This document shows positions 1 to 64,000 of a stretch of DNA of 64,000 bases, piece after piece; positions within the stretch are counted from its first letter, which is position 1, and each line of letters opens with the position of its first letter. A program made the position numbers and the translations under genes. The notes beneath the pieces were generated by a model. It saw nothing but the letters and a program-made list of their open reading frames with translations, made no database searches and was not told the DNA's origin. This DNA comes from an uncultured Thermodesulfobacteriota bacterium. Its GTDB lineage: Bacteria > Desulfobacterota > GWC2-55-46 > JADFVP01. The stretch is taken from the NCBI GenBank assembly GCA_964472295.1, contig CAYYJQ010000009.1, positions 244-64,243 of the forward strand, given 5' to 3'.

Positions 1-1215
1 GTAATCAAAACCCTTGACGCGTTTTCGGGAGAGAAGCACTGTGGCCTTTTTTATGTTGTCAGGCAGGTCGTCTTCTTCCACCCTGCCCTTTTCTTTCAGC
101 ACTACTATGCGTTCCATGACGTTTTCCATCTCGCGCACGTTTCCGGGCCACTCATATTCCTCGAAGAGCCTCATGGCGTCGGGAGAGACGGTGGTAACGT
201 CTTTATTCTTCTTCTTGGAGATGGTCTTGAGGAAGTGTTTCACAAAGACTGGTATATCTTCTTTTCTATCTCTGAGGGGCGGCATCTCGATGGGTATGAC
301 ATTGAGCCTGTAGTAGAGGTCTTCACGGAACTTCTTCTCTTTAATGGCCTTCTTGAGGTCCTGGTTGGTGGCGGCAAGGACTCGTATATCGACCTTTATG
401 GTCTTTCTCCCCCCGACCCGCTCGAACTCCTTTTCCTGAAGGACACGGAGTATCTTTACCTGGAGTCCGGGGCTCATGTCTCCTACTTCATCAAGAAAGA
501 CGGTGCCGCCGTTCGCGGCCTCGAAGCGGCCTATCTTGGTGGCAATGGCCCCTGTGAAGGCGCCTTTTTCGTGGCCAAAGAGTTCGGATTCAAGGAGGTC
601 CTCGGGGATGGCTCCGCAGTTGATGGGCACAAAGGGCGCGCTTGCCCTGTTGCTCCCGAAATGCAGGGCCTTTGCGACTATTTCCTTTCCCGTGCCGCTC
701 TCGCCGAGTATGAGCACCGTGGAGTCAGTGTCAGCGACCTTTTTAATGACGCTTCTGACATGTTCTATCTTCGCGCTCGTGCCAAGGATGCGGTCCATGA
801 GTTTATGGCTTATGTTGAGTTTCAGGCGGAGGTTCTCTGCGGTGAGTTCGCTTACCTCAAAGGCCTTCTCTATGGTGACAAGTACCTCTACCTTGTTGAA
901 AGGTTTCTTGATGTAGGAGAAGGCCCCAGCGTTAAGGGCCTCCATTGCCCTCTTGATGGAGCCATCGCGCGGCACGACAATGGCGCTGGTATTGGGGCTT
1001 GCCTCTGTAATGGAGCGTACGAACTCTATCTCGTCGAGGCCGGATGTATTGAGGTCTACTATAACCACGTTGGGCCTGTTCCTGCGGATAAAACTCAGCG
1101 CAAGGTCGGGTTTCTTGATGGTATTGACGGAGTAATCCTCGGCGCGGAAGTTGTCCTTTATGAACCGGGAGAGAGAACCGTCCTCTTCAATGAGAAGCAC
1201 ATTCCTTTTCCTCAT
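1..1215 (-). CDS. Sigma-54-dependent response regulator of the NtrC/FlrC type. The REC and AAA+ domains are visible; the 3' end runs off the window start.
   Basis: I translated the minus strand by hand. It reads MRKRNVLLIEEDGSLSRF... (REC), then ...TVLILGESGTGKEIVAKALH (Walker A), then ELFGHEKGAFTGA (sigma-54 contact motif GAFTGA). It is not in the ORF track because it is open-ended. Start ATG at 1215-1213. Confidence 0.85.
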   Translation of the reverse strand, partial: MRKRNVLLIEEDGSLSRFIKDNFRAEDYSVNTIKKPDLALSFIRRNRPNVVIVDLNTSGLDEIEFVRSITEASPNTSAIVVPRDGSIKRAMEALNAGAFSYIKKPFNKVEVLVTIEKAFEVSELTAENLRLKLNISHKLMDRILGTSAKIEHVRSVIKKVADTDSTVLILGESGTGKEIVAKALHFGSNRASAPFVPINCGAIPEDLLESELFGHEKGAFTGAIATKIGRFEAANGGTVFLDEVGDMSPGLQVKILRVLQEKEFERVGGRKTIKVDIRVLAATNQDLKKAIKEKKFREDLYYRLNVIPIEMPPLRDRKEDIPVFVKHFLKTISKKKNKDVTTVSPDAMRLFEEYEWPGNVREMENVMERIVVLKEKGRVEEDDLPDNIKKATVLLSRKRVKGFDY

Positions 1216-1494
1216 ACATATCTCCTTCAGGCTAAAAGATGATGTCGAGGATGCGTGTCGCGGTGAGGTACGCGGGCACGAGACGGACCCGGACGAGTAT
1301 CAATATGGATAGAGGCCCGGCGGCCACTGCAAATGATGAACGTCGCGTTGGATTTTTTTAGGGGAACTTCCGAGGTGAGATTAGAGTATAGGGGAAAAAG
1401 GGGGAGATGTCAATATGGAAATTTAAATCGCGGGTTTACTGACTTCGCGGGCTGGAGACGTACAAAAACATGACCCTGCCCATGGTTTTTTCCA

Positions 1495-1521
1495 TAAAGT
1501 TTTATTGTCCTCCTCCGATGT
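1495..1521 (+). promoter_or_regulatory. Possible sigma-28 (FliA)-type promoter upstream of motAB.
   Basis: TAAAGTTT-N11-TCCGATGT against the consensus TAAAGTTT-N11-GCCGATAA. The -10 matches 5 of 8 with the CCGAT core. It lies ~100 nt upstream of the motA ATG. Confidence 0.3.
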
Positions 1522-1621
1522 GATAAGGAGAGCGGCTTCATTGAATGTCCAGGCGGAAAGGCGAAAACGAGATCAGTTTCAGTAGAGCGGAAGCGTCCAA
1601 TAATCAGACGAAAAGGTTGCC

Positions 1622-2479
1622 ATGTTTCCCATAATAGGATTAGCCGTTGTCTTCGGCTGCATTATCGGCGGGTTTCTCATGGAGGAGGGGAACCTCTTTG
1701 TCCTCATCCAGCCAGCCGAACTCGTAACAATAGGCGGGGCGGCCCTTGGCTCGCTCATACTCTCGTGCCCCCCCAACCTCCTGAAGGGCGTTGTAAAGGC
1801 CATTCCAGCGATATTAAAGGGCGGCACGCTCAAGAAGAGCCATTACATCTCGCTCCTCACGCTCCTTTATAATATCTTTACAAAGATAAAAAAAGAGGGG
1901 CTCCTATCCGTGGAAAAGGACGTTGAGAACCCCAAGTCCAGCCCGCTCTTCAAGTCCAACAAGGAACTCCTCAAGAACCACCATGCCCTCAACTTTCTCT
2001 GCGACAACCTCCGCGTCTTTATCATAGGCATAAAGCCCACGGAGATGGAGGATCTAATGGACATAGAGATGGACAGCCACCACGAAGAGGCCGGGGTCAC
2101 GCCGGGGATTATTACCAAGGTTGGCGACGCGCTACCGGGCTTCGGCATCGTGGCGGCGGTTCTCGGCATTGTCATCACAATGGGCAAGATGAGCGAGGGC
2201 CCCGAGGTCATCGGGCACAGCGTTGCCGCCGCGCTTGTGGGGACCTTTCTCGGCATCCTCCTGAGTTACGGCGTCATAGGCCCCCTTGGGAGCCACCTTG
2301 AGCACAAGAACCGCGAGGACTCGAAGTACATTGAGGCCATAAAGACAGCTGTACTGGCCTTTGCTAAGGACCTTCCGCCTCAGATGGCCGTGGAGGCAGG
2401 CAGGCGCACCATTTTCAGCGACGCGCGGCCCTCATTCAAGGACCTCGAAGACGCCATCAAGAAACAGAAGGGCAAGTAG
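1622..2479 (+). CDS. motA: Flagellar motor stator protein MotA/PomA.
   Basis: 285 aa with MotA-like N-terminal transmembrane helices (MFPIIGLAVVFGCIIGGFLME...) and the conserved C-terminal plug/TM3-4 region. It sits directly upstream of motB. Confidence 0.85.
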   Translation: MFPIIGLAVVFGCIIGGFLMEEGNLFVLIQPAELVTIGGAALGSLILSCPPNLLKGVVKAIPAILKGGTLKKSHYISLLTLLYNIFTKIKKEGLLSVEKDVENPKSSPLFKSNKELLKNHHALNFLCDNLRVFIIGIKPTEMEDLMDIEMDSHHEEAGVTPGIITKVGDALPGFGIVAAVLGIVITMGKMSEGPEVIGHSVAAALVGTFLGILLSYGVIGPLGSHLEHKNREDSKYIEAIKTAVLAFAKDLPPQMAVEAGRRTIFSDARPSFKDLEDAIKKQKGK

Positions 2480-2546
2480 CGGCGCGGCTTTGGAGAAAAT
2501 TCCGGGAAGCACGACTTGATGACCACAAAAAAAACCGGGGGCAGAC

Positions 2547-3344
2547 ATGGATAACAACGAAACTCAGCCCATAATAGTAAAGAAGGTAATAAAAAAGGGC
2601 CACAAAGGCGGTCACCACGGCGGGGCATGGAAGGTGGCCTATGCCGACTTCGTGACAGCCATGATGGCCTTTTTCATGGTCCTATGGCTTGTTGCCATGA
2701 TGTCCATAGAGGCGCGAAAGGGAGTGGCCGAGTACTTCAGGAGTTACACCATCTTCGAGGGCACGGAGGCCGGGGGCGGCAAAGGCATATCCGTCATGTC
2801 GGGCAACCCCATGATGCTCAACAAGGCGTCGTCAAAACCCAGGCCAACGCAGAACAAGAATAATAACATTACCCTCCAGATAAAAAAGACAGTCAATACC
2901 CGGCTTGGCGACCTCAAGAACCAGATACTCATCTTCACCACCACGAACGGCGTGAGGCTTGAACTCGTGGATCTTGACGACAGCCCCATGTTCGAGCCCG
3001 GAGGGGCAAGGCTCCTGAAACGAGGTAGAGAGATACTCCGTGTACTCGCCGCTTCCCTCAAGCACATGCCCTACAAGATAGCCATAGAGGGGCATACGGA
3101 CAGTTTCCGCTTTTCCGAGAAAGGCCGCTCGAACTGGGAGCTTGCCGCCTCGAGGGCTAACAGGGCAAGAAGGGAACTTGTAAGGGACGGCCTCTCCGAG
3201 AAACGCATCTCCCGCGTATCGAGTTTTGCCGACGCCGTGCCCCTTAACGGGAGAGACCCCTATGACCCCATAAACAGGCGCGTAAGCATCCTCATCGAGA
3301 GGAACAAGTTTCTAACTGACGCGGAAGCGGATATTCTGAAGTAG
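2547..3344 (+). CDS. motB: Flagellar motor protein MotB with an OmpA-like peptidoglycan-binding C-terminus.
   Basis: 265 aa. It has a single TM helix with the conserved Asp region (ADFVTAMMAFFMVLWLV) and an OmpA-family C-terminal block (EGHTDSFRF...NWELAASRANRARRELV). Confidence 0.8.
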   Translation: MDNNETQPIIVKKVIKKGHKGGHHGGAWKVAYADFVTAMMAFFMVLWLVAMMSIEARKGVAEYFRSYTIFEGTEAGGGKGISVMSGNPMMLNKASSKPRPTQNKNNNITLQIKKTVNTRLGDLKNQILIFTTTNGVRLELVDLDDSPMFEPGGARLLKRGREILRVLAASLKHMPYKIAIEGHTDSFRFSEKGRSNWELAASRANRARRELVRDGLSEKRISRVSSFADAVPLNGRDPYDPINRRVSILIERNKFLTDAEADILK

Positions 3345-3588
3345 AAAGACAAAAAAAAGAAAAGAAGAAAGGCGGGAGGGAAAGAGGGGGACGGCCTTGC
3401 CTGCAAGGAGACAATTAGGAAAGTCTGATTAATTCAGACTTTCCTGCGGCCCATGGATGTGCCGCCATTTTCAGGGCTGTAAGCCATTGAAAATGTGAGG
3501 GAAAGGGAAACCGCGTTTTTCCTTTCCCATCTCTCCTTAATTCAGGGACGAATTAAGGAGAGGTTCCTTAAGAGACAAAAAATATTCA

Positions 3589-3612
3589 ACTTTCTTTTGA
3601 AAAATGGAAAGT
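3589..3612. repeat. AT-rich palindrome family, copy P1 (imperfect): ACTTTCTTTTGAAAAATGGAAAGT, followed by TTTTGATTGG.
   Basis: It shares ACTTTCTTTT...AAAGT arms with six other copies (see findings). It lies in the noncoding gap between motB and the pilZ gene. Confidence 0.5.
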
Positions 3613-3751
3613 GTTTTGATTGGAAAGAGATGTCCTGCTTTACTCCTGGAGGACAGGGCCAAAAAAAAAAGAACTTCGCGGCCCAGGATACTGAGTCAAA
3701 GAAAACCAATCAGAAGATTAAAAACAAGAAAGTAAGACTAAAAAAGACCTA

Positions 3752-3965
3752 TCCCCACATACCCCTTGCGCCCCTTGCGCCCTGCCCTGTCCCCCTGGCC
3801 CGCTGACCGCACAAACCCTGCTATCCCCCTGCACCACTCCCCCCACTCCCTCATGCCCCCCTGCCCCTTTGCCCCCTATGCCTTGTGTGTGCACCCTCCC
3901 TGCCAGTGTGTCCTCCTTTTCCCCCTTTTCCCCCCCTGTCCCCCTTTAGGCCCCCTGGCCCCTAC
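3752..3965. repeat. ~210-bp low-complexity tract that is C-rich on the plus strand, so G-run-rich on the sense strand of the upstream minus gene. It carries GGGGCAAGGGGC-type motifs.
   Basis: Read directly: ccccttgcgccccttgcgccctgccctgtccccctggccc...cccccctgtccccctttaggccccctggcccc. It lies immediately 3' of the PilZ gene stop. No credible ORF. Confidence 0.6.
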
Positions 3966-4555
3966 TTGGCTCTGCCGGCGGCCTTCTTGCCCGACCTCAG
4001 CATCCTTCTCTGCCAGGCGAAGATATAGCGCACTATCCTCTCTCTCACGCGCTCGTCAATATCAACGAACTGTATCCCTACCTTGTATCCACCGTCGATA
4101 TTCTCGCAGGTCCAGACCACCTCGCCCATTACCTCGAGGTCCTGGGTCTGGTCCGGCAGGAAGAGGCGTATAACGAGCCTGTCGCCCTCGGCAAAGTCCT
4201 TGTTGCAGAGTATCTTGAGGCCCCCGCCGCTTATGTCCTCGATGCGGGCCTCGGGTATCTCGAAGCACCTCTCGGCCACGGTCTGGCTCATAAGGGCCTT
4301 GAGCCTCTGGTTTATCTCAAGGAGAAGGGAATACATCTCAGGGTTATCAGAGGAGGATATGGACTCCATCTTTCTTGAAAAGTGCTTGAGTTCGCGTATG
4401 TTCAGTGCGCTGTCCACGATATTGACGCCCTGCCTTGCGACATAGTATACAGGGATGCTGTCCTCAATTCGCACATACTCGCGGCTGTTTGAGATCATAC
4501 CAACCATGTACATTACCTCTTCGTTTACAGCGTCTTTATCTTCAATATCAGCCAT
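3962..4555 (-). CDS. PilZ-domain (c-di-GMP binding) protein, possibly a YcgR/flagellar-brake type.
   Basis: The DISGGG (DxSxGG) PilZ signature is present, within 'EDISGGGLKILCNKDFAEGDRLVIRL'. I chose the start at MADIEDKD (4555) so it does not overlap the upstream gene ending at 4548. It lies at the end of the flagellar cluster. Confidence 0.55.
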   Translation of the reverse strand: MADIEDKDAVNEEVMYMVGMISNSREYVRIEDSIPVYYVARQGVNIVDSALNIRELKHFSRKMESISSSDNPEMYSLLLEINQRLKALMSQTVAERCFEIPEARIEDISGGGLKILCNKDFAEGDRLVIRLFLPDQTQDLEVMGEVVWTCENIDGGYKVGIQFVDIDERVRERIVRYIFAWQRRMLRSGKKAAGRAK

Positions 4556-4907
4556 CTCTGGAACACCTCTCTCCAAGTGAAATCAGCGGCCTCGGCTCAT
4601 ATGCCCTTCGTGCCATGTTACAGTGTAACAGCCTCTCAAGTTCCTTTCCCGTCTCCTGAAGTTCCCCTTCAAGCAGGGTCCTGAGATCCGCCTCAAGGTC
4701 CCTTATCCGCCCTGCAAGGGCCTTTTCCGCGGGACCCGGCCCTGGACCGGCCCCGGGGGGCGTGATGCGGCTTAATATCTCTTCGCGCTCCTTCATCGAC
4801 GCGGCAAGGGCATGAAGGCGGTTTTCCGACAAGAGTTTTTTCTGCTCCTCTGTTATCTCAAGGACCCTCTGAAGCAGGGGCAGGCGGCCTTTCTTCCTAT
4901 CTCCCAT
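4548..4907 (-). CDS. Small coiled-coil protein following fliS; a possible FliT/FlgN-like export chaperone.
   Basis: 119 aa, helical and heptad-like (LLQRVLEITEEQKKLLSENRLHAL...). It sits in the fliD-fliS-X position. It contains a Gly-Pro-rich segment (PPGAGPGPGPAEK). No specific family was recognised. Confidence 0.3.
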   Translation of the reverse strand: MGDRKKGRLPLLQRVLEITEEQKKLLSENRLHALAASMKEREEILSRITPPGAGPGPGPAEKALAGRIRDLEADLRTLLEGELQETGKELERLLHCNMARRAYEPRPLISLGERCSRDG

Positions 4908-5310
4908 GGGCCACCCTTGCCGGGCTATCAGCGGCCCTGCCGGGGACCCCGGACCTTGCTATCTCGTCCCAGCCCGACTTTATCTCGACAAAGAGGGCCG
5001 TAACCTCCTTGATAACGGCAGGGGAGTTCTTCATGTTGGCCTCGGTAAGACGGGTCATTGAGTAGAGATAGAGGTCCCGGAGGTTAGCGGCTACCTCGCC
5101 GCCGCGCTCCATGTCAAGGGAGTTGTAGAGTTCGCTTATTATGGCCGCGGACCTGTTTATATAATAGGTCCTCTTCTCGATGTCGCGCTCTTTAATGGAC
5201 TCCACGGCAAGGCCGTTGAACTTGATGACGCCCTCGTAGAGCATGACAACAAGGCGGACGCCGTCCGCCGTCATTACCTGGACCTTCTGATAGGCCTGAA
5301 CACCTTTCAT
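4897..5310 (-). CDS. fliS: Flagellar export chaperone FliS.
   Basis: 137 aa with the FliS-type N-terminus MKGVQAYQKVQVMTADGVRLVVMLYEG. It lies immediately downstream of fliD. Confidence 0.8.
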   Translation of the reverse strand: MKGVQAYQKVQVMTADGVRLVVMLYEGVIKFNGLAVESIKERDIEKRTYYINRSAAIISELYNSLDMERGGEVAANLRDLYLYSMTRLTEANMKNSPAVIKEVTALFVEIKSGWDEIARSGVPGRAADSPARVAHGR

Positions 5311-5319
5311 TCACCCCCC

Positions 5320-6639
5320 CTAGAATCTGCCGAGATACTGGCTCTGTGCATTAAGGCCGGCAAGTGTGCTCTCAAGGAGAGAGAAACGCACCCTCAACGC
5401 GGCCTCGTAATCGGATATTTCCTGTTCCTTTGAATTAATATTACTGACAAGAGAGGCTATATTGTTGCCGAGACCTTCCTGTTTTTGTGTAATCCTCCCG
5501 TCAACGCTGTTGTTCATGGAGTCGGCAAGGTCATAGACGAGTTTACCAAAACCGCTGGTTGTCGTTCCCTCTACAAAGAGGTTTACAACGCCGTCAAAGT
5601 TCGTGTTGAGGGCATCGGTGAGTTTTGCGCTGTCAAGGGACATGACGCCTTCGCTGTCTCTTGTTACGCCCACGTGAAGGAGCCTGTTCATTGTGTCAGG
5701 AAGCCCTGTTATGGAAGAGGTCATTATTCTGCTGAGTTCATCGGCCACGCTCCTTGCCACGGGGTCTCCAAAGAGCGTGCCCCCTGTCTTTGTGTCAATA
5801 TCATATCGGTTGTTGCCCTTGATGTAACTCATTACAGCGTTATATCTATCGACAAGGGCGACTACTTTTTTCTCGATACTGCTTGTGTCGCGCGTGGTGG
5901 TGACGGTTACGGGCTTTGCGGCGTCAGCGCTCTGGAGCGTAAGGGTCACGCCTGTAAGGACATCGCTGATAACGTTGGAAGAGCGCGTCACAGCAAGGCC
6001 GTCCACGGTAAAGGAGGCGTCCTGCGCGGCCTGAAGGGTAGTATTGAATAATAACGACGTATCGTTCTGATTGATGGTTATCTGGTTGGCCGTTCCCGTG
6101 GACTCTGCCGTAAGGACAAGGCGGTATGATGTTCCGTCATTTACCACCGAGGCCGAAACACCGGCGTTAAGGGCGTTTATGGCGTCGCTGAGCCCGGTGA
6201 CAGTAGTTGTGGAGTCCACGGCCACGGACTGCATCGTACCCGTACCCACGGTAAAGTTAAAAGAGCCGGGGGCCGATGCCACGACCGTTGTCGCCGAGGC
6301 CACTCCATCGGCGGCAATCTTATGGGACTTTGCAAGGGCGCTGACGACAATGGTGGAGGTCCCGGCAATGGCCGAGGTCGAGGCCGAGGCGTCAAGGATA
6401 GCGGTGTCACTGCTTGAGGTGGTGAAGTTGTCAAAGGCAGAGGTGGTGCGAAGGTCATCGGCGGCGGCCATGAGGTCGGATACACGAGATGAGAGGGTGG
6501 TATAGGTGGACTGAATATCCTCGAGGCGCTTTTTGTCGGAGTAGAGCCGGTCCACGGGGACCCTCTTGACGCTTACAAGTTGCTGAATAATGGAGTCGTA
6601 GTTGATGCTCGATACAAGACCCGTTGCCGTAATTGTCAT
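5320..6639 (-). CDS. fliD: Flagellar filament cap protein FliD (HAP2).
   Basis: 439 aa with a FliD N-terminal helix (MTITATGLVSSINYDSIIQQLVSVKRVPVDRL) and a Thr/Ser-rich central domain. It lies between fliC and fliS. Confidence 0.8.
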   Translation of the reverse strand: MTITATGLVSSINYDSIIQQLVSVKRVPVDRLYSDKKRLEDIQSTYTTLSSRVSDLMAAADDLRTTSAFDNFTTSSSDTAILDASASTSAIAGTSTIVVSALAKSHKIAADGVASATTVVASAPGSFNFTVGTGTMQSVAVDSTTTVTGLSDAINALNAGVSASVVNDGTSYRLVLTAESTGTANQITINQNDTSLLFNTTLQAAQDASFTVDGLAVTRSSNVISDVLTGVTLTLQSADAAKPVTVTTTRDTSSIEKKVVALVDRYNAVMSYIKGNNRYDIDTKTGGTLFGDPVARSVADELSRIMTSSITGLPDTMNRLLHVGVTRDSEGVMSLDSAKLTDALNTNFDGVVNLFVEGTTTSGFGKLVYDLADSMNNSVDGRITQKQEGLGNNIASLVSNINSKEQEISDYEAALRVRFSLLESTLAGLNAQSQYLGRF

Positions 6640-6730
6640 GGCGTCCTCCTCATTACGTAATATTCAAGATTGGCCCGGCCATGCTCCGAGTGCGCGTCTC
6701 TTCCATTCCGCCCCCTCGCTCCATAGGCAG

Positions 6731-6762
6731 AGGGCGGGAGGATAAAAGGGTCCTCCCGCCCT
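6731..6762 (-). terminator. GC-rich stem-loop 3' of fliC: an 11-bp perfect stem AGGGCGGGAGG / CCTCCCGCCCT without a U-run. It could be an attenuator or an mRNA-stabilising hairpin.
   Basis: Inverted repeat read directly at 6731-6741 and 6752-6762, about 35 nt downstream of the fliC stop. No T-tract follows on the minus strand, so termination is probably partial at most. Confidence 0.35.
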
Positions 6763-6796
6763 TCAGAAGGAGACAGTTTGCCTATGTCCTGCCTGA

Positions 6797-7639
6797 TTAT
6801 CTCAGGAGTTGGAGCGCGCTCTGCGGCAGTGTGTTGGCCTGCGCGAGCACGGATATGCCGGCCTGAACCATAATCTGATTCTTCGTGAATGTGGCCGTCT
6901 CTGTGGCGAAGTCCGCGTCCCTTACCCTGGACTCGGCGGCCTGGAAGTTGGTGAATGTAACCTGGAGGTTGGAAATGGCCACGTTTAGCCTGTTGGTGGT
7001 GGCGCCGTATATGGCCCGCGCGCTGTTTACCCTTGCAAGGGCCGCGCTTACGGAATCAAGGGCCGCAAGGGCTCCCGTTACGCTGGAAAGGGCCCCGGAC
7101 TGGAGGCTGAGGCCCACGTTGCCCGTGGCGCCCGCGCTCGTAAGGGCCACGAGGCTTACGCTGAGCTGGTTGTCCGTTGAGTTCTTGAAACCAATGAACA
7201 TGGTCATCGAGGTGATGGACCCGTTCAGGAGTTTGTAACCGCCGAACTCCGTTGTCTGCGCTATACGGTCAATCTCGTTTATGAGTTTGTCATACTCATC
7301 CTTGTAAAAGCCCCTTGTGCTGCTATCAAGGGTTCCCTGTGCCGCGCTCGCGGCAAGTTCGCCCATCCTTGTGATGATGTTAGTGACCTGCTCGGCGGCC
7401 TTGTCGCTGATTTCCATGGCGCTCACGCCGTCATTGACGTTGCGTATGGCGGCCTGAATCATCCGCGACTGGCTCCGGAGCTGGTCGGCGCGGGCAAGGC
7501 CCGCGGCGTCGTCCGCCGAACTATTCACCCTGTGGCCCGAAGACAGCCTCTGAACGCTTATCTTCAACTGGGCGTTTGACGTGCTGAGGTTCTGCTGGGC
7601 CAGTAGTGACGCAATATTTGTGTTGATTACCAATGCCAT
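6797..7639 (-). CDS. fliC: Flagellin.
   Basis: 280 aa with a conserved flagellin N-terminus (MALVINTNIASLLAQQNLSTSNAQL...) and C-terminus (...NQIMVQAGISVLAQANTLPQSALQLLR). A perfect sigma-28 promoter lies upstream. Confidence 0.9.
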   Translation of the reverse strand: MALVINTNIASLLAQQNLSTSNAQLKISVQRLSSGHRVNSSADDAAGLARADQLRSQSRMIQAAIRNVNDGVSAMEISDKAAEQVTNIITRMGELAASAAQGTLDSSTRGFYKDEYDKLINEIDRIAQTTEFGGYKLLNGSITSMTMFIGFKNSTDNQLSVSLVALTSAGATGNVGLSLQSGALSSVTGALAALDSVSAALARVNSARAIYGATTNRLNVAISNLQVTFTNFQAAESRVRDADFATETATFTKNQIMVQAGISVLAQANTLPQSALQLLR

Positions 7640-7664
7640 GTTCTTACCCTCCTTAGTATGTTAC

Positions 7665-7676
7665 GGCATCCATGCC
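7665..7676 (-). promoter_or_regulatory. Predicted high-affinity CsrA binding hairpin in the fliC 5' leader, GGCAUGGAUGCC with GGA in the loop. A second GGA site overlaps the SD (UAAGGAGGG).
   Basis: The leader RNA reads ...AAGGCAUGGAUGCCGUAACAUACUAAGGAGGGUAAGAAC-AUG, and further GGA motifs lie upstream (AAAGGAGGGAGAUGGAAG). csrA and fliW are encoded in the same cluster. Confidence 0.35.
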
Positions 7677-7764
7677 TTGAAGATTATCCGTCCAGACGGC
7701 AGGGGGCTTGTCTTCCATCTCCCTCCTTTCGCGCCAAACTCTCCGCCGGACCCTTACTAACCTT

Positions 7765-7792
7765 ATCGGCACAGGGGTAAGAACCTTTAGAA
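7765..7792 (-). promoter_or_regulatory. Sigma-28 (FliA) promoter of fliC.
   Basis: The minus strand reads CTAAAG-GTTCTTACCCCTGT-GCCGATAA, an exact TAAA-N15-GCCGATAA match. It lies ~125 nt upstream of the fliC ATG. Confidence 0.65.
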
Positions 7793-7796
7793 ACCC

Positions 7797-8402
7797 TTAC
7801 ATATCTTTTCTGTAAAAGACCTTTTCCATCATATCCCTCAGGAGCGGCCCAAGCTCATACTCGAGCATGTCGGCAAGGAGTATGTTGTCGCGCGAGATAC
7901 GGGCGTCACGCAGGCCGGAGAGGTTTCTGAGAATCTTCTCGTAATACTCGCCTGGGTCATGCCGGAAGACGTCCATGCCATAGGAGAGGCCGCACTTGTA
8001 GAGCGAATCCATTGTCTTTACCACCTCTCCCGTGGACTCGATGATGGAGGCAAGGGTCTTGTCCACCTTGAAGGAACCGCGCCTGAGAGAATCAGAGGCG
8101 CTCTCCAGAAGGCCCTCTATGAAGGCGATGTACTCGTTCACCGTGTATATGCCCTTGAGGACGAGATGGTCCACGCCCTCGGTAAAGAGCCTCAATTCGC
8201 CAACGTTGATAACAGGCTCGCAGAGTTCGACGGCCTCCTTCCACGCATAACCCCTCCTGTCGCCGTCCACCCAGAGTTCCTGTATGAAGCGCCTGAGGGG
8301 CCGAAGGTCTGTCTCCACGGCGTTTATCACATCGCCAATGGTCGAGGCCGGGCCAAGGCCCGTGAGTTCGAGTCTCGCGTCATCAAGGTATACTTCCGTC
8401 AT
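7797..8402 (-). CDS. Hypothetical protein between maf and fliC. No family recognised.
   Basis: I chose the start at MTEVYLDD because a strong SD (AAAGGAG) lies 7 nt upstream of that ATG. The ORF track extends it by 34 aa through a Cys-rich segment (CAVCPLKILCGRECPVKKTC) that is probably 5' UTR. Confidence 0.45.
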   Translation of the reverse strand: MTEVYLDDARLELTGLGPASTIGDVINAVETDLRPLRRFIQELWVDGDRRGYAWKEAVELCEPVINVGELRLFTEGVDHLVLKGIYTVNEYIAFIEGLLESASDSLRRGSFKVDKTLASIIESTGEVVKTMDSLYKCGLSYGMDVFRHDPGEYYEKILRNLSGLRDARISRDNILLADMLEYELGPLLRDMMEKVFYRKDM

Positions 8403-8570
8403 GAGGGGCTCCTTTATGCATGTTTTTTTAACCGGGCACTCTCGCCCGCAGAGTATTTTCAGGGGACAAACAGCACACCGTCCCTTTAAGCCATTTTTTG
8501 TCATCCACGGCTGACTCCCTGCTCCCGCGGGTGTTATTCAGGGGAAAAGGGCCATTCATCCCCAATTCAA

Positions 8571-10490
8571 TCACTTCTCGTTAACAACGGCGCGCCCGCC
8601 GCTGTCCGGGCCGTCAACGAGCCCGCGCGCCACTTCGAGTCCGTGACCTATCATGGGCTTAAAGAGAAGGCACATCTTCCTTACCTCGCTGTAAGTGCGA
8701 ATTGTCCTCTCAATGTCCTTCTCGAACTGTATCCTCGCGGACCCGTCCTCTTCCTCGCGGAGGTAGCCCTTCAGGTCATAGGTATACTCCACAAGCGCCT
8801 CCCAGAGGAACGAGACCTTGAGGGCGGCTTTGAAAAGTTTTTTTTCCTTTTTCCTTATCCTCTCTATGGGTCCTGAGAGTTCAAGAGAGAGTCCTTTTTC
8901 GAGAAAGGCCCTCTTAAGCCTTCCCGCCTCTCTGATAATCTCCGAGGAGAGGTTCAGGACAAGCCCCACGTGTTTTTCAAGTCCCCTGAAGGCCTCCAGA
9001 AGACCGCCCGCGTTGACATCGGGGCGCACGGCCCCGGCCTCGTCCAGTATCTTCTCGACTGGAACCGGCCCCTTCAAGTGTTGCTCAATGACCTCGGCAA
9101 GGGGCAGGTGCTCCATGCCCTTTATATAAGCGCCGCCCTCTGTTGAGTTGTAGACGCGGAGGCCGGGAAACTGCTCCTTCAGAAGGACCATGTACCTCTC
9201 GAACCACTGGTGAAATGTCACCCAGTCGTATTTACTGGCAACGGGCCGCCCGTCAAGGCCTGTAAGCCACTGGAGTTTATGGGTCATGGTGCGCCGGTGG
9301 CCTGAGATGTAGTGTTCCCGCACCAGAATAAGCCCCTTCTCCTCGTCTATCTCCACCCTCTGCCTGTCATAGACGCCTCCCTCGGCGTGGCTCTGTCCGT
9401 TCTCAAAGGCAAGGTCCTGACCAATGAAGATAATGGGGTCGCAACCGAATGTGACGCCCATGTCGAACATGGCCGTGGTTACGGAGCCGCCTATGGATAC
9501 AAAGGAACTGCTCCCCCAGAGCCCGGCCTGCTCAAGGCTGAGGGCGATGTAGGGGCTGTAGAAGATGAACTTTCCACGGGCCCGTCTTCTGAACATCTCA
9601 GGGTGAGAGACCTCGGAGAGTATGAGGCGTATATTCTCATCGGCCACGCCTCCGTCGAAGTACTCCTTGAGGTCCACCTTTTCTCCGGCTATGACGGCGT
9701 GGGGGGTAACGCCGTACTTGAGGAGGCTCTTGTAGGCCGTGATGGCCGATACGATAAAGGCCCTGTCCTTTATGCCGGAAAGTAGGGCGGCGTTCTTTTT
9801 TAGCGACGGTCCGGCCCCGACTATAACAAGGGGCACGCCCCTGAGCCTGTTATTCAGGACGCCGACAGATGGATAGGCGGCGAAATTCTCGAGGTTTGCG
9901 AAGTAGTTCTTCAGCCAGTCAAGGCGCGAGTCTATCTCTGTCCTTATGCCGACCTTCTGGGACGTATGGGCGTTCTCGACCTTTATGACAAAGTTACGGA
10001 GTTCCTCGGGAAAGGCAAGGCTGTAGGCAAGGGTATGATAGCCGAGGATATTATCGAGTCCATCGGTAAAACGCTGGACCCAGGCGATGAAGGGGCCTAT
10101 GTAGTTGGCAAGGAATACTCCGGGCAGGGAGAGTTCACGGCTCAGGTCAACTTCCATGAGCACGCCCTTTAGTATCTCCATGGAGGGCTCAAGGACAAAG
10201 ACCTTCTTCATGCCCTTCTTGAGGAGCGTACGGAGGAGATAGGCGCAGCCAAGACCAAAGATGACAACGCAGTCAGGTTTTTTCTTGAGTATTTCCCCTG
10301 CCTGAACCTCGGCCTCTTTCCATGGGGCGTACTGGCTGTTAAATAAACGGCCCCTGTACGAGAGGACTGGTTCGCCCTTCTTTGATACGCCAAGTTTAAC
10401 GGCCTTCTCAATATCAAAGGCCCTCAGCCTCTCGGCAAGGATGCTGTCTTTTTTCGCGATTGCCGTGATGTTTTTTTCAAATATTTTCAT
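8571..10490 (-). CDS. maf: Motility accessory factor (Maf) family protein. Maf proteins act as flagellin nonulosonic-acid glycosyltransferases in Campylobacter and Helicobacter.
   Basis: 639 aa. The central region matches the Maf/DUF115 (MptE-like) fold, with LNNRLRGVPLVIVGAGPSLKKN... and GDxxAAxN-type segments. It is co-located with the pse genes and flagellin. I take the start as the ATG at 10490, with GGAG 6 nt upstream; the track began at a TTG. Confidence 0.6.
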   Translation of the reverse strand: MKIFEKNITAIAKKDSILAERLRAFDIEKAVKLGVSKKGEPVLSYRGRLFNSQYAPWKEAEVQAGEILKKKPDCVVIFGLGCAYLLRTLLKKGMKKVFVLEPSMEILKGVLMEVDLSRELSLPGVFLANYIGPFIAWVQRFTDGLDNILGYHTLAYSLAFPEELRNFVIKVENAHTSQKVGIRTEIDSRLDWLKNYFANLENFAAYPSVGVLNNRLRGVPLVIVGAGPSLKKNAALLSGIKDRAFIVSAITAYKSLLKYGVTPHAVIAGEKVDLKEYFDGGVADENIRLILSEVSHPEMFRRRARGKFIFYSPYIALSLEQAGLWGSSSFVSIGGSVTTAMFDMGVTFGCDPIIFIGQDLAFENGQSHAEGGVYDRQRVEIDEEKGLILVREHYISGHRRTMTHKLQWLTGLDGRPVASKYDWVTFHQWFERYMVLLKEQFPGLRVYNSTEGGAYIKGMEHLPLAEVIEQHLKGPVPVEKILDEAGAVRPDVNAGGLLEAFRGLEKHVGLVLNLSSEIIREAGRLKRAFLEKGLSLELSGPIERIRKKEKKLFKAALKVSFLWEALVEYTYDLKGYLREEEDGSARIQFEKDIERTIRTYSEVRKMCLLFKPMIGHGLEVARGLVDGPDSGGRAVVNEK

Positions 10491-10805
10491 CAATCACTCC
10501 AACATTTTTTTACCGCGACTCAATGCCCCCCTCTTTTAAGCCGCCACAGAGCCAATAAAAAATATCTTCAATCTCTCCGGCATTTTTTTATCCGCGGCTC
10601 AAAGGCCGGTTCCTTTAAGCCGCGCAAGAGCGGGTAAAAAATCTTGTCAATCACTCCAACATTTTTTTATCCGCGGCTCGATGCCCCCCTCTTTTAAGCC
10701 GCCCCAGAGCGGGTAAAAAATCTCGTCAATCACTCCTATGTTTTTTTGCCCGCACCTTGAAGGTCAGTTCGTTTACGCCGCGCCAGACCCAGTAAGAGGT
10801 GTCGT
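10491..10805. repeat. Tandem direct repeat of period 78-79 bp, 3 full copies plus a degenerate 4th. It starts at the maf start codon and extends into the 3' end of the upstream GH57-like gene.
   Basis: The unit is caatcactcc-aacattttttta-ccgcggctc-Natgcccccctcttttaagccgcc-cagagcgggtaaaaaatct-gt. Copies begin at 10491, 10569, 10648 and 10727. Each carries T7-8 and A6-7 runs, and R1 and R3 carry C7 runs. The SD-like GGAGTGATTGA of maf is reiterated in every unit. Confidence 0.8.
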
Positions 10806-12840
10806 CAATCTCCCCGGCGCTGTGGTAGAGACGGAGAAAAAAAGTCGAGCCCCTCTCCCTGTAATCAACCATGGGCACGGGCAGTGCGTCTCCATGGTCC
10901 GAACTTATGGTAATCTTCTTCTCGTTATCTCCCATGCTCACCCAGCCCTCCGTGGCCCCGAGACACGACGAGGCCGAGATGGCCTGACTTACGGGGCTTG
11001 AGTGCGATACGGCGTGCCCCTGGAGCATGAACCTCTCGGGACGGGTCCCGCCGTTCACGGTCTCGTAGTAGAGTTGGTCTCTCTGAAAGGCCTCTGGCAT
11101 GAGCGTGAAGATACCGAGCCGCAGGGAAGAGGCCATGAGCCCCCGAAGCCTTAGCCTGTAGTGAAGGGTAAAGGAGCTATTTGAAAATGGGATGCGATAG
11201 GTCTTCTCGATTATTCCAATGGGCGACTCAATAGCGGCGAAGACGGATACGCCGTCATTGTCTTCAGTAACAGTGGGCGCAACGGGCAGGAGGTCCGTGG
11301 TCTTCCGGCCATGGCGGCTCGTCTGTATGAGGTGACCCGAGAAAAAGTCCGCGCCAAGGTCAATGGACTCGTAGTGTCCGTGGCTGATGGTGCCAATGAG
11401 GGGTTCTGGTGAGACAAGGGGAAAAGAGGCCGAACCAAGGGCAAGCCCCCTGTCCTTGAGGAGTTCAATCTCCACGGCCCCGGTGCATACCCTTAGCCGG
11501 GTCTCCGTCTCCTCTGTCTGGACCATGGGCATTAGCCCGGACCTCATTACAGCGCCTGCGCCGATATAGGGGCCGGCAAGGCAGAGGAGGTTGGCCTCCT
11601 GGTCTCTCCCGTTCATATCCTCATCTTCAGTCCCCTCTCCTGTTACTTCCACCAGTGCGTCCGTAAGGCCCGCTTCTCTCATGCGCCGCTCCGTCTCCAT
11701 TGAGAGCCAGCCCATGCCCTCGTTAAAGCGGGCGAATTTTTCATCCGTGGTATTTGTCCTGAAGTCCGAGGCCCAGAGTTCCGTGAGCGTCTCGCGCATC
11801 CTGTCCCAATCCCCTTCGCCTATTACCCCCGCCTTTCCAAGTCCGCGAAACCTCCTGTAGAGCCCCCTGCACCTCGCGTTTATATGGGCGCTGTCGCGGC
11901 CCGTGACCGACCACCTCAGGGGGTTGTACTTTTCCTGCTTCTTGCAGACAATGGGCGTCTCCACGGATTCGAGGCAAAGGGCCGGGGCCTCCCTGTCACT
12001 CTCAAACTTCTTGATAATCTCCACGGGCCGCATGAGTTCAAGCCCCCTCTCGCACCTTATGAGTTCAAGTATTCGCCTTATCCTCGAAAAGTCGCCGCGC
12101 CCGGTCCCGCCCCTTCCAGGGGTAAAGTCAAATATCTCGGCGTCATTGGAGTAGGCCGTGAAGGCGCGGTCCTCGGCGCGGCTGTAATGGGAGCGCAGGT
12201 ACTCCATGTATTCGTCCATGGGGACCTCGCCGCGCGCGGCGCGGGCGAACTTCTGAAAACCAATGGAATGAGACCAGAGGAGCCCTACTTCATCGCCGGG
12301 AACGAGCCCGGCGGCCCTCCGGGGCCTGTAGAGGAGGTCCTTCTCAAAACCGTTATGACGCGCCGAGTTGTTCCAGTCCATGATAATGGCCCTGTAGCCC
12401 GCTTCTTTATATAGTCCCGTAAGTCCTGCTGAATAGGTCTGCTCGTTCACAAGGGCAATCCCGGGGCGTCTTCCAAGTATCTCCTCATAGCCCCTGCACC
12501 CAAGTTCAAGGTTCCACCTGTTCACCTCTGCCGGGATAAGGGGCATGATGCACTGGGCATGGCCAGAGCCGATAAAGTCGAGGGCGCCCTCGGCCCAGAG
12601 TTCGCGGAGGCGGAGCGTAAAGGCGGGGTCAAGGTCCCGCACCCTCTGAAGGGTCCAGGCCGTCATCTCAATGGCCACGGCCAGCCCGGACTCGGCAAGG
12701 CGAAGTATGGGCCAGTAGCAACTCTTTATTACAGAGGGAAAGTCGCGGCTGTCTATGAGCGAGAAGGCGAGATTGCAGTGAAAGAGGGCATAGACCGAGA
12801 GCCCTGGCAGGGGCTTCTCCTCAAAGGAATTTTTTCTCAC
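10726..12840 (-). CDS. Large (704 aa) GH57-like member of the glycoside-hydrolase/deacetylase superfamily. Function unknown; presumably sugar processing in the glycosylation island.
   Basis: The N-terminal ~300 aa resembles the GH57 catalytic barrel, with a FIGSGHAQCIMPLIP block like the GH57 'yyHpIlPL' motif. The canonical HxHQP motif is replaced by FHCNLAF. The C-terminal half is unrecognised. The stop codon lies inside the tandem repeat. Confidence 0.35.
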   Translation of the reverse strand: MRKNSFEEKPLPGLSVYALFHCNLAFSLIDSRDFPSVIKSCYWPILRLAESGLAVAIEMTAWTLQRVRDLDPAFTLRLRELWAEGALDFIGSGHAQCIMPLIPAEVNRWNLELGCRGYEEILGRRPGIALVNEQTYSAGLTGLYKEAGYRAIIMDWNNSARHNGFEKDLLYRPRRAAGLVPGDEVGLLWSHSIGFQKFARAARGEVPMDEYMEYLRSHYSRAEDRAFTAYSNDAEIFDFTPGRGGTGRGDFSRIRRILELIRCERGLELMRPVEIIKKFESDREAPALCLESVETPIVCKKQEKYNPLRWSVTGRDSAHINARCRGLYRRFRGLGKAGVIGEGDWDRMRETLTELWASDFRTNTTDEKFARFNEGMGWLSMETERRMREAGLTDALVEVTGEGTEDEDMNGRDQEANLLCLAGPYIGAGAVMRSGLMPMVQTEETETRLRVCTGAVEIELLKDRGLALGSASFPLVSPEPLIGTISHGHYESIDLGADFFSGHLIQTSRHGRKTTDLLPVAPTVTEDNDGVSVFAAIESPIGIIEKTYRIPFSNSSFTLHYRLRLRGLMASSLRLGIFTLMPEAFQRDQLYYETVNGGTRPERFMLQGHAVSHSSPVSQAISASSCLGATEGWVSMGDNEKKITISSDHGDALPVPMVDYRERGSTFFLRLYHSAGEIDDTSYWVWRGVNELTFKVRAKKHRSD

Positions 12841-14459
12841 GGATACCTCTCCTTGAGTCCGAGGATGTCGTACTTTACGAACATGGCCGAGGTCTCAAGG
12901 AGGACGTTCATGAAGATTGGCCGCTTTCTCCGCCATACATCGCCTATGTAACGGAGCGCGCGCATGGGGTCTGACCTTATGAGGTGATGGGTCCTGTCGG
13001 CCTCGACAATGGTCTCTATGTACTCCGGGGTAAAGTCCCGCGTCTTTATATTGGGTTTTACCACCTCCACGCGGTCGTAACTGAACCCATCGGCAAAGAG
13101 GCCCTCGTCGCGACACCTCTCGAATAGTTCACTTCCCGGTAAAGGCGTGGCTATATAGACCTCTCTGCTGTCAAAGAGGCCGCTGTAGTTAGCCATGTAG
13201 AGAGAGCGCCGAATGTCATCTTTTGTCTCTCCCGGCAGGCCTATGACAAAGGTCCCTGTAAGGCGAACGCCCTTATTGCGGGCATAGCGCAGGACCTCCA
13301 TGGCGCGGTCGAGTTTAAGGGGTTTTTTGACTATATTTGTAAGTACCTCCTGAACCCCGGACTCGATGGCAAAGCCCATGGAGACGCATCCCATCTCAAC
13401 GAGTTCATCTATCAGTTCCTCGTCCATGCACCATAGGGCAAGGACCATGAAGTGTATCTCAAGGTCATAGCCCCGGCGTCTGAACCCGCGGCAGAACTCC
13501 TTTGCCCGCTTCCTGTCGTGGGTGAAGTTATCGTCAATTATCATGAGTTTTTTTATGCCGTAATTCTCGACAAGAAAATCTATCTCGCGAAAGACCTCTT
13601 CAAGGCAACGCGCCCGGAACTTGCGTCCCATGGTCCTGTGCACGGAGCAGAAGACGCACCTTCCGGCGCAGCCCCGAGTGGTGAGCACAGTGGGCATGGC
13701 CTGAGGCCAGCCCCATGTCACGGCCCGGGGCTCGTAGTTTTTGGAGTATTTTTCGTATGGAAAGAGGTGCCACGCCGGAAAGGGCAGGGCATCGAGGTCG
13801 TTTATGAAATCGCCCCTCGGGTTAACGGTAACACGCCCGTCCTCCCGCCAGACAAGGCCCGGCACAGAGGCATAGGCAGGGCCTTTTGCCGCGGCCCCGG
13901 CCTCTTCCATGTCTTTTTTCCCTTCTCCATCCTTACCCTCTTTGCACGTGCAGTTGTCGCAGGACTCTCCGTCGCCGCACCTGCCATCTTCTCTCTCAAT
14001 GGCGTCTATCAGGGCTGGAAGGGACTCCTCGGCCTCGCCCATGAGGACAAAATCAATGGCAGGGTTCTCCATGACCTCTTCGGGCATGGATGTGGGGTGG
14101 TTTCCGCCGACTACTACAGGGGAATCTGGGTAGATGGATTTCACGATACGGGCCGTCTCGTTCATGGAGCCCACCATTACTGAAAAGTTACAACTTATTC
14201 CAACCATATCTGGCTCAAAATCCCTTATCCTCTTTGAGACCTCGTCCATGGGAATACCCACCTCCACATAGTTGTCCCTTAGCGGCGCGTCCCTGTCGAG
14301 CCCCTCGGTCTGGCAGTCCAGAATGGCCACCTCACGGCCCCTCTTTTCAAGGACAGCCGCAAGGTACATTATGCCCATTGGGGGGTATACTATCCTCTGC
14401 CCTGATGTGGCTATCCTCATGCCCGGCTGTATAAGGAGTATCTTCTCTATTTTCTTCAT
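12837..14459 (-). CDS. B12-binding radical-SAM enzyme; probably a methyltransferase/rearrangement enzyme acting on the flagellin sugar.
   Basis: An N-terminal cobalamin-binding Rossmann domain (ILLIQPGMRIATSGQRIVYPPMGIMYLAAVLEKRG) precedes a radical-SAM CxxxCxxC cluster (CAGRCVFCSV). A Cys-rich linker (CGDGESCDNCTC) separates them. The start is at MKKIEKIL, with AAGGGA 6 nt upstream. Confidence 0.75.
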   Translation of the reverse strand: MKKIEKILLIQPGMRIATSGQRIVYPPMGIMYLAAVLEKRGREVAILDCQTEGLDRDAPLRDNYVEVGIPMDEVSKRIRDFEPDMVGISCNFSVMVGSMNETARIVKSIYPDSPVVVGGNHPTSMPEEVMENPAIDFVLMGEAEESLPALIDAIEREDGRCGDGESCDNCTCKEGKDGEGKKDMEEAGAAAKGPAYASVPGLVWREDGRVTVNPRGDFINDLDALPFPAWHLFPYEKYSKNYEPRAVTWGWPQAMPTVLTTRGCAGRCVFCSVHRTMGRKFRARCLEEVFREIDFLVENYGIKKLMIIDDNFTHDRKRAKEFCRGFRRRGYDLEIHFMVLALWCMDEELIDELVEMGCVSMGFAIESGVQEVLTNIVKKPLKLDRAMEVLRYARNKGVRLTGTFVIGLPGETKDDIRRSLYMANYSGLFDSREVYIATPLPGSELFERCRDEGLFADGFSYDRVEVVKPNIKTRDFTPEYIETIVEADRTHHLIRSDPMRALRYIGDVWRRKRPIFMNVLLETSAMFVKYDILGLKERYP

Positions 14460-14469
14460 GAAATATCCC

Positions 14470-15720
14470 TTATTGGACCATCCTGAGGCGTCCCTCGACC
14501 GTGAAATCAACGCCCTCGATGGCCTCGCGCGCCCTCATGGAGGCCTCTTCGGGCGTAACGCCCGTTGTAATGACCATGCCCGCCCTTCCGGGGTGAGATA
14601 CCACGGGGCCAAGGGTATCCCCTGGCTTCACGTTTATCTCCATCTCCTCAAGGCCGGGCATCATTTTTATATGCGGCGGTATGCGAATGGAGCGCACGAC
14701 TCCTGGCCCGGGGAACCAGAACCTCTGCGATACAAAGCGCGATTTCCATGGCCTGTAATCCCCTGCCCTTACCTTGACGCCAAGGGCAAGGAGGATTGCC
14801 GCCTCCACAATATCAACGCCCAATGAGAGGGGTATGGTATGGGTGCAGAAAAACCCGCCGCTTAGCCTCGGGGCGGCCTCTATGACCACGGGGCCGCAAT
14901 CGCCCATCACGATGTCGCCCTTTATAGTCCAGTCGTCAATACCAAGGGCCCTCCCTACCCTGCCTATTACCTTGTCCACGGCCTTGCGCTCATCATCTGT
15001 GAGGCGCGCCGGAAGGTCCCCTCCGTTCTCTATCACATAGGGCGAGAACCGCTCTATATACTCGTAATTTCTCTCCGAGAGCCCCGGCGTGGCCACCACC
15101 CCGCCCGTGAGCACGGACTCCGTACTTATCTGTAGCCCCTCCACCCATTCCTCCGCCATTACGCGGCCAGAGGGCGAGTTTTTCTCTGCCTCGAAGAAGG
15201 CCCACGAGGGGTCAACGCCCCCGGTAAGACGTATGACGCCGCGCGCGCCCCGGCTGTCCACTGGTTTTATTACAAGGGTTTTCTTTCGCTCAAAGATAAT
15301 TTTCTTTAGTTCCATGGGTCCCATTACCATGGAGTACCACGGCACTGGGACCCCGGCGCCTCTCATGGCCTCTTTCATGAGGAATTTATCGGACGCAAGG
15401 CGCGCCGACTCGATTGAGGGGCCGGGTAGACCGAGGCCCTCTGCCACGGTAGCCACTGTAAGGGGCACGTCAGCGGCGGCGGAGAGAACGCCGTCAATGG
15501 GACTTACACTGTGCATGGCCCGTGCGAGCCTCAGGGACTTTTCCGCGTCATAGGTGCTCGAAAGCATGGCCTCATGGGCAAGGGCAAGGCCCGGGGCCTT
15601 TTCATCGCCGTCAGAGACGATTACATGGAGCCCCATGGCAATGGCCTTCTCAATGATGGGCAGGGCCTCTCTTCCGCCGGAAATTATGAGTATGGTCTTT
15701 CCCGCAACGCTCATGGACAT
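14470..15720 (-). CDS. ATP-grasp family ligase.
   Basis: 416 aa with a pre-ATP-grasp N-domain and an ATP-grasp central domain (LASDKFLMKEAMRGAGVPVPWY...KTLVIKPVDSRGARGV...AEEWVEGLQISTESV). Confidence 0.7.
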   Translation of the reverse strand: MSMSVAGKTILIISGGREALPIIEKAIAMGLHVIVSDGDEKAPGLALAHEAMLSSTYDAEKSLRLARAMHSVSPIDGVLSAAADVPLTVATVAEGLGLPGPSIESARLASDKFLMKEAMRGAGVPVPWYSMVMGPMELKKIIFERKKTLVIKPVDSRGARGVIRLTGGVDPSWAFFEAEKNSPSGRVMAEEWVEGLQISTESVLTGGVVATPGLSERNYEYIERFSPYVIENGGDLPARLTDDERKAVDKVIGRVGRALGIDDWTIKGDIVMGDCGPVVIEAAPRLSGGFFCTHTIPLSLGVDIVEAAILLALGVKVRAGDYRPWKSRFVSQRFWFPGPGVVRSIRIPPHIKMMPGLEEMEINVKPGDTLGPVVSHPGRAGMVITTGVTPEEASMRAREAIEGVDFTVEGRLRMVQ

Positions 15721-16757
15721 ACGATCACCTTTACGGCCCCTGAGGCCTCCTTGTGAGAGGCGATTGAGAACCCTTCCATAATGTCTTCAAGGGCCACCCT
15801 GTGTGTTATGAGCCCCCTTGCCCGCGCCCTGCCCTCTGCAAAGAGGCCGAGGGCCCGCACAAAGTCTTCCCTGCTGTATCGCTGTGCCCCGCGCACCTCG
15901 ATTTCCTTCTCTGTAAGGTCCTTGAGGTTCATCTCGGGCGTCCTGTAATGAACGCCTGAGAGGACCAATACCCCGCCCGGCAAAAGGGCCTCGATGGCCG
16001 TTGTAATGGAGGCGCTCCCAAAGCCCCCGGAAGTATCAAAAACAATGTCAAAGGGTTTATGGTGTGAAAGGGGGCCGCATCCTGCAGGGTCAAGGGCCTC
16101 ATCGGCGCCCATCTTCAGGGCAATCTCCCTCTGAAAGGGGTACTTTCCAAGGACCGAGACCATTGACGCCCCTATTATGGAGAGGGCCCTTGTGATGAGA
16201 AGCCCAAGGGTTCCACAGCCTATGACAAGGGCCCTCTTTCGGGCCACTGGACCGCCCATGGACACTGCGTGAAGTGCCGCCCCAAGGGGCTCGACAAGGA
16301 CGGCCTCTTCAGGGTCAAGATTGGTCGGGAGTTCAAAGACATTGGAAGAAGGCACGGTAACAAACTCGGCAAAGCCTCCCGGGCGGTCGAAACTTACAAA
16401 AGAGCCCTTTTTGCAGAGATTTGCGCGCCCCGAAGCGCAGGCATGACAACTCCCACAGGGCACAAGGGGAGATACCACGACCCCTGCGCCCCTCTTTATA
16501 CCCCTGACCCCCTCTCCCAGTTCTTCCACCACGCCGCCTATCTCATGGCCTGCCCAGAACCTCGGCACAGGCGGGTCGCAATGAAAGATATTAAGGTCTG
16601 AGCCGCATATGCCGCAGGCCCTTACGCGCAGAAGGACCTCTCCGGTCGATGGCAGCGTGACCGCGCGCTCTCTTACAACGAGCCTCCCCGGCCCATCGAA
16701 GACAGCGGCCCTAAGCCCCGGCGGCCTTTCTGATATTTTCTCTAAAGGCATGTTCAT
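15711..16757 (-). CDS. Zinc-dependent alcohol dehydrogenase (MDR family; threonine/sorbitol dehydrogenase-like).
   Basis: Catalytic and structural Zn motifs are present (RACGICGSDLNIFH; GHEIGGVVEELG; a CGSCHAC cluster). A Rossmann GxGxxG follows. I chose the start at MNMPLEK, where AGGAGG lies 9 nt upstream. Confidence 0.75.
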   Translation of the reverse strand: MNMPLEKISERPPGLRAAVFDGPGRLVVRERAVTLPSTGEVLLRVRACGICGSDLNIFHCDPPVPRFWAGHEIGGVVEELGEGVRGIKRGAGVVVSPLVPCGSCHACASGRANLCKKGSFVSFDRPGGFAEFVTVPSSNVFELPTNLDPEEAVLVEPLGAALHAVSMGGPVARKRALVIGCGTLGLLITRALSIIGASMVSVLGKYPFQREIALKMGADEALDPAGCGPLSHHKPFDIVFDTSGGFGSASITTAIEALLPGGVLVLSGVHYRTPEMNLKDLTEKEIEVRGAQRYSREDFVRALGLFAEGRARARGLITHRVALEDIMEGFSIASHKEASGAVKVIVCP

Positions 16758-17403
16758 GGCCAGGCACCTCCTTCCAGTCAGAGAGGAACTTCTCAAGGTC
16801 CATGTCAGTCATTGTGTTAAGGAGCATCTTCTCAAGGACTATGAAAGGCACCGTGGCTATATGCACCCCAGCCCTTGCCACCTCCACAATCTGATGGGGG
16901 TCCCGTATGCTCGCGGCTATGACCTCTGTCTTGAGGTCATGGTGAGAGAAGGTCTCCATTAGTTCGCGCACAAGGCCAAGGCCGTTATACCCCCTGTCCT
17001 CGAGCCTGCCGATAAAGGGGCTTATATAATCAGCGCCCGCCATTGCCGCAAGGAGGGCCTGCGTGGGGGAGAATATGAGCGTGAGGTTGGTCTTCACGGA
17101 CTCGCCGCGAAGGAGCGTAAGGGCCTCCATTCCCGCGGGGTTTGCCGGTAGTTTTACTACAACGTTGCGGGAAACCTCGGCAAGGACACGCGCCTGTCCG
17201 GCCATGTCTTCGGGAGACCTTGCCGTTACCTCGAGGCTTACGGGATGGGGATAGACGACCTCGCATATCTCGGAAGCGACCTCGATAAAGTCCCTCTTCT
17301 CTCTCGCGATGATAGAGGGGTTCGTGGTGACGCCGCTCAGGACCCCCCAGGCTTTTGCCTTTTTTATCTCTTTAATATCAGCGGTATCGAGAAATAACCT
17401 CAT
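16711..17403 (-). CDS. Transaldolase-family protein of the fructose-6-phosphate aldolase / TalC type.
   Basis: MRLFLDTADIKEIKKAKAWGVLSGVTTNPSI is the FSA/TalC signature; the protein is ~230 aa. I chose the start at MRLFLD, with GAGGAGG upstream. Confidence 0.75.
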   Translation of the reverse strand: MRLFLDTADIKEIKKAKAWGVLSGVTTNPSIIAREKRDFIEVASEICEVVYPHPVSLEVTARSPEDMAGQARVLAEVSRNVVVKLPANPAGMEALTLLRGESVKTNLTLIFSPTQALLAAMAGADYISPFIGRLEDRGYNGLGLVRELMETFSHHDLKTEVIAASIRDPHQIVEVARAGVHIATVPFIVLEKMLLNTMTDMDLEKFLSDWKEVPGHEHAFRENIRKAAGA

Positions 17404-17430
17404 AATCGTCCTCCTCTTTTTAGGTGTCAC

Positions 17431-18642
17431 TTAACTGCCTTGCATAGACCTCTCAAGCCCCACGGCCCCGTTGCCAAAGTTGCCAAAGTTAATAGATACC
17501 CTGCCCCCTTTCCTGCCAAGCGCTGTTATGGCCGCGTTTATATCTTGAAGTTCAAAGGAACGTCCCTCGGCAGTATCGAGTTCCACAAGGCCCTGCTCAT
17601 GAAGCCCCAGTATCCATGGTATGGCAAGAGAGGGGTTTGACGATCCGTATAGCGAGCCCAGGAGTCTCTTCTCAAGGTGAAAGTCCACGGCAGGGAGGGT
17701 GAGGTCCTGAAGGGGGTGGGGCGAGCCCACCATGACTACCGTGCCTCCCCTTCGAGTCGCTTCCAGTGAAGACCGCACCGTCTCACCAGTGGCAACACAG
17801 TCAAATGCAATGTCCACGCCAATGCCGCCTGTAAGTTGCAATATCTCGTTCCTATCAATGCGTTCCGCGTAGTGGTCAACGCCATTCTTATTCCACCTGC
17901 TCCTCTCGCGCTCAACGAGCATGACCATGCCAGCGCCCCTGTGCCTCAGTGCCTCCACAACCGCGCGCCCAACGTTCCCCCCGCCAACAACAAGTGCCCT
18001 CTCACCCCCTCTCATGTATGGAGCGGCTGTGCGGAAGACAGCCCCAAAGGCAGTTACAACAGGGCAGCCCGCAAGGGCGGCCTCTTCTGGACCAAGGCCA
18101 TCCGGGACCTTGACACAGCCCGTCCTGTATACGACGGTATACTCACTGAAGGACGATACGCCGTTAAAATGGAAAATTACGCCCCCGTCTTCGCCCCCTC
18201 CGCTCCCTTTGGCCCCTTTGCCCCCCTTGGCCCCCTTGGCCCCCTTGCCAAGTCCGCCATCTTTAAACCTTGTTGTCCCGTCGGGAAGAAGCCCCCTGCC
18301 CCGTGGCCAGGCAATGGAACTGCATAATTGAGTCTCGCCTCGGGCGCAAAAGTAGCACCTCCCGCAGAAGGCCGCCCAACTGAGGGCCACGCGCTGGCCC
18401 GGCCTTAGGTCATGGACACCAGCGCCTGTCTCCACCACCGTGCCGACTCCCTCGTGGCCCAGGACAAGGGGCATCTCATACCTTGTGTGGCCGCTAATGG
18501 CGTTGAGGTCGCTCCTGCAGAGCCCGGCTGTCTCCATCTTCACAAGGACCTCTTCAGGTCCCGGCGGGGCGAGAGTAATCTCTCTAACCTCAAGGGGCGT
18601 GTCTTTTCTTGTGAGCACTGCGGCCCTTGTCTCTATGGCCAA
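17431..18642 (-). CDS. Zinc-dependent alcohol dehydrogenase (MDR family) carrying an in-frame Gly-Lys-rich insertion (GKGAKGAKGGKGAKGSGGGEDGG).
   Basis: LCRSDLNAISGH...GHEGVGTV...CGRCYFCARGETQLC are ADH Zn motifs. The insertion at 18170-18260 is encoded by the same GGGGCAAGGGGC repeat seen in intergenic tracts. Confidence 0.7.
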   Translation of the reverse strand: MAIETRAAVLTRKDTPLEVREITLAPPGPEEVLVKMETAGLCRSDLNAISGHTRYEMPLVLGHEGVGTVVETGAGVHDLRPGQRVALSWAAFCGRCYFCARGETQLCSSIAWPRGRGLLPDGTTRFKDGGLGKGAKGAKGGKGAKGSGGGEDGGVIFHFNGVSSFSEYTVVYRTGCVKVPDGLGPEEAALAGCPVVTAFGAVFRTAAPYMRGGERALVVGGGNVGRAVVEALRHRGAGMVMLVERERSRWNKNGVDHYAERIDRNEILQLTGGIGVDIAFDCVATGETVRSSLEATRRGGTVVMVGSPHPLQDLTLPAVDFHLEKRLLGSLYGSSNPSLAIPWILGLHEQGLVELDTAEGRSFELQDINAAITALGRKGGRVSINFGNFGNGAVGLERSMQGS

Positions 18643-18645
18643 GGT

Positions 18646-19995
18646 TCAGGACTCCTTTCTTGCCGTAACGTTATAGGAGGCCGCCGAGAAGCATGGGTCG
18701 CGTTCGGTGGAAAGTCCGAAATCCAGTATATCCCAACGTATAATCTCGCACGTACCCTCGATGAGATCGTAAAAACCATCTCTCAAGAGCGCGTCTTTCA
18801 GTCTCGCTCCTATCTCACGGCCCCTGACATAGGTAATGTAGTTCTTCTCCTCAAGGGTGAAGCCCGCTTCCTTGAGCATGGGAAGCATTCGCGCCTCTCC
18901 GAGGGCCTGAATGTGCCAGGGCCATATGGCGTCTTCAATCAGTCTTGCTTCATCTTCGCCCCTGCGTTCAGGCGGGCATACCCTGTAGGGATAGTAGTCT
19001 TCTTCAGGCGTACTCAAGACAAGGAGCCCGCCGGGCCGAAGTAGACGGCGGGCATGGGCCAAGATGCTCTCAGGGTCAGGGGCGTGCTCTATTACGTCCA
19101 TGAGAAAGACCACGTCAAAGTAGCCTTCTCTATCAACAAGGCCTTTGGCCTCGCCGCAGATGGCGGTGAGATTTTGCGCAAGGGGAGACCACGTCTTTCT
19201 TACAAAATCCGCGGCCCCTTGTGATTTATCGAGATACACGACCTCTTCGGCTGTCCTTGAGAGAAGAAAGGCCCCGTACCCAAGCCCACCTCCTATATCG
19301 AGAACCTTCCGGCCCCGTGCCTTTTCCATGCCAGAGGCATACTTCATGAATATCTCGAGGTCATGGCCAAAGCCGCCAAGAAGGCCGAGGTTCGGCCTCT
19401 CGCCAGAGACCTTGAGCCCCCCTTTATCAAGGGAACTCATGACCCTTGAGATGCTTTTGAGGGTAGAGCGTATCTCCTGAATATCACTTAGCCAGGGCAG
19501 GGTGAACTCCGGGGTCCTCTCTGCATCGAGGGAATAGGCTATCTCCTTTGGAGGAAGGCCGGCCCTGAGGAGCGACGCGTTTATTGCCACGGCCTCTTGT
19601 GCCACAATGGCCCCGAAGAGATAGGCGTTCGCCCGAAAGGTATTGAAGGGAAAGAAGACCCTCGCATAGCGATGGGCGGCCTTGTCCAGAAGAAATGCCC
19701 TTGAGGCGGGCCTGGTGATTCCGCCGTAATACTCCTCGTCAAGGACATGGACAGCCTGAAACCCGAAATCAGCGATTATAGGGGCAAGGACCTTTCGTTG
19801 TTTCTCAAGTATGAGCAGTTCAATATTATCACCCCGGCCCCGGGGGCCGCCCATGGCAAGGCTACCGCCGCCCACGGCCACCTTCGCGGCCCCAGATGTT
19901 GCCGCCGCCTCTCTGGCCAGCCTATCAAATACATACTCGATGAGCGGTCTCGCCAACGGCGCTGACTCTGGGAGCATTATCAGGGTTCCTCTCAT
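18646..19995 (-). CDS. Two-domain protein: an unknown N-terminal domain followed by a C-terminal class-I SAM-dependent methyltransferase.
   Basis: Motif I VLDIGGGLGYGAFLLS and post-I DVVFLMDVIEHAPDP are present. 449 aa. Confidence 0.65.
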   Translation of the reverse strand: MRGTLIMLPESAPLARPLIEYVFDRLAREAAATSGAAKVAVGGGSLAMGGPRGRGDNIELLILEKQRKVLAPIIADFGFQAVHVLDEEYYGGITRPASRAFLLDKAAHRYARVFFPFNTFRANAYLFGAIVAQEAVAINASLLRAGLPPKEIAYSLDAERTPEFTLPWLSDIQEIRSTLKSISRVMSSLDKGGLKVSGERPNLGLLGGFGHDLEIFMKYASGMEKARGRKVLDIGGGLGYGAFLLSRTAEEVVYLDKSQGAADFVRKTWSPLAQNLTAICGEAKGLVDREGYFDVVFLMDVIEHAPDPESILAHARRLLRPGGLLVLSTPEEDYYPYRVCPPERRGEDEARLIEDAIWPWHIQALGEARMLPMLKEAGFTLEEKNYITYVRGREIGARLKDALLRDGFYDLIEGTCEIIRWDILDFGLSTERDPCFSAASYNVTARKES

Positions 19996-21032
19996 TGGTC
20001 CTCCTTTATGTCCTTTACTCCAAAGATAACGGCCTCGCGTCCTATGCCGTTCTCAGCCATAAGGGCGTACATCTCGTCCTTGAAGGCCCGAAGGCGCTTT
20101 TGGGATAACATGATGTCGAGCCTTGCGCGCATATGGTGGCACCTTCTCCCAAGGGCGTCGTCACCAACGTAGTCCTCTCCCATGAGGAGAAAAAAATCCA
20201 TGGGAAAGGTGGAAGTTGTCTTTAATATTGAGAACCCCGCCCTCTCCATGAGGGCCTTTATTGAGTCAAAGGAGAAATAATTTATATGGTGAGGCACTGC
20301 GACCCAGTAATCTTCGTAACCCCGTCTTTCGCGAAGCGCCTCCTGCACGGGACTGAAGTCATTTGGCACGACAACACAGGCAATGCCGCCGGGTTCAAGG
20401 AGCCCAAAGGCGCCGGAGAGGACCTTTTGGGGGTCGCGCACATGCTCGAGGACCTCGGAGATATGTACGGCGTGGAATGAGCGCCCCTCTTTTTCAAGGG
20501 CCATTGCGTCAAAAAAGCCCCTTATCACCTCCACGCCGCTGGAAAGGGCCGTCCTTGCGGCCACTTTTGATGGCTCCACGCCAAGGCCCTTCCAGCCGCG
20601 CTCCGTGGCGCGTTTCAGAAAAAACCCCGGCCCACAGCCAATATCGAGAAGCCTTCTACTGCCTGCAAAAAGGTTTTTCTCCATGAATTCGAGCCTCTCG
20701 TCAAAGACAGTCTTCCACCACTCTTCGTCCTCGCGGACGCGCTCTATGAAGGCGGGTTTTTCAGAGGTGAAGTACTCGTCCCTGTAAATCCTCTCAAGTT
20801 CTTCTTCCGCTGGAATGGGGTCAATGTGAATAAAACCGCATGGCCGGCAATCAATGACTTCATAGCCGTCCTTTTCCGCAAGGAGAGGCCCTTGATGAAC
20901 GGCCTTGCCATCAAAAAGACGCCCGCTCTCTGCCTCTCTCATGGCCCCCATGCCCTTCTCCCGCCTTGCCTCCGCGCATCCCCTGCCTACCCCGCGCGCG
21001 CCTTTTTCGCACCTTGCCCCACCTGGTCTCAC
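19992..21032 (-). CDS. Class-I SAM-dependent methyltransferase (Methyltransf_23-like) with an N-terminal zinc-ribbon-like CxxC.
   Basis: LLDIGCGPGFFLKRA (motif I) and HAVHISEVLEHVRDP are present. The exact start is uncertain; the first ~30 aa of the ORF may be UTR. Confidence 0.65.
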   Translation of the reverse strand: MRPGGARCEKGARGVGRGCAEARREKGMGAMREAESGRLFDGKAVHQGPLLAEKDGYEVIDCRPCGFIHIDPIPAEEELERIYRDEYFTSEKPAFIERVREDEEWWKTVFDERLEFMEKNLFAGSRRLLDIGCGPGFFLKRATERGWKGLGVEPSKVAARTALSSGVEVIRGFFDAMALEKEGRSFHAVHISEVLEHVRDPQKVLSGAFGLLEPGGIACVVVPNDFSPVQEALRERRGYEDYWVAVPHHINYFSFDSIKALMERAGFSILKTTSTFPMDFFLLMGEDYVGDDALGRRCHHMRARLDIMLSQKRLRAFKDEMYALMAENGIGREAVIFGVKDIKEDQ

Positions 21033-22024
21033 GACCTGCCCCGTCTCTTGTATAGTTCGGCTATGATTGTGGCGATACGCCAGGCCCCGCGCCCGTCGCT
21101 GAGCCTCTTTGCCTGCGCCGAGACCTCGCGCCAGTAGGAGGCGTCTTCCACAAACCTTGCGGTGGCACCCCTTATGAGTTCTTCCGATAGAGCGCCATGA
21201 AAACCGAGGGATACGCCGACCTTGAGCTCTCGGAGGGCCGCGAGGTCTTTTTCGTCTTCTCTATAGTTTGATATGATTAGCGGAGGGACTCCCATGAAGG
21301 CGAGTTCATACACAGTGGTGCCAAGGGCCGTAAAGGCGATGTGCGACGATGCCATAAGCGGCGCCATGTCCTTGACAGACCTGCGAAAGGTGATGGCCGG
21401 GTTATGGAGGAAGGGTTCAAGCGTCTCGTAATGCCCATAATCAGGACCAAGGACAACGGTAAATTTTATGTCCTCCATGCCCGAGAGGGCCTTCAAGACC
21501 TTCAGTGTGATGTTATTGGCGTCGCACCAGCCCATGGTGACAAGAATCTTTAGGGGAAGGTCGTGGCCAATAGGCTTCATGGCCTTTCTGGCGCGAAAGA
21601 AGTTATCGCCTATGATGACGAACTTGCTCCCCGCGTAGGCCTCGCCTTTTTTTCTCCTGTCCATGAATGCCGATGGTGTTATGGAGAGGTCCGCCATCAT
21701 GGAGGCCCTTGTGGAGTTGTCTATGAGGAGGACCTTTGAGCCCTTCTCCTTGAAGGACCTTATCTGCTCAGTCACGTCCTCTTCCGTGTCCATTACGACC
21801 ACGCCAGAAGGCCCCTCGGCAAGGGCCGGCCTTCCGGGACGGTATCTGCACCATGTAAAGCCGTTCTCCTCTACAAGATCAGTGGCCGAGCTCTCGTTGT
21901 CAAATAGAAAGTACACAGGCATGTCCATCTCCTTCAAGGCCCGGGCCACGTTGAGGCTCCTCATAACATGGCCCATGCCCCTTGGGCCGCCGCCCTTTGC
22001 AAGTATCTTTATGTATTCTGACAT
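21029..22024 (-). CDS. pseG: PseG-like UDP-2,4-diacetamido-2,4,6-trideoxy-beta-L-altropyranose hydrolase (GT28-like fold).
   Basis: ILAKGGGPRGMGHVMRSLNVARAL matches the PseG N-terminal G-rich/GHxxR motif. It is ~330 aa and sits in a pse cluster. Confidence 0.6.
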   Translation of the reverse strand: MSEYIKILAKGGGPRGMGHVMRSLNVARALKEMDMPVYFLFDNESSATDLVEENGFTWCRYRPGRPALAEGPSGVVVMDTEEDVTEQIRSFKEKGSKVLLIDNSTRASMMADLSITPSAFMDRRKKGEAYAGSKFVIIGDNFFRARKAMKPIGHDLPLKILVTMGWCDANNITLKVLKALSGMEDIKFTVVLGPDYGHYETLEPFLHNPAITFRRSVKDMAPLMASSHIAFTALGTTVYELAFMGVPPLIISNYREDEKDLAALRELKVGVSLGFHGALSEELIRGATARFVEDASYWREVSAQAKRLSDGRGAWRIATIIAELYKRRGRS

Positions 22025-23034
22025 ATCTTCAGCTCCTTTTTTCCTCTCACATCAACGGCCGATTCCCTCACCTTCATGGCGAGCCTCAGCGTCTCAAGCC
22101 CCTCGTCAAGACCCGGGTCCGCCGGGACGCCCGTGCCCATGGAAGAGAGAAAGTGCTTTATCTCCCTTAGATACATATCATTGACCTCAAAGAGAATGTC
22201 CCTTCTTCGCCATTCGCTTCCCGCTGGGCCGCATATCTCTTCCACGCCCCTCATGATGTCGAACCTCATGGTCCCCCGCTCGCCCACGATTACAAGCCTG
22301 TGCTGGCCCGCGCGCTGGAGAAAGTCCGTCTGCCAACTCACATATGCCCCGGAAGAGAGCCTCATGACGGCAAGGGCCATGTCCTCTACGTCCATCTCAA
22401 GGGGGCTTACCCTGTCCATGAAGGCCTTTACCTCTTCCACCTCGCCAAAGAGCCACCTCAGCGTATCAAGGCCGTGTATGCTCGTAAGGAGCACCCCGCC
22501 GCCAAGGTCCCTTCGCGCCGCGTAGCCTCTTCTGTAGTCTTCCTTCCCGTGCCAGTAGGGAAGATAATGCCCGCCAAAATAATTCACGTGATAGACCCGC
22601 CCGATGACTCCCGATGCGAGGCGCTCCTTTACTGCAAGGAGCACGGGGTGGAACCTGTAGCACATGGCCATCATGGCGTTAAGGCCCCTCATCCTGACAA
22701 TGTCCATGAGCCTTGCCACGCCGTCCATCTCACTTGAGAGGGGTTTTTCGATAAAGAGGTGCGCCCCCTTTGAGGCGGCCATGGCGGCGTGCCTCGTGTG
22801 AAGGCTTGTCGGGGTGCATATGAGGGCCGCCGCCGGACAAGCCCTCAGGGCCTCTTCCATTGTAGTGGCGATGACAGGGCCTGTAAGCCCCTCTCCGGCA
22901 GACCTTGCGCGGGCAGGGTCCCGGTCGAGGAGGACAAAGTCTTTCGCTCCGAGGGCGCGGAGGTTTACAAGGTGTCTTCTCCCTATGGAGCCGCATCCGG
23001 CTATGAGGAATTTCTTTTTTATCGTATTTTTCAT
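22009..23034 (-). CDS. Gfo/Idh/MocA-family NAD(P)-dependent sugar oxidoreductase.
   Basis: FLIAGCGSIGRRHLVNLRALG is the N-terminal Rossmann motif. 341 aa. Confidence 0.7.
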   Translation of the reverse strand: MKNTIKKKFLIAGCGSIGRRHLVNLRALGAKDFVLLDRDPARARSAGEGLTGPVIATTMEEALRACPAAALICTPTSLHTRHAAMAASKGAHLFIEKPLSSEMDGVARLMDIVRMRGLNAMMAMCYRFHPVLLAVKERLASGVIGRVYHVNYFGGHYLPYWHGKEDYRRGYAARRDLGGGVLLTSIHGLDTLRWLFGEVEEVKAFMDRVSPLEMDVEDMALAVMRLSSGAYVSWQTDFLQRAGQHRLVIVGERGTMRFDIMRGVEEICGPAGSEWRRRDILFEVNDMYLREIKHFLSSMGTGVPADPGLDEGLETLRLAMKVRESAVDVRGKKELKICQNT

Positions 23035-23038
23035 GGCA

Positions 23039-24352
23039 TCAGTCCCTGCTCCTGAAGACCTCGCCCACTATCTCTCCGTCGAGAAAAGATGCCGGGCTCG
23101 CGCTCTCGAAGGCGTTTCGCACCACGGAGAGGGCCTCATAAGAGACCTCTATGGTGCGGTCTATATCCACCTCGCTGTGCGAGTAACTCGTAAAGACGGG
23201 CCCGCCAAAGAGCACGCCGCGTTTAACCGTCTCCTGCAAAAAGAGGCTCCTCATGAGGGGGTCGGCCTCGCCAAGGTCGTTCCTGAAGATAAGTCCGGCG
23301 CGCGGGGGCCGGCCGGAGACCTCCATCTCAAGGCCCCACTCGTGGGCCGCGAGCCTCAGGCCCTCGTGGAGCCTTGCGCCCATCTTCCAGATATGCTCAA
23401 TTACAGGTTCCCTCATGATGGTCTCAATAGTGGCCTTTGCCGCGGCAAGCCCGGTGGTCTCTCCAGAGAAGGTCATGGAAAAGAAGACCTCGTCAAGGGA
23501 GTTCATGAACTCGCGCTTGCCCACAAGGGCCGAGACAGCCATGCCGTTGGCCATGCCCTTTCCAAAGCATGACAAATCCGGCTCCACGCCAAAGAGTTCC
23601 TGCGCCCCGCCAAGGGAGTACCTGAACCCCGTGACCATCTCGTCAAGGATAAAGAGGGCGCCGTTCTTCCTGCAGAGGAGCGCCGCGTCCTGAAGAAAGT
23701 TGCGCTTTGTCCTGAGGTTTATGACAGGATCTGCGCCCGGAACCTCCATTATGACGCAGGCTATCTGCCCGTAGAACTCATCAAATAGGGTCTCGAGGGT
23801 CTCGAGCCTGTTGTACTCGAAGGCGTGTATGAGTTCTCTGTTGAAATCAGGTATGCCGCGGTTACGCGGCGTTGTAACGGCGTACCAGTCCTGACACCCG
23901 TGATACCCTGAATAGGCTATATGCTCTCTACCGGTGCAGGCGCGGGCCAGGCGCACCGCCGCGCTCGTCACATCAGAGCCGTTCTTAGCGAAGCGGACCA
24001 TCTCGGCAGAGGGTATGACCTCTGTAAGTAATTCGGCGAGTTCCACCTCAAGGGGGTGCATGAGCGTGAAGGTCGTCCCGAGGCCAAGCCTGTCCATTAC
24101 CGCCTCCATGACGGGCCTGTACCCATAGCCAAGGAGTATGGGACCAAGTGCCATGGGGTAATCAATGTACTCGTTTCCGTCAACATCCCAGACGTGGGCC
24201 CCCCTGCCGCGCTCAAGATACCTGGGCGTCACGCCGAAGACAAACTGGTCGGGCCCCTTGCTAAGTGTCTGCGTGCCCGCTGGTATGACCCTCGCGGCCC
24301 TTGCCCAGAGGGCCTCAGATGCCGGGTGTATCTTCTTCCTCATAAGCGCCAT
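23039..24352 (-). CDS. Class-III (PLP) aminotransferase, glutamate-1-semialdehyde aminomutase-like.
   Basis: 437 aa. ...RVIPAGTQTLSKGPDQFVFGVTPRYLERGRGAHVWDVDGNEYIDY... is the GSA-AT family N-terminal pattern, and a 'DEMVTGFRYSLGGAQE' PLP-lysine region follows. Confidence 0.7.
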   Translation of the reverse strand: MALMRKKIHPASEALWARAARVIPAGTQTLSKGPDQFVFGVTPRYLERGRGAHVWDVDGNEYIDYPMALGPILLGYGYRPVMEAVMDRLGLGTTFTLMHPLEVELAELLTEVIPSAEMVRFAKNGSDVTSAAVRLARACTGREHIAYSGYHGCQDWYAVTTPRNRGIPDFNRELIHAFEYNRLETLETLFDEFYGQIACVIMEVPGADPVINLRTKRNFLQDAALLCRKNGALFILDEMVTGFRYSLGGAQELFGVEPDLSCFGKGMANGMAVSALVGKREFMNSLDEVFFSMTFSGETTGLAAAKATIETIMREPVIEHIWKMGARLHEGLRLAAHEWGLEMEVSGRPPRAGLIFRNDLGEADPLMRSLFLQETVKRGVLFGGPVFTSYSHSEVDIDRTIEVSYEALSVVRNAFESASPASFLDGEIVGEVFRSRD

Positions 24353-24417
24353 TGGGTAATCCTCCTATTACTTGTCCTTGAGCGCGTCCGGGTGCCTAAT
24401 GACCGGACCGTAAGCCC

Positions 24418-25440
24418 TCACCGGTGGGGAAGCCCTGAAAAGGGCATGTCCCCGGCAAGGGATCTAAGATAGCCCTCGTTTCTGATGGTCGATGAATTTA
24501 TCTTTAATAATTCAGGTATTCTGTCAATAAGTTCAAGTATCTCCTCCATATAGAAGACCCTCAGCGGACAGGCAAAACTCTGGAAGACCTTACGGGCAAA
24601 CTCAAGGTCGCGGCCATCGTCCACTGTCCAGCGCATATGGGAGAGGTCTTCTATATTAGGAATGGAACGCACTCTGAACCTCTGCCTGTTTTTCCATATA
24701 TGGGGCGTGACGTGCTCTCTCTCCGAGGGCAGAATTGCTTCTTTAAAGGCACGGTCAAGTGCATGGAAGGTGAAGACCTCTGTGTCGAGGCCATCTGGAA
24801 AGGTTCCGTCAAGGCCCATGTAATCGAGGTCAGGGGCGTTGAGGAACTCCTCGACAACCCTCTCCACAAGTATGGGGTCTATCATGGGGCAATCGGCTGT
24901 AACGCGCACCACGGTTCGTGCTCCATGCTCTTTTGCCGCGCCATGATAGCGGGAGAGCACATCAGAGAGCGCACCCCTGTAAGAGGCCACGCCCTCAGAT
25001 GAGCACCAGCGCGAGATAATGTCATCGGAAGAGTGTGTGCTCGTGGCGACCACTATTTCATCAATGGCCCTTACATACCTCAGGCGGTTTATAACGTGCC
25101 AGAGCATGGGCCGTCCGCAGATTTCCCGCATCACCTTTCCGGGAAGCCTCGTGGAACTCATCCTTGCCTGCACTATGGCGACAACGGGCCTTCGCGGTGT
25201 TTGCGCGCCAAAGGGCCTCTTCGCGCCCTCCGCGCCTCGCGTCCCCCTTCTTGCATACCTCTCTCCCCCTGTCTCCCTATCTCCCATCTCCCCCCTTGGC
25301 CCCGTCGCCCCCATCGCCCCCGTCGCCCCCTCTCCCCCTGTGCCACTCGCCCCCTCTGCGATCTTCAACCCCTTTGCCCCCATCGCCCTCTCTCCCCTTG
25401 GCCCCCCTGGGCGCATGTCTCTCAACATAGGTCCTCCCAC
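24418..25440 (-). CDS. pseF: CMP-pseudaminic acid synthetase / acylneuraminate cytidylyltransferase (PseF-like) with an N-terminal collagen-like Gly-X-Y extension.
   Basis: The core reads VVAIVQARMSSTRLPGKVMREICGRPMLWHVI..., the CMP-NeuAc-synthetase family motif. At least 35-90 aa of Gly-rich sequence precede it (GAKGLKIAEGASGTGGEGATGAMGATGPRGEMGDRETGGERYARRGTRGAEGAKRPFG). The true start lies somewhere between 25440 and the MGDRE codon. Confidence 0.65.
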   Translation of the reverse strand: MGGPMLRDMRPGGPRGERAMGAKGLKIAEGASGTGGEGATGAMGATGPRGEMGDRETGGERYARRGTRGAEGAKRPFGAQTPRRPVVAIVQARMSSTRLPGKVMREICGRPMLWHVINRLRYVRAIDEIVVATSTHSSDDIISRWCSSEGVASYRGALSDVLSRYHGAAKEHGARTVVRVTADCPMIDPILVERVVEEFLNAPDLDYMGLDGTFPDGLDTEVFTFHALDRAFKEAILPSEREHVTPHIWKNRQRFRVRSIPNIEDLSHMRWTVDDGRDLEFARKVFQSFACPLRVFYMEEILELIDRIPELLKINSSTIRNEGYLRSLAGDMPFSGLPHR

Positions 25441-26462
25441 ATAAGGGGCATGTCTCTTGGCAGGTCCCGCGCCGCCCTCTTGCCGATGACGCTCTTCATC
25501 TCGCCCGGCCTTAGTCCAAGGGCGTGGCGCACCACCTTGAGCATGTCCCCGGTTATAAGCGTGTCTTTCTTTATGTTCACATCGGCATATACGCCGCGCC
25601 TCGCCCCTGTCCTCTCGCGCGCCTCCTCTGTCGAGGGCTCCTTTACAGGGCTCCCGAGCGCGGCCTCGAGGTTACGGACCTCGCGCGACATGAGGGCGAA
25701 CTCCCCTGGCTCCATGGAATGGCCATGGTCAGGGCCATCCATGGACCTTGAAAGGGTAAGGTGTTTTTCAACTATGGCCCCGCCCAAGGCAACGGCCCCG
25801 AGGGCCACGGCCATGCCGGGCGTGTGGTCCGAGATTCCCACAGGACAGCGGAACCTTTTCGAGAGCGTCTTCATGGCGCGGAGGTTTACGTCGCTGAACC
25901 TTGGCGGATAGAGGGCCGTGCACTGGAGAAGGGCGACTTCCGTAGCCCCTGCACCCTGCAAGATGGAGGCGGCCTCCTCGACCTCTTCCATGAAGGAAGC
26001 CCCGGTGGAGAGGATTACGGGCCTGCCAAGGGAGCCGACAAGACGCAGGAGGGGTTCGTTGGTAATGTCGCCCGAGGCTATCTTGAAGGCCTTTATGCCG
26101 GCGAGCCCAAGGAGTTCGGCGGCACGCGGGCTGAAGGGCGTAGAGAGAAAATCCATGCCAAGGGACTCGGCATGTTCTTTCAGTTCCGGGTGCCAGGGCC
26201 AGGGCAGGCTCAGCCGCTCAAGTGCGCCATAGGCGGGGTTCTCTTCCCAGCCGCCCCTGTTATCGGGCCTCAGGGGGTTGAGGAGGCCGTGGGCCGTGAA
26301 GGACTGGAACTTCACGGCATCGGCCCCGGCCTTGGCCGCGGCGCTTATGAGGTCCAACGCCGTCTCAAGGCTCCCGTTGTGGTTGGAGCCGGCCTCGGCT
26401 ATGATATAGGCCCTGTGCCCCCTGCCAAGACGCCTCTTTCCTATGGTCAAGACCTTCTTCAT
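25422..26462 (-). CDS. pseI: Pseudaminic acid synthase (NeuB family) with a C-terminal SAF domain.
   Basis: AYIIAEAGSNHNGSLETALDLISAAAKAGADAVKFQ is the NeuB signature. I chose the start at MKKVLTIGKRR (26462), which overlaps the pseC stop as ATGA. The track's 83-aa N-terminal extension is rejected. Confidence 0.8.
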   Translation of the reverse strand: MKKVLTIGKRRLGRGHRAYIIAEAGSNHNGSLETALDLISAAAKAGADAVKFQSFTAHGLLNPLRPDNRGGWEENPAYGALERLSLPWPWHPELKEHAESLGMDFLSTPFSPRAAELLGLAGIKAFKIASGDITNEPLLRLVGSLGRPVILSTGASFMEEVEEAASILQGAGATEVALLQCTALYPPRFSDVNLRAMKTLSKRFRCPVGISDHTPGMAVALGAVALGGAIVEKHLTLSRSMDGPDHGHSMEPGEFALMSREVRNLEAALGSPVKEPSTEEARERTGARRGVYADVNIKKDTLITGDMLKVVRHALGLRPGEMKSVIGKRAARDLPRDMPLMWEDLC

Positions 26463-27673
26463 CCTGCTCTCTTCTCCTTGAGTCTCATGGACCCCCGAAG
26501 GGTCTTTATTACGGCATTTGCCACGAACCTTACGTCCTGATCTGAAAGGGACGGGTATATGGGGAGGCTCGCCTCGGAGGCGTAAAAGGCCTCTGCCGAG
26601 GGATATTCTCCGCCGCGGAAACCAAAATTGGCCCTGTAATAGGGCTGGAGATGCACGGGTATGTAATGGACCTGAAGGGCTATACCCTCGCTTAGCATGG
26701 AGTTGAACCACCCGGCCTTGTCAATGCCGAGCCTCGCGAAGTCCACTCGCAGGGGGTAGAGGTGCCATGCGCTCCCGCTTCCATGGGGCGCGGAAGGGAT
26801 GGCGAGCATCTCGCCATGACAGGCGAAGAGCCTCGTGTAGAGGGCGGCAATCTCTCTACGCCTCTCCATGAAGGAGCCGATCTTTCTGAGTTGGCTGAGA
26901 CCCAGGGCGCACTGTATGTCTGAAATCCTGTAATTAAAGCCCAGGGAACGCATCTCATACTTCCAGGGCGCCCAGCGTTCGCCCTGTTGAGGCGTCTTTG
27001 TAATCCCATGAGAGCGGATTTCAAGAAGTTTCCTGTAGAGGTCCTCGTCATTGGTGGTTACGGCCCCTCCCTCGCCCGTTGTGATGGACTTTACGGGGTG
27101 GAAACTGAAGACCGTCATGTCGGAATAATCACAGCCGCCAACCATGCGCTTTCTGCCCCTTGAGTCCAGAAAGGACGCCCCAAGGGCGTGGCAGGCGTCT
27201 TCTATTACAACGGCCCCGGACCTTGAGGCCATGGCCCCAAAGGTCTCCATGTCAAGGGGCGCGCCGCCGTAATGCACGGGGATAACGGCGCTCACACCGC
27301 CCTTGAGAGCCTCGGCTGTCTTCTCAAGGTCCATGACCCCTGTCTCCTCAACAACGTCCACGAAAAGAGGAGTCGCGCCCGTGTAGAGCGCGGCGTTGGG
27401 AGTGGCCACAAAGGTATTGGGCGTTGTAAGGACTCTTTTACCCCCTTCAAGGCCCGCGGCAAGACAGGCCATGTGCAGGGCCGCCGTGCCGCTTGAGCAG
27501 GCAACTGCGTATCTCGCGCCAACGTACGCCGACAGCGCCTCCTCAAAGGCCCCTACAAGGGGTCCCTGCGTAAGATACTGGGACTCAAGGACCTCAAGTA
27601 CAGACCTTGTATCTTCCACGCCTATTGTCTGACCTCCGTAAGCGATAGGTCTTTTTCTTCTCACCCCTGTCAA
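26459..27673 (-). CDS. pseC: DegT/DnrJ/EryC1-family PLP aminotransferase, PseC-like (UDP-4-amino-4,6-dideoxy-AltNAc aminotransferase).
   Basis: ...GQTIGVEDTRSVLEVLESQYLTQGPLVGAFEEALSAYVGARYAVACSSGTAALHMA... is the typical DegT N-terminus. 404 aa. The start may be slightly downstream of 27673, since it overlaps the pseB 3' end. Confidence 0.75.
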   Translation of the reverse strand: MTGVRRKRPIAYGGQTIGVEDTRSVLEVLESQYLTQGPLVGAFEEALSAYVGARYAVACSSGTAALHMACLAAGLEGGKRVLTTPNTFVATPNAALYTGATPLFVDVVEETGVMDLEKTAEALKGGVSAVIPVHYGGAPLDMETFGAMASRSGAVVIEDACHALGASFLDSRGRKRMVGGCDYSDMTVFSFHPVKSITTGEGGAVTTNDEDLYRKLLEIRSHGITKTPQQGERWAPWKYEMRSLGFNYRISDIQCALGLSQLRKIGSFMERRREIAALYTRLFACHGEMLAIPSAPHGSGSAWHLYPLRVDFARLGIDKAGWFNSMLSEGIALQVHYIPVHLQPYYRANFGFRGGEYPSAEAFYASEASLPIYPSLSDQDVRFVANAVIKTLRGSMRLKEKRAG

Positions 27674-28640
27674 ACTCCCTTATTATCTTGTGAAGTTGAA
27701 ATCTGTCGAGTTTCATCTCATTGGTATCGCTGGAATAGTAAAAGCCCTCGGGCACACGCTCGCCGCCAACGTCTTTCTCCGCGCCCCACCAGGGAAAGTG
27801 GGGCTGAACAACATAGTGGTCATCAAACTCCAGAGTGAGCCTGCCGTCTTCCCGTGATATGAGGACCTCGTGGAGTTTCTCACCGGGCCTGATGCCTATG
27901 AGGTTGAAGGAGCACTCTGGAGAGATGGCCCGGGCAACGTCGGCGATGGAAGAACTCGCTATCTTTGGGACGAATATCTCGCCGCCGCGCATCCGCTCAA
28001 GGGACTTGATGACAAAGATGGCGCTCTCATCAAGGGTTATCCAGAAACGGGTCATGCGCATATCCGTAATGGGCATGACGCCCGCCTTTTTATTCTTCAG
28101 AAAGAGGGGGATGACGCTTCCACGGCTTCCGGCCACGTTGCCGTAGCGCACGACGGAAAAGCGTGTGGGCTTTGGACCGGCGTAGGAGTTGCCGGAAATG
28201 AAGAGTTTATCGGAACAGAGTTTCGTGGCGCCGTAGAGGTTCACGGGGTTTACGGCCTTGTCCGTGGAGAGGGCCACGACCTTCCTCACGCCAGTGTCCA
28301 TGGATACGTCGATTATGTTCTTTGCCCCGAGGATATTTGTCTTTATGACCTCAAAGGGGTTGTACTCCGCGGCAGGGACCTGCTTCAGGGCCGCGGCGTG
28401 TATGACGTAATCAACACCCTCGAAGGCCCTGTAAAGACGCTCCTTGTCGCGAACATCGCCGAGAAAGAACCTTAGAAGCGAACTCCCGAACCGTGCGTTC
28501 ATCTCGTACTGCTTGAGCTCGTCGCGGCTCAAGATGATGAGTTTCTTCGGTCTGTGCCTCGACAGTATTATCTCCGTGAGTTTGTTTCCAAGTGAACCTG
28601 TGCCGCCGGTTATTAAGATGGTCTTGTCTTCAAGATACAT
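27594..28640 (-). CDS. pseB: UDP-GlcNAc 4,6-dehydratase (inverting), PseB-like.
   Basis: MYLEDKTILITGGTGSLGNKL...YGATKLCSDKLF has the Rossmann motif plus the YxxxK catalytic pair. I chose the start at MYLEDK because the track's upstream extension would overlap the sigma-54 promoter. Confidence 0.8.
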   Translation of the reverse strand: MYLEDKTILITGGTGSLGNKLTEIILSRHRPKKLIILSRDELKQYEMNARFGSSLLRFFLGDVRDKERLYRAFEGVDYVIHAAALKQVPAAEYNPFEVIKTNILGAKNIIDVSMDTGVRKVVALSTDKAVNPVNLYGATKLCSDKLFISGNSYAGPKPTRFSVVRYGNVAGSRGSVIPLFLKNKKAGVMPITDMRMTRFWITLDESAIFVIKSLERMRGGEIFVPKIASSSIADVARAISPECSFNLIGIRPGEKLHEVLISREDGRLTLEFDDHYVVQPHFPWWGAEKDVGGERVPEGFYYSSDTNEMKLDRFQLHKIIREFDRGEKKKTYRLRRSDNRRGRYKVCT

Positions 28641-28672
28641 GGGCAATCCTCCTTTTCTCCCATACTTGTAAT

Positions 28673-28687
28673 GCAACTTGTATGCCA
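28673..28687 (-). promoter_or_regulatory. Sigma-54 promoter of the pseB-led glycosylation operon.
   Basis: The minus strand reads TGGCATACAAGTTGCA, which is TGGCAC-N5-TTGCA with one mismatch. It ends ~33 nt upstream of the pseB ATG. Confidence 0.55.
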
Positions 28688-28930
28688 TGGAAAATCAAGG
28701 GGCCATTAAGGCGCAACACCCCCCTGAAGGCGCGTAGCCTCGGGAAAAAATGCGGTGTGACAAAAAAATGACAGGATATTGGAGTGTAAAAAAAAGATTA
28801 ACGAGAAAGGGAAAGCGGAAAAGAATCAACTGCCGTGGATGTAACCTGCCAGCGGCCAATGGCCGGTGTAAGGGAAAAACCCCCTTGAGAGAGACCTTGT
28901 AGAGGAGATAAAAAAAGGGCGTAAAACAAA

Positions 28931-28970
28931 TCCCCGCCCCCCCTGCCCCTACTTGCCCCCTAAGCCCCCT
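28931..28970. repeat. G-run tract on the minus sense strand (GGGGCTTAGGGGGCAAGTAGGGGCAGGGGGGGCGGGG) around the fliW stop codon, overlapping its last ~11 nt.
   Basis: Read directly. Same motif family as 3752-3965. Confidence 0.55.
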
Positions 28971-29457
28971 TTGCGGCGTCCTCACGGGCCGCGTCAAGAC
29001 CCGCAAGTTCCACGGCAAACCGGCACTCGTATTCGTCTCTGTCTATTATGCACTGCATGGCGAGCATGGACCCGGTATTCAGCAAGACCGGCGCCTTGAG
29101 GTTCAGGCTCACGCTACCCTTTACCTCCGAGGCCGATACCATGACAAAGACCACAATGGAATCAACTGAAGAGGCCCCAAGGTCTTGAAGATAATTATCC
29201 CTCAAGGGCACGGTGTACCCTGACTTGAAGAGACGGGGATATGTGAGAAGAAAGGCAACCCCGGGGTCCTCAATGGACTGAAGCCACTTGAAGACCCCGT
29301 CACTGTCATGATCAAGAAGGACAAAATCCCTCAGACCCTCGAAACCGGGCATGCCGCGAACAAGCCGTATCACCTTCGCGCCCTCCACCCGTATCACCCC
29401 AAAACGCGAAGACTCGAACTCAATCATCCCTGCGGAGATCTCATCTCTTTCCCTCAT
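28960..29457 (-). CDS. fliW: Flagellar assembly factor FliW, the CsrA antagonist.
   Basis: 165 aa of DUF180/FliW type (MIEFESSRFGVIRVEG...GMPGFEGLRDFVLL...). It is adjacent to csrA. AAGGAGA lies 9 nt upstream of the ATG at 29457. Confidence 0.75.
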   Translation of the reverse strand: MRERDEISAGMIEFESSRFGVIRVEGAKVIRLVRGMPGFEGLRDFVLLDHDSDGVFKWLQSIEDPGVAFLLTYPRLFKSGYTVPLRDNYLQDLGASSVDSIVVFVMVSASEVKGSVSLNLKAPVLLNTGSMLAMQCIIDRDEYECRFAVELAGLDAAREDAAKGA

Positions 29458-29683
29458 TTTTCCCTATCTCCTTGAGCCGGCTTGTTATAGCCACGGCATC
29501 CACCATCGACGCGCTCCTGTTCTCTTCCTCTATCCTCAGGTAAATCTCTTCCCTGTGAATGGAACGCCCACGAGGGGCTTCTATGCCCAACTTTACCTGA
29601 TTGTCACGTATCTCAATGACAACAACCCTAATATCGTCGTCTACCCTGATGCCCTCATCAACCCTCCTCGTAAGAACAAGCAC
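29441..29683 (-). CDS. csrA: Carbon storage regulator CsrA, the FliW-partnered type.
   Basis: (V)LVLTRRVDEGIRVDDDIRVVVIEIRDNQVKLGIEAPRGRSIHREEIY is a canonical CsrA. The start is GTG at 29683, with AGGGAGGG 3 nt upstream. The track's 52-aa N-terminal extension is rejected. Confidence 0.8.
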   Translation of the reverse strand: MLVLTRRVDEGIRVDDDIRVVVIEIRDNQVKLGIEAPRGRSIHREEIYLRIEEENRSASMVDAVAITSRLKEIGKNEGKR

Positions 29684-29722
29684 ACGCGCCCTCCCTGGCA
29701 TAAAAAAAGAAGAAAACCTTCC

Positions 29723-29746
29723 GCTTTCTTTTGGAAAAAAGAAAGT
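29723..29746. repeat. AT-rich palindrome family, copy P2: GCTTTCTTTTGGAAAAAAGAAAGT, followed by TTTTTGATTGAAG.
   Basis: It lies 40 nt upstream of the csrA GTG start. Same arms as P3-P7. Confidence 0.6.
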
Positions 29747-29862
29747 TTTTTGATTGAAGCGCATTGTCCCTCTGGTTTTTTGGAACCTGTAGCATAACAG
29801 GCACTTTTCAAAAGTAGAAACATCGCCAGAGAAAACCAATATTCAAAGGTCCTATTTCTCTG

Positions 29863-29942
29863 CCGCCCCCCCACTCAAATCCCCTGTCGCCCCCCCTTTG
29901 GTCCCCCCCATGCCCTCTTGGCCCCCATGCCCCCATGGCCCC
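29863..29942. repeat. G-run tract on the minus sense strand immediately 3' of the flgL stop.
   Basis: On the plus strand: ccgcccccccactcaaatcccctgtcgccccccctttggtcccccccatgccctcttggcccccatgcccccatggcccc. Confidence 0.55.
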
Positions 29943-30823
29943 TAAAGGAAATCAAGGATACTCTGGCGTAGTATCTTTGCCGAGGAGTTCATGGCCGCCT
30001 GAAGGGCCGTGTTTCCAAGTTGAAGTTCGGATATGACCTTCGTAATATCCGCGTCCTCCATATTGGATATGCTTATCCTGAGGTCCAGTTTAAACCTTGA
30101 TATGGCGTCAGCGGCGCTCTTTAGACGAAGCGTCCTTCCGCCCACATCTGAAATTGCGTTGGATATCTGCGTCGAGGCGGTCTCGAGCGATGTTATGGAG
30201 GCCCTGATGCCTGCCGTGTCATTTGCGTCAAGGGCGGTTATCATGTCCGAGACTATCTGAAATACGTCCACACCTCCTCCCGTGCCCTTGAAGACCTTGC
30301 CTCCGTTCATGCCAAGGGTCATGGAACTCTGGTTATTGATGTTTATTACCCTCTCGCCGCTGTCTCCGTTATAGGCGCCCGTGGAGTCAAAGGGCGGCGT
30401 ATCGGTCTTGTTGCCGGCAAAGATGTGCCCGCCCTCGAAACTCGTATCAGCAAGGGTGACAAGGCTTCCAAAGAGGCTCCTGGCCTCTGTCGAGGCGGCC
30501 TTCCTCGACTCGGGGTTGGCCGTCTCCGTGGCGTTGAGCACGGCGAGTTCCTTGAGACGGCCAAGTATGCCGTTACTCTCCGAGAGGGCGTTCTCCGCCA
30601 CACCGAGATAGGACTGGCCAGAGCCTATGTTCCTCTCATACTGCGTAAGTCTCGAGAGGAAGGACTTTGAGTCAAGGAGTTTGCCCACCCGGGCAGGGTC
30701 GTCCGAGGGGGTCGAGAGTTTCTTTCCCGTGGAGAGTTGGCTCTGTGTCTTGAAAAGGGCCTGGTACTGCCGCGTGATGTCGTTCATGTAGGACCGGAAA
30801 AGTATATTACTGGTTACACGCAC
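29942..30823 (-). CDS. flgL: Flagellar hook-associated protein 3 (FlgL).
   Basis: 293 aa. MRVTSNILFRSYMNDITRQYQALFKTQSQLSTGKKLSTPSDDP is the flagellin-like N-terminus typical of FlgL. It follows flgK. Confidence 0.75.
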   Translation of the reverse strand: MRVTSNILFRSYMNDITRQYQALFKTQSQLSTGKKLSTPSDDPARVGKLLDSKSFLSRLTQYERNIGSGQSYLGVAENALSESNGILGRLKELAVLNATETANPESRKAASTEARSLFGSLVTLADTSFEGGHIFAGNKTDTPPFDSTGAYNGDSGERVININNQSSMTLGMNGGKVFKGTGGGVDVFQIVSDMITALDANDTAGIRASITSLETASTQISNAISDVGGRTLRLKSAADAISRFKLDLRISISNMEDADITKVISELQLGNTALQAAMNSSAKILRQSILDFL

Positions 30824-30836
30824 CCTTCTTTTCCCC

Positions 30837-32477
30837 CTATCTTATTGCAAGAAGCGTATCGAACATCTCGTTGGCAGTTGTCATGAGTTTTGCCGCGGCC
30901 TCGAAGGCCTTCTGGAGTTTGATCATGTTCACTGTCTCTTCGTCCATGGAGACGCCGGAGATGGAATCTCTCCGCGTTGTTATCTGGTCCACAACGGCCT
31001 GACTGGCCTGAAGGTTGTTCTCCGTCTCATTGGCCTTTGTGCCTGTCTCTGATATAAGGCCCTGATAAAAGCCCGAGAAGGTCGAACCATTAACGCTTGC
31101 CGCGTCGCGAAGCCCTGAGAGCAGGAGGGCGTTGGAGTTGTCGCCCGGAAGGCCAGAGGATGTGCCCGAGGCCGCTATCTGTGCCGTGTCCGCAAGGGCA
31201 ACGCCAATGTGCATGGCCGCGCTCTTCGTGGCGCTGACGCTGAAGGCGTCTCCGGCAAGGGGCCCCGCGGGGCTGTCCGTTATGGTGACGCTCAGGCCGT
31301 CAAATGTTATGGCAGAGCCCGATGTATATGCCCCGCTCGTCACAACGGAGTTATCACCCATGTTTACCACCACGTAGTTCGAGGGCCCAGAGAACCGTAT
31401 CTCATAATCATCGAGCGTTAGAAGCGAGGGGTCTGTAATGGCGCCCCCTGATATGAGGGCCCCGCCCGTGTTCCGGCTCTTCTTCGCGGTCTCCACGTTC
31501 ATGGGCGTGAAAAAATCAAGGCCAGTGCTCGAATCAAGGCCAAAACCGGCCCTGTGCCGGACATTGACCTCTTTTATGACAGCGGCGCCGAGGGTATTCA
31601 GACTATCAAGGGCTGACGTGAGGTCACTCCTTCCGTCTATATACCCCTTGAGGCTCCCAGAGGTTATCCTTCCCGTAAGGTCCGCGCCCTTGTATGTAAC
31701 CTCTGTAAGGAGGTTATTGTCCTTGTTCACGCGGACCCCGAGGGACGTGCTCGTAACGCCTGATACGAGGGAGAAGCCCCCGTCCGTTACCACGTCAATG
31801 ACCCCGGGGGAAGACTCTATGGTGGTGACGCCAATCTTTCCGGCAAGTTCAGAGATAAGGTTGTCCCGCCTGTCCTTAAGGTCGTTGCTCGAGGCGCCGC
31901 CAATGTCAAGGGCCTGTATCTCCTTGTTAAGACCGGCTATCTCGGCGGTAAGGTTGTTTATGCCGTCTACCATGCCGGCTATGCCGCTGTTCACGTTGCC
32001 GATGCCGCGCCTCAGGCGGGCGTCCATGTTGGCGAAGGCGTCGGAGAGCACGGCGCCGCTCGATAGCACGGCCTGACGCGCCAGCCTTGAGGCAGGGTCG
32101 GTGGAGAGTTCCTCGAAGGAGTTGAAAAAGTCGTCAAGGGGTTTACTGAGCCCGGCGCCGCCAAGGTCGTTGAGTATGCCTTCGAGGTCCTGAAGAATGC
32201 CCGCGCGGGAGGTATCGGCGGAGAGGCCGCTCTTTGCGTCGTTTAGTTGAAGCCCAATGAAGCGGTCATAGACCCTCTCGACGTTGCTTACGTCCACGCC
32301 GGTCCCGAAGAACTGATTGCCGAATTTCACCGCGTCCCTGGCCCTGAGTTCGGCCCTCTGGCGCGTGTACCCCGGTGTATTTACATTCGCGATATTATGC
32401 GATGTTACGTCAAGGGCCTCCTGCGAGGCATTAAGGCCTGTCCTCGCTATACTGAATATTCCGTTAAGAGACGGCAT
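30837..32477 (-). CDS. flgK: Flagellar hook-associated protein 1 (FlgK).
   Basis: MPSLNGIFSIARTGLNASQEALDVTSHNIANVNTPGYTRQ is the FlgK N-terminus. The C-terminal end is ...EETVNMIKLQKAFEAAAKLMTTANEMFDTLLAI. I chose the start at MPSLNG, overlapping the flgN stop. Confidence 0.85.
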   Translation of the reverse strand: MPSLNGIFSIARTGLNASQEALDVTSHNIANVNTPGYTRQRAELRARDAVKFGNQFFGTGVDVSNVERVYDRFIGLQLNDAKSGLSADTSRAGILQDLEGILNDLGGAGLSKPLDDFFNSFEELSTDPASRLARQAVLSSGAVLSDAFANMDARLRRGIGNVNSGIAGMVDGINNLTAEIAGLNKEIQALDIGGASSNDLKDRRDNLISELAGKIGVTTIESSPGVIDVVTDGGFSLVSGVTSTSLGVRVNKDNNLLTEVTYKGADLTGRITSGSLKGYIDGRSDLTSALDSLNTLGAAVIKEVNVRHRAGFGLDSSTGLDFFTPMNVETAKKSRNTGGALISGGAITDPSLLTLDDYEIRFSGPSNYVVVNMGDNSVVTSGAYTSGSAITFDGLSVTITDSPAGPLAGDAFSVSATKSAAMHIGVALADTAQIAASGTSSGLPGDNSNALLLSGLRDAASVNGSTFSGFYQGLISETGTKANETENNLQASQAVVDQITTRRDSISGVSMDEETVNMIKLQKAFEAAAKLMTTANEMFDTLLAIR

Positions 32478-32478
32478 C

Positions 32479-32937
32479 TCATACCCCCCTGCTAAGGCGC
32501 GCTCCCTTGAGAGACAGGCCCGATCTGTGGCCCGTCGCGCCGTAGGCGCCGCCCGAAAAAAAGGACTCCATGAGGTCAAGGGCCTGATTTACCCTCTCAA
32601 GGGAGGCGCTCATGATGAGACGGTTCTGCCTGTTCATCTCACGCGCCCGCTCCATCTCACGCGCAAGCCCCTTGATGGACGCGCCAAGGGCCGGGCCTTT
32701 ATCAGCCACCCCGGCCGGGCCTGTTTCATGCGCCGAACCGAGGCCCTTGAGGCCGTCCCTTCTGGAGGCAAGGCCCTCGATACGGACAAGAATGGCGTCC
32801 TTTCGGGCAAGGACCTTGTAAAGGGTCCGGTAATCTCTCTCTATAATCGTTTTTCGCTCCTCTTCAAGGACCGCCTGAAGCTCAACATAGGCACTGGTCT
32901 CCATTGAGAGGCGCTCGGCAAGGGATGCGCGGGCCAT
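32479..32937 (-). CDS. flgN: FlgN-like export chaperone for FlgK/FlgL.
   Basis: 152-aa helical protein directly upstream of flgK and downstream of flgM. Weak FlgN-like pattern. Confidence 0.45.
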   Translation of the reverse strand: MARASLAERLSMETSAYVELQAVLEEERKTIIERDYRTLYKVLARKDAILVRIEGLASRRDGLKGLGSAHETGPAGVADKGPALGASIKGLAREMERAREMNRQNRLIMSASLERVNQALDLMESFFSGGAYGATGHRSGLSLKGARLSRGV

Positions 32938-32942
32938 GTGTC

Positions 32943-33260
32943 TTAAGCGAGGTAACGGTGGGTCTTGTTGAAGTCAATGGCCTTTTTTATGATGGATTCC
33001 GCCACTTTGGCGGCCTTGACGCTGTACTTTCCGTCTTTGACGTCCTCTTTTATCTGGTCAATCTTCTCGGCCCTCACGTCAGGCGAGGCCTCTATGAGTT
33101 TTCTGAGGTGCGCCAGTCTCTTGGCCTTGTGCGAGACATTGACCTTGTCCATGATGACGCCCTTGTTAATGGCCGGGCGCTGTCTTGTCTTGAGTTCCTT
33201 TGTCGTGTTCTGAAGTTTTACCTGTGCGTCAACCGCCGGATTCTTTCCAGTAATCTTCAT
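32943..33260 (-). CDS. flgM: Anti-sigma-28 factor FlgM.
   Basis: 105 aa. The C-terminus EKIDQIKEDVKDGKYSVKAAKVAESIIK matches the conserved sigma-28-binding helix of FlgM. Confidence 0.75.
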   Translation of the reverse strand: MKITGKNPAVDAQVKLQNTTKELKTRQRPAINKGVIMDKVNVSHKAKRLAHLRKLIEASPDVRAEKIDQIKEDVKDGKYSVKAAKVAESIIKKAIDFNKTHRYLA

Positions 33261-33301
33261 ACCTCTGCCTCCATCTTTGTCTAAGGTTTGCCTTGTTTTA
33301 T

Positions 33302-33340
33302 TTAACGGTAATGGCCAGAAAAAACTTTAGTATTTTTTTT
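33302..33340 (-). promoter_or_regulatory. Possible sigma-28-type promoter for flgM.
   Basis: The minus strand reads CTAAAG-N15-ACCGTTAA, which matches 6 of 8 to GCCGATAA. It lies ~45 nt upstream of the flgM ATG. Confidence 0.3.
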
Positions 33341-33450
33341 ATTTTTCAAGGGGCCTGTTTTTTGGTGGGCAGTGCGCACCCTGCTATTTGTCGGGCTTCG
33401 CTTTGCTCTACCCGACCTTCTTTCTTCTTTTAGCGGGCAGTGCCTGTCCT

Positions 33451-33768
33451 CTACTTTTCATGCAGAAAGTCTTTAAGGAGCATCTTTCCAAGTCCCACGC
33501 CGCCCGCGGCGGCCATGTCCTTTGAGATCTCCCAGTCAAAGAGCGAGGTATATATGTCTTCTCTCATGCCGCCCTTGAAGAGGCCGCTCTTCAGGACTGT
33601 TGAGCGCATGGTCTTGAGCATATGGTTGATAAAGAGGGCCTCGAATTCATTTACAGCCTTTTTGAGCCTTTTCTTATCACTCCCGCCCTCCCCTGCCTCT
33701 GCCACGGGCACGCGGTCAGGTTTTAAGCCATCCCTTAAGGTTTTATTCATAACTATTTGAGTTTTCAT
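33451..33768 (-). CDS. flgJ: Rod-binding protein (FlgJ N-terminal domain homologue).
   Basis: KKAVNEFEALFINHMLKTMRSTV is the Rod_binding motif. It is ~105 aa with no muramidase domain. I chose the start at MKTQIVMNK. Confidence 0.55.
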   Translation of the reverse strand: MKTQIVMNKTLRDGLKPDRVPVAEAGEGGSDKKRLKKAVNEFEALFINHMLKTMRSTVLKSGLFKGGMREDIYTSLFDWEISKDMAAAGGVGLGKMLLKDFLHEK

Positions 33769-33769
33769 C

Positions 33770-34882
33770 TTAAATAACCTCAAGTTCGGCATGGAGCGCC
33801 CCGGCGGCCTTTATGGCCTCGAGTATTGCCACAAGGTCTCTTGGCGTTACTCCCACGAGGTTCAGGGCCCTGACAACGTCCTTTAGTCTCACCGCCTCGG
33901 GCAGGACTATGAGGCGCGCCTCTTTTTCCTTTACGCCAAGGGTTGCCTTTGGCTGGACCACGGTCTTTCCGGCGGCGAACTCGTTTGGCTGGGAGATTAG
34001 ATACTGGGTCTTTATCTCAACGCTTATGTCACCGTGGGATACGGCGACTTCCGAGATGGTTACGTTCTCTCCGAGGACCACCGTGCCCGTGCGCTCGTTT
34101 ATGATGACCTTTGATACGGCGTCCGTGGAGACATGGAGTTGCTCTATGAGTGACATATAGGAGTAGAGCCCCCGGCCCTTACCATCGGCGGGGAGGTCTA
34201 TCCTGAGCGTGCCGGCGTCAAGGGGCTGTGCCGCGCCCTCTCCGAGGTTCTTGTTTATGACCCCTGCCACGTGCTCCATGGTGGTAAAATCGGGCTCGCG
34301 GAGGGTAAGGAGTATGGACCCGTCATGGCCCATTTCAAGGGCCACCGCCCTCTCGACAAGGGCCCCGCCGGGTATCTTTCCCGCTGTCTGGTGATTTTTC
34401 TTAAGAGAGACCCCGGAGCCGCTGGCAAGAAAACCTCCGAGCGAGACGGCTCCCTGCGCTGTTGCGTATACGCGGCCATCGGGACCACGGAGCGGCGTCA
34501 TTATGAGCGTGCCGCCGTTAAGGGATTTGGCGTCTCCAAGGGATGATACGAGGACATCGAGCCTGCTTCCGGGGCGGAGAAAGGGCGCGAGTTCAGCGGT
34601 GACGAGGACGGCGGCGGTATTTTTTACCTTTATCTTGGCAGGGTCGAGTTTTATGCCCATCTTGACGAACATGTTGGCAACGCTCTGCCTTGTAAAGACC
34701 GAGCCGCCCTTGTCGCCCGTGCCGTCAAGGCCCACGACAAGGCCGTATCCAACAAGGTGGTTTGCGCGCACTCCCTCGAAGAAGGCGATGTCCTTTATCC
34801 TCGAAGCCAGTGCAGGGCCTGAGAGGAGCAATAAAATAATGAGGGGCATTACGCCCTTTTTAAAAAGGCCAGACATTATCAA
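33770..34882 (-). CDS. flgI: Flagellar P-ring protein FlgI.
   Basis: A signal peptide precedes IKDIAFFEGVRANHLVGYGLVVGLDGTGD, the FlgI signature. 370 aa. Confidence 0.85.
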   Translation of the reverse strand: MIMSGLFKKGVMPLIILLLLSGPALASRIKDIAFFEGVRANHLVGYGLVVGLDGTGDKGGSVFTRQSVANMFVKMGIKLDPAKIKVKNTAAVLVTAELAPFLRPGSRLDVLVSSLGDAKSLNGGTLIMTPLRGPDGRVYATAQGAVSLGGFLASGSGVSLKKNHQTAGKIPGGALVERAVALEMGHDGSILLTLREPDFTTMEHVAGVINKNLGEGAAQPLDAGTLRIDLPADGKGRGLYSYMSLIEQLHVSTDAVSKVIINERTGTVVLGENVTISEVAVSHGDISVEIKTQYLISQPNEFAAGKTVVQPKATLGVKEKEARLIVLPEAVRLKDVVRALNLVGVTPRDLVAILEAIKAAGALHAELEVI

Positions 34883-35576
34883 GTATCCTCATCATCCATC
34901 CAGGTCTCTGTTCATCGGCTATCACGCCCTTGCCGGAGTATTCTATTCGCGCGTCTGATATGAGGTTCGAGTCCACGTGGTTATCAACGCTAAGGTCTTC
35001 TGGTCTTATGATGCCGCTAAGCACGAGGTACTGGTGTTCGTTATTGAGTATGGTGTCTTTCTTGCCCTCTATTACGAGGTTTCCGTTACCGAGGACCTCC
35101 ACCACCCTTGCCGTGATGCTCGCCGAGAACTGTCCCGAGCGCTTTGTTGTGCCCGAGCCGTCAAAGGCGGAGTCGTAGTTGCTTGCCACCTCGGGGCTGA
35201 AGGGCTGGCCCTGACCGAGAAAGTCGCTCATGCCGAACTTGAGCGGAAGGCCGAGGAACTTCTTGATGGCTATGTCATTATTGGAGGTACGCGCCGTGCT
35301 CGTTGTGGCCTCCTTCGTGGCGCTCGTCTTCTCGGAGATTGTGACAGTTACCGTGTCTCCCACGTTACGGGCGCGCAGATCCTGAAAGAAACTGTTCCTC
35401 GTAGTCTCCCCCGGCCATATTGAGCCCGCTGTGTAGGCGTGGTGAGAACCCTGCATGGGTATGTTCGAGGTGTCTATCTTTACGGGCCTCGGAGTCGCGC
35501 ATCCCGCGGCAAGAAAGAGTGCCATGAGGACGATTCCCTTGAGTACACGCCCGTTTATGCGCATTGTTTTTCTCAT
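34860..35576 (-). CDS. flgH: Flagellar L-ring lipoprotein FlgH.
   Basis: It has a lipobox LFLAAGC. ...SFDGSGTTKRSGQFSASITARVVEVLGNGNLVIEGKK is FlgH-type. Confidence 0.8.
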   Translation of the reverse strand: MRKTMRINGRVLKGIVLMALFLAAGCATPRPVKIDTSNIPMQGSHHAYTAGSIWPGETTRNSFFQDLRARNVGDTVTVTISEKTSATKEATTSTARTSNNDIAIKKFLGLPLKFGMSDFLGQGQPFSPEVASNYDSAFDGSGTTKRSGQFSASITARVVEVLGNGNLVIEGKKDTILNNEHQYLVLSGIIRPEDLSVDNHVDSNLISDARIEYSGKGVIADEQRPGWMMRILDNVWPF

Positions 35577-36280
35577 CTTACTCCCATTGCCATGCGGCCA
35601 GGGCCCGTGACAACGCCGGATATGACCCTTCCACCAGTGGTTCGGGCCTTTACAGGGGAATCAAGACCCCCGTCCGAGAGGGCCGTGGCCCTCGAGCGCA
35701 CCATGATATGACCCACCTTTGCAAGGACAAGAAGACTCTGCCCCTTTCGTACCATTAGCGGCCTCTTTAGATAATCAGCCCTGACTATCCTTCCAGCGGT
35801 TATGGGCCTTGCCGCGGCCATGCCCATTACAGAGTCGAGACCCCGGGCGGCCTCCCCTGGGACAAGACGCCTGTCCACGCGACGCATTTCCACGTCACCC
35901 TCTCCTATCACCTCGCCCATCCTTATGGAGCGGAGGGCGCGCACCACGTAACAAAAGACCTTTACGCGGGTAGTTACGATAATGGTCCTTAGACGGCGCC
36001 CGTTCCTCATGAGTTCCACGTTAAAGGAGACCCTTCCCGTTATATGCCCCTTCCGTCGAGGCGAGACATGGAATGAAAAACCGCTCCCCTCGGGAATACT
36101 GCCCGTTGAGACTAAAAGGTCGCCTATCAGGACGTCCCCTGCCTTGAGGGTGTTGAAGTTGGCATGTGAGAGGACGTACTCCCTGATGGCGTCCTCAAGA
36201 GAGCCCACGCCTCCTCCCTTGCCAAGGGCCGGAATTGTTGAGAAGAGAAGGATTAATGTCGTTAAGGTAATTTTTTTCAT
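35573..36280 (-). CDS. flgA: FlgA, the P-ring assembly chaperone.
   Basis: It has a signal peptide and a SAF-like C-terminus (RPITAGRIVRADYLKRPLMVRKGQSLLVLAKVG). I chose the start at MKKITLTT. Confidence 0.65.
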   Translation of the reverse strand: MKKITLTTLILLFSTIPALGKGGGVGSLEDAIREYVLSHANFNTLKAGDVLIGDLLVSTGSIPEGSGFSFHVSPRRKGHITGRVSFNVELMRNGRRLRTIIVTTRVKVFCYVVRALRSIRMGEVIGEGDVEMRRVDRRLVPGEAARGLDSVMGMAAARPITAGRIVRADYLKRPLMVRKGQSLLVLAKVGHIMVRSRATALSDGGLDSPVKARTTGGRVISGVVTGPGRMAMGVR

Positions 36281-36370
36281 TATCACCACCTTCAAGAGGG
36301 CCTGGGTTGGCGAAGGATTTTCAAATATAATAAATGGGCCTCCCATCCCCTGTCTCCTGCCTGCCTGCGC

Positions 36371-36390
36371 CGCTGGAAGGTCTGAATTAA
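36371..36390. repeat. Palindrome GTCTGAATTAATCAGAC, family 2, between flgG and flgA.
   Basis: It is the reverse complement of the copy at 3424-3442, within GGAAAGTCTGATTAATTCAGACTTTCC. Confidence 0.5.
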
Positions 36391-36427
36391 TCAGACTTTT
36401 CTCAGAGCAATGGGCCTTCTCCCCCCC

Positions 36428-37216
36428 TTACCTCTTCATTGAGTTAGATGCCTGGAGCATCTCGTCGGCTGTCTGAATGGCCTTGGAGTTTATCTCATAG
36501 GCACGCTGGGCCACTATCATGTCCACCATCTCCTCCACCACGCTCACGTTGGAGGTCTCCACAAAGCCCTGGGCCAGGGTGCCGAGGCCGTCTGTGCCAG
36601 GGGCCGCGGTCACGGCATCGCCTGACGAGGCCGTGGCGGTAAAGAGGTTCTTGCCTATTGGTTTCAGGCCCCCGGGGTTTATGAAACGGGCAAGTTCCAT
36701 GTTGCCAACCTCTGTTGGGGCGCTGGAGCCGGGCTCGGTTACGGAGACTATGCCGTCGGCGCTTATTGTTATGGTAAGGGCCGTGTCGGGTATGCTTATC
36801 TCGGGGGTTACGGTGTATCCATCGGAATTAACGAGTCGCCCGGAACTATCGATCTTGAACTCGCCGTTTCGAGTATAGGCCGTCTCGCCATCAGGTTTGA
36901 GAATCTGAAAGAACCCGGCTCCCTCTACGGCAAGGTCAAGGGGATTTTCCGTCTTCTGGAGGTTACCCTGCGTGAAGAGGTGCTCTGTTGCCACGGTCCT
37001 TACGCCCTGGCCCACGTTAAGCCCTGTTGGGACCACTGTGGAGGGCGAGGAAGAGGCCCCTGCGGAGCGCAGTTCTTCATATAAAAGGTCCTGATAATCG
37101 GGCCGCGACTTCTTGAAGCCAACGGTATTGACGTTGGCAAGGTTATGGGCAATCATGTCCACGTGCAACTGCTGGGCCTCCATGCCCGTGGAGGCCGTCC
37201 ATAGGGCCCTCAGCAT
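36428..37216 (-). CDS. flgG: Flagellar distal rod protein FlgG.
   Basis: MLRALWTASTGMEAQQLHVDMIAHNLANVNTVGFK ... VSVVEEMVDMIVAQRAYEINSKAIQTADEM. 262 aa. Confidence 0.85.
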   Translation of the reverse strand: MLRALWTASTGMEAQQLHVDMIAHNLANVNTVGFKKSRPDYQDLLYEELRSAGASSSPSTVVPTGLNVGQGVRTVATEHLFTQGNLQKTENPLDLAVEGAGFFQILKPDGETAYTRNGEFKIDSSGRLVNSDGYTVTPEISIPDTALTITISADGIVSVTEPGSSAPTEVGNMELARFINPGGLKPIGKNLFTATASSGDAVTAAPGTDGLGTLAQGFVETSNVSVVEEMVDMIVAQRAYEINSKAIQTADEMLQASNSMKR

Positions 37217-37253
37217 TTCATACCTCCCCTGAATATCATGGTTTTGAGGTCCA

Positions 37254-37967
37254 TCATCCTACCCTTCCCACCTCTTCAATGGCCTTTCTGCTCATCTCGT
37301 CAATAGTCTGTATCATCTTGACCTGCGTCTGGTAGGCCCGGAGGTTGTCCATCATGGTGGCCATCTCTCCTACGGGGCTTACGTTCGAGGCCTCTATGAA
37401 CCCCTGAAGCACGGCTGTCTTCCCCTCATCAACGAGCATGGGCCGGGCAGGGCCGCCTGCCCTGTAGACGCCCCCCTCGTATACAAGGCCAGATGTGTCG
37501 GAGAACCTCACCACCTTGAGTTTCCCCACGACAGCGCCCCCTTCAGAGACCGTGCCTGAGGAATCAACAGAGGCATCGGGGCGGGTAAGGGCAATGGGGC
37601 CGTTCTCGCCGAGCACGGTAAAACCCGTCTTTGTGGCGAGCCTGCCCGACCTGTCTATCATGAAGTCGCCCTGACGGGTGTACCGAGGGCCGCGCTGGGT
37701 GCGCACCACGAAGAAACCCTCTCCCTCGATGGCAAGGTCAAGGGGCCTCCCGCTCCTTGAGACCACGCCCGGAGAGGGGTCCATGCGGGGCTTTCCAGCG
37801 GCCACGAAGGCGCGTGTCGAGCCTGCCGTGGGCTCTACCACGGTAAATACGGGCCTGAACTTTCTAAAGCCAGGGGTTCCCATGTTGGCCATGTTGTTGC
37901 TCTGCCTGTTAAGCCTCTCAAGGCCGGCCTTGAGGCCCGTAAGGGCCACGAATATAGACCTGTCCAT
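37254..37967 (-). CDS. flgF: Flagellar proximal rod protein FlgF (or a second FlgG-type rod protein).
   Basis: MDRSIFVALTGLKAGLERLNRQSNNMANMGTPGFR ... VSPVGEMATMMDNLRAYQTQVKMIQTIDEM. 237 aa. Confidence 0.75.
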   Translation of the reverse strand: MDRSIFVALTGLKAGLERLNRQSNNMANMGTPGFRKFRPVFTVVEPTAGSTRAFVAAGKPRMDPSPGVVSRSGRPLDLAIEGEGFFVVRTQRGPRYTRQGDFMIDRSGRLATKTGFTVLGENGPIALTRPDASVDSSGTVSEGGAVVGKLKVVRFSDTSGLVYEGGVYRAGGPARPMLVDEGKTAVLQGFIEASNVSPVGEMATMMDNLRAYQTQVKMIQTIDEMSRKAIEEVGRVG

Positions 37968-38007
37968 TCACTCACCTCCGCGCAAAAGACTACGCAAGGT
38001 CTGAATC

Positions 38008-38022
38008 GCAACAACTGTGCCA
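38008..38022 (-). promoter_or_regulatory. Sigma-54 promoter of the flgF-led rod/ring operon.
   Basis: The minus strand reads TGGCACAGTTGTTGC, which is TGGCAC-N5-TTGC. The -12 element lies ~40 nt upstream of the flgF ATG. Confidence 0.6.
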
Positions 38023-38278
38023 GTTACACTGTAGAGGGTAGGGGAAAAAACAGGGACCCCTTGAGGAGTCCCTTCATGTGGAGGGAAAAGGGCCGTAAAA
38101 TGAGGATTATCCCGTAATGGACGTATCCTGAACAAGGTAGCGCCTGCGCTGGCCTACGTAGAGAAAGGCCGGCGCCTTGTTGTACGCGGTGAGGAGGCGC
38201 TCCAGGGGCGGCTTGGCAGGGGACAAACCGTTCTGGAAGATTGTGCCTCTTCCCAAGAGAGGAAGGGGCAATTTTTAC

Positions 38279-39181
38279 CTATGCGAAGACGACCCTGTCG
38301 CGGCCCCGCTCCTTTGCCATGTAAAGGGCCTTGTCCGCCGCGGCAATAAGACGGTCAACGTCTTCCCTGCCGCTCCATGTGGCAAGACCCGCGCTAAGGG
38401 TAAACCTTATCTCAACTCCATTGTATATAAAGGGCTCGAACCGCACCTCATCGAGTATCCTCTCGCAGATAATGGCGGCATCCTGTTCATTGGCCCCTGG
38501 AAGGACAAGAACGAATTCTTCTCCTCCGTAGCGCCCAAGAAAGTCATAAGGCCTTACGGACGAGGATATACGCGCCACGCATTCTCTTAACACAGCGTCT
38601 CCGGTCTGGTGGCCGTAGGTGTCATTAACGGACTTGAAGTGATCTATGTCGAGCATGGCGATGCTGATACTCTTTTTCTCTCTCTCCGCTCGGTTGAGCT
38701 CGGCGTCAAGGTGCTCGAAGAGGGCCCTCCTGTTGGGAACTCTCGTAAGGGCGTCTGTACGGGACTGGACGCGTATCATCTCCTTTGCCTCGAGGAGCTC
38801 ACTCTGAAGTCCTATTATCCTCGCCCCTGCCTTGACGCGGACCTCGAGTTCCTGCCGGTTGTATGGTTTTACGATATAATCATCGGCCCCGGTCTTGAGA
38901 CCTTCCACTATATCTTCCTGCGCGCTGTTGGAGGTAAGGAGTATGATATACGTATACTCCTCGTCGCCCTTTTCTCTTACCTTTTTGCAGAGTTCAAGGC
39001 CGCTGAGGCCCGGCATCATCCAGTCAAGGACAGCGATACGCGGGGGGTCTTCTTGCTTGAACTCCTCCCAGGCCGCGTCTCCGTCGGCTACGGCCGAAAC
39101 TTTATAACCGAGTTTTTCAAGGACAGCGCCGAGTATGCGCCTTGAGGTGGTATCGTCCTCTGCCACAAGTATCTTCATCAC
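38279..39181 (-). CDS. Response regulator with a GGDEF diguanylate cyclase output (PleD/WspR-like).
   Basis: REC domain (MMKILVAEDDTTSRR...DWMMPGLSGLEL) followed by GGDEF (...RYGGEEFVLVL...). Confidence 0.85.
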   Translation of the reverse strand: MMKILVAEDDTTSRRILGAVLEKLGYKVSAVADGDAAWEEFKQEDPPRIAVLDWMMPGLSGLELCKKVREKGDEEYTYIILLTSNSAQEDIVEGLKTGADDYIVKPYNRQELEVRVKAGARIIGLQSELLEAKEMIRVQSRTDALTRVPNRRALFEHLDAELNRAEREKKSISIAMLDIDHFKSVNDTYGHQTGDAVLRECVARISSSVRPYDFLGRYGGEEFVLVLPGANEQDAAIICERILDEVRFEPFIYNGVEIRFTLSAGLATWSGREDVDRLIAAADKALYMAKERGRDRVVFA

Positions 39182-39206
39182 AAACTCCTTTATTCATGTG
39201 CGCTCT

Positions 39207-42872
<3,666 letters not shown>

Positions 42873-43121
42873 CAGGCGCGGTGATGCGGCCCTCTGGCAA
42901 GGCGGCCCTTTTTCTTCTTATCGCTGCATAGGGGCCGTTCCTTTAACCTTTTATAAGAGGAAGGTCTGATTTATTCAAGCCTTCACTCTGCAAGAGAGAC
43001 GCCGTTACTCTTGAAAAATGTAAGTCCTTAAAAATATGAAAAAATAAAGGCCTGGTTTTTTTCCCTTATCTCTCCTTATTCAGAGAGTAATCAAGGAGTG
43101 GTTCCCAAGAAAAAAGGGGTT

Positions 43122-43517
43122 ATGATGAAAAAGGTTCAGAAGACAGAAGACCAGTGGCGCGAAGTCCTCTCAGAGGAAGAATTTATGGTAACGCGTGAAA
43201 AGGGCACGGAACGCGCCTTTACGGGCAGGTACTGGGATTGCCATGAAGAGGGCGTGTATCACTGCATCTGCTGTGGGGCCGCGCTCTTTGAATCTGCCTC
43301 AAAGTTCGACTCAGGAACGGGCTGGCCAAGTTTCACAGGGCCAGTTACGCCGGATAGCGTTGATACGGCCACGGACAAAAGCCTTGGCATGGTCCGCGTA
43401 GAAGTCCTCTGCCCCTCCTGCGGGGCACACCTCGGCCATGTCTTTGACGATGGGCCGGGGCCAGGGGGAAAGAGGTACTGTATCAACTCCATTGCCCTCA
43501 GCCTCAAGAAAAAATAG
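43122..43517 (+). CDS. msrB: Peptide-methionine (R)-S-oxide reductase MsrB.
   Basis: CxxC...CxxC zinc motifs and the catalytic region GTGWPSF...RVEVLCPSCGAHLGHVFDDGP are present. I chose the start at ATGATGAAAAAG, with AAGGGG upstream. The track's GTG start lies directly after the SD. Confidence 0.8.
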   Translation: MMKKVQKTEDQWREVLSEEEFMVTREKGTERAFTGRYWDCHEEGVYHCICCGAALFESASKFDSGTGWPSFTGPVTPDSVDTATDKSLGMVRVEVLCPSCGAHLGHVFDDGPGPGGKRYCINSIALSLKKK

Positions 43518-43556
43518 GGCCGCCCAAGTTTGGGCCACGGCCCATTAAGGTCTAAA

Positions 43557-44435
43557 ATGAAAGAGAAAAAAATTACCCTGAGACAAGCCCTGTCTCTCAC
43601 AGAGTCATCCCTTGCCCGTGCGGGCATAGAAGGGGCAGTGACGGAGGCCGAGTGGATACTTGAGGAGATACTTGGCCTTAAGAGGTTTGAACTTTACCTG
43701 GAGGCCGGCAGGAGGCTTACACAGGAGGAGAGGGAGAGGCTCGGGGATATTATCCGTAGACGGGTAAGAAGGGAGCCCCTTGCCCATATCCTGGGAGCCG
43801 TTGACTTCCGGGGGCAGAGGATAGGGGTCTCGGGAGACGTACTCATACCGCGACCCGAGACCGAGGTCCTCGTGGAGGAGGCCCTCGGTGTACTGAAAAA
43901 AGAAGGCGGACCATGGCTGGTCCTTGAGCCCTGCACAGGCTCCGGGTGCGTAAGCGTGGCCCTTGGGGCGGAATACGGAGATATAAGGATAATAGCCCTT
44001 GATATAAGCATGGCCGCCCTTGACATAGCACAGAAGAACGCCCGCGCCTGCGGGGTGAAGGAGAAGATAGATTTTCTCCGGGCTGATATTAATTGCCCGC
44101 CCCTGAAGGAACGACCTGTATTTGACATGATAATTTCCAACCCTCCCTATGTGCCAAGTGGCGTGATTGGGGGCCTTGCGCCTGAGGTAAGGGACTATGA
44201 GCCCGCAATCGCCCTTGACGGCGGCCCCACTGGGCTGGACTGTGTCAAGGGGATTATCCGGGTCTCGGCGGCACTCCTCAGGCCAGGAGGGCACTTGCTT
44301 CTTGAGTTTGGCGTGGGGCAGGGTAATGAGATTATGGAGTTTTCCAAAAGGACGCAGGCATTTGAGTCTATTGAGATAAAAAAAGACCTCTCTGGCATGG
44401 AGAGGATCTTGGTGGCAAGAAGGAAGACCCTTTAG
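43557..44435 (+). CDS. prmC: Release-factor glutamine N5-methyltransferase PrmC (HemK).
   Basis: NPPYV motif (MIISNPPYVPSG) plus LEPCTGSGCVSVAL motif I. I chose the start at MKEKKITLRQAL. Confidence 0.8.
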   Translation: MKEKKITLRQALSLTESSLARAGIEGAVTEAEWILEEILGLKRFELYLEAGRRLTQEERERLGDIIRRRVRREPLAHILGAVDFRGQRIGVSGDVLIPRPETEVLVEEALGVLKKEGGPWLVLEPCTGSGCVSVALGAEYGDIRIIALDISMAALDIAQKNARACGVKEKIDFLRADINCPPLKERPVFDMIISNPPYVPSGVIGGLAPEVRDYEPAIALDGGPTGLDCVKGIIRVSAALLRPGGHLLLEFGVGQGNEIMEFSKRTQAFESIEIKKDLSGMERILVARRKTL

Positions 44436-44522
44436 ACAGACCGTTATACCTATTGGCCAATCTAATGGTGATGAGGGCGGATACCTGCCCGGCCAGACCG
44501 TCAGTCAGGTGAAACCCCAATG

Positions 44523-44566
44523 AGCAAAAAAAACGCCCTTTCGCTCCATTGAGCGAAAGGGCGTTT
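44523..44566 (-). terminator. Rho-independent terminator for narK. A 16-bp perfect stem is followed by U8 on the minus strand, and it may also act on plus-strand prmC transcripts.
   Basis: AAACGCCCTTTCGCTC-catt-GAGCGAAAGGGCGTTT, with the A8 run at 44524-44531 giving U8 on the minus-strand RNA. Confidence 0.7.
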
Positions 44567-44648
44567 GATTGTGCTTTCTGGCAGGGCTTTTTTTCAGAAC
44601 TCCTGGGGAGATTTTATAAAGGGTCTCTTTATATGCCCTGTTTTTTAC

Positions 44649-44733
44649 GCCCCATCTCTTTTTACGCCCCTTTGCCCCTTTGTCCCATTGCCCCATATAC
44701 CCCTACACCCCCTTGCCCCTTCTTGCCCCCCTG
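44649..44733. repeat. G-run tract (GGGGCAAGGGG-type) on the minus sense strand immediately 3' of the narK stop.
   Basis: cgccccatctctttttacgcccctttgcccctttgtcccattgccccatatacccctacacccccttgccccttcttgcccccctgcc. Confidence 0.55.
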
Positions 44734-44741
44734 CCGCCAGA

Positions 44742-46229
44742 TTAAGAGGCGTGACCAGCCTCTCTCTCTATCTCCCTGTCCACGCTGGACATGTGGTATT
44801 CCTCTCCAAAGGCGCCTTCGGGCTCCTTAAGGAAGAGGAAGCAGAAGACGAAACTGAAGAAAGCACCGGCTGAGATGATAAAGAAGAAGGTGTTGGGTTC
44901 GACCATAGTAAGGATGGTGAGATAGAAGACAGCGCCTACGTTACCATAGGACCCGGCCATACCCGAGACCTGCCCTGTAAGACGCCTCTTGACCATTGGG
45001 ATAATGGCAAATGTTGCGCCCTCGGCCCCCTGCACGAACATGGAGCAGGAGATGGTGAGCACCACGGCCAGGACTATTGGCCAGTGGGAGTTTATCATGC
45101 CCATGCCGAAGAAGCCTGCGGCAATACCGAACATGTAGATGAGCATGATGACCTTTCTGCTCTTGAGCATGTCGGAAAGAACACCGCCGAGGGGCCTTGC
45201 GAAGAGGTTGACAAAGGCGAATGAGGCCGCTATGAGACCGGCCCTCTCAGGGGTAAGTTCGAAGATACCCTGGAAAAAGGACGGAAGCATGGATATAACG
45301 GCGAGCTCGGCGCCAAAGTTACAGAAGTAGGTGGTGTTGAGGCTCGCCACCTGGTTGAAGTTGTATTTATCGTCCTCTGGCACGCCCTTCTTGAGTATGG
45401 GCAGGTTAACCTTGAAGGCCTGGTATATCTGGTAAAGGACGACGATGGCGATGACAGCGTAGCAGATAACGGCGCCCGTATTACCAAGGAAGCCCAGAGA
45501 GTTTATCCTCCATACAAGGATACTGATGATACCAACGCATGGTATGGTGAAGATGATGAGTTTAACGAGGTCGCCCCAAGTGCTTACCTCCATGGCCGCG
45601 ACCTTGCGGGGTTTGTGCTGAGGTGTTCCTGGCGGGCCGTCAGTGATTACGAACCAGTAGAAGATACCGTAAATGAGCATGATACCGCCGGTTATGGCGA
45701 TGGCGTAGCGCCAACCGTTTGCCCCGCCGAACCACCCAAGGGCTATTGTTGGTATGGTCATGGCGGCAGCGGCGGACCCGAAGTTGCCCCATCCGGCGTA
45801 GAAACCCTCGGCAAAACCAATGTCACGTGGCTTGAACCAGAGGGCTGTCATGTGGATACCAACGACAAAGCCGGCTCCAACGGAACTGAGTACGAGTCTT
45901 GATACGAGGAGCACTGAAAAGGTGTTACCAAAGGCAAAGACAAAGGTAGGTATGGCCATTAGGACCATGAGAATGGAAAAGACCCTTCGGGGCCCGTATT
46001 TATCGAGGAGCATACCGACAAGAAGACGGGCCGGTATGGTCAGGGCCACGTTGCTGATAGCAAAGAGTTTGATTTCTTTTTTGGTAAGCCAGCCAACCTC
46101 CTTGACCATTGTGGTGGCCAGAGGCGCCATATTGAACCATACGTAAAAGGTGATGAAGAACGCAATCCAGGTAAGATGCAAAGCCCTGATGTCTGGATCT
46201 GTGACTTTAAAAAGCCTTGAGACCTTCAT
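44742..46229 (-). CDS. narK: MFS nitrate/nitrite transporter (NarK/NasA family).
   Basis: 495 aa with 12 predicted TM helices. The NarK signature AGWGNFGSAAA and a second GxxxNxG-like region are present. Confidence 0.7.
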   Translation of the reverse strand: MKVSRLFKVTDPDIRALHLTWIAFFITFYVWFNMAPLATTMVKEVGWLTKKEIKLFAISNVALTIPARLLVGMLLDKYGPRRVFSILMVLMAIPTFVFAFGNTFSVLLVSRLVLSSVGAGFVVGIHMTALWFKPRDIGFAEGFYAGWGNFGSAAAAMTIPTIALGWFGGANGWRYAIAITGGIMLIYGIFYWFVITDGPPGTPQHKPRKVAAMEVSTWGDLVKLIIFTIPCVGIISILVWRINSLGFLGNTGAVICYAVIAIVVLYQIYQAFKVNLPILKKGVPEDDKYNFNQVASLNTTYFCNFGAELAVISMLPSFFQGIFELTPERAGLIAASFAFVNLFARPLGGVLSDMLKSRKVIMLIYMFGIAAGFFGMGMINSHWPIVLAVVLTISCSMFVQGAEGATFAIIPMVKRRLTGQVSGMAGSYGNVGAVFYLTILTMVEPNTFFFIISAGAFFSFVFCFLFLKEPEGAFGEEYHMSSVDREIEREAGHAS

Positions 46230-46303
46230 TTAATGTACACCCTCCTTCTCCTTGAGTTGACACATTTAACTCTACCTGTTCTTCCTCCCCCCGGAATCAA
46301 TGA

Positions 46304-46717
46304 TTACGAAGGCCCCATGATAAAGAGATGACACCCCGCATTCTTTACAAGGTAGGCGCTTATACTCTTCTGGAAAACAGACTCCAGGGCGCTCCTTTCC
46401 TTACGCGCCACGATCACGATGTCCGGAGACTTCTTTTCTATGGCCTTGAGTATCATCTTTCTCGGCTCGCCGGTAGCCACCATGACGTCGACATCAAGGC
46501 CATTATTCGAGACCCATTCCGCCGCCTTTCTTAGCGCGGCGCTCTTTTCCGCTTCATACTCCTTGGTAATAGTCTCATCCTCGAGGCTCGCGTCAAGGAC
46601 ATCCTCGGCCACAGAGACGAGTATCAACTCGGGCTTGAGTTCTTTAAAAAGATTAACAGCCCGCTCCAACGCCGCTTGCGCACTATCAGTCCCATCGTGA
46701 CAGTACATGATTTTCAT
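46304..46717 (-). CDS. Universal stress protein (UspA family).
   Basis: 137 aa. MKIMYCHDGTDSAQAALERAV...DVDVMVATGEPRKMILKAIEKKSPDIVIVA is the Usp ATP-binding fold. Confidence 0.75.
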   Translation of the reverse strand: MKIMYCHDGTDSAQAALERAVNLFKELKPELILVSVAEDVLDASLEDETITKEYEAEKSAALRKAAEWVSNNGLDVDVMVATGEPRKMILKAIEKKSPDIVIVARKERSALESVFQKSISAYLVKNAGCHLFIMGPS

Positions 46718-46831
46718 TAGGACACCTCCATAGTTCCCGTTAGTAACAACTTGCCGCCGAGTTCAATCAGGAAAAACCAAAATCCGCGAAACATGGAAAT
46801 GAAAAAGGACTACTAAAAAAAACCTCTAACC

Positions 46832-46930
46832 GTACCCCCTACGTATCCCCCTCCTCCCCACACTCCCCTTCTTACCAATCGCCAACCTTCAATTCGGCCC
46901 CTTCCCAACCCTTGCGCACCCCCCTTCCGC
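46832..46930. repeat. C-rich low-complexity tract on the plus strand (G-runs on the minus strand) upstream of usp.
   Basis: ccgtaccccctacgtatccccctcctccccacactccccttcttacc...ggccccttcccaacccttgcgcaccccccttccgc. Confidence 0.45.
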
Positions 46931-47182
46931 ATCGACTATGTTCAAGATGCACTGAAAGAAACAGATGACAGGACCGAACCACTTGAAATCAGGACGCACC
47001 TGTAGACACGACCCGAAACCTCTATTTAAACAAGACGCCCATATCAGGTTTGAGGAGATTGATATGGTAAATCCAATGTATGTGGCGATTAAATTTATGC
47101 TATTATATCAATAGATTAAATAATGTCAAGTAAAACCATTAATTTTTGCATCATTTTTGATTAACGAGCCATTAATAATTCA

Positions 47183-47395
47183 ATGGCAAGCTATGGGAAG
47201 GGAATGAGGGATGGGGAAATGGGCAGTTTTGTGTCATGCCCGGGACGATATTCGGCAGCCCTCGCTACAGTGGGCCACTCTTGGGAGTTTAAAACGCTTC
47301 ATAATAAGACCTCCTTTTTATGTAGACGTTGGGGTTCAAGTATATTTTACCACACTCAGGGCCTTTTTGGCCCTGAAATCATTTTTTAAAGCGCC
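47183..47395 (+). ncRNA. Candidate small RNA. It is a GGA/G-run-rich transcript with a weak intrinsic terminator, possibly a CsrA-titrating RNA.
   Basis: It is preceded by a ~150-bp AT-rich island (47040-47180). It begins AUGGGAAGGGAAUGAGGGAUGGGGAAAUGGG, with 4 GGA motifs in 30 nt, and carries 2 more (CGGGACG, UGGGAGU). It ends in hairpin CAGGGCC-UUUUU-GGCCCUG followed by aaatcaUUUUUU. Only short, low-quality ORFs overlap it. Confidence 0.25.
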
Positions 47396-47480
47396 CCGGC
47401 CTCCCCCCCCTTTTTTCATGCCCTTTCGCCCCTCCACTCACCTTCCCTAACGCCCCTGTATTCCGTCCCATGGGCCCCTT
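47391..47480. repeat. G-run tract on the minus sense strand immediately 3' of the geranylgeranyl reductase gene.
   Basis: gcgccccggcctccccccccttttttcatgccctttcgcccctccactcaccttccctaacgcccctgtattccgtcccatgggcccc. Confidence 0.5.
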
Positions 47481-47481
47481 C

Positions 47482-48669
47482 TCAGGCCGAGACAAGCCTA
47501 CTCTGGAGCCAGCCCCGGAGGACCTTCCATGGCTTGGAGCGTATCTTCGAGCATATCCACTCGTAGAAGTTCTCATTGGACTCCCTGCCACGAATCACGT
47601 CATAGTACCTTCGCATTATGTTGGGTTCTTTCTCAAGGAGTTTATACCATAACCTCGGATAGTTATAGACAAGGCTTCCCATCTTGTCAGCGGCCATGAA
47701 CTCGGGGTAGAGTTCCTTCTCAACCCAGTTCTGGTATGCGCCAAGGTCGGCGGAACCCGTCTTCACGCACTCTGCTATGGCCCCTGCCGCGGCCTTTGCA
47801 GTGCGTATGGCGTAGTATATGCCCTCTCCAAGGAAGGGGTCCACAAGGTGACCCGTGTCGCCCGCAAGGGCCACCCTGCCCTTTACGGCGCGAAGAGAGG
47901 CCGCCTTTTCGTAAAATATGGGCACGGTCCAGCCGCTTCGCTCATCCACATGAAGGCCCTTGAGGAGCGGATGTGTCTTTATAAAGGTATTGAAGTAATC
48001 CTTGATGCCGCCTCTCACCTTCATGGCCTCTCCGGCAAGTCCCACTGAGAGGTACTTTTCCTTGGGAAATATCCAGCCATAACCAAAGGGAACAAGGCCG
48101 AAGTCTATGAAGAGTTTTCCCTCGATGTCCTTTGCGAGGCTCCTGTCATAGGGGACCTCGGCGGTTATGGAGACTGCGGCTTCTCTGGGATCAAAACCAA
48201 AATAATCTCTTCCCACAAGGCCGGCGGCCCCGTCAGCGCCCACAAGGAACCTTGCCCTGTAAGTCTGCCCAGATTCGGTAATTACTGAGACAGAGCCCTC
48301 TTCCTCGGAAATTTTCCTTATCCTGCACCCGTCAAAGAGCTCGGCGCCGGCGTCAGCGGCCCTTCTGAAGATAAGGTCATCGAAGCGGTCCCGCATGACA
48401 TTATAGCCAACGGTCTTCTCGGAGAGTATCTCCATCTCGCGGCCAGATCTGAAGGTAAAAACAGCGCCGCGGACCGTATCCTCCACCACAGGGGATATAT
48501 CAAAACCCAGAAGCCCCTCGACCTTTGTCGAGATGCAACCGCCGCATGGCTTGTACCTTGGAAATCTGGCCTTGTCAAAGCCTGCTACCTTGAGGCCCTC
48601 TCGCGCGAGTTCATACGCAGCGGTGGAACCGGCCGGGCCAAGGCCTACCACAATTGCGTCATATAACAT
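47482..48669 (-). CDS. FAD-dependent geranylgeranyl reductase family oxidoreductase.
   Basis: MLYDAIVVGLGPAGSTAAYELAREGLKVAGFDKARFPRYKPCGGCIS is the GGR-family N-terminus with the PCGG motif. 395 aa. Confidence 0.7.
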   Translation of the reverse strand: MLYDAIVVGLGPAGSTAAYELAREGLKVAGFDKARFPRYKPCGGCISTKVEGLLGFDISPVVEDTVRGAVFTFRSGREMEILSEKTVGYNVMRDRFDDLIFRRAADAGAELFDGCRIRKISEEEGSVSVITESGQTYRARFLVGADGAAGLVGRDYFGFDPREAAVSITAEVPYDRSLAKDIEGKLFIDFGLVPFGYGWIFPKEKYLSVGLAGEAMKVRGGIKDYFNTFIKTHPLLKGLHVDERSGWTVPIFYEKAASLRAVKGRVALAGDTGHLVDPFLGEGIYYAIRTAKAAAGAIAECVKTGSADLGAYQNWVEKELYPEFMAADKMGSLVYNYPRLWYKLLEKEPNIMRRYYDVIRGRESNENFYEWICSKIRSKPWKVLRGWLQSRLVSA

Positions 48670-48672
48670 GGA

Positions 48673-49215
48673 TTATTTCTCCCCCTCCACTGTGTATTCC
48701 ATCTTGTCGCAACAAAAACCAGTCTCCCTCAGGGCGTCGCTCTCCCACTGGAGGAGTTTAAGATGCCCCTCTTCCATCTTGAGGAGTTCTCCGAGGAGTT
48801 GCTTCTGAAGGTCGTCATCGGCGTTGTCAAGAAGACGAGAGTAAAACTCAACGGCCTTCTCCTCGTTCTCAATGCCTATCTCTATGGCGGTTATGTCCGA
48901 CTGGTTGGCGTCAAAACGGTCAAGAAGGTCGTTCTTGCCCTGAAAGATGGGAAGCCCCTCTTTTGTATCTTCCGAGCCCTGTTTCACGGCATCAGAGTAG
49001 TTCATCCAGCCAAGGCCTTCCTTCAGGGAAGAGGCTATGGCCTTGATGGCCCTGATGTGGTCTATCTCGTCAGATGCGAGATGTGAAAAGACATCCCTGC
49101 CTTTCTCATCACTCATCATCTCAGCCGCGGCCTTGTAGAAGTAATACCCCTTTAGCTCCGTATTGTGAGCCAGGCTGAGTTCATCGGCCAGTTCCTGCAT
49201 CTCTCTCTCACCCAT
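48673..49215 (-). CDS. Rubrerythrin/ferritin-like di-iron protein.
   Basis: Two ExxH sites (SDEIDHIRA; MEEGHLKLL) sit in a four-helix-bundle pattern. I chose the start at MGEREMQ, with GGAGGAGAG upstream. The longer track start overlaps the upstream gene. Confidence 0.55.
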   Translation of the reverse strand: MGEREMQELADELSLAHNTELKGYYFYKAAAEMMSDEKGRDVFSHLASDEIDHIRAIKAIASSLKEGLGWMNYSDAVKQGSEDTKEGLPIFQGKNDLLDRFDANQSDITAIEIGIENEEKAVEFYSRLLDNADDDLQKQLLGELLKMEEGHLKLLQWESDALRETGFCCDKMEYTVEGEK

Positions 49216-49261
49216 AACTCTCTCCTCCATTATCAGGCAGTAGTGAAGATGACTGTCCTCG

Positions 49262-49462
49262 TTATCTGCGCCCCGTGTCTGTCCTTCCGGCCTTATTGAC
49301 CTCGTGCTGATGCTCAAGGACCTCGCCCCGCACCTTGTCCTCGCAGGCGTGACAGATGGTCATGGGCGAGGGCCTCCCGCAGAGCGTACAGACGTGCTCT
49401 TTTTTTTCTTCCTGCTTCTCTTCTTTTTCCTTTTTTTCCTTGTCCTTGACCTCTTCTTCCAT
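49262..49462 (-). CDS. Small zinc-ribbon protein with an acidic/lysine-rich N-terminal tail.
   Basis: 66 aa. CTLCGRP...CHAC CxxC-X10-CxxC. Low complexity upstream. Confidence 0.4.
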   Translation of the reverse strand: MEEEVKDKEKKEKEEKQEEKKEHVCTLCGRPSPMTICHACEDKVRGEVLEHQHEVNKAGRTDTGRR

Positions 49463-49587
49463 CGTCGCCTCCTCAAGTATGGCCTGAATTGCCGCCGCAA
49501 GGCTTGAGCGCCGGTTTTGTATTGACTGTCAACGGGTTAAGGCAAACCATCAAACCACTTAATAAGGGGCCTCTCCTGAGAAATCAT

Positions 49588-49650
49588 GCCCCACCCGCGC
49601 CTAACCCCCTCCCACCTTGCCGCCTTTACCGGCCCATGGAATACCCCCCC
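49588..49650. repeat. G-run tract on the minus sense strand immediately 3' of the MidA-like gene.
   Basis: gccccacccgcgcctaaccccctcccaccttgccgcctttaccggcccatggaataccccccccta. Confidence 0.5.
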
Positions 49651-50781
49651 CTAAAGGTAGCGGCTCATGTCACGGAAGGAAAAACCCTTCAATTGAGCGG
49701 CCTCTTCGCCGCCCTTCTCCTGCACAAGGACCTTGAAGGTATCACCCATGCCGCCAGGGGATATAAGGCTGGCGATGGCCCTGTTATGCTCTATCTTCTC
49801 GTAGTCCTTGAGCCCAGCGGCCTCTGTCTCTATTAGTTCCTCAAGGACACCGAGGCCAAGGAGAAAATTCTTCTGAGTCGTAAAACCAGAGAGCCTGAGC
49901 CCAGCCTCATTGCCGCAACGAACAAGGCGCGTAAAATCAATGTGGCTCGTAATGTCCTGCCTGCCTATCTTCTCATAGGGCTCGAAATTGGGCCTGTGGC
50001 GATAGTGGCACATGAGCGTCCCGCCTATCCTGTCAGGGCCGTATAGCTCGCGGGCAGGCAGACCGTAATCTATGGTGATTATAAAGCCCCTCTTGAGTAT
50101 CTCCGCGGCCCGCTCTATCCAGGGGCCGGCCATAAGGTTTACCTCGGCCCTCTGGCCCTCAAGAAGGGTTATGCCGGCATCTCTGAAGTAGTCCGAAAGG
50201 GCTGGGTCCGAGAGCTCACCCTCCACGTCCTTGAGGCGCCCGTACTCACTGCCAACATAAATTTCCCTGAGTTCCCCTTCGCTGAAACGCAGGCGGTGGA
50301 AGGGGAAACTGTCAATCAGTTCGTTGGAGATGATTACGCCGTGCTCCAGGCTCGCGGCCAACGGAAGGTCGCCCTGCCAGGTGACCTTCTCTCTCCTCTC
50401 CCCTTGAAGCCCAGGGTTCCTCTCTACAAGGACAACGCTAATGGCCTCATAAAGCCGAGGGGCAGTCTCCTTGATGGTATCGAGTATCCCCGTGGCCAGG
50501 TGACCCCTTCCTGCCCCGGCCTCTATAAGGACAAAATCATCTGGCGCGCCAAGGGTCTCCCACATCTCCATGATCGAGGCGGCCATAACCCTTGAAAATA
50601 CAGGGCTTACATCTATGCTCGTAATATAATCGCCGCCCTCGCCCCATGGGCCGCGGCTTGATGTGTAATAACCGCCATCTGGCCAGTAGAGCGCAACTTC
50701 CATGAACTCCGCAAAGGTAATGGGGCCTTTTTTCTCAATCCTTCTAAGAATCTCGGCCCTTGGGCCGTCCTTCTCACTCAT
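49651..50781 (-). CDS. MidA/NDUFAF7-family (DUF185) SAM-dependent methyltransferase.
   Basis: ITFAEFMEVALYWPDGGYYTS and FVLIEAGAGRGHLATGIL match the MidA family N-terminal and SAM-binding motifs. 376 aa. Confidence 0.75.
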   Translation of the reverse strand: MSEKDGPRAEILRRIEKKGPITFAEFMEVALYWPDGGYYTSSRGPWGEGGDYITSIDVSPVFSRVMAASIMEMWETLGAPDDFVLIEAGAGRGHLATGILDTIKETAPRLYEAISVVLVERNPGLQGERREKVTWQGDLPLAASLEHGVIISNELIDSFPFHRLRFSEGELREIYVGSEYGRLKDVEGELSDPALSDYFRDAGITLLEGQRAEVNLMAGPWIERAAEILKRGFIITIDYGLPARELYGPDRIGGTLMCHYRHRPNFEPYEKIGRQDITSHIDFTRLVRCGNEAGLRLSGFTTQKNFLLGLGVLEELIETEAAGLKDYEKIEHNRAIASLISPGGMGDTFKVLVQEKGGEEAAQLKGFSFRDMSRYL

Positions 50782-50838
50782 GACAGGGCCTTCCTCGTCA
50801 CTGCCCCCTCTGCCCCTCCCGCGCCAACTGTAACATCC

Positions 50839-50973
50839 GCCGCCTTACTCTTCAACAAAGGCCTCTCTTGGGGCGTAACACTCGGGACAACTCTCAGGAG
50901 GCTCATAGGCCTCGCATACATAGCCGCACACAGTGCACCGCCACTTCTTCTTGAGTCTCATGGTCTCTGCCAT
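50839..50973 (-). CDS. Unlisted 44-aa rubredoxin-like CxxC-X17-CxxC mini-protein.
   Basis: By hand: ATG GCA GAG ACC ATG AGA CTC AAG AAG AAG TGG CGG TGC ACT GTG TGC GGC ... TAA gives MAETMRLKKKWRCTVCGYVCEAYEPPESCPECYAPREAFVEE. It is below the ORF-track size cut-off. Confidence 0.45.
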
Positions 50974-51269
50974 ATTCCAAGACCTCCGTTTTTACAGTAT
51001 AAAAGCAGGGCAAAACCCCTATGGCCTGAAAAATACAGGCCCACTCAATACATGACCCGGATTTCAGATCTCTTTCTTTATGGGAAATCCTATTTTATAC
51101 GTTTTTACAGGCAGGTGCAACATAAAACTACAGCATGGTATCAGCGAAAGCCTGATTAACAAGGCACACTCAAAGACAAAGGATGAAGATTAGAGCATTG
51201 ACAATACAGACCACTATGCTCTAATGGAAAGAAGAGAGGGAAAGGGAAAGAGAGAAAAAAAAGATTTTC

Positions 51270-51299
51270 CTTACTTTCTTTTAGAAAAAAGAAAGTAAG
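51270..51299. repeat. AT-rich palindrome family, copy P3: CTTACTTTCTTTT-AGAA-AAAAGAAAGTAAG, with 13-bp perfect arms. The AAAGAAAACCAAT box follows.
   Basis: Read directly; identical over 48 nt to copy P4. It lies ~125 nt upstream of the aconitase-family gene. Confidence 0.7.
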
Positions 51300-51422
51300 A
51301 CAAAGAAAACCAATAGGAGGCGAGGTTTTTTTGTATCTCTGAGCCGCACCTCCGCCCTACACGGCAGCGCGGTTTTGAAAAAGTAAGACAGGGAAAACCA
51401 ATGGCCCGGACGTGAGTGAAAG

Positions 51423-53369
51423 ATGAAAAGGCCTCTTGCCAGAAAAATAATAGAAGACCATCTTGAGAGCGGCAGATGGGAACCAGGCACAGAAGCGGCC
51501 ATGAGGGTCGACCAGACCCTCACGCAGGACGCCACGGGCACGCTCGCCTATCTTGAACTCGAGGCCCTGGGCATTGACAGAATCTCCACCGAACTCTCTG
51601 TCAGCTACGTGGACCACAACCTTCTTCAGACAGACTTCAAGAACGCCGACGACCACCGCTTTCTTCAGACCTCGGCAATGCGCTATGGCCTTTATTTCTC
51701 GCCTCCCGGCAACGGCGTATCACACCCCGTACACATGGAGCGCTTTGGCGTGCCGGGAAAGACCCTCCTTGGCTCGGACAGCCACACATCCACTGCCGGA
51801 GCCCTCGGCATGATAGCCATAGGCGCCGGCGGACTTGACGTGGCACTTGCCATGGCTGGAGAACCCTTTCACCTGAAGATACCAGAGGTCTTTGGCGTAA
51901 GGCTCACCGGAAGACTCAGTCCCTGGGTCTCGGCAAAGGACATTATACTCGAGATGCTCCGGCGCCACAGCGTAAAGGGCGGTGTGGGTTATATTATAGA
52001 GTACTTCGGCCCCGGCGTCCGCGCACTCTCGGCCACAGAACGGGCAACCATAGCAAACATGGGCGCGGAACTCGGGGCCACGACAAGCATATTCCCCTCG
52101 GACGAAAGGACACGGGAATTTCTAAGAAGACAGGGCCGTGGTGACGCGTGGCGACCGATCCATGCGGACCCTGGCGCGCCTTATGACAAGGTGGATGAAA
52201 TAGACCTCTTGGCCCTTGAACCCCTTGCCGCGCGGCCCGGTTCACCTGACGATGTAGTTCCTGTCGGAGAACTCAAAGACATAGAAGCCGCGCAGGTCAT
52301 CATCGGCTCTTCCGTGAATTTTTCCTTCCACGACCTCATGATAGTGGCCCGCGCCCTTGAAGGCCGGACCATTCACCCCGGCATTAGCCTTGAGATAAAC
52401 CCCGGCTCTCGAAACGCCCTTGAAAACGTCGAGCGTGCCGGTGGGACGCGGCTACTCACCCACGCGGGCGCCCGCATAAACCAGTCAGGATGCCTTGGAT
52501 GCATAGGCATGGGGCAGGCCCCGGCAACAGGCACGGTCTCGGTGCGCACCTTTCCTCGAAACTTCAAGGGCAGAAGCGGCACGGAAGACGATCAGGTCTA
52601 CCTCGTAAGCCCCGAAACCGCCGTCGCGACGGCAATCACTGGCCGCATTACAGACCCGCGCACCCTTGGCCCCTTACCCCGCGTTATCGAACCCAAAAAA
52701 TACATATATAATGACTCGATAATCATTAAACCCCTGCCCGAGAAAGAACGGAGAAAAGTCCGGGTAGCAAGGGGCCCCAATATAAAACCCTTCCCAAGGT
52801 TCACGCGCCTCCCGGCAAACTTCAGCGGCAAGGTCCTCCTGAAGATGGGCGACAACGTGACAACTGACCATATCCTGCCGGCAGGTAACCGCATACTGCC
52901 CTTCAGGAGCAATATACCGAGCATAAGTGAATTCGCCTTCGAGCGTATTGACAGAACCTTTGCCGCGCGTTGCAAGGCCGCTGGAGGCGGCATTGTAGTA
53001 GGGGGAGAGAACTACGGACAGGGCTCGTCGCGCGAACACGCCGCCATAGCCCCACGATACCTCGGCATAAGGATAAAAATAGCAAAATCCTTTGCCCGCA
53101 TTCACCGCGCAAACCTCATAAACATGGGCATCATACCCCTCACCTTTGCCTCCCCCTCGGGATACAATAAGATAAAAGAAGGAGACACCGTAGACTTCCC
53201 GAATATAAGAGAGGCCTTAAAAAAAGGACGTGACTCCGTAATAGCCGTAATCAGAAAGAAAAAACCTGTAAACATAACCCTGAAGATGGACCTCGGCAAG
53301 AGAGAGAGAAAAAATATCCTCGCCGGAGGACTCCTTAACGCAGTAAGAAAAAGACGAGAAAAGAAGTAA
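51423..53369 (+). CDS. Aconitase-family hydratase (aconitase/homoaconitase-like). The large and swivel domains are fused.
   Basis: 648 aa. ...GSDSHTSTAGALGMIAIGAGGLDVALAMAG... is the aconitase Fe-S ligand region. Cys ligands lie in CLGCIGMG, and the C-terminus is a swivel domain. Confidence 0.75.
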   Translation: MKRPLARKIIEDHLESGRWEPGTEAAMRVDQTLTQDATGTLAYLELEALGIDRISTELSVSYVDHNLLQTDFKNADDHRFLQTSAMRYGLYFSPPGNGVSHPVHMERFGVPGKTLLGSDSHTSTAGALGMIAIGAGGLDVALAMAGEPFHLKIPEVFGVRLTGRLSPWVSAKDIILEMLRRHSVKGGVGYIIEYFGPGVRALSATERATIANMGAELGATTSIFPSDERTREFLRRQGRGDAWRPIHADPGAPYDKVDEIDLLALEPLAARPGSPDDVVPVGELKDIEAAQVIIGSSVNFSFHDLMIVARALEGRTIHPGISLEINPGSRNALENVERAGGTRLLTHAGARINQSGCLGCIGMGQAPATGTVSVRTFPRNFKGRSGTEDDQVYLVSPETAVATAITGRITDPRTLGPLPRVIEPKKYIYNDSIIIKPLPEKERRKVRVARGPNIKPFPRFTRLPANFSGKVLLKMGDNVTTDHILPAGNRILPFRSNIPSISEFAFERIDRTFAARCKAAGGGIVVGGENYGQGSSREHAAIAPRYLGIRIKIAKSFARIHRANLINMGIIPLTFASPSGYNKIKEGDTVDFPNIREALKKGRDSVIAVIRKKKPVNITLKMDLGKRERKNILAGGLLNAVRKRREKK

Positions 53370-53406
53370 AAAATAAGAAGAAAGAAGAGATAAGAAAAGA
53401 TATTTC

Positions 53407-53436
53407 CTTACTTTCTTTTAGAAAAAAGAAAGTAAG
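53407..53436. repeat. AT-rich palindrome family, copy P4 (identical to P3), followed by ACAAAGAAAACCAAT.
   Basis: It lies ~100 nt upstream of the putative cpgS start. Confidence 0.7.
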
Positions 53437-53533
53437 ACAAAGAAAACCAATGGGTTTTCACTCTACCCTCTCTTTCCTCCTCCCCCAGGGCCTCTCTCTT
53501 GATTTCGACTGACAATCAGTATATGCTCATAAC

Positions 53534-54865
53534 ATGAAGAAAAAAATCATCATAATGGGCGCCGCGGGCCGTGATTTTCATAACTTCAATGTCCTCATGA
53601 GGGATAACCCTGAATATGAGGTAAAGGCCTTTACAGCCGCGCAGATACCGTTCATCGAAGAACGCACATATCCCGCGGAACTCGCGGGTCCGCTCTACCC
53701 CGGGGGCATCCCCATATACTCTGAAGACAGGCTCGAAGCCCTCATAAAAGACCTCGCCATAGACGAGGTCCTCTTCTCATACAGCGACATCTCCTACACC
53801 GGGCTCATGCATAAGGCCTCGCTCGTGAACGCCGCCGGCGCCGCCTTTACCCTCCCTGACCCCTCACGCACCATGCTCGCTTCAACAAAGCCCCTAATAT
53901 CCGTATGCGCCGTAAGGACGGGCTGCGGAAAGAGCGCCGCGACAAGATACATCGCGGGCATTATTAAGAATTCCGGCCTCCGGCCCGTTGCCATACGCCA
54001 CCCCATGCCCTACGGGATACTCAATAAAGAACGGGCAATACAGCGCTTTGCCGCCCTCGAAGACATTAGAGAACAGGAATGCACCATCGAGGAGATGGAA
54101 GAATATGAGCCCCTCGTGGAGGCGGGCATTGTAGTCTACGCGGGCATAGACTACGAGGCCATCCTCAGAAGGGCCGAAGAAGAGGCGGATGTAATAATCT
54201 GGGACGGCGGCAATAACGACACGCCCTTTTACCGCCCAGACCTCGCCGTAACCATAGCCGACCCACTTCGCCCCGGTGATGAGCGCGCCTATTACCCCGG
54301 AGAGACGAATGTGCGCCTCTCTGACTGCGTAATAATAAACAAGGCCCGCTCGGCAACAGCGCCCGCCATCAAGGACGTTGTTGAGAGCGTCAAGGACATA
54401 AACCCCGGCGCTCTAATACTCCGCACCGCCTTTACCCTGACCATAACAGGAGAACTCGAACCACATAAAAAGGTCCTCGTCGTCGAGGACGGCCCAACGC
54501 TCACACACGGGGGCATGACCCTTGGCGCTGGAGTAGCCGCCTGCAGGGAGCATGGCTGGGTCCCGGTGGACCCCCGGCCACATGCCGTTGGCTCCATAAG
54601 GGATACCTTTAATAAATACCCCCATGTAAGAGGGCTCCTCCCTGCCATGGGATACTCGCCGGAACAGGTCCGTGAACTTGAAGAGACTATTAACGCCGCG
54701 CCCGCGGACGCCGTGGTAATAGCCACCCCCATTGACCTTGGCCGGATTACGAGGATAAAAAAACCAGTCATAAGGGTAACCTACGAGATTGACGACTTCG
54801 ATGACCATGGCCTCAGGGCACTTATAGAGGGCTTTATAAAAAAAATCTCCGAGGTGAAAGGATGA
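53534..54865 (+). CDS. cpgS: Putative cyclic 2,3-diphosphoglycerate synthetase (CpgS family).
   Basis: 443 aa. The N-terminus MKKKIIIMGAAGRDFHNFN and a P-loop-like RTGCGKSAATRYIA fit my recollection of the archaeal cDPG synthetase family. This rests on memory and needs confirming by search. Confidence 0.45.
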   Translation: MKKKIIIMGAAGRDFHNFNVLMRDNPEYEVKAFTAAQIPFIEERTYPAELAGPLYPGGIPIYSEDRLEALIKDLAIDEVLFSYSDISYTGLMHKASLVNAAGAAFTLPDPSRTMLASTKPLISVCAVRTGCGKSAATRYIAGIIKNSGLRPVAIRHPMPYGILNKERAIQRFAALEDIREQECTIEEMEEYEPLVEAGIVVYAGIDYEAILRRAEEEADVIIWDGGNNDTPFYRPDLAVTIADPLRPGDERAYYPGETNVRLSDCVIINKARSATAPAIKDVVESVKDINPGALILRTAFTLTITGELEPHKKVLVVEDGPTLTHGGMTLGAGVAACREHGWVPVDPRPHAVGSIRDTFNKYPHVRGLLPAMGYSPEQVRELEETINAAPADAVVIATPIDLGRITRIKKPVIRVTYEIDDFDDHGLRALIEGFIKKISEVKG

Positions 54866-55710
54866 AGGGGTTTACCGCATACCTTGCCAAACGCTACATC
54901 GCCGGTGATGAGCGAAGCGATGCGCTGAAGGTCTGCCGCGCTCTTAACGAACTCGGCATCACCGCCACAGTGGACGTGCTCGGCGAGGGCGTCACTGACG
55001 AGGCCCATGCCCGCGCCGCCGTGGAAGAATACACTGCCCTCCTCCATGATATAAAAGAGACGGGCGTTGAAGCCTCCATCTCGCTGAAACTCACTCACCT
55101 TGGCCTTGATATTTCTCATGCCCTTACAGAAGAAAACCTCTCGGCCATACTCAGAGAGGCCCGGCGCTTGAAGATATTCACGCGGCTTGACATGGAGCGC
55201 TCCCAGTACACGGAAGACACCCTGAGTATCTTTTTGAAGGTCCACGAGGACTACCCAAACTCTGGAATTGCCATACAGAGCGCGCTTGTGAGGAGCGAAA
55301 GAGATGTAAAACGCCTCATCGATGCCAGGGCCAGCGTCCGCCTTGTAAAAGGGGCCTACATGGAACCCCCTGGCGTGGCCTTTCAGGAAAAAAAACTCGT
55401 TGACATAAACTACGTCACCATCATGAAAGAATTACTCACAGGCGGCAGCCGCCCGGCCATAGCCACACACGACGAGGCAATAATCAACGAGGCAAAGGAA
55501 TTCATAATCGAGAAGAAGATAAAAAAGGACGCCTTTGAGTTCCAGATGCTACTTGGAATAAAGAGGTCGCTTCAAAAAGAACTTGCAAAAGAAGGCTTCA
55601 GGGTGCGCGTCTACGTTCCCTATGGAAAGGACTGGCTTGCCTATGTGCTACGGCGTCTCAAGGAGCGAAAGGAAAATATCTTTTTCGTGGTGAGAAATAT
55701 TCTGGACTGA
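54862..55710 (+). CDS. Proline dehydrogenase (small monofunctional PRODH family).
   Basis: RLVKGAY motif (ASVRLVKGAYMEPPG) and C-terminal RVYVPYGKDWLAYVLRRLKERKENIFFVVRNIL are characteristic of PRODH. 282 aa. Confidence 0.65.
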   Translation: MKGFTAYLAKRYIAGDERSDALKVCRALNELGITATVDVLGEGVTDEAHARAAVEEYTALLHDIKETGVEASISLKLTHLGLDISHALTEENLSAILREARRLKIFTRLDMERSQYTEDTLSIFLKVHEDYPNSGIAIQSALVRSERDVKRLIDARASVRLVKGAYMEPPGVAFQEKKLVDINYVTIMKELLTGGSRPAIATHDEAIINEAKEFIIEKKIKKDAFEFQMLLGIKRSLQKELAKEGFRVRVYVPYGKDWLAYVLRRLKERKENIFFVVRNILD

Positions 55711-55721
55711 AAAGATTGGAT

Positions 55722-55768
55722 GGTGGGCACAGCCCACCCGGCTGACCGCCCTGCAAGGCGCTTTTTCA
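55722..55768 (+). terminator. Possible terminator region of the cpgS-prodh operon: hairpin GGTGGGCACAGCCCACC, then a weak CGCC-ctgcaa-GGCG stem followed by CTTTTTC.
   Basis: Read directly. There is no strong contiguous U-run, so confidence is low. Confidence 0.3.
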
Positions 55769-55885
55769 ACGACGTATATATTGCGCCAATATTGGTTTTC
55801 TTTGATGTGGTTTCTTTCTGGTAAAGTGTGTCTATTATGCGCCAGGTCCAAAAAATCCAGAGGGACATAACAGCCCAATAAAAAA

Positions 55886-55909
55886 ACTTTCTTTTTTCTA
55901 AAAGAAAGT
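55886..55909. repeat. AT-rich palindrome family, copy P5: ACTTTCTTTT-TTCT-AAAAGAAAGT. A half-site TTTACTTTCTTTTAG lies at 55927-55941 and abuts the mogA SD.
   Basis: Read directly; it lies 45-70 nt upstream of the mogA ATG. Confidence 0.65.
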
Positions 55910-55954
55910 GGGAAATTTTCTTTTGCTTTACTTTCTTTTAGAGGAGAGGCACCC

Positions 55955-56446
55955 ATGATTACAGCGGCCATACTTACAATAAGCGACAAGGGTTCCCGCG
56001 GCGAGCGCGAGGACCTGAGCGGAGCGGAGATCCGCGCCATGCTCGCCACCCTGCCTGCCGAGATAAGCGCCTACGAGATCGTACCCGACGAGACAGAGCA
56101 AATCAGCGCTAAAATCATTCATTTCACAGACGAACTTGGCGTGGACCTTGTTGTGACCACAGGCGGCACTGGCGTGACGCCCCGCGACGTTACCCCCGAA
56201 GCCACGCGGGCAGTTATTGAACGGGAACTTCCGGGCATGAGCGAGGCCATGCGCGCTGAAAGCCTCAAGAAGACTCCCCACGCCATGATCTCACGGGCCG
56301 TCTGCGGAACAAGAGGCCAGTCGCTCATAATAAACCTCCCCGGAAGCCCGCGCGGGGTGCGCGAAAACCTCGAGGTTCTCATGCCGGCGCTCATGCATAC
56401 CATAAAAAAAATTAAAGGCTCCACCGAAGAATGCGGCGGTAAATAA
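55955..56446 (+). CDS. mogA: Molybdopterin adenylyltransferase MogA/MoaB family.
   Basis: MITAAILTISDKGSRGEREDLSG...LVVTTGGTGVTPRDVTPEATR is the MogA signature. 163 aa. Confidence 0.8.
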   Translation: MITAAILTISDKGSRGEREDLSGAEIRAMLATLPAEISAYEIVPDETEQISAKIIHFTDELGVDLVVTTGGTGVTPRDVTPEATRAVIERELPGMSEAMRAESLKKTPHAMISRAVCGTRGQSLIINLPGSPRGVRENLEVLMPALMHTIKKIKGSTEECGGK

Positions 56447-56530
56447 GAGAAGAAAGAAGAGAAGAAAAAGATTGAGGAGGGCGGGCTCCGCCCGCAAAAA
56501 GAAAAAACAAAAGAAAAAGAAAGAGAATTT

Positions 56531-56557
56531 CTTACTTTCTTTTAGAAAAAAGAAAGT
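56531..56557. repeat. AT-rich palindrome family, copy P6: CTTACTTTCTTTT-AGAA-AAAAGAAAGT, followed by CTTTTGATTGGG.
   Basis: It lies in the convergent mogA/moaE intergenic region. An AAAGAAAACCAAT box (56639-56652) and a GGGTGGGCTGTGCCCACC hairpin follow. Confidence 0.65.
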
Positions 56558-56731
56558 CTTTTGATTGGGCGGCGAAGCCCATCTCAATTCTTTGGTCATT
56601 ACGCATGACAGGCAAATTTTGCCAGAAAGAAAGCGCGTCAAAGAAAACCAATAGTGGAGTAGGGTGGGCTGTGCCCACCAAAAAAAATATTGCAAGATGG
56701 GTGGAACGTAGTGAAACCCAACAAAATCACC

Positions 56732-57175
56732 TTACGGCGTTTCCGAGACCCATACCTCGCCCGAGGATGTTGTCTCGCGTTTCCAGATGGGTGTGGTGCG
56801 CTTTAAATCCGTAATGGCCCACTCGCAGGCCATGAAGGCGTCGTTACGGTGCGCCGAGGCCGCCACGATAAGCACAATGTCCTCGCCTATATCAATATGA
56901 CCCGTCCTGTGGATAATGGCCATCTCGATTATATTAAAATTCTCGAGGGCGCGCCTCCTTATGTCTTCGAGTTTTTTTTCGGCCATGCCGGGATAGTGCT
57001 CGAAGTCCAGTCCGCTTATCTCCACGCCCTTTGAGAGGTCACGGGCCGTGCCCACAAAACTCACGAGCGCGCCAATGCCCTTTGAGGCCTTCTTTACCTC
57101 ATCCTGCACGGCCTCAATGGAAAAAGGCCCTTCCTGAATCCTTACAAGATTTTTCATAATTGCTTTTCTCTGCAC
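56732..57175 (-). CDS. moaE: Molybdopterin synthase catalytic subunit MoaE.
   Basis: ...GALVSFVGTARDLSKGVEISGLDFEHYPGMAEKKL...IIHRTGHIDIGEDIVLIVAASAHRNDAF is MoaE-type. The start is uncertain: the GTG at 57175 or the ATG at 57157. Confidence 0.75.
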   Translation of the reverse strand: MQRKAIMKNLVRIQEGPFSIEAVQDEVKKASKGIGALVSFVGTARDLSKGVEISGLDFEHYPGMAEKKLEDIRRRALENFNIIEMAIIHRTGHIDIGEDIVLIVAASAHRNDAFMACEWAITDLKRTTPIWKRETTSSGEVWVSETP

Positions 57176-57188
57176 ACTCTTTCAAGGA

Positions 57189-57390
57189 GGCATTGAGACG
57201 CCTTGCGTGGTCTATATTTGATGACGCATACCATGCGTTACTATTGGTTTTCTTTGACGCAACGTTTTAATGCCGAACCGAACCCATTGAGCCCCATGCT
57301 GTTTTAGTCAAACTGACCAGGGAGCATTGAGACGCCTTGCATGGTCTATATTTGGTGACGCATACCATGCGTTACTATTGGTTTTCTTTG
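57189..57390. repeat. Two ~72-bp direct repeats (57189-57262 and 57316-57390) in the moaD-moaE spacer. Each ends in an inverted AAAGAAAACCAAT box.
   Basis: CATTGAGACGCCTTGCRTGGTCTATATTTGRTGACGCATACCATGCGTTACTATTGGTTTTCTTTG occurs twice with only 2 mismatches. Palindrome P7 follows the second copy. Confidence 0.75.
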
Positions 57391-57392
57391 CT

Positions 57393-57420
57393 CCACTTTC
57401 TTTTTTCTAAAAGAAAGTGG
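57393..57420. repeat. AT-rich palindrome family, copy P7: CCACTTTCTTTT-TTCT-AAAAGAAAGTGG, with 12-bp arms.
   Basis: Read directly; it lies between moaD and moaE. Confidence 0.65.
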
Positions 57421-57467
57421 AAAAAAATACTCTTTTTCTCTTCTCTTTTCTTACTCTTTCCCGTCTT

Positions 57468-57716
57468 CTACCCGCCGGAAAAGGGCGGCAGGAGTCCCAC
57501 CACGTCTCCGTCGGCAACGAGTTCATCGTCACGGGCGAACTCTTCGTTCACCGAGACGAGGACGCTTCTGCTGCCAAGGACCTCGGCAAGGGCCGGGATG
57601 TCCTCGGAGAGCATTTCCTTCAATTCGCCAACTGTCATGGGTTCTCTTATCTCATACTCCTTGCTCGGAGCACCAGAGAGCCTCTTCAGCATGGCGAAGA
57701 ACCTTACCTCTACCAT
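57468..57716 (-). CDS. moaD: Molybdopterin synthase sulfur-carrier subunit MoaD (ThiS/MoaD fold, C-terminal GG).
   Basis: 82 aa ending ...GDVVGLLPPFSGG. Confidence 0.75.
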   Translation of the reverse strand: MVEVRFFAMLKRLSGAPSKEYEIREPMTVGELKEMLSEDIPALAEVLGSRSVLVSVNEEFARDDELVADGDVVGLLPPFSGG

Positions 57717-57838
57717 GGATGTTTCCTGTCTTCAAACCGAGTGAAATACAAAGCAATTGAGGCGCAAAGACGCCCTTGCAGTGAATATCTCTCAAAAAAA
57801 TGCAAGAGAGAAAAGAGGGGGGAGAGATTCCCTTACCG

Positions 57839-60151
57839 CTACTTGACTTTCTGCTCAAAGGCGCTCTCAAGGTCAATAATATCACGTCTTGCGGCCTTTG
57901 AAAAGAGGGCGGTAAAGGAATCTCCATCTGCGGGGAATTGTGCGGAGCCATAGTAGGCTGTAAGGTGTTCTTCAAGGAAGGATTTAGTGAGGAGGGGATT
58001 GTCTTTTATGGCCTTTATGACCGCGTCAACAACGCGCGTCACATCGCCGCCGGTCTCTGGATAAAGAAGTGCGAATACATCATCATCGAGCCTTGTCACG
58101 TAGTCGAAGTTCCGCGTCTCATTTTTTATTATATCGAAGAACTTGGCTGAGATGGCCTTCATCTTGTTCGGTGATATTCCCTCTGGCCCCATTATCCTGA
58201 GGCTTGAGAGCACAAAATGCTTGTCCTGGCGCCTCGCCCTGTTGAGTTCCTGTTCAACTGTCTTCTCAAGGGCCTCCATGGGGGAAAGCTCCCTTATACC
58301 CTTTGCCTTGCCGGTCTCGCCTGTCTGGGGCTTGAAGATGGTGATACCAAGGGCCCTCTCGGCAAAGATGAGGAACCTCTGGAGTATATCCGCGTCTTCG
58401 TCAGAGAAGGCCCCGGAGTACTGTGTGTCCTCATATATTTTATGAAAGAGTGTGAGGACGCCTTTTATCTCTCCGTCAACGTAAAGGGGGATGGAGAAGA
58501 CGCACTTTATGACAGGAGAGGCCTCTCTGGTGAACTCCCTTGATACGGGTTCATGCCTTCTCAGGACCTCAAGCACTGTCTCCTTCTCGATATAATGGAG
58601 TTCCTGCCTGATGCCCATATCATCGAGGCCATAGGTAGCGACTGTCTGAAAGCGTTTTTCGCCCTGCTCAAGCCTCAGAAGGGCGCCGTCAGCGGCTATG
58701 GCGTTGGCGGCCTTAGTGGCTATAAGGCGGGTAAGTTGCGCGGGGTCTGTTATGGTAATGAGTTCAAGGCCCACATCGTCTATACTCGTAACCTTCCTGC
58801 CCATGCGGTTATCGCGCTCAGACTCCATGGAGCGGTAAATGCTCTGAGCGACAAGGGTCCTAATATCCTTTAAAAACCCCTCGTGGTAGGCCGAGAGGCC
58901 TCCGGGGTTTACCACCTGTCCGCTGAGAGTGCCCACAAAGCGGTTGTTGCAGACCATGGGAAGCGATATATAGAGCTTCTTTATAATATCCTCCTCGGTC
59001 CTGTCCACGAGGAAGACGTCTTTTCTCGTCTCCATGGAGTAGCCCTCAATGCCCTGGCCCTTCCTGATGCCCCCGAATATGCCGAGCCCTCCCGTGCCGC
59101 CCGCGCTCGAGGCCTTGAGGACCAGGCTCCTGGTCTTGTCGTTATAGAGATAGAGAAGGCACGTCATTCCCGGAACCTCTCCGGCCACCTTTCTTGCGAG
59201 GGAGGCGAGGTTCTTGTCAAGGGGCGTCTCCGAGTTCATCATGCCGTCTATCTCCTTCCAGAAGGAGAACTTGGCCGCGTCAGAGCGTATGCCCTCGTAC
59301 TCAAGGGATTTATGGATTACCTCAGAGGCGAGGGCGGCGAACCTGGTGAGGAACTTGAGGTCATCATCAGAGTACAGGTCCGGCGACTCGCTGGAACTCA
59401 CGTTTATGACACCAAAGACCTTGCGGTCAACCATGAGGGGCACGCACATGGCGCTCTTGGCGTCATCACGCTCCATGGGCTTGAGGTATTTGCCCGGGTC
59501 CGCCCTGCCGGATATGATTACGGCCTTGCCCTTCTGCGCTACATGACCAGAGACACCTGTGCCAATGGGCACGCGTATCTTGCGGATAACCTCTTCGTCC
59601 ATGCCGCTTGCAGACTCCACGCGAAGGGCGTTCGCGGCCTCATCAAGAAGCATGATGGAAGAACGCTGTGCGCCCGTGAACTCTATTACAAGCTTCATTA
59701 TCACTGAGACGAGTTCTTTCCTGTCGGTTATAAGGTAGAGAGAATCCACTATTTCTCGAAGAGATGAGAATATGGCGTCCCTGTTGCCGCCCTTTTCCCC
59801 TTCCATGAAGGATCCGCGGACCTCCCATAGAAGCCTCGCGCCAAGGGGGCCGAACCTCTCCATTGATATAAAGTGCGGTGATTTGAGGAACTCCGAACTC
59901 TCGCTATCCTGAAGCGCGTCTATTACAGTATTGACATAGGGGTCGGCCTTTATCTCCTCAAGGTCATTAGTGGTCTTTATGTTGAGCCTTGGCGAGAGTC
60001 TGTAACCCAGTTCGTCAAGTTTGAATATCATGGCGTCCCTGTTGGGGTCGGCGATTATCCTAATATCGGTCTTGCCGTCCCCAAGGAGTATGGGAAGGAG
60101 TTTCAATGCCTCTTTGTTGGCCCCTATTATGGCAACGTGCTTGACGCCCAT
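57839..60151 (-). CDS. Large multi-GAF-domain signalling protein with an N-terminal Rossmann-like segment and a degenerate C-terminal GGDEF-like region.
   Basis: 770 aa. Repeated GAF-like blocks (SIMLLDEAANALRVESASG...VPIGTGVSGHVAQKGKAVII; CLLYLYNDKTRSLVLKASSAGG...) and a C-terminal ...RLDDDVFALLYPETGGD. Confidence 0.55.
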   Translation of the reverse strand: MGVKHVAIIGANKEALKLLPILLGDGKTDIRIIADPNRDAMIFKLDELGYRLSPRLNIKTTNDLEEIKADPYVNTVIDALQDSESSEFLKSPHFISMERFGPLGARLLWEVRGSFMEGEKGGNRDAIFSSLREIVDSLYLITDRKELVSVIMKLVIEFTGAQRSSIMLLDEAANALRVESASGMDEEVIRKIRVPIGTGVSGHVAQKGKAVIISGRADPGKYLKPMERDDAKSAMCVPLMVDRKVFGVINVSSSESPDLYSDDDLKFLTRFAALASEVIHKSLEYEGIRSDAAKFSFWKEIDGMMNSETPLDKNLASLARKVAGEVPGMTCLLYLYNDKTRSLVLKASSAGGTGGLGIFGGIRKGQGIEGYSMETRKDVFLVDRTEEDIIKKLYISLPMVCNNRFVGTLSGQVVNPGGLSAYHEGFLKDIRTLVAQSIYRSMESERDNRMGRKVTSIDDVGLELITITDPAQLTRLIATKAANAIAADGALLRLEQGEKRFQTVATYGLDDMGIRQELHYIEKETVLEVLRRHEPVSREFTREASPVIKCVFSIPLYVDGEIKGVLTLFHKIYEDTQYSGAFSDEDADILQRFLIFAERALGITIFKPQTGETGKAKGIRELSPMEALEKTVEQELNRARRQDKHFVLSSLRIMGPEGISPNKMKAISAKFFDIIKNETRNFDYVTRLDDDVFALLYPETGGDVTRVVDAVIKAIKDNPLLTKSFLEEHLTAYYGSAQFPADGDSFTALFSKAARRDIIDLESAFEQKVK

Positions 60152-60153
60152 CT

Positions 60154-60549
60154 CTATATCCTCTCAAGAATATTAAGGTCCAGAAGTTTCCTTATAAGCC
60201 CCACGGAATCTCCCGCAAAGTCAACGGGGGCCCTGTCACTCTCCATGGAGGGCTCTCCTGCCCCCTCACACACACCCTCGGCAAAGGTCTCCTCTTCAAT
60301 GGAATGCTCCGGGGCCTGAGCGCCTGGCTCCACCTCGAACTCGCCCTCTTTCCATGTAAGGAGTTCCTTGAGGGCGTCCTCGCCCGACACGTCACGGTAC
60401 TGGGCATGTACGACAGCGCCGTCTTTTATATATATATGTCCAAAACCACGGGGAGAGCTTAAATGAACGGCAGCGGTCTTGGCCTCTGCCACGAAAATCT
60501 GCAGTATGTCCCTTGGTCTTATATCAACAAGCCTGCCCTTGACGCTCAT
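60154..60549 (-). CDS. DUF4388-domain protein.
   Basis: 131 aa. GRLVDIRPRDILQIF...HIYIKDGAVVHAQYRDVSGEDALKELLTWKEGEFEVE matches the DUF4388 pattern. It is translationally coupled to the GAF gene. Confidence 0.5.
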   Translation of the reverse strand: MSVKGRLVDIRPRDILQIFVAEAKTAAVHLSSPRGFGHIYIKDGAVVHAQYRDVSGEDALKELLTWKEGEFEVEPGAQAPEHSIEEETFAEGVCEGAGEPSMESDRAPVDFAGDSVGLIRKLLDLNILERI

Positions 60550-60632
60550 GGAGTCCCCTTGGATGAAGTTACAATGTCCCTCTCAATAAGAATATCGCCC
60601 AACAATGCCAAACATATGTCCTACATAGAAAG

Positions 60633-60646
60633 CAAAAGGCGTGCCA
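60633..60646 (-). promoter_or_regulatory. Sigma-54 promoter of the DUF4388-GAF operon.
   Basis: The minus strand reads TGGCACGCCTTTTGC, an exact TGGCACG-N4-TTGC. It lies ~90 nt upstream of the ATG at 60549. Confidence 0.6.
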
Positions 60647-60862
60647 AAACTAACTTATTGATTTATAAGGTTTTTTTTAAAACGCCCCATAAAAATAGCG
60701 CATTTTTTTCATAATGTTGTAACTTTTGTCATATGCAGGGCAAAGAAATAAACTCAGGAGAGGCCAGAAGGTAGTAATCGCGGGAGCATGAACAGGAGAA
60801 AGAGAGGAGAAAAGATGCGGCAGGGGCCAGCCCCTCCCACCAGCGAATAGGCGGGTCCGGGC

Positions 60863-62122
60863 CTACACCCGGACCTGCCCCTCGCCATAGACAATGAACT
60901 TCTGCGTCGTAAGTTCCTCAAGGCCCATGGGGCCAAAGGCGTGCAATTTGGTGGTGGATATGCCGATTTCAGCGCCAAGGCCAAGTTCGAACCCGTCGGA
61001 GAACCTCGTAGATGCGTTCACCATTACAGTAGACGAGTTCACCTCTCTTAAGAACCTCTGGGCATTGGCGTAACTCTCTGTAACAATGGACTCCGTATGT
61101 AGCGAGCCGTATTTTTCGATGTGAGAGACAGCCTCGCTGAACCCGTCAACAACCTTCACGGCAAGGACAAGGGATAGAAACTCCGCGCCCCAGTCCTCTT
61201 CGGTCGCGGCCTTTGCCTTATCGCCAAGTATGCGGACCGTCTCGGCGCAACCCCGTATCTCCACCCCTGCTTCTTTATATTTATCATAGACAAGGGGCAG
61301 GAACTCCCCTGCCACGGCCTCGTGCACAAGGAGGGTCTCCATGGCGTTACAGACCCCGGGGCGGGCCACCTTGGCGTTATAGGCAATCTCAACGGCCATC
61401 TCCATATCCGCGAACTCGTCCACATAGACATGGCAGACGCCCTTGTAGTGTTTTATAACGGGTATCTTCGAGTTCTCGACTACAAAGCGTATGAGGCCCT
61501 CGCCACCACGTGGTATGATTACGTCTATATAGTCCTCGAGTTTCAGCATCTCAAGGACGGCCTCGCGGTCAGTGGTGGTGACCACCTGTATGGCGTCCCC
61601 GGGCACCCCGGAGGCCCTGCAGGCCTCGTTCAGGACCTTGGCCACGGCCATGTTCGAGTGTATGGCCTCGGAGCCTCCGCGAAGCACAACGGCATTACCT
61701 GATTTAAGGCAGAGGGCCGCGGCGTCGCTCGTGACGTTTGGCCTTGATTCATATATTATGCCCACAACGCCAAGGGGTATGCGCTGGCGTCCCACAAGAA
61801 GCCCGTTGGGCCTCTTCCACATTCCCGTAACCTCGCCCACCGGGTCGGTAAGGGCCGCCACCTCGCGAAGGCTCGTAGCCATGGACCTGAGCACCTTGTC
61901 CGAGAGGCAGAGCCTATCCACCATGGCAGGGGCCATGCCCTTATCGCGCGCCGCGCTGAGGTCTTTTTCGTTCTCGGACTGCAAGAAGGCAGAATTTTTT
62001 TCCATGCCCTCGGCCATGGCCATGAGGGCGCTGTTCTTAACGGTGGTACTTAGCCTTGAGACAAGGCGTCCAGCGGCCCGGGCCCTCTCGCCAAGTTTCC
62101 TCATGTCATCAACAATACTCAT
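60863..62122 (-). CDS. proA: Gamma-glutamyl phosphate reductase ProA.
   Basis: 419 aa. ...[39 protein letters not shown]... is the ProA signature. Confidence 0.9.
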
Positions 62123-62152
62123 AACCTCTCCTCCCCGTTTTAGTTGAGAGAC

Positions 62153-63280
62153 CTAAATTACCACGAGGTTATCCCTGTGAATGACCTCGTCATATACCTT
62201 GTATCCGAGTTTTCGCTCTATCTCCGCGCTTCTTGCGCCCTTGATGAGCCTTATCTCGGCGGAACTGTAGTTAGTGAGCCCCCTTGCGAACTCCATGCCC
62301 CCTGAGTCCACGCAGTGCACCACCTCGCCAGACTCGAACTCTCCATCCACGTCCACTATGCCCGAGGGCAGGAGGCTTTTTTTCCCCTCAAGGAGGGCCT
62401 TTCTCGCGCCGTCATCGACAAAGACCCTGCCCGTGGGACGGGATGAGAAGGCTATCCAGTGCTTACGGCTCGTAAGGCTCTGCTCCATGGGCATGAAGAA
62501 GGTCCCCGGGCTCTTGCCCTCGAATATTTTTTTTATTACCTCGTGGTCAAGACCGCTGGCGACAACGGTTGGCACTCCAAAGTGCGCCGCCGTGCGCGCG
62601 GAAAGGGTCTTTGTCCTCATGCCGCCCGAGCCAAGGGGACCGGCCTCGGAGCAGAAGGAGTCGCCGCAGAGGGCGTCAACATCCGTAACAATGGGTATCC
62701 GCCGGGCCTCTCTGTCAACGCGGGGGTCCCTGTCATGGAGGCCGTCAATATCTGTCAGAATTACAAGGAGGTCGGCGTTAACGAGGTTTGTCACAAGGGC
62801 CGAGAGTTCGTCATTGTCGCCGAGTTTTATCTCTTCCGTGGCAACGGTGTCGTTCTCGTTTATAACTGGCACAATGCCCATGCCAAGGAGCGTAAGCGCC
62901 GTGTTCCTGGCGTTCAGGAACCTCTTTCTGTCGGAAAAATCATCGTGCGTGAGGAGGACCTGCCCCATGAGGAGGCCGGCGCTTGAAAAGGCCTTCTTGT
63001 AGTTGAACATGAGGTTCAGCTGGCCGGCAGAGGCAACGGCCTGTATCTCCGGTATGGTGGCGGGCCGTTCGTTGAGACCAAGGGCCTTCATGCCAAGGGC
63101 AACGGCTCCGCTCGTTACGATGACCACCTCGCGTCCCGTGGCCTTTAGAAACTTTACATCCCCGGCGACACGCTCGAAGACACCGGGACTACCGGCAAGG
63201 ACCGCGCTCCCAATCTTTATGACAACGCGGCGGGCCGACTTTATCAGTTCTTTTTCATGAGAGAGATTTGTATCGTGCAT
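62153..63280 (-). CDS. proB: Glutamate 5-kinase ProB with a C-terminal PUA domain.
   Basis: RVVIKIGSAVLAG...VPVINENDTVATEEI are kinase motifs. 375 aa. Confidence 0.9.
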   Translation of the reverse strand: MHDTNLSHEKELIKSARRVVIKIGSAVLAGSPGVFERVAGDVKFLKATGREVVIVTSGAVALGMKALGLNERPATIPEIQAVASAGQLNLMFNYKKAFSSAGLLMGQVLLTHDDFSDRKRFLNARNTALTLLGMGIVPVINENDTVATEEIKLGDNDELSALVTNLVNADLLVILTDIDGLHDRDPRVDREARRIPIVTDVDALCGDSFCSEAGPLGSGGMRTKTLSARTAAHFGVPTVVASGLDHEVIKKIFEGKSPGTFFMPMEQSLTSRKHWIAFSSRPTGRVFVDDGARKALLEGKKSLLPSGIVDVDGEFESGEVVHCVDSGGMEFARGLTNYSSAEIRLIKGARSAEIERKLGYKVYDEVIHRDNLVVI

Positions 63281-64000
63281 CAGAATTCCTCGGCGCGCCC
63301 CTTGCCAGGGGGGACCTCCTGCCTGAGCCTCTCGAGCTCCGCGCCTATGAACTTTACGAGGGGGTCAATGCCCTGCCCTGAAACGGCTGATATGGAAAAG
63401 ACCTTTATACCTGAAGAGCGGAAGAAAGGCAAGACCTCACCGGCTCGGTCCTCCGCGCCCGTTAGGTCCATCTTGTTAAGGGCCACCACCTGGGGCCGTC
63501 CGGCAAGGGCGGAATCAAAGGCCTTTAATTCCCTCATTATCATCTTGAAGTCCTCAATGGGGTCGCGCCCGGTCATGGGCGACATGTCAACGAGGTGCAG
63601 GAGAAAACTCGTCCTCTCAACGTGCTTTAAAAAGCGTATGCCAAGGCCCTTTCCCCTGTGAGCGCCCTCCACAAGGCCCGGTATGTCCACGATGACGAAT
63701 TCCGAGAAGTCCTTCCACTTTACCACACCGAGTTTGGGCGTAAGCGTTGTAAAGGGATAGTCTGCTATCCTCGGCCTTGCCGCGGATATGCGCGATATGA
63801 GCGTGGACTTTCCGGCGTTGGGCATCCCTATGATGGCCACATCGGCAAGGAGCCGGAGTTCAAGCCTTATATCCATCTCAGAGCCCTCCTCGCCGGGCTG
63901 GGCGAACTTCGGGGCCTGATGCGTCGCGCTCTTGAAGTGGGCGTTGCCCTTGCCGCCGCGTCCGCCCTTCAAAAGCCGTATCTCCTTCTCAAGGTCCGTA
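63280..64000 (-). CDS. obg: GTPase Obg/CgtA. The N-terminal part is beyond the window end.
   Basis: G-domain motifs GMPNAGKST, DIPGLVEGA and NKMD are present. The ORF is open at 64000. Confidence 0.85.
   Translation of the reverse strand, partial: TDLEKEIRLLKGGRGGKGNAHFKSATHQAPKFAQPGEEGSEMDIRLELRLLADVAIIGMPNAGKSTLISRISAARPRIADYPFTTLTPKLGVVKWKDFSEFVIVDIPGLVEGAHRGKGLGIRFLKHVERTSFLLHLVDMSPMTGRDPIEDFKMIMRELKAFDSALAGRPQVVALNKMDLTGAEDRAGEVLPFFRSSGIKVFSISAVSGQGIDPLVKFIGAELERLRQEVPPGKGRAEEF

Follow-up and report, generated by a model that had tools for sequence, protein, structure and literature searches.

Tandem repeats of quadruplex-forming heptamers were described by Rehm et al. (2015), with the unit GGGAATC in Xanthomonas and GGGGA(C/T)T in Nostoc PCC 7120 (PMC4692102). 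These repeats, usually of at least four units, are over-represented in non-coding DNA but seldom separate divergent genes; those that follow a gene on its coding strand mostly lie 0 to 50 bp from its stop codon or overlap it (PMC4692102). They accompany genes of all functions, their own function is unknown, and 83% of the X. campestris repeats are found at the same position in X. axonopodis (PMC4692102). In surveys, the quadruplex motifs of bacteria are found mainly close to the starts of genes (PMC12563890).

Here we describe arrays with traits of this class from a 64,000-nt stretch of bacterial DNA, hereafter the window. Their unit of 8 to 9 nt contains a G-run and is repeated head to tail, at least four runs make up an array, and most of the arrays occupy non-coding DNA 0 to 14 nt from stop codons, not the gaps between divergent genes.

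Materials and Methods

The analyzed sequence consisted of the window and 8 kb of the same contig (locus L011), approximately 72 kb with 65 genes. JGI gene calls and Pfam hits on identical metagenome contigs provided an independent gene map, against which gene ends were checked. Long blocks were defined as G4Hunter hits (window 25, threshold of at least 1.5) with a length of at least 45 nt.

Syntenic loci of related species, at 72 to 87% protein identity, were located through FlgL and NarK homologues. A genome scan with Obg returned three relatives at 75 to 80% identity; the remaining 77 loci, from Moraxella, Psychrobacter, and others, were only distantly related and were used solely as negative background. 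In a metagenome scan with NeuB, the matches listed had 36 to 56% identity, with no close relatives among them.

The closest genomes by Obg are uncultured Thermodesulfobacteriota or "Deltaproteobacteria" MAGs from vent-type samples. The window has a GC content of 55%, and its amino-acid composition suggests a growth optimum of about 50 °C, a rough value.

Results

Inventory of the G-Run Arrays

Six G-run tracts placed after stop codons by an earlier reading of the sequence alone are all real, on the minus strand and at the positions it had given (PilZ, fliW, flgL, narK, the reductase gene, and the MidA-like gene; Table 1). Beyond these, arrays also follow the NeuB stop, a 36-aa ORF, and L27, with flgG and a rubredoxin-like gene as minor cases. 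Five arrays start exactly at the junction of a TAG stop codon with GGGG. The tracts after the reductase and Methyltransf_28 genes are weak and degenerate, with G4Hunter scores of 1.29 and 1.51, respectively. The motif assigned to the tracts held in part: the literal 12-mer GGGGCAAGGGGC has no occurrence, while GGGGCAAAGGGG is present in four copies, and the looser form GGGGC-N1-4-AGGGG has 19 minus-strand matches compared with one on the plus strand.

Table 1. Positions of the G-run arrays, the box-palindrome copies, and associated features. Coordinates are those of the window unless a related locus is named.
Feature	Position	Strand	Description
PilZ-domain gene array	3747-3966	-	Largest; about 15 runs of at least four G; begins at TAG stop 3962-3964
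PilZ array sub-blocks	3908-3966, 3815-3885, 3747-3804	-	Three G-rich blocks, then TCTTTTTT
Zn-alcohol-dehydrogenase in-frame array	18174-18255	-	GGGGCCAAG x6.4, period 9
Methyltransferase N-terminus	20944-21004	-	Weaker G-rich stretch
NeuB/cytidylyltransferase array	25243-25410	-	14 nt past NeuB stop (25422-25424); period 9/18
fliW array	28919-28974	-	Begins at TAG stop; then ATTTGTTTT and CGCCC-T7
flgL array	29857-29948	-	CATGGGGG units; begins at TAG stop; lies in flgL-csrA spacer
flgG, minor case	36415-36439	-	Lone G7 run fused to TAA stop
narK-type transporter array	44662-44741	-	AAAGGGGC units; 10 nt past TAA stop
narK canonical terminator	44531-44566	bidirectional	16-bp stem, T8; about 100 nt downstream of narK array
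36-aa unannotated ORF array	46815-46880 including T8	-	Four runs (46826-46880), 3 nt past stop
FAD-dependent reductase array	47384-47480	-	Degenerate; 3 nt past TGA stop
Methyltransf_28 (MidA-like) array	49583-49653	-	Weak; begins at TAG stop (G8)
Rubredoxin-like gene (42 aa), minor case	50792-50830	-	Two to three runs, about 30 nt past stop
L27 array	64711-64765 (extended coordinates)		Follows L27; just beyond the window
AG-rich tract	53370-53402		After aconitase gene
AG-rich tract	56447-56530		After mogA
AG-rich tract	57418-57467		After thiS
AG-rich tract	3345-3398		After motB
Box-palindrome copies, window	3590-3709, 29724-29839, 51274-51313, 53411-53450, 56535-56651	-	
Box-palindrome copies, window	55792-55908, 57378-57417	+	
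Box-palindrome copies, related loci	L017 9940-10000, L018 175-235, L019 80-140, L181 1228-1241		

The window is identical to contigs of JGI sample 3300023548, including Ga0256727_1000008, and copies with 99.9 to 100% identity are present in four to five other samples. In these, contigs terminate within arrays (L002 at 44692, L004 at 25318, L007 at 3934, and L015 at 3849), as would be seen if the tracts were sequencing or assembly artefacts such as poly-G read errors or chimeric joins. However, the arrays are complex sequences rather than homopolymers, those that are covered in the separate JGI and Logan assemblies are identical (the PilZ array is contained in full in L014, and the dehydrogenase insert in L004), and the coding copies keep their reading frame; the tracts are almost certainly not artefacts. 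The contig ends suggest loss of coverage or breaks in the assembly graph at the arrays, which disrupt short-read assemblies.

Repeat Structure and Predicted Folding

Tandem structure was detected by TRF at every array, with periods of 8 to 9 (and 17 to 19), 2 to 11 copies, and 65 to 100% matches. Overall, G makes up 54% of the arrays, A 23%, C 13%, and T 10%. Of the 67 runs of 4 to 8 G, 50 have an A directly before them and 42 have a C directly after them. The TRF unit differs per locus, being CATGGGGG at flgL, GCGAYGGGG at the NeuB junction, AAAGGGGC at narK, GGGGCCAAG in the dehydrogenase, and both GCAGGGGG and CGCAAGGGG at PilZ. One consensus unit for all loci did not emerge; only the core A-G(4-8)-C, plus 1 to 3 nt, is shared, and the longest string common to two loci is 14 nt. 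These locus-specific units and the shared length of at most 14 nt indicate that each array expanded at its own locus. The lack of common sequence or ends led to the rejection of an origin by copying of a mobile element, and the class of palindromes mobilized by REP/RAYT was set aside on the 14-nt longest shared segment and the non-palindromic nature of the arrays. Searches of the window for Rfam families (at gathering thresholds) and for tRNAs returned zero matches.

Every array has at least four runs of at least three G, the loops are mostly 2 to 5 nt, and mean G4Hunter scores lie between 1.3 and 1.9. Minimum-energy folds by ViennaRNA with quadruplex energies contain quadruplexes of four to five layers, and on these predictions the arrays are likely quadruplex-competent. 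At 70 °C the predicted quadruplexes are lost; this temperature extrapolation is regarded as unreliable and does not enter the conclusions.

Position and Strand

Sense-strand runs of at least four G reach 18.8/kb in the first 100 nt past stop codons, compared with 5.1/kb in coding sequence, 4.0/kb antisense, and 7.6/kb upstream of starts. Long blocks numbered 14, while 200 simulated sequences from a first-order Markov model had 2.4 on average and 7 at most, whereas short (25-nt) G4Hunter hits were at chance level (47 vs 56 simulated); only the long arrays are unusual. Ten of the 14 long blocks fall within the 9.6 kb of intergenic DNA and four within the 62.5 kb of coding DNA. All ten non-coding blocks are in the sense orientation, and none of the four divergent gaps contains a block of at least 45 nt.

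All 14 long blocks are on the minus strand, the plus strand has zero G-run clusters, and arrays mark approximately 7 of 30 minus-strand gene ends but 0 of 11 plus-strand ones. Most genes are on the minus strand, and leading strand and gene strand are confounded in this sample. Such a pattern could arise if the arrays were groups of an architecture-imparting sequence, a polarity motif of the leading strand like KOPS or Chi, whose strand follows replication and not transcription. The minus strand is G-rich throughout the window, even under plus-strand genes; the plus-strand gene ends have an array on neither strand; and the string GGGCAGGG within arrays matches GGGNAGGG, the E. coli KOPS consensus. 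In contrast, known polarity motifs are dispersed single octamers located mostly in coding DNA, not tandem arrays, and the units here vary between loci. The 0 to 14 nt distance from stops would be unexplained, its chance probability being estimated from the counts at far below 1e-6. This makes a polarity motif very unlikely.

A Rho loading (rut) site in the sense transcript was rejected on base composition, as only the antisense strand, at approximately 54% C and 13% G, would qualify. An antisense RNA acting as a rut site could keep antisense or convergent transcripts from running into the 3' end of a gene, and two arrays are indeed positioned at convergent junctions, PilZ/MotB and narK/PrmC. 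Most arrays, though, lie between co-oriented genes, the bidirectional intrinsic terminator at narK already separates the convergent gene from the array, and neither the stop-abutting position nor the in-frame copies would be accounted for. We give this explanation little credence.

TAG is the commonest stop codon in the window and L011 (26 of 65, with 17 of these TAGG), while TGA dominates among the syntenic genes of two related species, where TAG accounts for 4 of 21 and 2 of 17. Five arrays begin with TAG followed directly by GGG, and frame 0 stays open for 12 to 53 codons past the stop, which would be compatible with read-through into Gly/Arg-rich C-terminal tails. However, the two other frames are open equally far, giving frame 0 no advantage, a finding on which read-through was rejected. 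The frequency of TAG in general also makes these junctions less telling, the non-coding units are not divisible by 3, and the stop codon is TAA in narK and TGA in the reductase gene. Read-through is exceedingly improbable.

Arrays within Coding Sequence

Three or four arrays are located in frame within genes. The clearest is that of the alcohol dehydrogenase, which encodes GGLGKGAKGAKGGKGAKGSGGGE, a 23-residue Gly/Lys/Ala insert. This insert is missing in solved homologues: residues 128 and 152, which flank it in the query, align with contiguous positions of 7aas (chain residues 136 and 137).

At the NeuB/cytidylyltransferase junction, the array lies between a conserved SD/ATG, which overlaps the NeuB stop, and the start of the Pfam domain; both the start and the domain are conserved in two related species. 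Approximately 75 array codons separate the start from the first Pfam position, and frame 0 is open over 81 codons while both other frames contain stops. The JGI call for this gene, 24418-25425(-), is a 335-aa protein that includes the ~75 low-complexity N-terminal residues, compared with 286 to 292 aa in orthologues, and illustrates how arrays can mislead gene callers. The methyltransferase with the weaker G-rich stretch has a variable N-terminus that is 16 and 36 residues longer than in two orthologues.

Coding arrays have TRF periods of 9 or 18, whereas non-coding ones mostly have a period of 8, with some of 9 to 19. This difference is the expected product of frame-preserving selection acting on a general expansion process.

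Comparison with Related Species

The orthologous sites examined in related species contain no arrays. None was found after flgL in three species (80, 77, and 72% identity), after narK in two (87 and 83% identity), on the 3' side of fliW in two, or at the NeuB/cytidylyltransferase junction in two, and the orthologous sites of flgG and L27 (L017) are also free of them. The three Obg relatives have zero arrays, and approximately 110 kb of related loci contain zero intergenic G-run clusters. The arrays are absent from sister species and thus look recently expanded. FlgL (QSILDFL) and FliW (...GA) end in the same last residue in all species compared; with the stop positions unchanged, the arrays were added exactly after the stops.

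At these sites, relatives often have one G-run or a pair of them, such as TAAtcccGGGG and TGAtgatGGGGG, and upstream of usp they have two runs (GGGGGGtgaGGGG) compared with four in this species. These runs are plausible seeds for the arrays. Together with the tandem units, predicted folds, and in-frame copies, the absence from relatives supports the third option of the sequence-only reading, a G-quadruplex-forming microsatellite family.

The arrays covered in other samples have identical lengths. The populations sampled are 99.9 to 100% identical overall, so this test for length variation has little power. A phase-variable contingency locus was considered and rejected, as most arrays follow stops, the 9-nt coding units keep the frame, and length variation between samples was not seen.

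Evidence on 3'-End Formation

The arrays could be selected RNA-level 3' elements in which a quadruplex replaces the terminator hairpin or blocks 3'-to-5' exonucleases. The quadruplex could form in the nascent transcript alone or with the non-template strand, and it could be useful in a warm habitat by outlasting hairpins. The sense-strand position directly past stops suits such a role, as do the at least four runs, short loops, G4Hunter scores, and predicted layered folds. T-runs directly follow three arrays (PilZ, FliW, and 46815-46822). Where this species has arrays after narK and fliW, its relatives end these genes with ordinary hairpin-plus-T terminators. Canonical terminators are not enriched in the window: hairpin-plus-T sites numbered 21, 28, and 33, compared with 20.8, 20.0, and 23.1, respectively, in shuffled sequence, and the convincing ones are few (that of narK, 38052-38073, and the box-family palindromes described below). 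The identity of the arrays between samples also leaves room for such a role. Quadruplex-driven termination at mitochondrial CSB II offers an analogue. In Xanthomonas, transcripts start or stop in quadruplex repeats more often than in control repeats (PMC4692102).

On the other side, no sister species conserves the arrays, and same-type arrays occur in frame within coding sequence. The classic hairpin terminator that the sequence-only reading had noted after the narK array is present, so that a strong canonical terminator has been retained downstream of an array. The FlgL array is located upstream of csrA-fliW, usually co-transcribed with flgKL, and thus within a probable operon. A U-tract is missing after most arrays. 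Taken together, a selected 3' element is conceivable but doubtful. It is also rather unlikely that the arrays partly replace hairpin terminators or 3' stabilizers in this moderately thermophilic vent bacterium. If they did, quadruplexes in the nascent RNA, in some cases together with a U-run, would set or shield the 3' ends of approximately a quarter of the transcription units, a factor-independent 3'-end signal undescribed in bacteria and very recent in one lineage.

Conventional intrinsic terminators formed by the arrays themselves were rejected: the same strand has no complementary C-rich arm, and the terminator scan flags only a weak site beside FliW.

The 764-nt gap between the reductase gene and usp, which has no called gene, contains a perfect sigma-70 consensus at 47129-47102(-), consisting of TTGACA, 16 nt, and TG-TATAAT. 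Downstream of it are the 36-aa ORF at 46872-46982(-), its four-run array, and a T8 at 46815-46822. This region may encode a small RNA or a small protein, or it may be the leader of usp.

A Second Intergenic Repeat Family

A separate intergenic family is marked by the box TTGGTTTTCTTTG, with 8 copies compared with 0.06 expected by chance. On the same strand the box is followed by a palindrome with 13-bp arms, CTTACTTTCTTTT-N4-AAAAGAAAGTAAG, and then by a T/C-rich tail. The distance from box to palindrome is 6 nt in the short form or approximately 83 nt in the long form, which measures 125 nt and shows 78% identity among 4 copies. Only the terminal palindrome has support in the consensus fold of the long form, and the family has no Rfam match. 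The element is located directly upstream of csrA and mogA and elsewhere points into gene 3' ends; in three related species, the same module is positioned directly upstream of the obg start. It could act as a promoter or 5'-leader module or as a terminator, or it could be MITE-like. On inspection, the box was rejected as a sigma-54 site, the GG-to-GC spacing being 2 nt too short.

Purine-rich AG tracts had been proposed to end plus-strand genes in place of the G arrays. Such tracts do exist after motB and mogA, but they are not a strand-specific counterpart of the arrays. They lie on the strand opposite the T/C-rich tail or flank of box-palindrome elements, and one follows the minus-strand gene thiS.

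Two further repeats were observed. The thiS-moaE spacer contains a 74-nt direct repeat with 94.6% identity (57183-57256 and 57318-57390), each copy of which includes a hairpin (TGACGCATACCATGCGTTA) and has the TTGGTTTTCTTTG box at its end; similar tandem box-containing units are located upstream of obg in the related loci L017 and L018. In the flagellin glycosylation cluster, the spacer that separates the GH57 gene from the MptE-like (Maf-type) gene is taken up by a 79-bp tandem repeat at 10490-10787 (3.3 to 3.8 copies, 77 to 80% identity).

Discussion

On balance, the arrays are probably the outcome of a recent, slippage-driven expansion in place of quadruplex-prone repeats, species-specific and degenerate, that were kept where they could be tolerated. 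We infer all three parts of this account: the slippage mechanism, the filtering by tolerance, and the lack of a selected function. Single G-runs near stops, already present in relatives, would expand through replication slippage or unequal exchange, and the resulting arrays would survive only where a quadruplex-prone G-strand does little harm. One such place would be the sense (non-template) strand of the interval from a stop codon to the terminator or the following promoter. Proteins would tolerate arrays at termini or in loops, provided that the array length is a multiple of three. Elsewhere, a G-rich sense strand in the 5' UTR or a G-rich template strand would presumably harm expression. 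As the tolerated stretch is only tens of nt long in relatives, a growing array necessarily adjoins the stop. The arrays would be transcribed as the first part of a 3' UTR or intercistronic spacer, and they are predicted to form stable quadruplexes in the RNA or the non-template DNA. Polymerase pausing, a block to 3' exonucleases, or slowed terminating ribosomes would then be by-products rather than the cause of their existence.

Several points weigh against slippage. Approximately ten independent expansions in one lineage need a cause; candidates for such a burst include a lost quadruplex helicase or mismatch repair, or a new selection. The equal array lengths between samples are not what hypermutable repeats would give, though between such similar populations this comparison says little. 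At least four G-runs with short loops per array would be equally expected from selection for folding, and the lack of enrichment of hairpin-plus-T sites may leave room for another mode of 3'-end formation.

Approximately a quarter of the minus-strand gene ends have strong arrays while sister species have none, which constitutes a natural experiment. It could disclose how such repeats originate, for example through helicase or repair loss or a new selective pressure, and how arrays affect termination, mRNA decay, and terminating ribosomes.

Among known systems, REP/BIME elements of enterobacteria are likewise repetitive, structure-forming, transcribed, and located just past stop codons. REP/BIME can stabilize upstream mRNA, and Liang, Rudd and Deutscher reportedly found in 2015 that a REP within ~15 nt of a stop interferes with terminating ribosomes. 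REPs, in contrast to the arrays, are conserved imperfect palindromes mobilized by RAYT transposases; the arrays are not palindromes and share at most 14 nt, and the window contains no RAYT gene. Mitochondrial CSB II, where Wanrooij et al. are said to have demonstrated quadruplex-dependent transcription termination in 2010, resembles the arrays as a non-template G-run element at which an RNA or hybrid quadruplex could stop the polymerase without a hairpin. However, it is a single conserved element for primer formation, shown biochemically, whereas the arrays are many and non-conserved. RNA quadruplex motifs, according to what Guo and Bartel are reported to have found in 2016, are generally depleted in bacterial transcripts and harmful when introduced.

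The poly-G contingency tracts of Campylobacter flagellar glycosylation genes are also slippage-prone G-runs, and here too such runs occur in a flagellar and flagellin-glycosylation cluster. Contingency tracts, unlike the arrays, are single homopolymers in reading frames or promoters that switch expression on and off. The arrays follow stops or form multi-unit in-frame inserts, and they are also found after genes with housekeeping roles, namely L27, narK, and a methyltransferase gene.

Of all known systems, the repeats of Xanthomonas and Nostoc come closest; they share with the arrays G-rich tandem units of 6 to 9 nt, quadruplex potential, enrichment in non-coding DNA, a sense position close to stops, and an occurrence beside genes of all functions. 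The differences lie in the unit, one consensus heptamer with G3-4 there compared with locus-specific units of 8 to 9 nt with G4-8 here; in orientation, since the G-strand of Xanthomonas repeats between aligned genes is sense or antisense about equally often, as opposed to ten sense blocks of ten here; and in conservation, 83% of positions in Xanthomonas compared with none here, where the relatives examined are at a greater distance. In-frame coding copies are also prominent here, unlike in Xanthomonas and Nostoc. The arrays are not a proven new terminator; they are the same kind of object as the Xanthomonas and Nostoc repeats in another phylum, Thermodesulfobacteriota, and they extend the unexplained stop-proximal bias of those repeats to a third phylum.

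Follow-up and report, generated by a model that had tools for sequence, protein, structure and literature searches.

In the 64-kb stretch of DNA analyzed here (the window), from an uncultured sulfate-reducer-type bacterium, a 20-kb island of 16 tightly packed genes lies directly upstream of flagellin (8571 to 28640, on the minus strand, as are all genes and promoter elements below), which raises the question of what these genes make. The island is flanked by FlgK-FlgL-CsrA-FliW upstream and by flagellin-FliD-FliS-FliT downstream, and from pseB to a gene for a GH57-like protein every junction is 65 bp or shorter, with 8 of the 14 junctions overlapping. Domain-level matches confirmed the place and strand of every gene listed in an earlier note on this DNA, and domain searches supported its view of a pseudaminic acid (Pse)-type flagellin glycosylation island that lacks PseH and carries an unusual accessory set. 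We favor, at a probability of about 0.55, the reading that the island is a flagellar-regulon operon making a noncanonical Pse-type nonulosonic acid (NulO) and attaching it to flagellin.

The Pse core that had been proposed for the island stood in part when equivalog status was judged by the NCBIfam cutoffs. Two gene products scored above them, namely, the inverting UDP-GlcNAc 4,6-dehydratase PseB (27594 to 28640; 348 aa; TIGR03589, 489 bits; cutoff, 407.75) and the DegT-family aminotransferase PseC (26459 to 27619; TIGR03588, 459 bits; cutoff, 423.5), but the proteins named PseI, PseF, and PseG could be assigned at the family level only. The NeuB-family nonulosonic acid synthase (25422 to 26462; NeuB and SAF domains; Pfam NeuB, 269 bits) fell below the cutoffs of both NeuB_NnaB (341 bits; cutoff, 400) and PseI (294 bits; cutoff, 340) and matched the structures of N. 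meningitidis NeuB (200.5 bits) and PseI (8h2c; 194.4 bits) to similar extents. The presumed CMP-sugar synthetase (24418 to 25425; CTP_transf_3) is an SpsF-family cytidylyltransferase that is no PseF equivalog (TIGR03584, 26 bits; cutoff, 206) but may do the job of PseF. Its best PDB match was 6oew, its homologues are 255 to 296 aa long and are called SpsF by several sources, and its true start is probably near 25180, the N-terminal 85 aa of the called protein being of low complexity. Bacillus subtilis SpsF, from sps/legionaminic acid loci, belongs to the same CTP_transf_3 subfamily, whereas the island enzyme is linked with a class-III aminotransferase and with a PseB/PseC front end. SpsF-type sequences have also helped to find PseF-like genes in flagellar loci of Clostridium (PMC13317340). 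The divergent PseG-like UDP-sugar hydrolase (21029 to 22024) had TIGR03590 as its sole family match (106 bits; below the cutoff of 153.55) and no sequence match in Pfam or the PDB. Divergence of the PseG-like and NeuB-family proteins from the canonical equivalogs is expected if their substrate is not a 2,4-diacetamido sugar.

The reported lack of PseH was borne out within the window, where no GNAT or hexapeptide acetyltransferase was found among the genes, and in syntenic relatives, with none in three loci of the clade spanning FliW to the radical SAM gene. Acetyltransferases were likewise absent from an Acidobacteriaceae sister locus and from the 25 most frequent Pfam families in 75 extra open reading frames (ORFs) of 14 NulO-type sister loci. 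At the family level, PseB and PseC would convert UDP-GlcNAc to UDP-4-amino-4,6-dideoxy-L-AltNAc; the PseG-like hydrolase, NeuB-family synthase, and SpsF-family cytidylyltransferase would then yield a CMP-NulO, and Maf would move the NulO onto Ser/Thr residues of the adjacent flagellin. Since no acetyl-CoA N-acetyltransferase is encoded in the window, the amine installed by PseC (the future N7) would not be acetylated. We propose that an ATP-grasp ligase acylates this amine via an acyl-phosphate, using a bespoke small polyhydroxy acid, and the best reading of the product is thus a Pse-type NulO whose PseC-installed amine would carry a methylated hydroxy-acid. The suggestion in the earlier note of a new N-acylated or methylated NulO on flagellin agrees with this, a noncanonical form being the most reasonable product predicted from the gene content.

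The accessory enzymes would supply and tailor the acyl group. The ligase (14470 to 15714; LAL_C2) is an ATP-grasp carboxylate-amine ligase of the L-amino-acid ligase type that resembles the L-amino-acid ligase BL00235, PurD, and Ddl and has 1,684 relatives at an E value of ≤1e-10. The polyhydroxy acid could be built from central sugar phosphates by a fructose-6-phosphate aldolase of the FSA/TalC type (16711 to 17403; TIGR00875, 255 bits; cutoff, 245.95) and two MDR Zn-dehydrogenases identified by domain search, the class-III ADH-like ADH1 (17431 to 18642) and ADH2 (15711 to 16757), which resembles polyol, ketose-reductase, and threonine dehydrogenases. Tailoring may follow, by two SAM methyltransferases and by a B12-binding radical SAM enzyme, the latter through C-methylation or radical deoxygenation. 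Methyltransferase MT1 (19992 to 21032; Methyltransf_23) belongs to a widespread module, with homologues in 36 of 80 loci, and its true start probably lies some 28 to 31 codons downstream of the called start, in keeping with a low-complexity N terminus; MT2 (18646 to 19977), with an N-terminal domain of about 215 aa that has no family assignment, is mostly confined to this clade. The radical SAM enzyme (12837 to 14459; PF02310, 94.7 bits; PF04055, 79.6 bits) has, like cobalamin-dependent (class B) radical SAM methyltransferases, an N-terminal B12-binding domain and a CxxxCxxC motif, here CAGRCVFC at residue 264. Ranked first among its solved relatives was the diol dehydratase AprD4; 9ccb, a protein with a radical SAM core domain, came next, and then TsrM and TokK, both methylases. 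All of its NCBIfam matches were below cutoff, and it is a candidate C-methylase or radical dehydratase. A Gfo/Idh/MocA oxidoreductase (22009 to 23034; domain search) and the class-III aminotransferase (23039 to 24352; Aminotran_3; GSA-aminomutase-like, omega-type; PRK06209, 429 bits; below the cutoff of 486), the latter apparently tied in function to the cytidylyltransferase, to which it is fused in a natural Aminotran_3-CTP_transf_3 protein (P0327), would probably oxidize and aminate one further position. MDR Zn-dependent alcohol dehydrogenases normally interconvert alcohols and carbonyls, and the source of a carboxylate for the ligase is therefore not obvious. The ligase could also run the other way round, with the carboxylate on the sugar and a small amine supplied by the class-III aminotransferase, as exemplified by the amidoligases of the Campylobacter capsule.

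The combination of genes, set apart in the earlier note from known Campylobacter and Helicobacter loci, is not without precedent, given a genetically studied relative of related design, sfmABCDE of Shewanella oneidensis (PMC3765264), and an ATP-grasp/GH57-like pair that is widespread across phyla. By analogy, sfmABCDE is the closest precedent for the island. The S. oneidensis MR-1 locus consists of pseB/pseC, sfmABCDE (encoding NeuB, a TPP enzyme, an SDR, a methyltransferase, and an ATP-grasp protein, adjoining maf), maf-1, as well as maf-2/glfM; deletion of sfmE, the ATP-grasp gene, lowers flagellin mass, and the glycan comprises a monoacetylated 274-Da NulO and an O-methylated nitrogen-free moiety (PMC3765264). 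Only PseB and PseC are recognizable by homology in that locus (PMC3120886), and the cytidylyltransferase is atypical (bioRxiv 10.1101/2023.12.03.569772). At the domain level and by the published description, both systems have PseB/PseC, a NeuB-family gene, a SAM methyltransferase, and an ATP-grasp gene beside maf. SfmB (an IlvB-like TPP enzyme) and SfmC (an SDR) are absent from the window, where FSA and the two MDR dehydrogenases take their place, although sister loci do carry a TPP enzyme and an SDR upstream of the ligase. Relative to the described sfm system, the window adds the second methyltransferase, the B12-radical SAM enzyme, the Gfo/Idh/MocA oxidoreductase, the class-III aminotransferase, and the GH57-like protein, and its promoter is of the sigma-54 type, whereas that reported for S. 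oneidensis is sigma-28. The predicted product type also has natural counterparts: N-glyceroyl and 2,3-di-O-methylglyceroyl Pse/Leg occur naturally (PMC5378307; bioRxiv 10.64898/2026.04.20.719630), as in Pse5Am7Gra of Tannerella forsythia and, in C. jejuni 11168, 2,3-di-O-methylglyceroyl forms of Pse/Leg, and their N-acyl group is a small, sometimes O-methylated hydroxy-acid. This comparison is by product type. T. forsythia has a functional PseH, and its Gra genes are stated as not known (PMC5378307).

Compared with the CMP-Pse5Ac7Ac pathway of Campylobacter and Helicobacter (PseB, C, H, G, I, and F, with Maf/PseD/PseE), the island shares PseB and PseC at the equivalog level and follows the same logic, in which a UDP-sugar is hydrolyzed, condensed with PEP, activated as the CMP-sugar, and moved onto flagellin by a Maf-type enzyme. 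The island differs in its divergent counterparts of PseG, PseI, and PseF, all below equivalog cutoffs, in having neither PseH nor pseA/ptm-type amidotransferases, and in some 11 kb of extra enzymes. Could the product nevertheless be canonical Pse5Ac7Ac, with PseH encoded elsewhere in the genome and the accessory enzymes decorating another position? The Gfo/Idh/MocA enzyme would then oxidize the C4 or C8 hydroxyl, the class-III aminotransferase would add a third amine for the ATP-grasp ligase to acylate, and the methyltransferases and radical SAM enzyme would tailor the acylated product. Pairs of oxidoreductases and aminotransferases are the standard route of sugar amination, and sister loci pair the aminotransferase with an oxidoreductase, either Gfo or AKR. 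The aminotransferase gene also adjoins that of the CMP-sugar synthetase, and the two are naturally fused in P0327, suggesting action on a NulO or CMP-NulO. In this genome, moreover, the search for PseH covered 64 kb. Against this stand the systematic lack of an acetyltransferase in syntenic relatives and in distant sister loci having PseB and PseC, the divergence of the PseG-like and NeuB-family proteins, and the Shewanella NulO core, with two nitrogens and one acetyl only (PMC3765264), and we consider Pse5Ac7Ac unlikely.

The GH57-like protein (10726 to 12840; 704 aa) invites a different proposal, in which the accessory block builds a second, nonnitrogenous sugar or polyol unit and this protein, as a retaining transglycosidase, links it to the NulO or its side chain, giving a two-part flagellin glycan comparable to that of Shewanella (274 plus 236 to 264 Da). 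The (beta/alpha)7-barrel catalytic fold of GH57 is present, together with a mutarotase-like beta-sandwich that would be sugar binding, and the family-invariant nucleophile E133 and acid/base D233 are intact, aligning with E123 and D214 of 1K1W, which we take to be the catalytic residues. FSA and dehydrogenases of the polyol type yield sugars and polyols, and the outer moiety in Shewanella lacks nitrogen, is O-methylated, and is readily lost in the ion source (PMC3765264). This proposal, however, leaves unexplained both the usual pairing of the GH57-like protein with a carboxylate-amine ligase and the missing PseH, and in domain searches of the island, nucleotide-sugar and lipid-carrier genes that could serve a second sugar were not found. 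Identity to GH57 enzymes (the 4-alpha-glucanotransferase of T. litoralis, 1K1W, and AmyC of T. maritima, 2B5D) is only 11 to 16%, and the first signature motif is FHxNL, where classical GH57 enzymes have HQP. Characterized GH57 enzymes act, to our knowledge, on alpha-glucans, whereas the island protein's own family of about 700 clusters is found in NulO and polysaccharide loci adjoining ATP-grasp genes rather than in glucan metabolism. Genomic context thus argues that its substrate differs from alpha-glucosidic ones, and we regard a separately built second unit as distinctly improbable.

The preferred reading, a flagellar-regulon operon for a noncanonical NulO, draws further on the promoter region. 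Candidate sigma-54 sites were sought upstream of the first gene as TGGCAC-N5-TTGCW with GG and GC 10 nt apart. A -24/-12 element with one mismatch, TGGCATacaagTTGCA (28672 to 28687), lies outside the coding sequence, 31 nt upstream of the ATG of pseB, since pseB starts at the ATG at 28640, which is preceded by a ribosome binding site, and not at 28688. The diverged relatives L170, L171, and L172 all carry TGGCA(T/C)-N5-TTGCAT at this position without variation (four of four orthologous spacers, including this one), while the FliW-pseB spacer outside the site is about 54% conserved; the motif count over the 64-kb window was not above chance, and neither rpoN nor a gene for a cognate enhancer-binding protein was found within it. 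A block conserved across the four spacers, GTCATTTTTTTGTC (28759 to 28772), sits some 72 nt farther upstream than the -24 element, has one exact match only in the window, and may be an activator or IHF site. The promoter itself, one of the features claimed earlier, is therefore upheld by phylogenetic footprinting, but that it drives the whole island is a supposition and was overstated; a perfect sigma-28 promoter, TAAAG-N14-GCCGATAA (7763 to 7789; the sole perfect match in the window), serves fliC separately, and in this genome maf lies behind a 235-bp triplicated junction. The tandem repeat here (79 nt by 3.3; 10490 to 10747) is a lineage-specific triplication of the GH57-like/maf boundary; in relatives, the gap is 8 to 75 bp and the repeat is absent.

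Strict synteny of the island extends to about 14 metagenome-assembled genomes of Thermodesulfobacteriota/"Deltaproteobacteria," with the order of all 16 genes kept between FliW and flagellin down to about 45 to 55% protein identity. It is extremely improbable that the accessory genes serve O-antigen/EPS synthesis or some unrelated metabolism and are simply neighbors of the Pse core: although FSA and Zn-dependent dehydrogenases are generic metabolic families and ATP-grasp/GH57-like pairs also occur in nonflagellar Wzx/Wzy polysaccharide loci, this conserved order, the overlapping junctions, and the conserved flagellar-type sigma-54 promoter preceding the island all argue otherwise, and domain searches of the island found no Wzx, Wzy, or glycan glycosyltransferase, Maf being the sole transferase.

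Beyond this clade, genes for a C-C-bond enzyme, reductase, methyltransferase, ATP-grasp ligase, and GH57-like protein form a widespread module, of which the island is the version found in one lineage and Shewanella sfmABCDE appears to be the sole genetically studied example. Of 80 loci spanning more than 10 phyla, 68 have both the ligase and the GH57-like protein, usually adjoining PseB/PseC/NeuB genes and often in nonflagellar polysaccharide loci. The side-chain module beside the ligase varies, with FSA and two MDR Zn-dehydrogenases here and a split transketolase plus an SDR, or an IlvB-like TPP enzyme plus an SDR or AKR, in sister loci. One Acidobacteriota Wzx/Wzy locus contains the pair but lacks NulO genes within 10 kb, and the pair is therefore not strictly NulO specific. 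A broader proposal, that the module is a so far uncharacterized, PseH-independent route replacing, in more than 10 phyla, the N-acetyl group of Pse-type sugars by an ATP-ligated polyhydroxy-acyl group, is tentative and rather doubtful. If it were true, the B12-radical SAM enzyme in this clade would C-methylate or carbon-extend the sugar, leading to "higher-carbon" ulosonic acids, and the GH57-like partner would be a new glycosidase or transglycosidase acting on a NulO pathway intermediate. Such higher-carbon ulosonic acids have reportedly been detected recently in Magnetospirillum, with their biosynthesis unexplained.

At the downstream end of the island, maf (8571 to 10490) encodes a Maf-type flagellin glycosyltransferase of about 600 aa (MptE-like/DUF115 catalytic domain, PF01973, 110.7 bits; cutoff, 34.6) to which the PseD domain model aligns over residues 75 to 532; no TPR domain was detectable in the protein, and its C-terminal part had no Pfam match. 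The gene adjoins flagellin and NulO biosynthesis genes, the context expected of a Maf protein. Between maf and fliC lies an ORF of 201 aa (7797 to 8402) that 15 loci share; its C-terminal helix, LLAD-x-LEYE, is invariant, and the last helix bears a D-x-x-E motif. It had no Pfam match, and hhalign to FliS gave a probability of 0.1. The product is possibly a Maf accessory factor; the GlfM of the tripartite Maf-2 system is a small, cis-encoded four-helix adaptor (about 89 aa) that is FliS/FliT-like. The presumed acceptor, the 280-aa flagellin encoded by fliC (6797 to 7639), has a central segment with 18 Ser/Thr in 60 residues.

We read the 16 minus-strand genes at 8571-28640 as a sigma-54-controlled flagellin glycosylation operon for a Pse-type nonulosonic acid (NulO), in which ligation by an ATP-grasp enzyme would stand in PseH's place, and we give this overall reading a probability of roughly 0.55. 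It is very likely that the island modifies flagellin with a NulO and that this product is non-canonical and tailored; substitution of the ATP-grasp enzyme for PseH specifically is a tentative proposal, at a little under even odds. Pfam and NCBIfam scans, combined with gene calls on identical JGI contigs, gave the gene order, and in the ORF map every long ORF of 8571-28640 lay on the minus strand in tight packing. Following a sigma-54-like site, the operon opens with pseB (27594-28640; TIGR03589, 489 bits, above cut-off), pseC (26459-27619; TIGR03588, 459 bits, above cut-off), a NeuB+SAF synthase (25422-26462), a CTP_transf_3 cytidylyltransferase (24418-25425), a class-III aminotransferase (23039-24352), a Gfo/Idh/MocA oxidoreductase (22009-23034), and a PseG-like protein (21029-22024). 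Two SAM methyltransferases come next (MT1, 19992-21032; MT2, 18646-19977), then an MDR Zn-dehydrogenase (ADH1, 17431-18642), a fructose-6-phosphate aldolase (16711-17403; TIGR00875, above cut-off), a second MDR Zn-dehydrogenase (ADH2, 15711-16757), an ATP-grasp ligase with an L-amino-acid-ligase C-terminal domain (14470-15714), a B12-binding radical SAM enzyme with a CAGRCVFC motif (12837-14459), a 704-aa GH57-like protein (10726-12840), and Maf (8571-10490). FlgK, FlgL, CsrA, and FliW were called directly upstream of the island; downstream, on the same strand, are an unannotated 201-aa ORF (7797-8402) and flagellin (6797-7639), then FliD, FliS, and FliT.

Since the domain scans and gene calls returned all of the genes listed in the earlier note, its inventory was borne out. 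The names PseI, PseF, and PseG that it had used hold for family membership and fail at equivalog level, all three proteins scoring below the cut-offs. The NeuB-family protein fell below both the NeuB and the PseI equivalog cut-offs and resembled solved NeuB and PseI structures to about the same degree, the cytidylyltransferase reached only 26 bits against the PseF model and belongs to the SpsF family (best solved relative 6OEW, an unnamed cytidylyltransferase), and the PseG-like protein scored 106 bits against a cut-off of 154. Low-complexity G/R/A-rich stretches absent from homologues occupy the start of the cytidylyltransferase (85 aa; 25180-25425, minus strand) and the gene-call start of MT1 (20940-21032, minus strand). 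We therefore rejected the 85-aa N-terminal extension as real; both starts are probably over-extended in GC-rich DNA.

The earlier note's report of a missing PseH stands for every region covered. Neither the called genes nor the large ORFs of the whole 64-kb window included a GNAT or hexapeptide acetyltransferase, and none was present in three diverged syntenic loci, from FliW to the radical SAM gene, or in one Acidobacteriaceae sister locus. Among 75 extra ORFs from 14 sister loci, all carriers of PseB and/or PseC, the 25 commonest Pfam families included no acetyltransferase family and were mostly TPP enzymes, SDRs, aldo-keto reductases, methyltransferases, and split transketolases. A hidden acyltransferase was dismissed because no such domain was detected in the unassigned segments of MT2 (N terminus), Maf (C terminus), or the PseG-like protein (C terminus). 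The operon under sigma-54 would make a Pse-type NulO for flagellin in which the ATP-grasp enzyme ligates a bespoke hydroxy-acid instead of PseH adding an acetyl group. The aldolase and the dehydrogenases would build this acid, the methyltransferases and the radical SAM enzyme would tailor it, and the GH57-like enzyme and the oxidoreductase-aminotransferase pair would act at further steps. PseH may lie elsewhere in the genome, and under a rival explanation it does so while the accessory set decorates a newly introduced amine; given the repeated absence of an acetyltransferase from the island and its relatives, we consider this unlikely, at about one chance in four.

Among the accessory enzymes, the ATP-grasp protein resembles the L-amino-acid ligase BL00235, PurD, and Ddl; ADH1 resembles class-III ADHs, and ADH2 resembles polyol/ketose reductases and threonine dehydrogenases. 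Among solved structures, the radical SAM enzyme comes closest to the diol dehydratase AprD4; next is 9ccb, an unnamed radical SAM core domain protein, ahead of the methylases TsrM and TokK. The enzyme may act by methylation or by radical deoxygenation. MT2, mostly limited to the window's clade, carries an N-terminal domain of ~215 residues (1-215) without a Pfam or NCBIfam match. The aminotransferase is of the GSA-aminomutase/omega-transaminase type, and P0327, a protein from a Deltaproteobacteria MAG, naturally joins a class-III aminotransferase and an SpsF-type cytidylyltransferase in one chain, lending Rosetta-stone-type support to the prediction that the two act on the same (CMP-)sugar. 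Another enlarged variant, P0254, has 487 aa.

Homologues of the GH57-like protein are named in their sources as hypothetical or generic GH57 proteins. An AlphaFold model built from 32 homologues was confident (pLDDT, 88.9; pTM, 0.88), and the motifs FHxNL, VNEQ, and NDAE(V/I)FD are kept in the family. Profile alignment to 1K1W (E = 3e-12) placed the invariant E133 and D233 on E123 and D214, which we take to be the GH57 nucleophile and acid/base, respectively, and an exhaustive profile search found 717 clusters (50% identity) at E<=1e-30. Because of this model, the motifs, the aligned catalytic residues, and a family of its own, the protein is a distinct GH57-type enzyme that is probably catalytically active. 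Such an enzyme could install a second, glycosidically attached unit, as another rival explanation has it; we regard this as improbable, more so than a PseH gene elsewhere.

A search with the ATP-grasp ligase scored 1684 homologues at E<=1e-10; of those with a name, the closest came from Thermodesulfobacteriota MAGs. We fetched 80 genome loci with the ATP-grasp profile and searched them by tblastn with all window proteins, which recovered the full island in the same order in ~14 Thermodesulfobacteriota/"Deltaproteobacteria" MAGs. That the accessory genes are of unrelated function is contradicted by this strict synteny and can be set aside as a very remote prospect. The GH57-like gene accompanied the ligase in 68 of the 80 loci and was its immediate neighbour in 41; in most of the other 12, the contig ends within ~0.6-3 kb of the ligase. 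Other companions were NeuB (40 loci), the SpsF-type cytidylyltransferase (40), the class-III aminotransferase (37), a PseG-like protein (36), and MT1 (36); flagellin or Maf lay near the ligase in just ~20. The phyla and lineages represented include Acidobacteriota, Binatia, Solirubrobacteraceae, Planctomycetota, Dehalococcoidia, Gemmatimonadota, Gammaproteobacteria, and Spirochaetales.

Gene content next to the ligase varies among these loci. The Acidobacteriaceae locus reads PseB-PseC-NeuB-CTPtr-aminotransferase-AKR-PseG-like-MT-SDR-split transketolase-ATP-grasp-GH57-like, followed by Wzx and glycosyltransferase genes; a Spirochaetales locus has NeuB-CTPtr-split transketolase-SDR-ATP-grasp beside Maf-GH57-like-PseB and flagellin; and in others the ligase gene lies just downstream of one for an IlvB-like TPP enzyme (~565-600 aa). 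These varied enzymes point to a conserved logic, which, as predicted from gene content, is a C-C-bond-forming enzyme, a reductase, a methyltransferase, an ATP-grasp ligase, and a GH57-like protein, the C-C enzyme being interchangeable. The window's clade is marked by the aldolase with two MDR ADHs, MT2, and a closely related radical SAM enzyme; tblastn also found aldolase-like matches (33-42% identity) and distant B12-radical-SAM paralogues (24-34%) in some other loci. Such paralogues (24-34% identity) occur in the flagellin-linked ATP-grasp/GH57-like loci L022, L028, L037, L039, L042, and L081, and radical-SAM tailoring may thus be a recurrent trait of flagellar versions.

Islands that glycosylate flagellin with a NulO and tailor it in the sfm manner are already known. 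In Shewanella oneidensis, sfmABCDE encode NeuB, a TPP enzyme, a 255-aa protein, a methyltransferase, and an ATP-grasp protein beside maf, and sfm deletions abolished or reduced the flagellin mass shift; the partly solved glycan comprises a 274-Da mono-acetylated NulO and a 236-264 Da nitrogen-free O-methylated moiety (PMC3765264). By homology, only PseB and PseC were recognisable in Shewanella (PMC3120886), and its cytidylyltransferase is atypically large (bioRxiv 10.1101/2023.12.03.569772). Hydroxy-acyl N-substituents occur in Pse5Am7Gra of Tannerella, whose Gra genes were stated to be unknown (PMC5378307), and in 2,3-di-O-methylglyceroyl NulOs (SugarBase preprint, bioRxiv 10.64898/2026.04.20.719630); C10-backbone CMP-ulosonic acids of Magnetospirillum are without biosynthetic explanation. 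In the searchable literature, no paper brought together transketolase, ATP-grasp, and nonulosonic acids and none tied GH57 to flagellin glycosylation, and a search for ATP-grasp with legionaminic acid gave Shewanella and C. difficile papers only; that literature seems to contain no description of the window's set of genes or of the pairing of ATP-grasp and GH57-like proteins across many phyla. NulOs on flagella and surface glycans govern motility, phage recognition, and immune recognition, and little is known of the enzymes behind the diversity of their N-acyl groups. This locus and its 80 relatives offer a testable, phylogenetically broad set comprising an ATP-grasp family with >1600 homologues at E<=1e-10, a distinct family of GH57-like proteins (~700 clusters at 50% identity), and interchangeable side-chain modules that seem to assume the PseH step. 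The set supplies candidate genes for NulO structures that lack an explanation, and Maf-based glyco-engineering could draw new ligases from it.

The pseB start is an RBS-preceded ATG at 28640, which therefore puts the sigma-54-like motif TGGCATacaagTTGCA (28672-28687) 31 nt upstream, within the 319-bp FliW-pseB spacer. Consensus matches in the window were not more numerous than expected by chance, so their count is no evidence; support for the proposed promoter comes from conservation, the site being outside the pseB coding sequence and invariant in three orthologous spacers that are otherwise poorly conserved. Clade loci for this comparison were found through cytidylyltransferase homologues; a PseB metagenome scan was discarded, the matches listed being only generic PseB relatives at <=65% identity. 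A further block, GTCATTTTTTTGTC (28759-28772, minus strand), ~72 nt upstream of the sigma-54-like motif, is likewise conserved in the three spacers and may bind an enhancer-binding protein or IHF. From pseB through to the GH57-like gene, no junction is longer than 65 bp and 8 of the 14 are overlaps, making a single sigma-54 transcript from pseB to maf, as first proposed, plausible. The fliC gene has its own perfect sigma-28 promoter (7763-7789, minus strand; TAAAG-N14-GCCGATAA), the sole exact match in the window, so that flagellin and the glycosylation operon would be under different sigma factors.

A 79-nt unit repeated 3.3 times in tandem (10490-10747) is a triplicated gene junction that fills the ~235-bp gap between the GH57-like gene and maf. 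Each copy holds GGAG, an 11-codon mini-ORF, and a TAAAAG...GCGGATAA element, and the mini-ORFs MTRFFTRSGAA* and MKIFFIGSVAA* resemble the Maf N terminus, MKIFEKN. Because relatives have a gap of 8-75 bp without the repeat, this spacer, with its sigma-28-like elements and mini-ORFs, was dismissed as a conserved regulator and treated as a lineage-specific triplication. A second sigma-54-type site, TGGCACagttgTTGCG (38007-38022, minus strand), lies 39 nt upstream of a flgF/flgG-like rod gene (37254-37967) and suggests co-regulation of the island with middle flagellar genes. L085, a Spirochaetales MAG locus, has three exact TGGCA-N6-TTGCW sites (4666-4681, 16508-16523, and 19816-19831, minus strand), one just upstream of a PseB-like/GH57-like/Maf operon and one just upstream of flagellin, with a sigma-54 activator gene at the locus edge. 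The window shows that islands of this kind occur in uncultured anaerobic Thermodesulfobacteriota, apparently under flagellar sigma-54 control.

Between maf and fliC, the 201-aa ORF (7797-8402, minus strand) is conserved in 15 loci, with an invariant C-terminal helix, LLAD-(I/V)-LEYEL. Its D-x-x-E spacing recalls the essential D77/E80 of GlfM, a Maf-2 adaptor, and the window's Maf has no detectable TPR domain. A GlfM/FliS-like adaptor role was set aside as speculation: the ORF matched no Pfam family, hhalign against FliS gave a probability of 0.1, and a single-sequence AF2 model was unusable (pLDDT, 42). Amid the flagellar gene blocks are a 1200-aa hybrid sensor kinase (39207-42872, minus strand; dCache/PAS/HisKA/REC/Hpt) and a REC-GGDEF protein (38279-39181, minus strand), and a PilZ protein (3962-4576, minus strand) adjoins FliT; together, these genes suggest local c-di-GMP control of motility.

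Follow-up and report, generated by a model that had tools for sequence, protein, structure and literature searches.

The sfmABCDE operon of S. oneidensis encodes NeuB, a TPP enzyme, an SDR, an MTase and the ATP-grasp protein SfmE, and its product is a mono-N-acetyl pseudaminic acid (Pse) bearing a further C9H16O7, C10H18O7 or C11H20O7 (PMC3765264), that is, an O-methylated C8-type polyhydroxy moiety. By the arithmetic of the present analysis, these formulae equal a hexuronate plus C2 and 2H, minus H2O, plus one to three CH2 groups; they also fit a methylated octose. The outer moiety is readily lost in the ion source, which would suit a glycosidic link too (PMC3765264). C. jejuni makes 5-N-(2,3-di-O-methylglyceroyl)-Pse, for which Cj1295 and Cj1296/7 are needed; Cj1295 is a DUF2172/DUF4910 aminopeptidase-like protein whose role in Pse modification has been hypothesised. 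The FlaB flagellin of T. denticola carries a 2-methoxy-4,5,6-trihydroxy-hexanoyl pseudaminic-type acid, the acyl group of which corresponds to an O-methylated, reduced 2-keto-3-deoxygluconate, a product of KduI/KduD-type chemistry, and the surface sugar of Tannerella forsythia is Pse5Am7Gra. The Pse derivatives of the latter two organisms are N-acylated with O-methylated or polyhydroxy acids, of the kind that gene cassettes of the KduI/SDR/MTase or aldolase/ADH/MTase type could yield.

The locus described here lies in the window, the stretch of 64,000 nucleotides analysed as a whole. Three ORFs at positions 10726–15720 of its minus strand encode an LAL-type ATP-grasp carboxylate-amine ligase (14470–15720; a 416-aa ORF, called as 414 aa in the metagenome), a class-B-type B12-binding radical-SAM enzyme (12837–14510; a 557-aa ORF) and a GH57-like protein of 704 aa (GH57L; 10726–12840). 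The domain assignments of the initial annotation are borne out by Pfam: LAL_C2 (66.2 bits), ATP-grasp_3 and ATPgrasp_N in the ligase, B12-binding (94.7 bits) and Radical_SAM (79.6 bits) in the second protein, and Glyco_hydro_57 at residues 33–281 of GH57L (45.1 bits; cut-off 21.2). Because full-length homologues with 45–67% identity occur in syntenic loci, these are real genes and not chance ORFs. They form the distal part of a tightly packed operon, entirely on the minus strand, in the order pseB-pseC-neuB-cytidylyltransferase ... ATP-grasp, radical-SAM, GH57L ... maf-flagellin, with pseB/pseC/neuB on one side and maf, a 235-aa ORF, the flagellin gene and fliD on the other; the proposed link to flagellin glycosylation is therefore well founded at this locus.

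The pseudaminic-acid core of the operon comprises seven minus-strand genes (21029–28688): PseB (27594–28688; NCBIfam, 489 bits) and PseC (26459–27673; 459 bits), both over the cut-off, a NeuB/PseI-type synthase (25422–26711), a CTP_transf_3 cytidylyltransferase (24418–25440), a class-III aminotransferase (23039–24352), a GFO/IDH/MocA oxidoreductase (22009–23034) and a PseG-like protein (21029–22024) that keeps the GxGHxxR histidine motif. No PseH-type N-acetyltransferase is encoded in the operon, and no acetyltransferase family, whether GNAT or hexapeptide, was found among 22 representative unassigned small ORFs of related loci (judged from the best 25 of the 34 families matched); a pseH gene may lie in another part of the genome. 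At the flagellar end, also on the minus strand, lies a Maf-type flagellin nonulosonic-acid transferase with an MptE-like domain (8571–10493; Pfam, 110.7 bits), which scores 111 bits against the NCBIfam PseD domain, under the cut-off. The spacer between GH57L and maf is filled by a 79-bp tandem repeat of 3.8 copies (10490–10787) that duplicates the junction of the GH57L stop and the maf start. Downstream of maf, the 235-aa ORF (7797–8504) is conserved in 29 loci; its homologues, of about 200 aa, give faint DUF8042/TP0873_N matches, and it sits where GlfM, encoded beside Maf-2 (bioRxiv 10.1101/2023.12.03.569772), sits. The flagellin (6797–7639), identified from the ORF translation and an orthologue annotated Flagellin_N/C in syntenic loci, is presumed to accept the modified sugar.

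Between the core and the three ORFs lies a variable, lineage-specific "acid-building/tailoring" cassette on the minus strand (15711–21032; Pfam and NCBIfam), consisting of a Zn-ADH (15711–16796), a fructose-6-phosphate-aldolase-type (FSA) aldolase (16711–17430; TIGR00875, 255 bits, cut-off 246), a second Zn-ADH (17431–18642) and two SAM methyltransferases (18646–19995 and 19992–21032). In other loci its place is taken by KduI with an SDR, by a split transketolase with an SDR or by an IlvB-like TPP enzyme with an SDR, the last found beside GH57L in nine loci, such that the small-molecule genes next to the ATP-grasp/GH57L pair are swapped between loci as cassettes. The resemblance to S. oneidensis MR-1 is close: both sfm and the window encode a nonulosonate synthase, a C–C-forming enzyme, a ketoreductase, a methyltransferase and an LAL-type ATP-grasp protein, and both lie beside Maf and flagellin (sfmABCDE adjoins maf and glfM) without a recognisable PseH. 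On the other hand, the FSA-type aldolase, the two Zn-ADHs and the B12-radical-SAM enzyme of the window replace the TPP enzyme and SDR of sfm, and GH57L has not been reported in the literature for the sfm operon.

The reading favoured here, to which a probability of roughly 40% is assigned, is that the module N-acylates Pse with a tailored polyhydroxy acid derived from a sugar acid, replacing the missing PseH, after which Maf O-glycosylates flagellin. The source of the acid would be a hexuronate, remodelled by aldehyde- or ketone-directed enzymes (the FSA aldolase in the window; KduI, transketolase or the IlvB-like TPP enzyme elsewhere) and subsequently by ketoreductases, O-methyltransferases and, in the lineage of the window, the cobalamin radical-SAM enzyme. 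The ATP-grasp ligase would convert the carboxylate of this polyhydroxy/methoxy acid into an acyl phosphate, from which it would make an amide with a free amine of the Pse scaffold. Its likeliest target would be the 4-amine made by PseC (N7 of Pse), and hence the ligase may stand in for PseH. Like the Cj1295 system of C. jejuni, such a pathway would replace an N-acetyl group of Pse on flagellin with an O-methylated hydroxy acid; unlike C. jejuni, the window contains no homologue of Cj1295 or of an AAC(3)-type N-acetyltransferase, which we take to be the type of Cj1296/7, and the amide would be made by the ATP-grasp enzyme.

The nearest PDB entries to the ligase are 4dim and the L-amino-acid ligase 3vot, and ligating an acid onto the sugar, as had been suggested, is its most probable job; as also stated earlier, neither it nor the radical-SAM enzyme belongs to a canonical Pse or Leg pathway. 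The amide could instead be made in the opposite sense, the ligase coupling an amino-polyol, produced by the class-III aminotransferase and the oxidoreductase, to a carboxylate of the sugar, either C1 of the nonulosonate or that of a uronate. An aminotransferase of this class (aldehyde/omega-amine type) is conserved together with a GFO or an aldo-keto reductase beside the cytidylyltransferase, FSA-type aldolases handle dihydroxyacetone, and the Cj1438 amidoligase of the C. jejuni capsule, which uses serinol phosphate, provides a precedent. However, the aminotransferase and the oxidoreductase are associated with the NeuB core and not with the cassette, and the two together are missing from several loci that keep ATP-grasp and GH57L; in the minimal locus L034, for example, GFO is present and the class-III aminotransferase is absent. 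As the known flagellar derivatives are N-acylated, carboxylate amidation is considered quite unlikely.

The radical-SAM enzyme probably starts near position 14459, giving 540 aa as in the metagenome gene call, and contains a lineage-specific low-complexity insert and a CxxxCxxC motif beginning at residue 281. It shares the layout of a B12-binding domain followed by the CxxxCxxC core with class-B cobalamin radical-SAM methyltransferases (the Sden_1168/PhpK P-methylases, TokK and TsrM). Its best NCBIfam match is the Sden_1168 P-methyltransferase family (248 bits against an equivalog cut-off of 575), and AprD4 scores 104 bits against 500; these scores lie far below the cut-offs, as do those for every cofactor family, so that it does not fall into a cofactor-biosynthesis family. 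No phosphonate genes lie near it, and no description of a radical-SAM enzyme that tailors nonulosonic acids was found in the literature. The enzyme occurs in about one quarter of the related loci, where it co-occurs with the FSA-aldolase/two-ADH cassette; it is thus an accessory component that travels with one of several interchangeable cassettes, and its target is more likely to be the acyl chain than the sugar itself, for which C-methylation had been put forward. Most likely it would C-methylate an unactivated carbon of that chain. Methylation is not assured, since the nearest solved core is that of the diol dehydratase AprD4 (6fd2; E 3.4e-23). A possible, if doubtful, alternative is accordingly that it acts as an AprD4-like radical 1,2-diol dehydratase which, with a Zn-dehydrogenase, deoxygenates the polyol chain: the two flanking dehydrogenases match AprD4/AprD3 logic, the known flagellar acyl chains have a deoxy position, and in the FSA cassette the enzyme stands in place of the KduI route. 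The similarity to AprD4 is nevertheless confined to the radical-SAM core, the N-terminal B12-binding domain is a strong match and can be aligned with TokK's cobalamin domain, and the class-B methyltransferase family outscores AprD4.

In GH57L, a (beta/alpha)7 barrel at the N terminus is accompanied by a helical region and, at the C terminus, by a beta-sandwich; no paper describing the GH57L family was found in the literature. The two motifs quoted in the initial annotation, FHCNLAF (residues 20–26) and FIGSGHAQCIMPLIP (residues 89–103), are both present. The first contains H21 and N23 and represents an altered CSR1, from which a non-hydrolytic or otherwise altered function, such as deacetylation or transfer, had been suggested. 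The altered motif is no argument for a non-hydrolytic enzyme, because the GH57 Glu nucleophile and Asp acid/base are kept invariantly: in an alignment of 34 sequences, from which the invariant columns were taken, the predicted nucleophile E133 (codon 12442–12444) and D233 of the predicted acid/base motif D233/E235 (12136–12144) are conserved throughout the family; W356, S358, D359 and R361 are also among the key residues. The closest characterised sequence relative is the GH57 4-alpha-glucanotransferase of T. litoralis (TLGT; PDB 1K1W/1K1X), with a profile match at E 2.9e-12; E133 and D233 correspond to E123 and D214, the next Glu is conserved, and both proteins combine a barrel with a beta-sandwich. 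They differ in that identity is about 12%, CSR1 reads H-C-N-L-A in place of H-x-H-Q-P, the C-terminal domain of GH57L has invariant acidic residues of its own, and the context is nonulosonic-acid tailoring as opposed to alpha-glucan metabolism. In Foldseek, the best matches to the AF2 model (pLDDT 88.8, pTM 0.89) are GH38 mannosidases and TLGT, the best global superposition being with GH38 alpha-mannosidases (Bl_Man38A, PDB 7UFR; TM 0.66–0.68 normalised to the query), which covers the barrel, the helical and the beta domains. By contrast, GH38 gives no sequence-level match, and neither its His/Asp zinc site nor its Asp nucleophile can be recognised in GH57L, whose catalytic residues are of the GH57 type.

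The similarity to TLGT and the score over the Pfam GH57 threshold would also be expected of an ordinary glycogen or maltodextrin GH57 enzyme placed in the operon by chance. This is highly improbable: its start and stop codons overlap those of its operon neighbours, CSR1 is altered, no glycogen genes lie nearby, and its linkage to nonulosonic-acid genes and ATP-grasp is kept across more than 12 phyla; an ordinary alpha-glucan enzyme is thus close to refuted, and GH57L stands outside the characterised alpha-glucan clade. The 84 non-redundant related loci span more than 12 bacterial and archaeal phyla, including Thermodesulfobacteriota, Acidobacteriota, Omnitrophota, Verrucomicrobiota, Planctomycetia, Actinomycetota, Patescibacteria, Dehalococcoidia, Vampirovibrionales and three archaeal groups. 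Every GH57L locus belongs to a nonulosonic-acid cluster, with NeuB and a cytidylyltransferase within 10 kb wherever the flank suffices. These clusters serve flagella or capsules; therefore, the tie to nonulosonic-acid tailoring holds generally but a flagellin-specific one does not, given the capsule-type and archaeal loci. In 74 of the 84 loci, GH57L is preceded on its own strand by an ATP-grasp gene (its immediate neighbour in 40), seven of the ten exceptions are cut by contig ends, and two independently picked ATP-grasp homologues likewise adjoin GH57L. The conserved unit is accordingly this pair, and the three genes together are not a fixed one.

Within the flagellar clade, ATP-grasp identity is 63.6% between loci with the same cassette and 36.9% between those with different cassettes, and that of GH57L is 58.4% and 51.7%, respectively. 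This unequal fall implies that the ligase changes with the acid, whereas the substrate of GH57L stays constant. In the favoured model, GH57L would act either ahead of the ligation step or directly behind it, its Glu/Asp pair cutting the alpha-anomeric bond of a sugar-acid precursor, for which a UDP-hexuronate is the most plausible candidate, and thereby freeing the anomeric carbon as the reducing-end aldehyde needed by the cassette enzymes. Genes for nucleotide-sugar 6-dehydrogenase (Ugd) are immediate neighbours of GH57L in four unrelated lineages, and in one of these loci (L041) a GalU-like gene is present too; their presence in just 4 of 84 loci weakens the UDP-hexuronate reading. Cleavage by GH57L is the least certain step of the model, and, with UDP release from the hexosamine already covered by the PseG-like protein, the Pse pathway formally needs no glycosidic step, which counts against this role.

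A rather doubtful alternative is that GH57L is a de-N-acetylase that acts on the Pse scaffold, taking off the N5-acetyl derived from GlcNAc or a different N-acyl substituent, after which ATP-grasp or an acyl-CoA N-acyltransferase adds a new acyl group, an "acyl swap" following the logic of LpxC and then LpxD. The (beta/alpha)7 barrel superfamily includes CE4 deacetylases, and the evolution of GH57L independently of the acid cassette implies recognition of a constant scaffold. Moreover, GH57L nearly always has an N-acylating enzyme as its partner, and these partners are of two unrelated chemistries: in addition to ATP-grasp, a Rosetta-stone protein (P0366; loci L095/L096) fuses it to an AAC(3)-type N-acetyltransferase, presumably the type of Cj1296/7, with pseB/pseC, an AMP-binding ligase, KduI, an SDR and a Cj1295-family gene as neighbours; the last gene also adjoins GH57L in L078. 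In C. jejuni, the unusual acyl group is on N5, and prior cleavage of the N5-acetyl was proposed. The fusion and the tight pairing with the ligase suit a de-N-acetylase at least as well as they suit the favoured model. Yet what is invariant in GH57L is the GH57 glycosidase pair with the motifs next to it, and no Asp-His-His metal site is among these residues (H21 is the sole conserved histidine of the N-terminal domain); the CE4-type metal motif is absent, and no deacetylase appears among the best 50 structural matches. In addition, a free amine is already present because no PseH is encoded, and some GH57L loci have, in addition, a PIG-L deacetylase gene (L075) or a candidate amidohydrolase resembling Cj1295 (L078 and L096).

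An intact set of retaining-glycosidase residues would equally serve a second nucleotide-sugar hydrolase or transglycosylase whose substrate is the scaffold, hexosamine or nonulosonate, as in a PseG-like release of UDP from a bulky N-acylated 6-deoxy-hexosamine or in glycosyl addition. The anomeric centre of UDP-beta-L sugars is alpha-D-like, an N-acylating gene followed by GH57L repeats the order of PseH and PseG, fusions of which are known and would be paralleled by the N-acetyltransferase–GH57L fusion, and the S. oneidensis outer moiety fragments as a glycoside does. This role is nonetheless unlikely, since a PseG-like gene with GxGHxxR, present here and in most related loci, already covers release of UDP from the hexosamine and leaves no hydrolytic scaffold step unassigned. 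Cleavage of a sugar-acid precursor remains the preferred role. GH57L represents a large unstudied enzyme family encoded nearly always beside the presumed decoration-attaching enzyme, and this family may help to explain how bacteria have diversified their surface sugars.

The three open reading frames proposed at positions 10726–15720 in the initial annotation were recovered by ORF translation and Pfam searching with exact coordinates on the minus strand: a LAL-type ATP-grasp protein of 416 aa (14470–15720), a B12-binding radical-SAM protein of 557 aa (12837–14510; 540 aa in the public gene call), and a 704-aa protein of the glycoside hydrolase family 57 (GH57) fold (10726–12840; Pfam GH57), hereafter GH57L. 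They are part of one tightly packed operon amid flagellar genes; flgK, flgL, csrA, and fliW lie on its upstream side. The operon begins with PseB, PseC, a NeuB-type synthase, and a CTP_transf_3 cytidylyltransferase; continues with a class-III aminotransferase, a GFO/IDH/MocA oxidoreductase, a PseG-like protein, two SAM methyltransferases, a Zn-ADH, a fructose-6-phosphate aldolase (FSA)-type aldolase, and a second Zn-ADH; and ends with the ATP-grasp protein, the radical-SAM protein, GH57L, Maf, a conserved ORF of ~200 aa, flagellin, and fliD. PseB and PseC pass their NCBIfam equivalog models (TIGR03589, 489 bits against a cut-off of 407.75; TIGR03588, 459 bits against 423.5). The PseG-like protein scores 106 bits with the PseG model (cut-off 153.55), the synthase scores 294 bits with PseI (cut-off 340) and 341 bits with NeuB (cut-off 399.65), and the sole match of the cytidylyltransferase is the CTP_transf_3 domain. 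No acetyltransferase ORF that might represent a PseH-type N-acetyltransferase is present within the contiguous operon of the window. Furthermore, acetyltransferase families, including GNAT and hexapeptide types, are absent from the best 25 of the 34 families matched by 22 representative unassigned small ORFs of related loci, and a cluster-encoded PseH was thus not found among these ORFs; a PseH gene could lie elsewhere in the genome. The region had no match in a megablast search against plasmids. The contig originates from a JGI metagenome, and its nearest named relatives are Thermodesulfobacteriota MAGs.

Two other features of the region were observed. A block comprising an SpsF-like cytidylyltransferase, a HemL-like class-III aminotransferase, an oxidoreductase (GFO/IDH/MocA or aldo-keto reductase), and a PseG-like protein is located at 21029–25440 in the window and recurs in the related loci L004, L008, and L093; it adjoins NeuB in many related loci and may, for instance, provide an additional amination step acting on the sugar or on the acyl chain. 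The ORF directly 3′ of maf (7797–8504, minus strand) is kept in 29 related loci at ~200 aa, and its true start is therefore probably an internal Met near residue 35. It had no Pfam match, and its homologs showed only faint matches to DUF8042/TP0873_N. It occupies the same position as Shewanella GlfM, a Maf-2 specificity factor, but is twice as long.

The window proteins and alternative cassette proteins were mapped onto 80 genomic loci plus metagenomic contigs. In these loci, GH57L always lies within a nonulosonic-acid locus, with NeuB, a cytidylyltransferase, PseB/PseC, and a PseG-like protein nearby. Downstream of GH57L are maf, the small ORF, and flagellin in the Thermodesulfobacteriota/“Deltaproteobacteria” clade, and flippase, capsule-synthesis, or glycosyltransferase genes in other phyla and archaea. 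Among 84 non-redundant loci, 74 carry a co-oriented ATP-grasp gene ahead of GH57L, directly adjacent in 40 and otherwise one gene apart (KduI, SDR, radical-SAM, etc.); seven of the ten loci without a preceding ATP-grasp gene are cut by contig ends. GH57L also adjoins two ATP-grasp homologs that were picked independently.

The genes upstream of this pair form interchangeable cassettes: the window type (FSA aldolase, two Zn-ADHs, a 449-aa methyltransferase, and the B12-radical-SAM protein); a KduI/IolB-type isomerase with one or more SDRs; a split transketolase with an SDR and sometimes a sulfotransferase, an APS kinase, or a different B12-radical-SAM protein; and an IlvB-like TPP enzyme with an SDR. 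A minimal locus (L034) contains only PseB, PseC, GFO, NeuB, the cytidylyltransferase, a PseG-like protein, ATP-grasp, GH57L, Maf, the small ORF, and flagellins. Between loci of the flagellar clade, the ATP-grasp proteins are 63.6% identical when the cassette is shared and 36.9% identical when it differs, whereas the corresponding values for GH57L are 58.4% and 51.7%. The identity of the ligase thus tracks the cassette and that of GH57L does not, which suggests that the ligase follows the variable small molecule and GH57L something constant. The four cassette lead enzymes (aldolase, transketolase, IlvB-like, and KduI) act on an aldehyde or an α-hydroxy-carbonyl, and each is followed by a ketoreductase. 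In four unrelated lineages, nucleotide-sugar 6-dehydrogenase genes directly adjoin GH57L, once together with a GalU-like gene.

Some loci carry additional genes. A sulfotransferase is added in L006, L035, L061, L080, and L094, the last of which also has an APS kinase and a CysQ-like phosphatase, implying that the appended moiety is sulfated in some versions. Two or three ATP-grasp paralogs lie upstream of a single GH57L in L030, L032, L039, L058, L074, L075 (also with a PIG-L deacetylase and a WbqC-like protein), and L088, which suggests that more than one amide bond is formed or that both N5 and N7 are acylated. In Acidobacteriota-type loci (L052, L055, L059, L070, L076, L077, L087, and L093), a conserved protein of ~580 aa with no Pfam match is encoded directly 3′ of GH57L; a LIC12162-family protein takes its place in L094. 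The ~580-aa protein may be the nonulosonate transferase of non-flagellar systems.

Relatives of GH57L occur in at least 523 species-level genomes, and the family comprises at least 711 clusters at 50% identity (E ≤ 1e-30) and 3887 clusters at 90% identity (E ≤ 1e-20), annotated as “hypothetical” or “glycoside hydrolase family 57”; a search with a proteobacterial GH57L for a homolog in a cultured model organism returned metagenomic proteins only. GH57L matches Pfam PF03065 over residues 33–281 (45.1 bits, cut-off 21.2), as do all of its listed homologs. A PDB search gave a marginal match with the single sequence (E 0.25) and a clear one with the family profile (E 2.9e-12). Its AlphaFold (AF2) model (pLDDT 88.8, pTM 0.89) superposes on GH57 and GH38 structures as a (β/α)7 barrel with a Foldseek probability of 1.00, and the best structural matches are GH38 α-mannosidases and GH57 enzymes. 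In an alignment of 34 diverse sequences, E133-Q134, D233-x-E235, and W356-x-S-D359-x-R361 are invariant, and H21 and N23 are nearly so (at least 90% conserved). Single-sequence and profile comparisons align E133 with the nucleophile (E123) and D233 with the acid/base (D214) of TLGT, the GH57 4-α-glucanotransferase of Thermococcus litoralis, and the nucleophiles of branching enzymes fall in the same alignment column as E133. Both motifs singled out in the initial annotation are present (FHCNLAF at residues 20–26 and FIGSGHAQCIMPLIP at residues 89–103), and conserved sequence region 1 indeed reads F-H21-C-N23-L-A instead of the GH57 consensus H-x-H-Q-P. The motif observation therefore stands, and the initial annotation is confirmed in what it observed and supported in part in its interpretation; the suggestion of a non-hydrolytic enzyme finds no support in the remainder of the active site, where E133 and D233 are intact.

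Two readings of GH57L were set aside. The genomic context argues against an α-glucan role, and a stray glycogen enzyme was rejected because of synteny. A role for GH57L as a replacement for PseG was also rejected, since the window and most other loci have a PseG-like gene of their own that carries the catalytic-His motif. The invariant Lys and Arg residues, considered as evidence of a nucleotide substrate, were dropped in part because K197 and R200 align with a Lys and an Arg of TLGT.

GH57L is also connected with N-acylation through a gene fusion. In one relative (P0366, 957 aa), GH57L and an AAC(3)-type N-acetyltransferase domain (128 bits) form a single polypeptide, and the neighboring genes encode PseC, PseB, an AMP-binding (adenylating) enzyme, a short KduI, an SDR, and a DUF4910/DUF2172/HTH_47 protein. 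The fusion and the ATP-grasp pairing together indicate that GH57L is coupled to N-acylation by two unrelated chemistries. From its Pfam domains, the DUF4910/DUF2172/HTH_47 protein appears to belong to the Cj1295 family. In Campylobacter jejuni, Cj1295 is required for 5-N-(2,3-di-O-methylglyceroyl)-pseudaminic acid (Pse), and its neighbor Cj1296/7 is an N-acetyltransferase. To our knowledge, no gene other than Cj1295 has been linked by genetics to an unusual N-acyl group of Pse. In a Gemmatimonadetes MAG, too, GH57L has a Cj1295-like gene 1 kb away; thus, GH57L appears to share neighborhoods with a Cj1295-type gene.

In the main rival explanation, GH57L acts as a de-N-acetylase and so makes an acyl swap possible; both the pairing and the AAC(3) fusion would be very well accounted for by such an activity. 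However, neither the active-site residues nor the fold neighbors of GH57L support it: the Asp-His-His metal triad of CE4/NodB enzymes is not found, the N-terminal domain has a single conserved His (H21) and no H-x-x-x-H motif in the family alignment, GH57L has no Pfam deacetylase match, and no deacetylase is among its top 50 fold matches. The absence of PseH from the operon likewise lends this rival no support.

The ATP-grasp protein matches LAL_C2 (66.2 bits), ATP-grasp_3 (39.3 bits), and ATPgrasp_N (37.2 bits) in Pfam, and residues 7–397 align with the LAL BL00235 (PDB 3vot; E 1.2e-10). The radical-SAM protein combines an N-terminal B12-binding domain (94.7 bits) with a Radical_SAM domain (79.6 bits) and carries its CxxxCxxC motif as CAGRCVFC from residue 281. 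All 29 NCBIfam families that it matched score below their cut-offs (best, 248 bits against 575), and none of the characterized equivalogs (Sden_1168/PhpK, HpnR, TokK-like, and others) is reached. Judging from its sequence, C-methylation is favored by the strong B12 domain and the closest family; the main alternative is an AprD4-like deoxygenation enzyme.

A chemical precedent is the sfmABCDE module of Shewanella oneidensis, encoding NeuB, a TPP enzyme, an SDR, a methyltransferase, and an ATP-grasp protein (PMC3765264). The flagellin glycan of this species, a mono-N-acetyl Pse (274 Da) bearing an O-methylated increment of C9H16O7, C10H18O7, or C11H20O7 that is labile in the ion source, requires sfmABCDE, and loss of the ATP-grasp gene leads to a smaller mass shift (PMC3765264). 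We infer that the increments correspond to an amide-linked (–H2O) hexuronate that has gained a C2 unit, has had its ketone reduced, and bears one to three methyls; a methylated octose has the same formula. Compared by class, all functional classes of the module are shared with the window next to maf, the aldolase and Zn-ADHs standing where the sfm module has the TPP enzyme and SDR. A literature search on S. oneidensis SO_3266–SO_3268 gave no match. Treponema denticola FlaB is described as carrying 2-methoxy-4,5,6-trihydroxy-hexanoyl-Pse, and Tannerella forsythia has Pse5Am7Gra. The methoxy-trihydroxy-hexanoyl group is equivalent to a 2-O-methyl, 2-reduced 2-keto-3-deoxygluconate, and 2-keto-3-deoxygluconate is a KduI/KduD-type product. 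The papers searched identify no enzymes that install glyceroyl, di-O-methylglyceroyl, or methoxy-trihydroxy-hexanoyl groups. Nor did they yield anything relevant that connects flagellin or pseudaminic, legionaminic, or nonulosonic acids with enzymes of the GH57 or radical-SAM type.

In the favored model, to which we assign a probability of 0.4, the three enzymes would act jointly. The ATP-grasp protein would take the place of PseH and N-acylate the Pse scaffold with a cassette-made acid derived from a sugar acid, and the radical-SAM protein would tailor the acyl chain, more likely than not by C-methylation. GH57L, using the GH57 catalytic pair, would liberate the anomeric carbon of the precursor of this sugar acid, for which a UDP-hexuronate is the most plausible candidate, and thereby make available the aldehyde that the cassette enzymes need. 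It is also tempting to speculate, although the odds are somewhat against it, that GH57L founds a new functional branch of GH57/GH38 in bacteria and archaea, cytoplasmic and aiding N-acylating partners, that contributes to the N-acyl diversity of Pse and legionaminic acid (Leg) either by nucleotide-sugar-acid cleavage or by metal-independent de-N-acetylation.

The DNA of the region contains several repeats. A 79-bp tandem repeat (10490–10787; 3.8 copies, 77–82% matches) fills the 232-bp spacer from the GH57L stop to the maf start; in the syntenic locus L001, this spacer is only 25 bp. Every unit ends with GGAGTGATTGA, which is also the sequence of the last five codons of GH57L (…AGG AGT GAT TGA) and of the ribosome-binding site and start context of maf, so that the junction, in which stop and start overlap, seems to have been multiplied. 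The RNA folds better than shuffled sequences (z = −3.8), and a regulatory role is possible, given the GGA motif in each unit and the presence of csrA and fliW in the same region. In addition, there are three lineage-specific low-complexity stretches of 8–9-bp DNA repeats. At 18189–18247, the 403-aa Zn-ADH has a Gly/Lys-rich insert (GKGAKGAKGGKGAKGSGGG); at 25261–25357, a stretch rich in Gly, Ala, and Glu falls within the long 5′ extension of the cytidylyltransferase ORF; and at ~13900–14000, the radical-SAM protein has an insert rich in Cys, Gly, Glu, and Lys. Given that cytidylyltransferase homologs are ~260 aa, the 5′ extension is probably not translated.

Islands for flagellin glycosylation that combine Pse genes with Maf, and in Shewanella also with an ATP-grasp gene, are already known. 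By contrast, the GH57L family with its near-obligate pairing with N-acylating enzymes in bacteria and archaea, the modular cassette architecture, and the presence of B12-radical-SAM enzymes in nonulosonic-acid tailoring appear to be undescribed, the radical-SAM protein reported here being the first in the searched literature to be linked to such tailoring. Pse and Leg on flagella, S-layers, and capsules bear many N-acyl groups, among them glyceroyl, di-O-methylglyceroyl, methoxy-trihydroxy-hexanoyl, and, in Shewanella, a C8–C11 moiety; filament assembly, immune recognition, and phage binding are all influenced by such groups. The widespread two-gene core of ATP-grasp and GH57L, together with its swappable cassettes, provides candidates for the enzymes that install hydroxy-acyl groups, and the modules may find use in glyco-engineered flagellins with designer sialic-acid-like sugars. 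If the proposal is true, either activity of GH57L, nucleotide-sugar-acid cleavage or de-N-acetylation, would be new for the GH57/GH38 fold, and the missing enzymes behind the flagellar glycans of S. oneidensis, T. denticola, and C. jejuni would be supplied.
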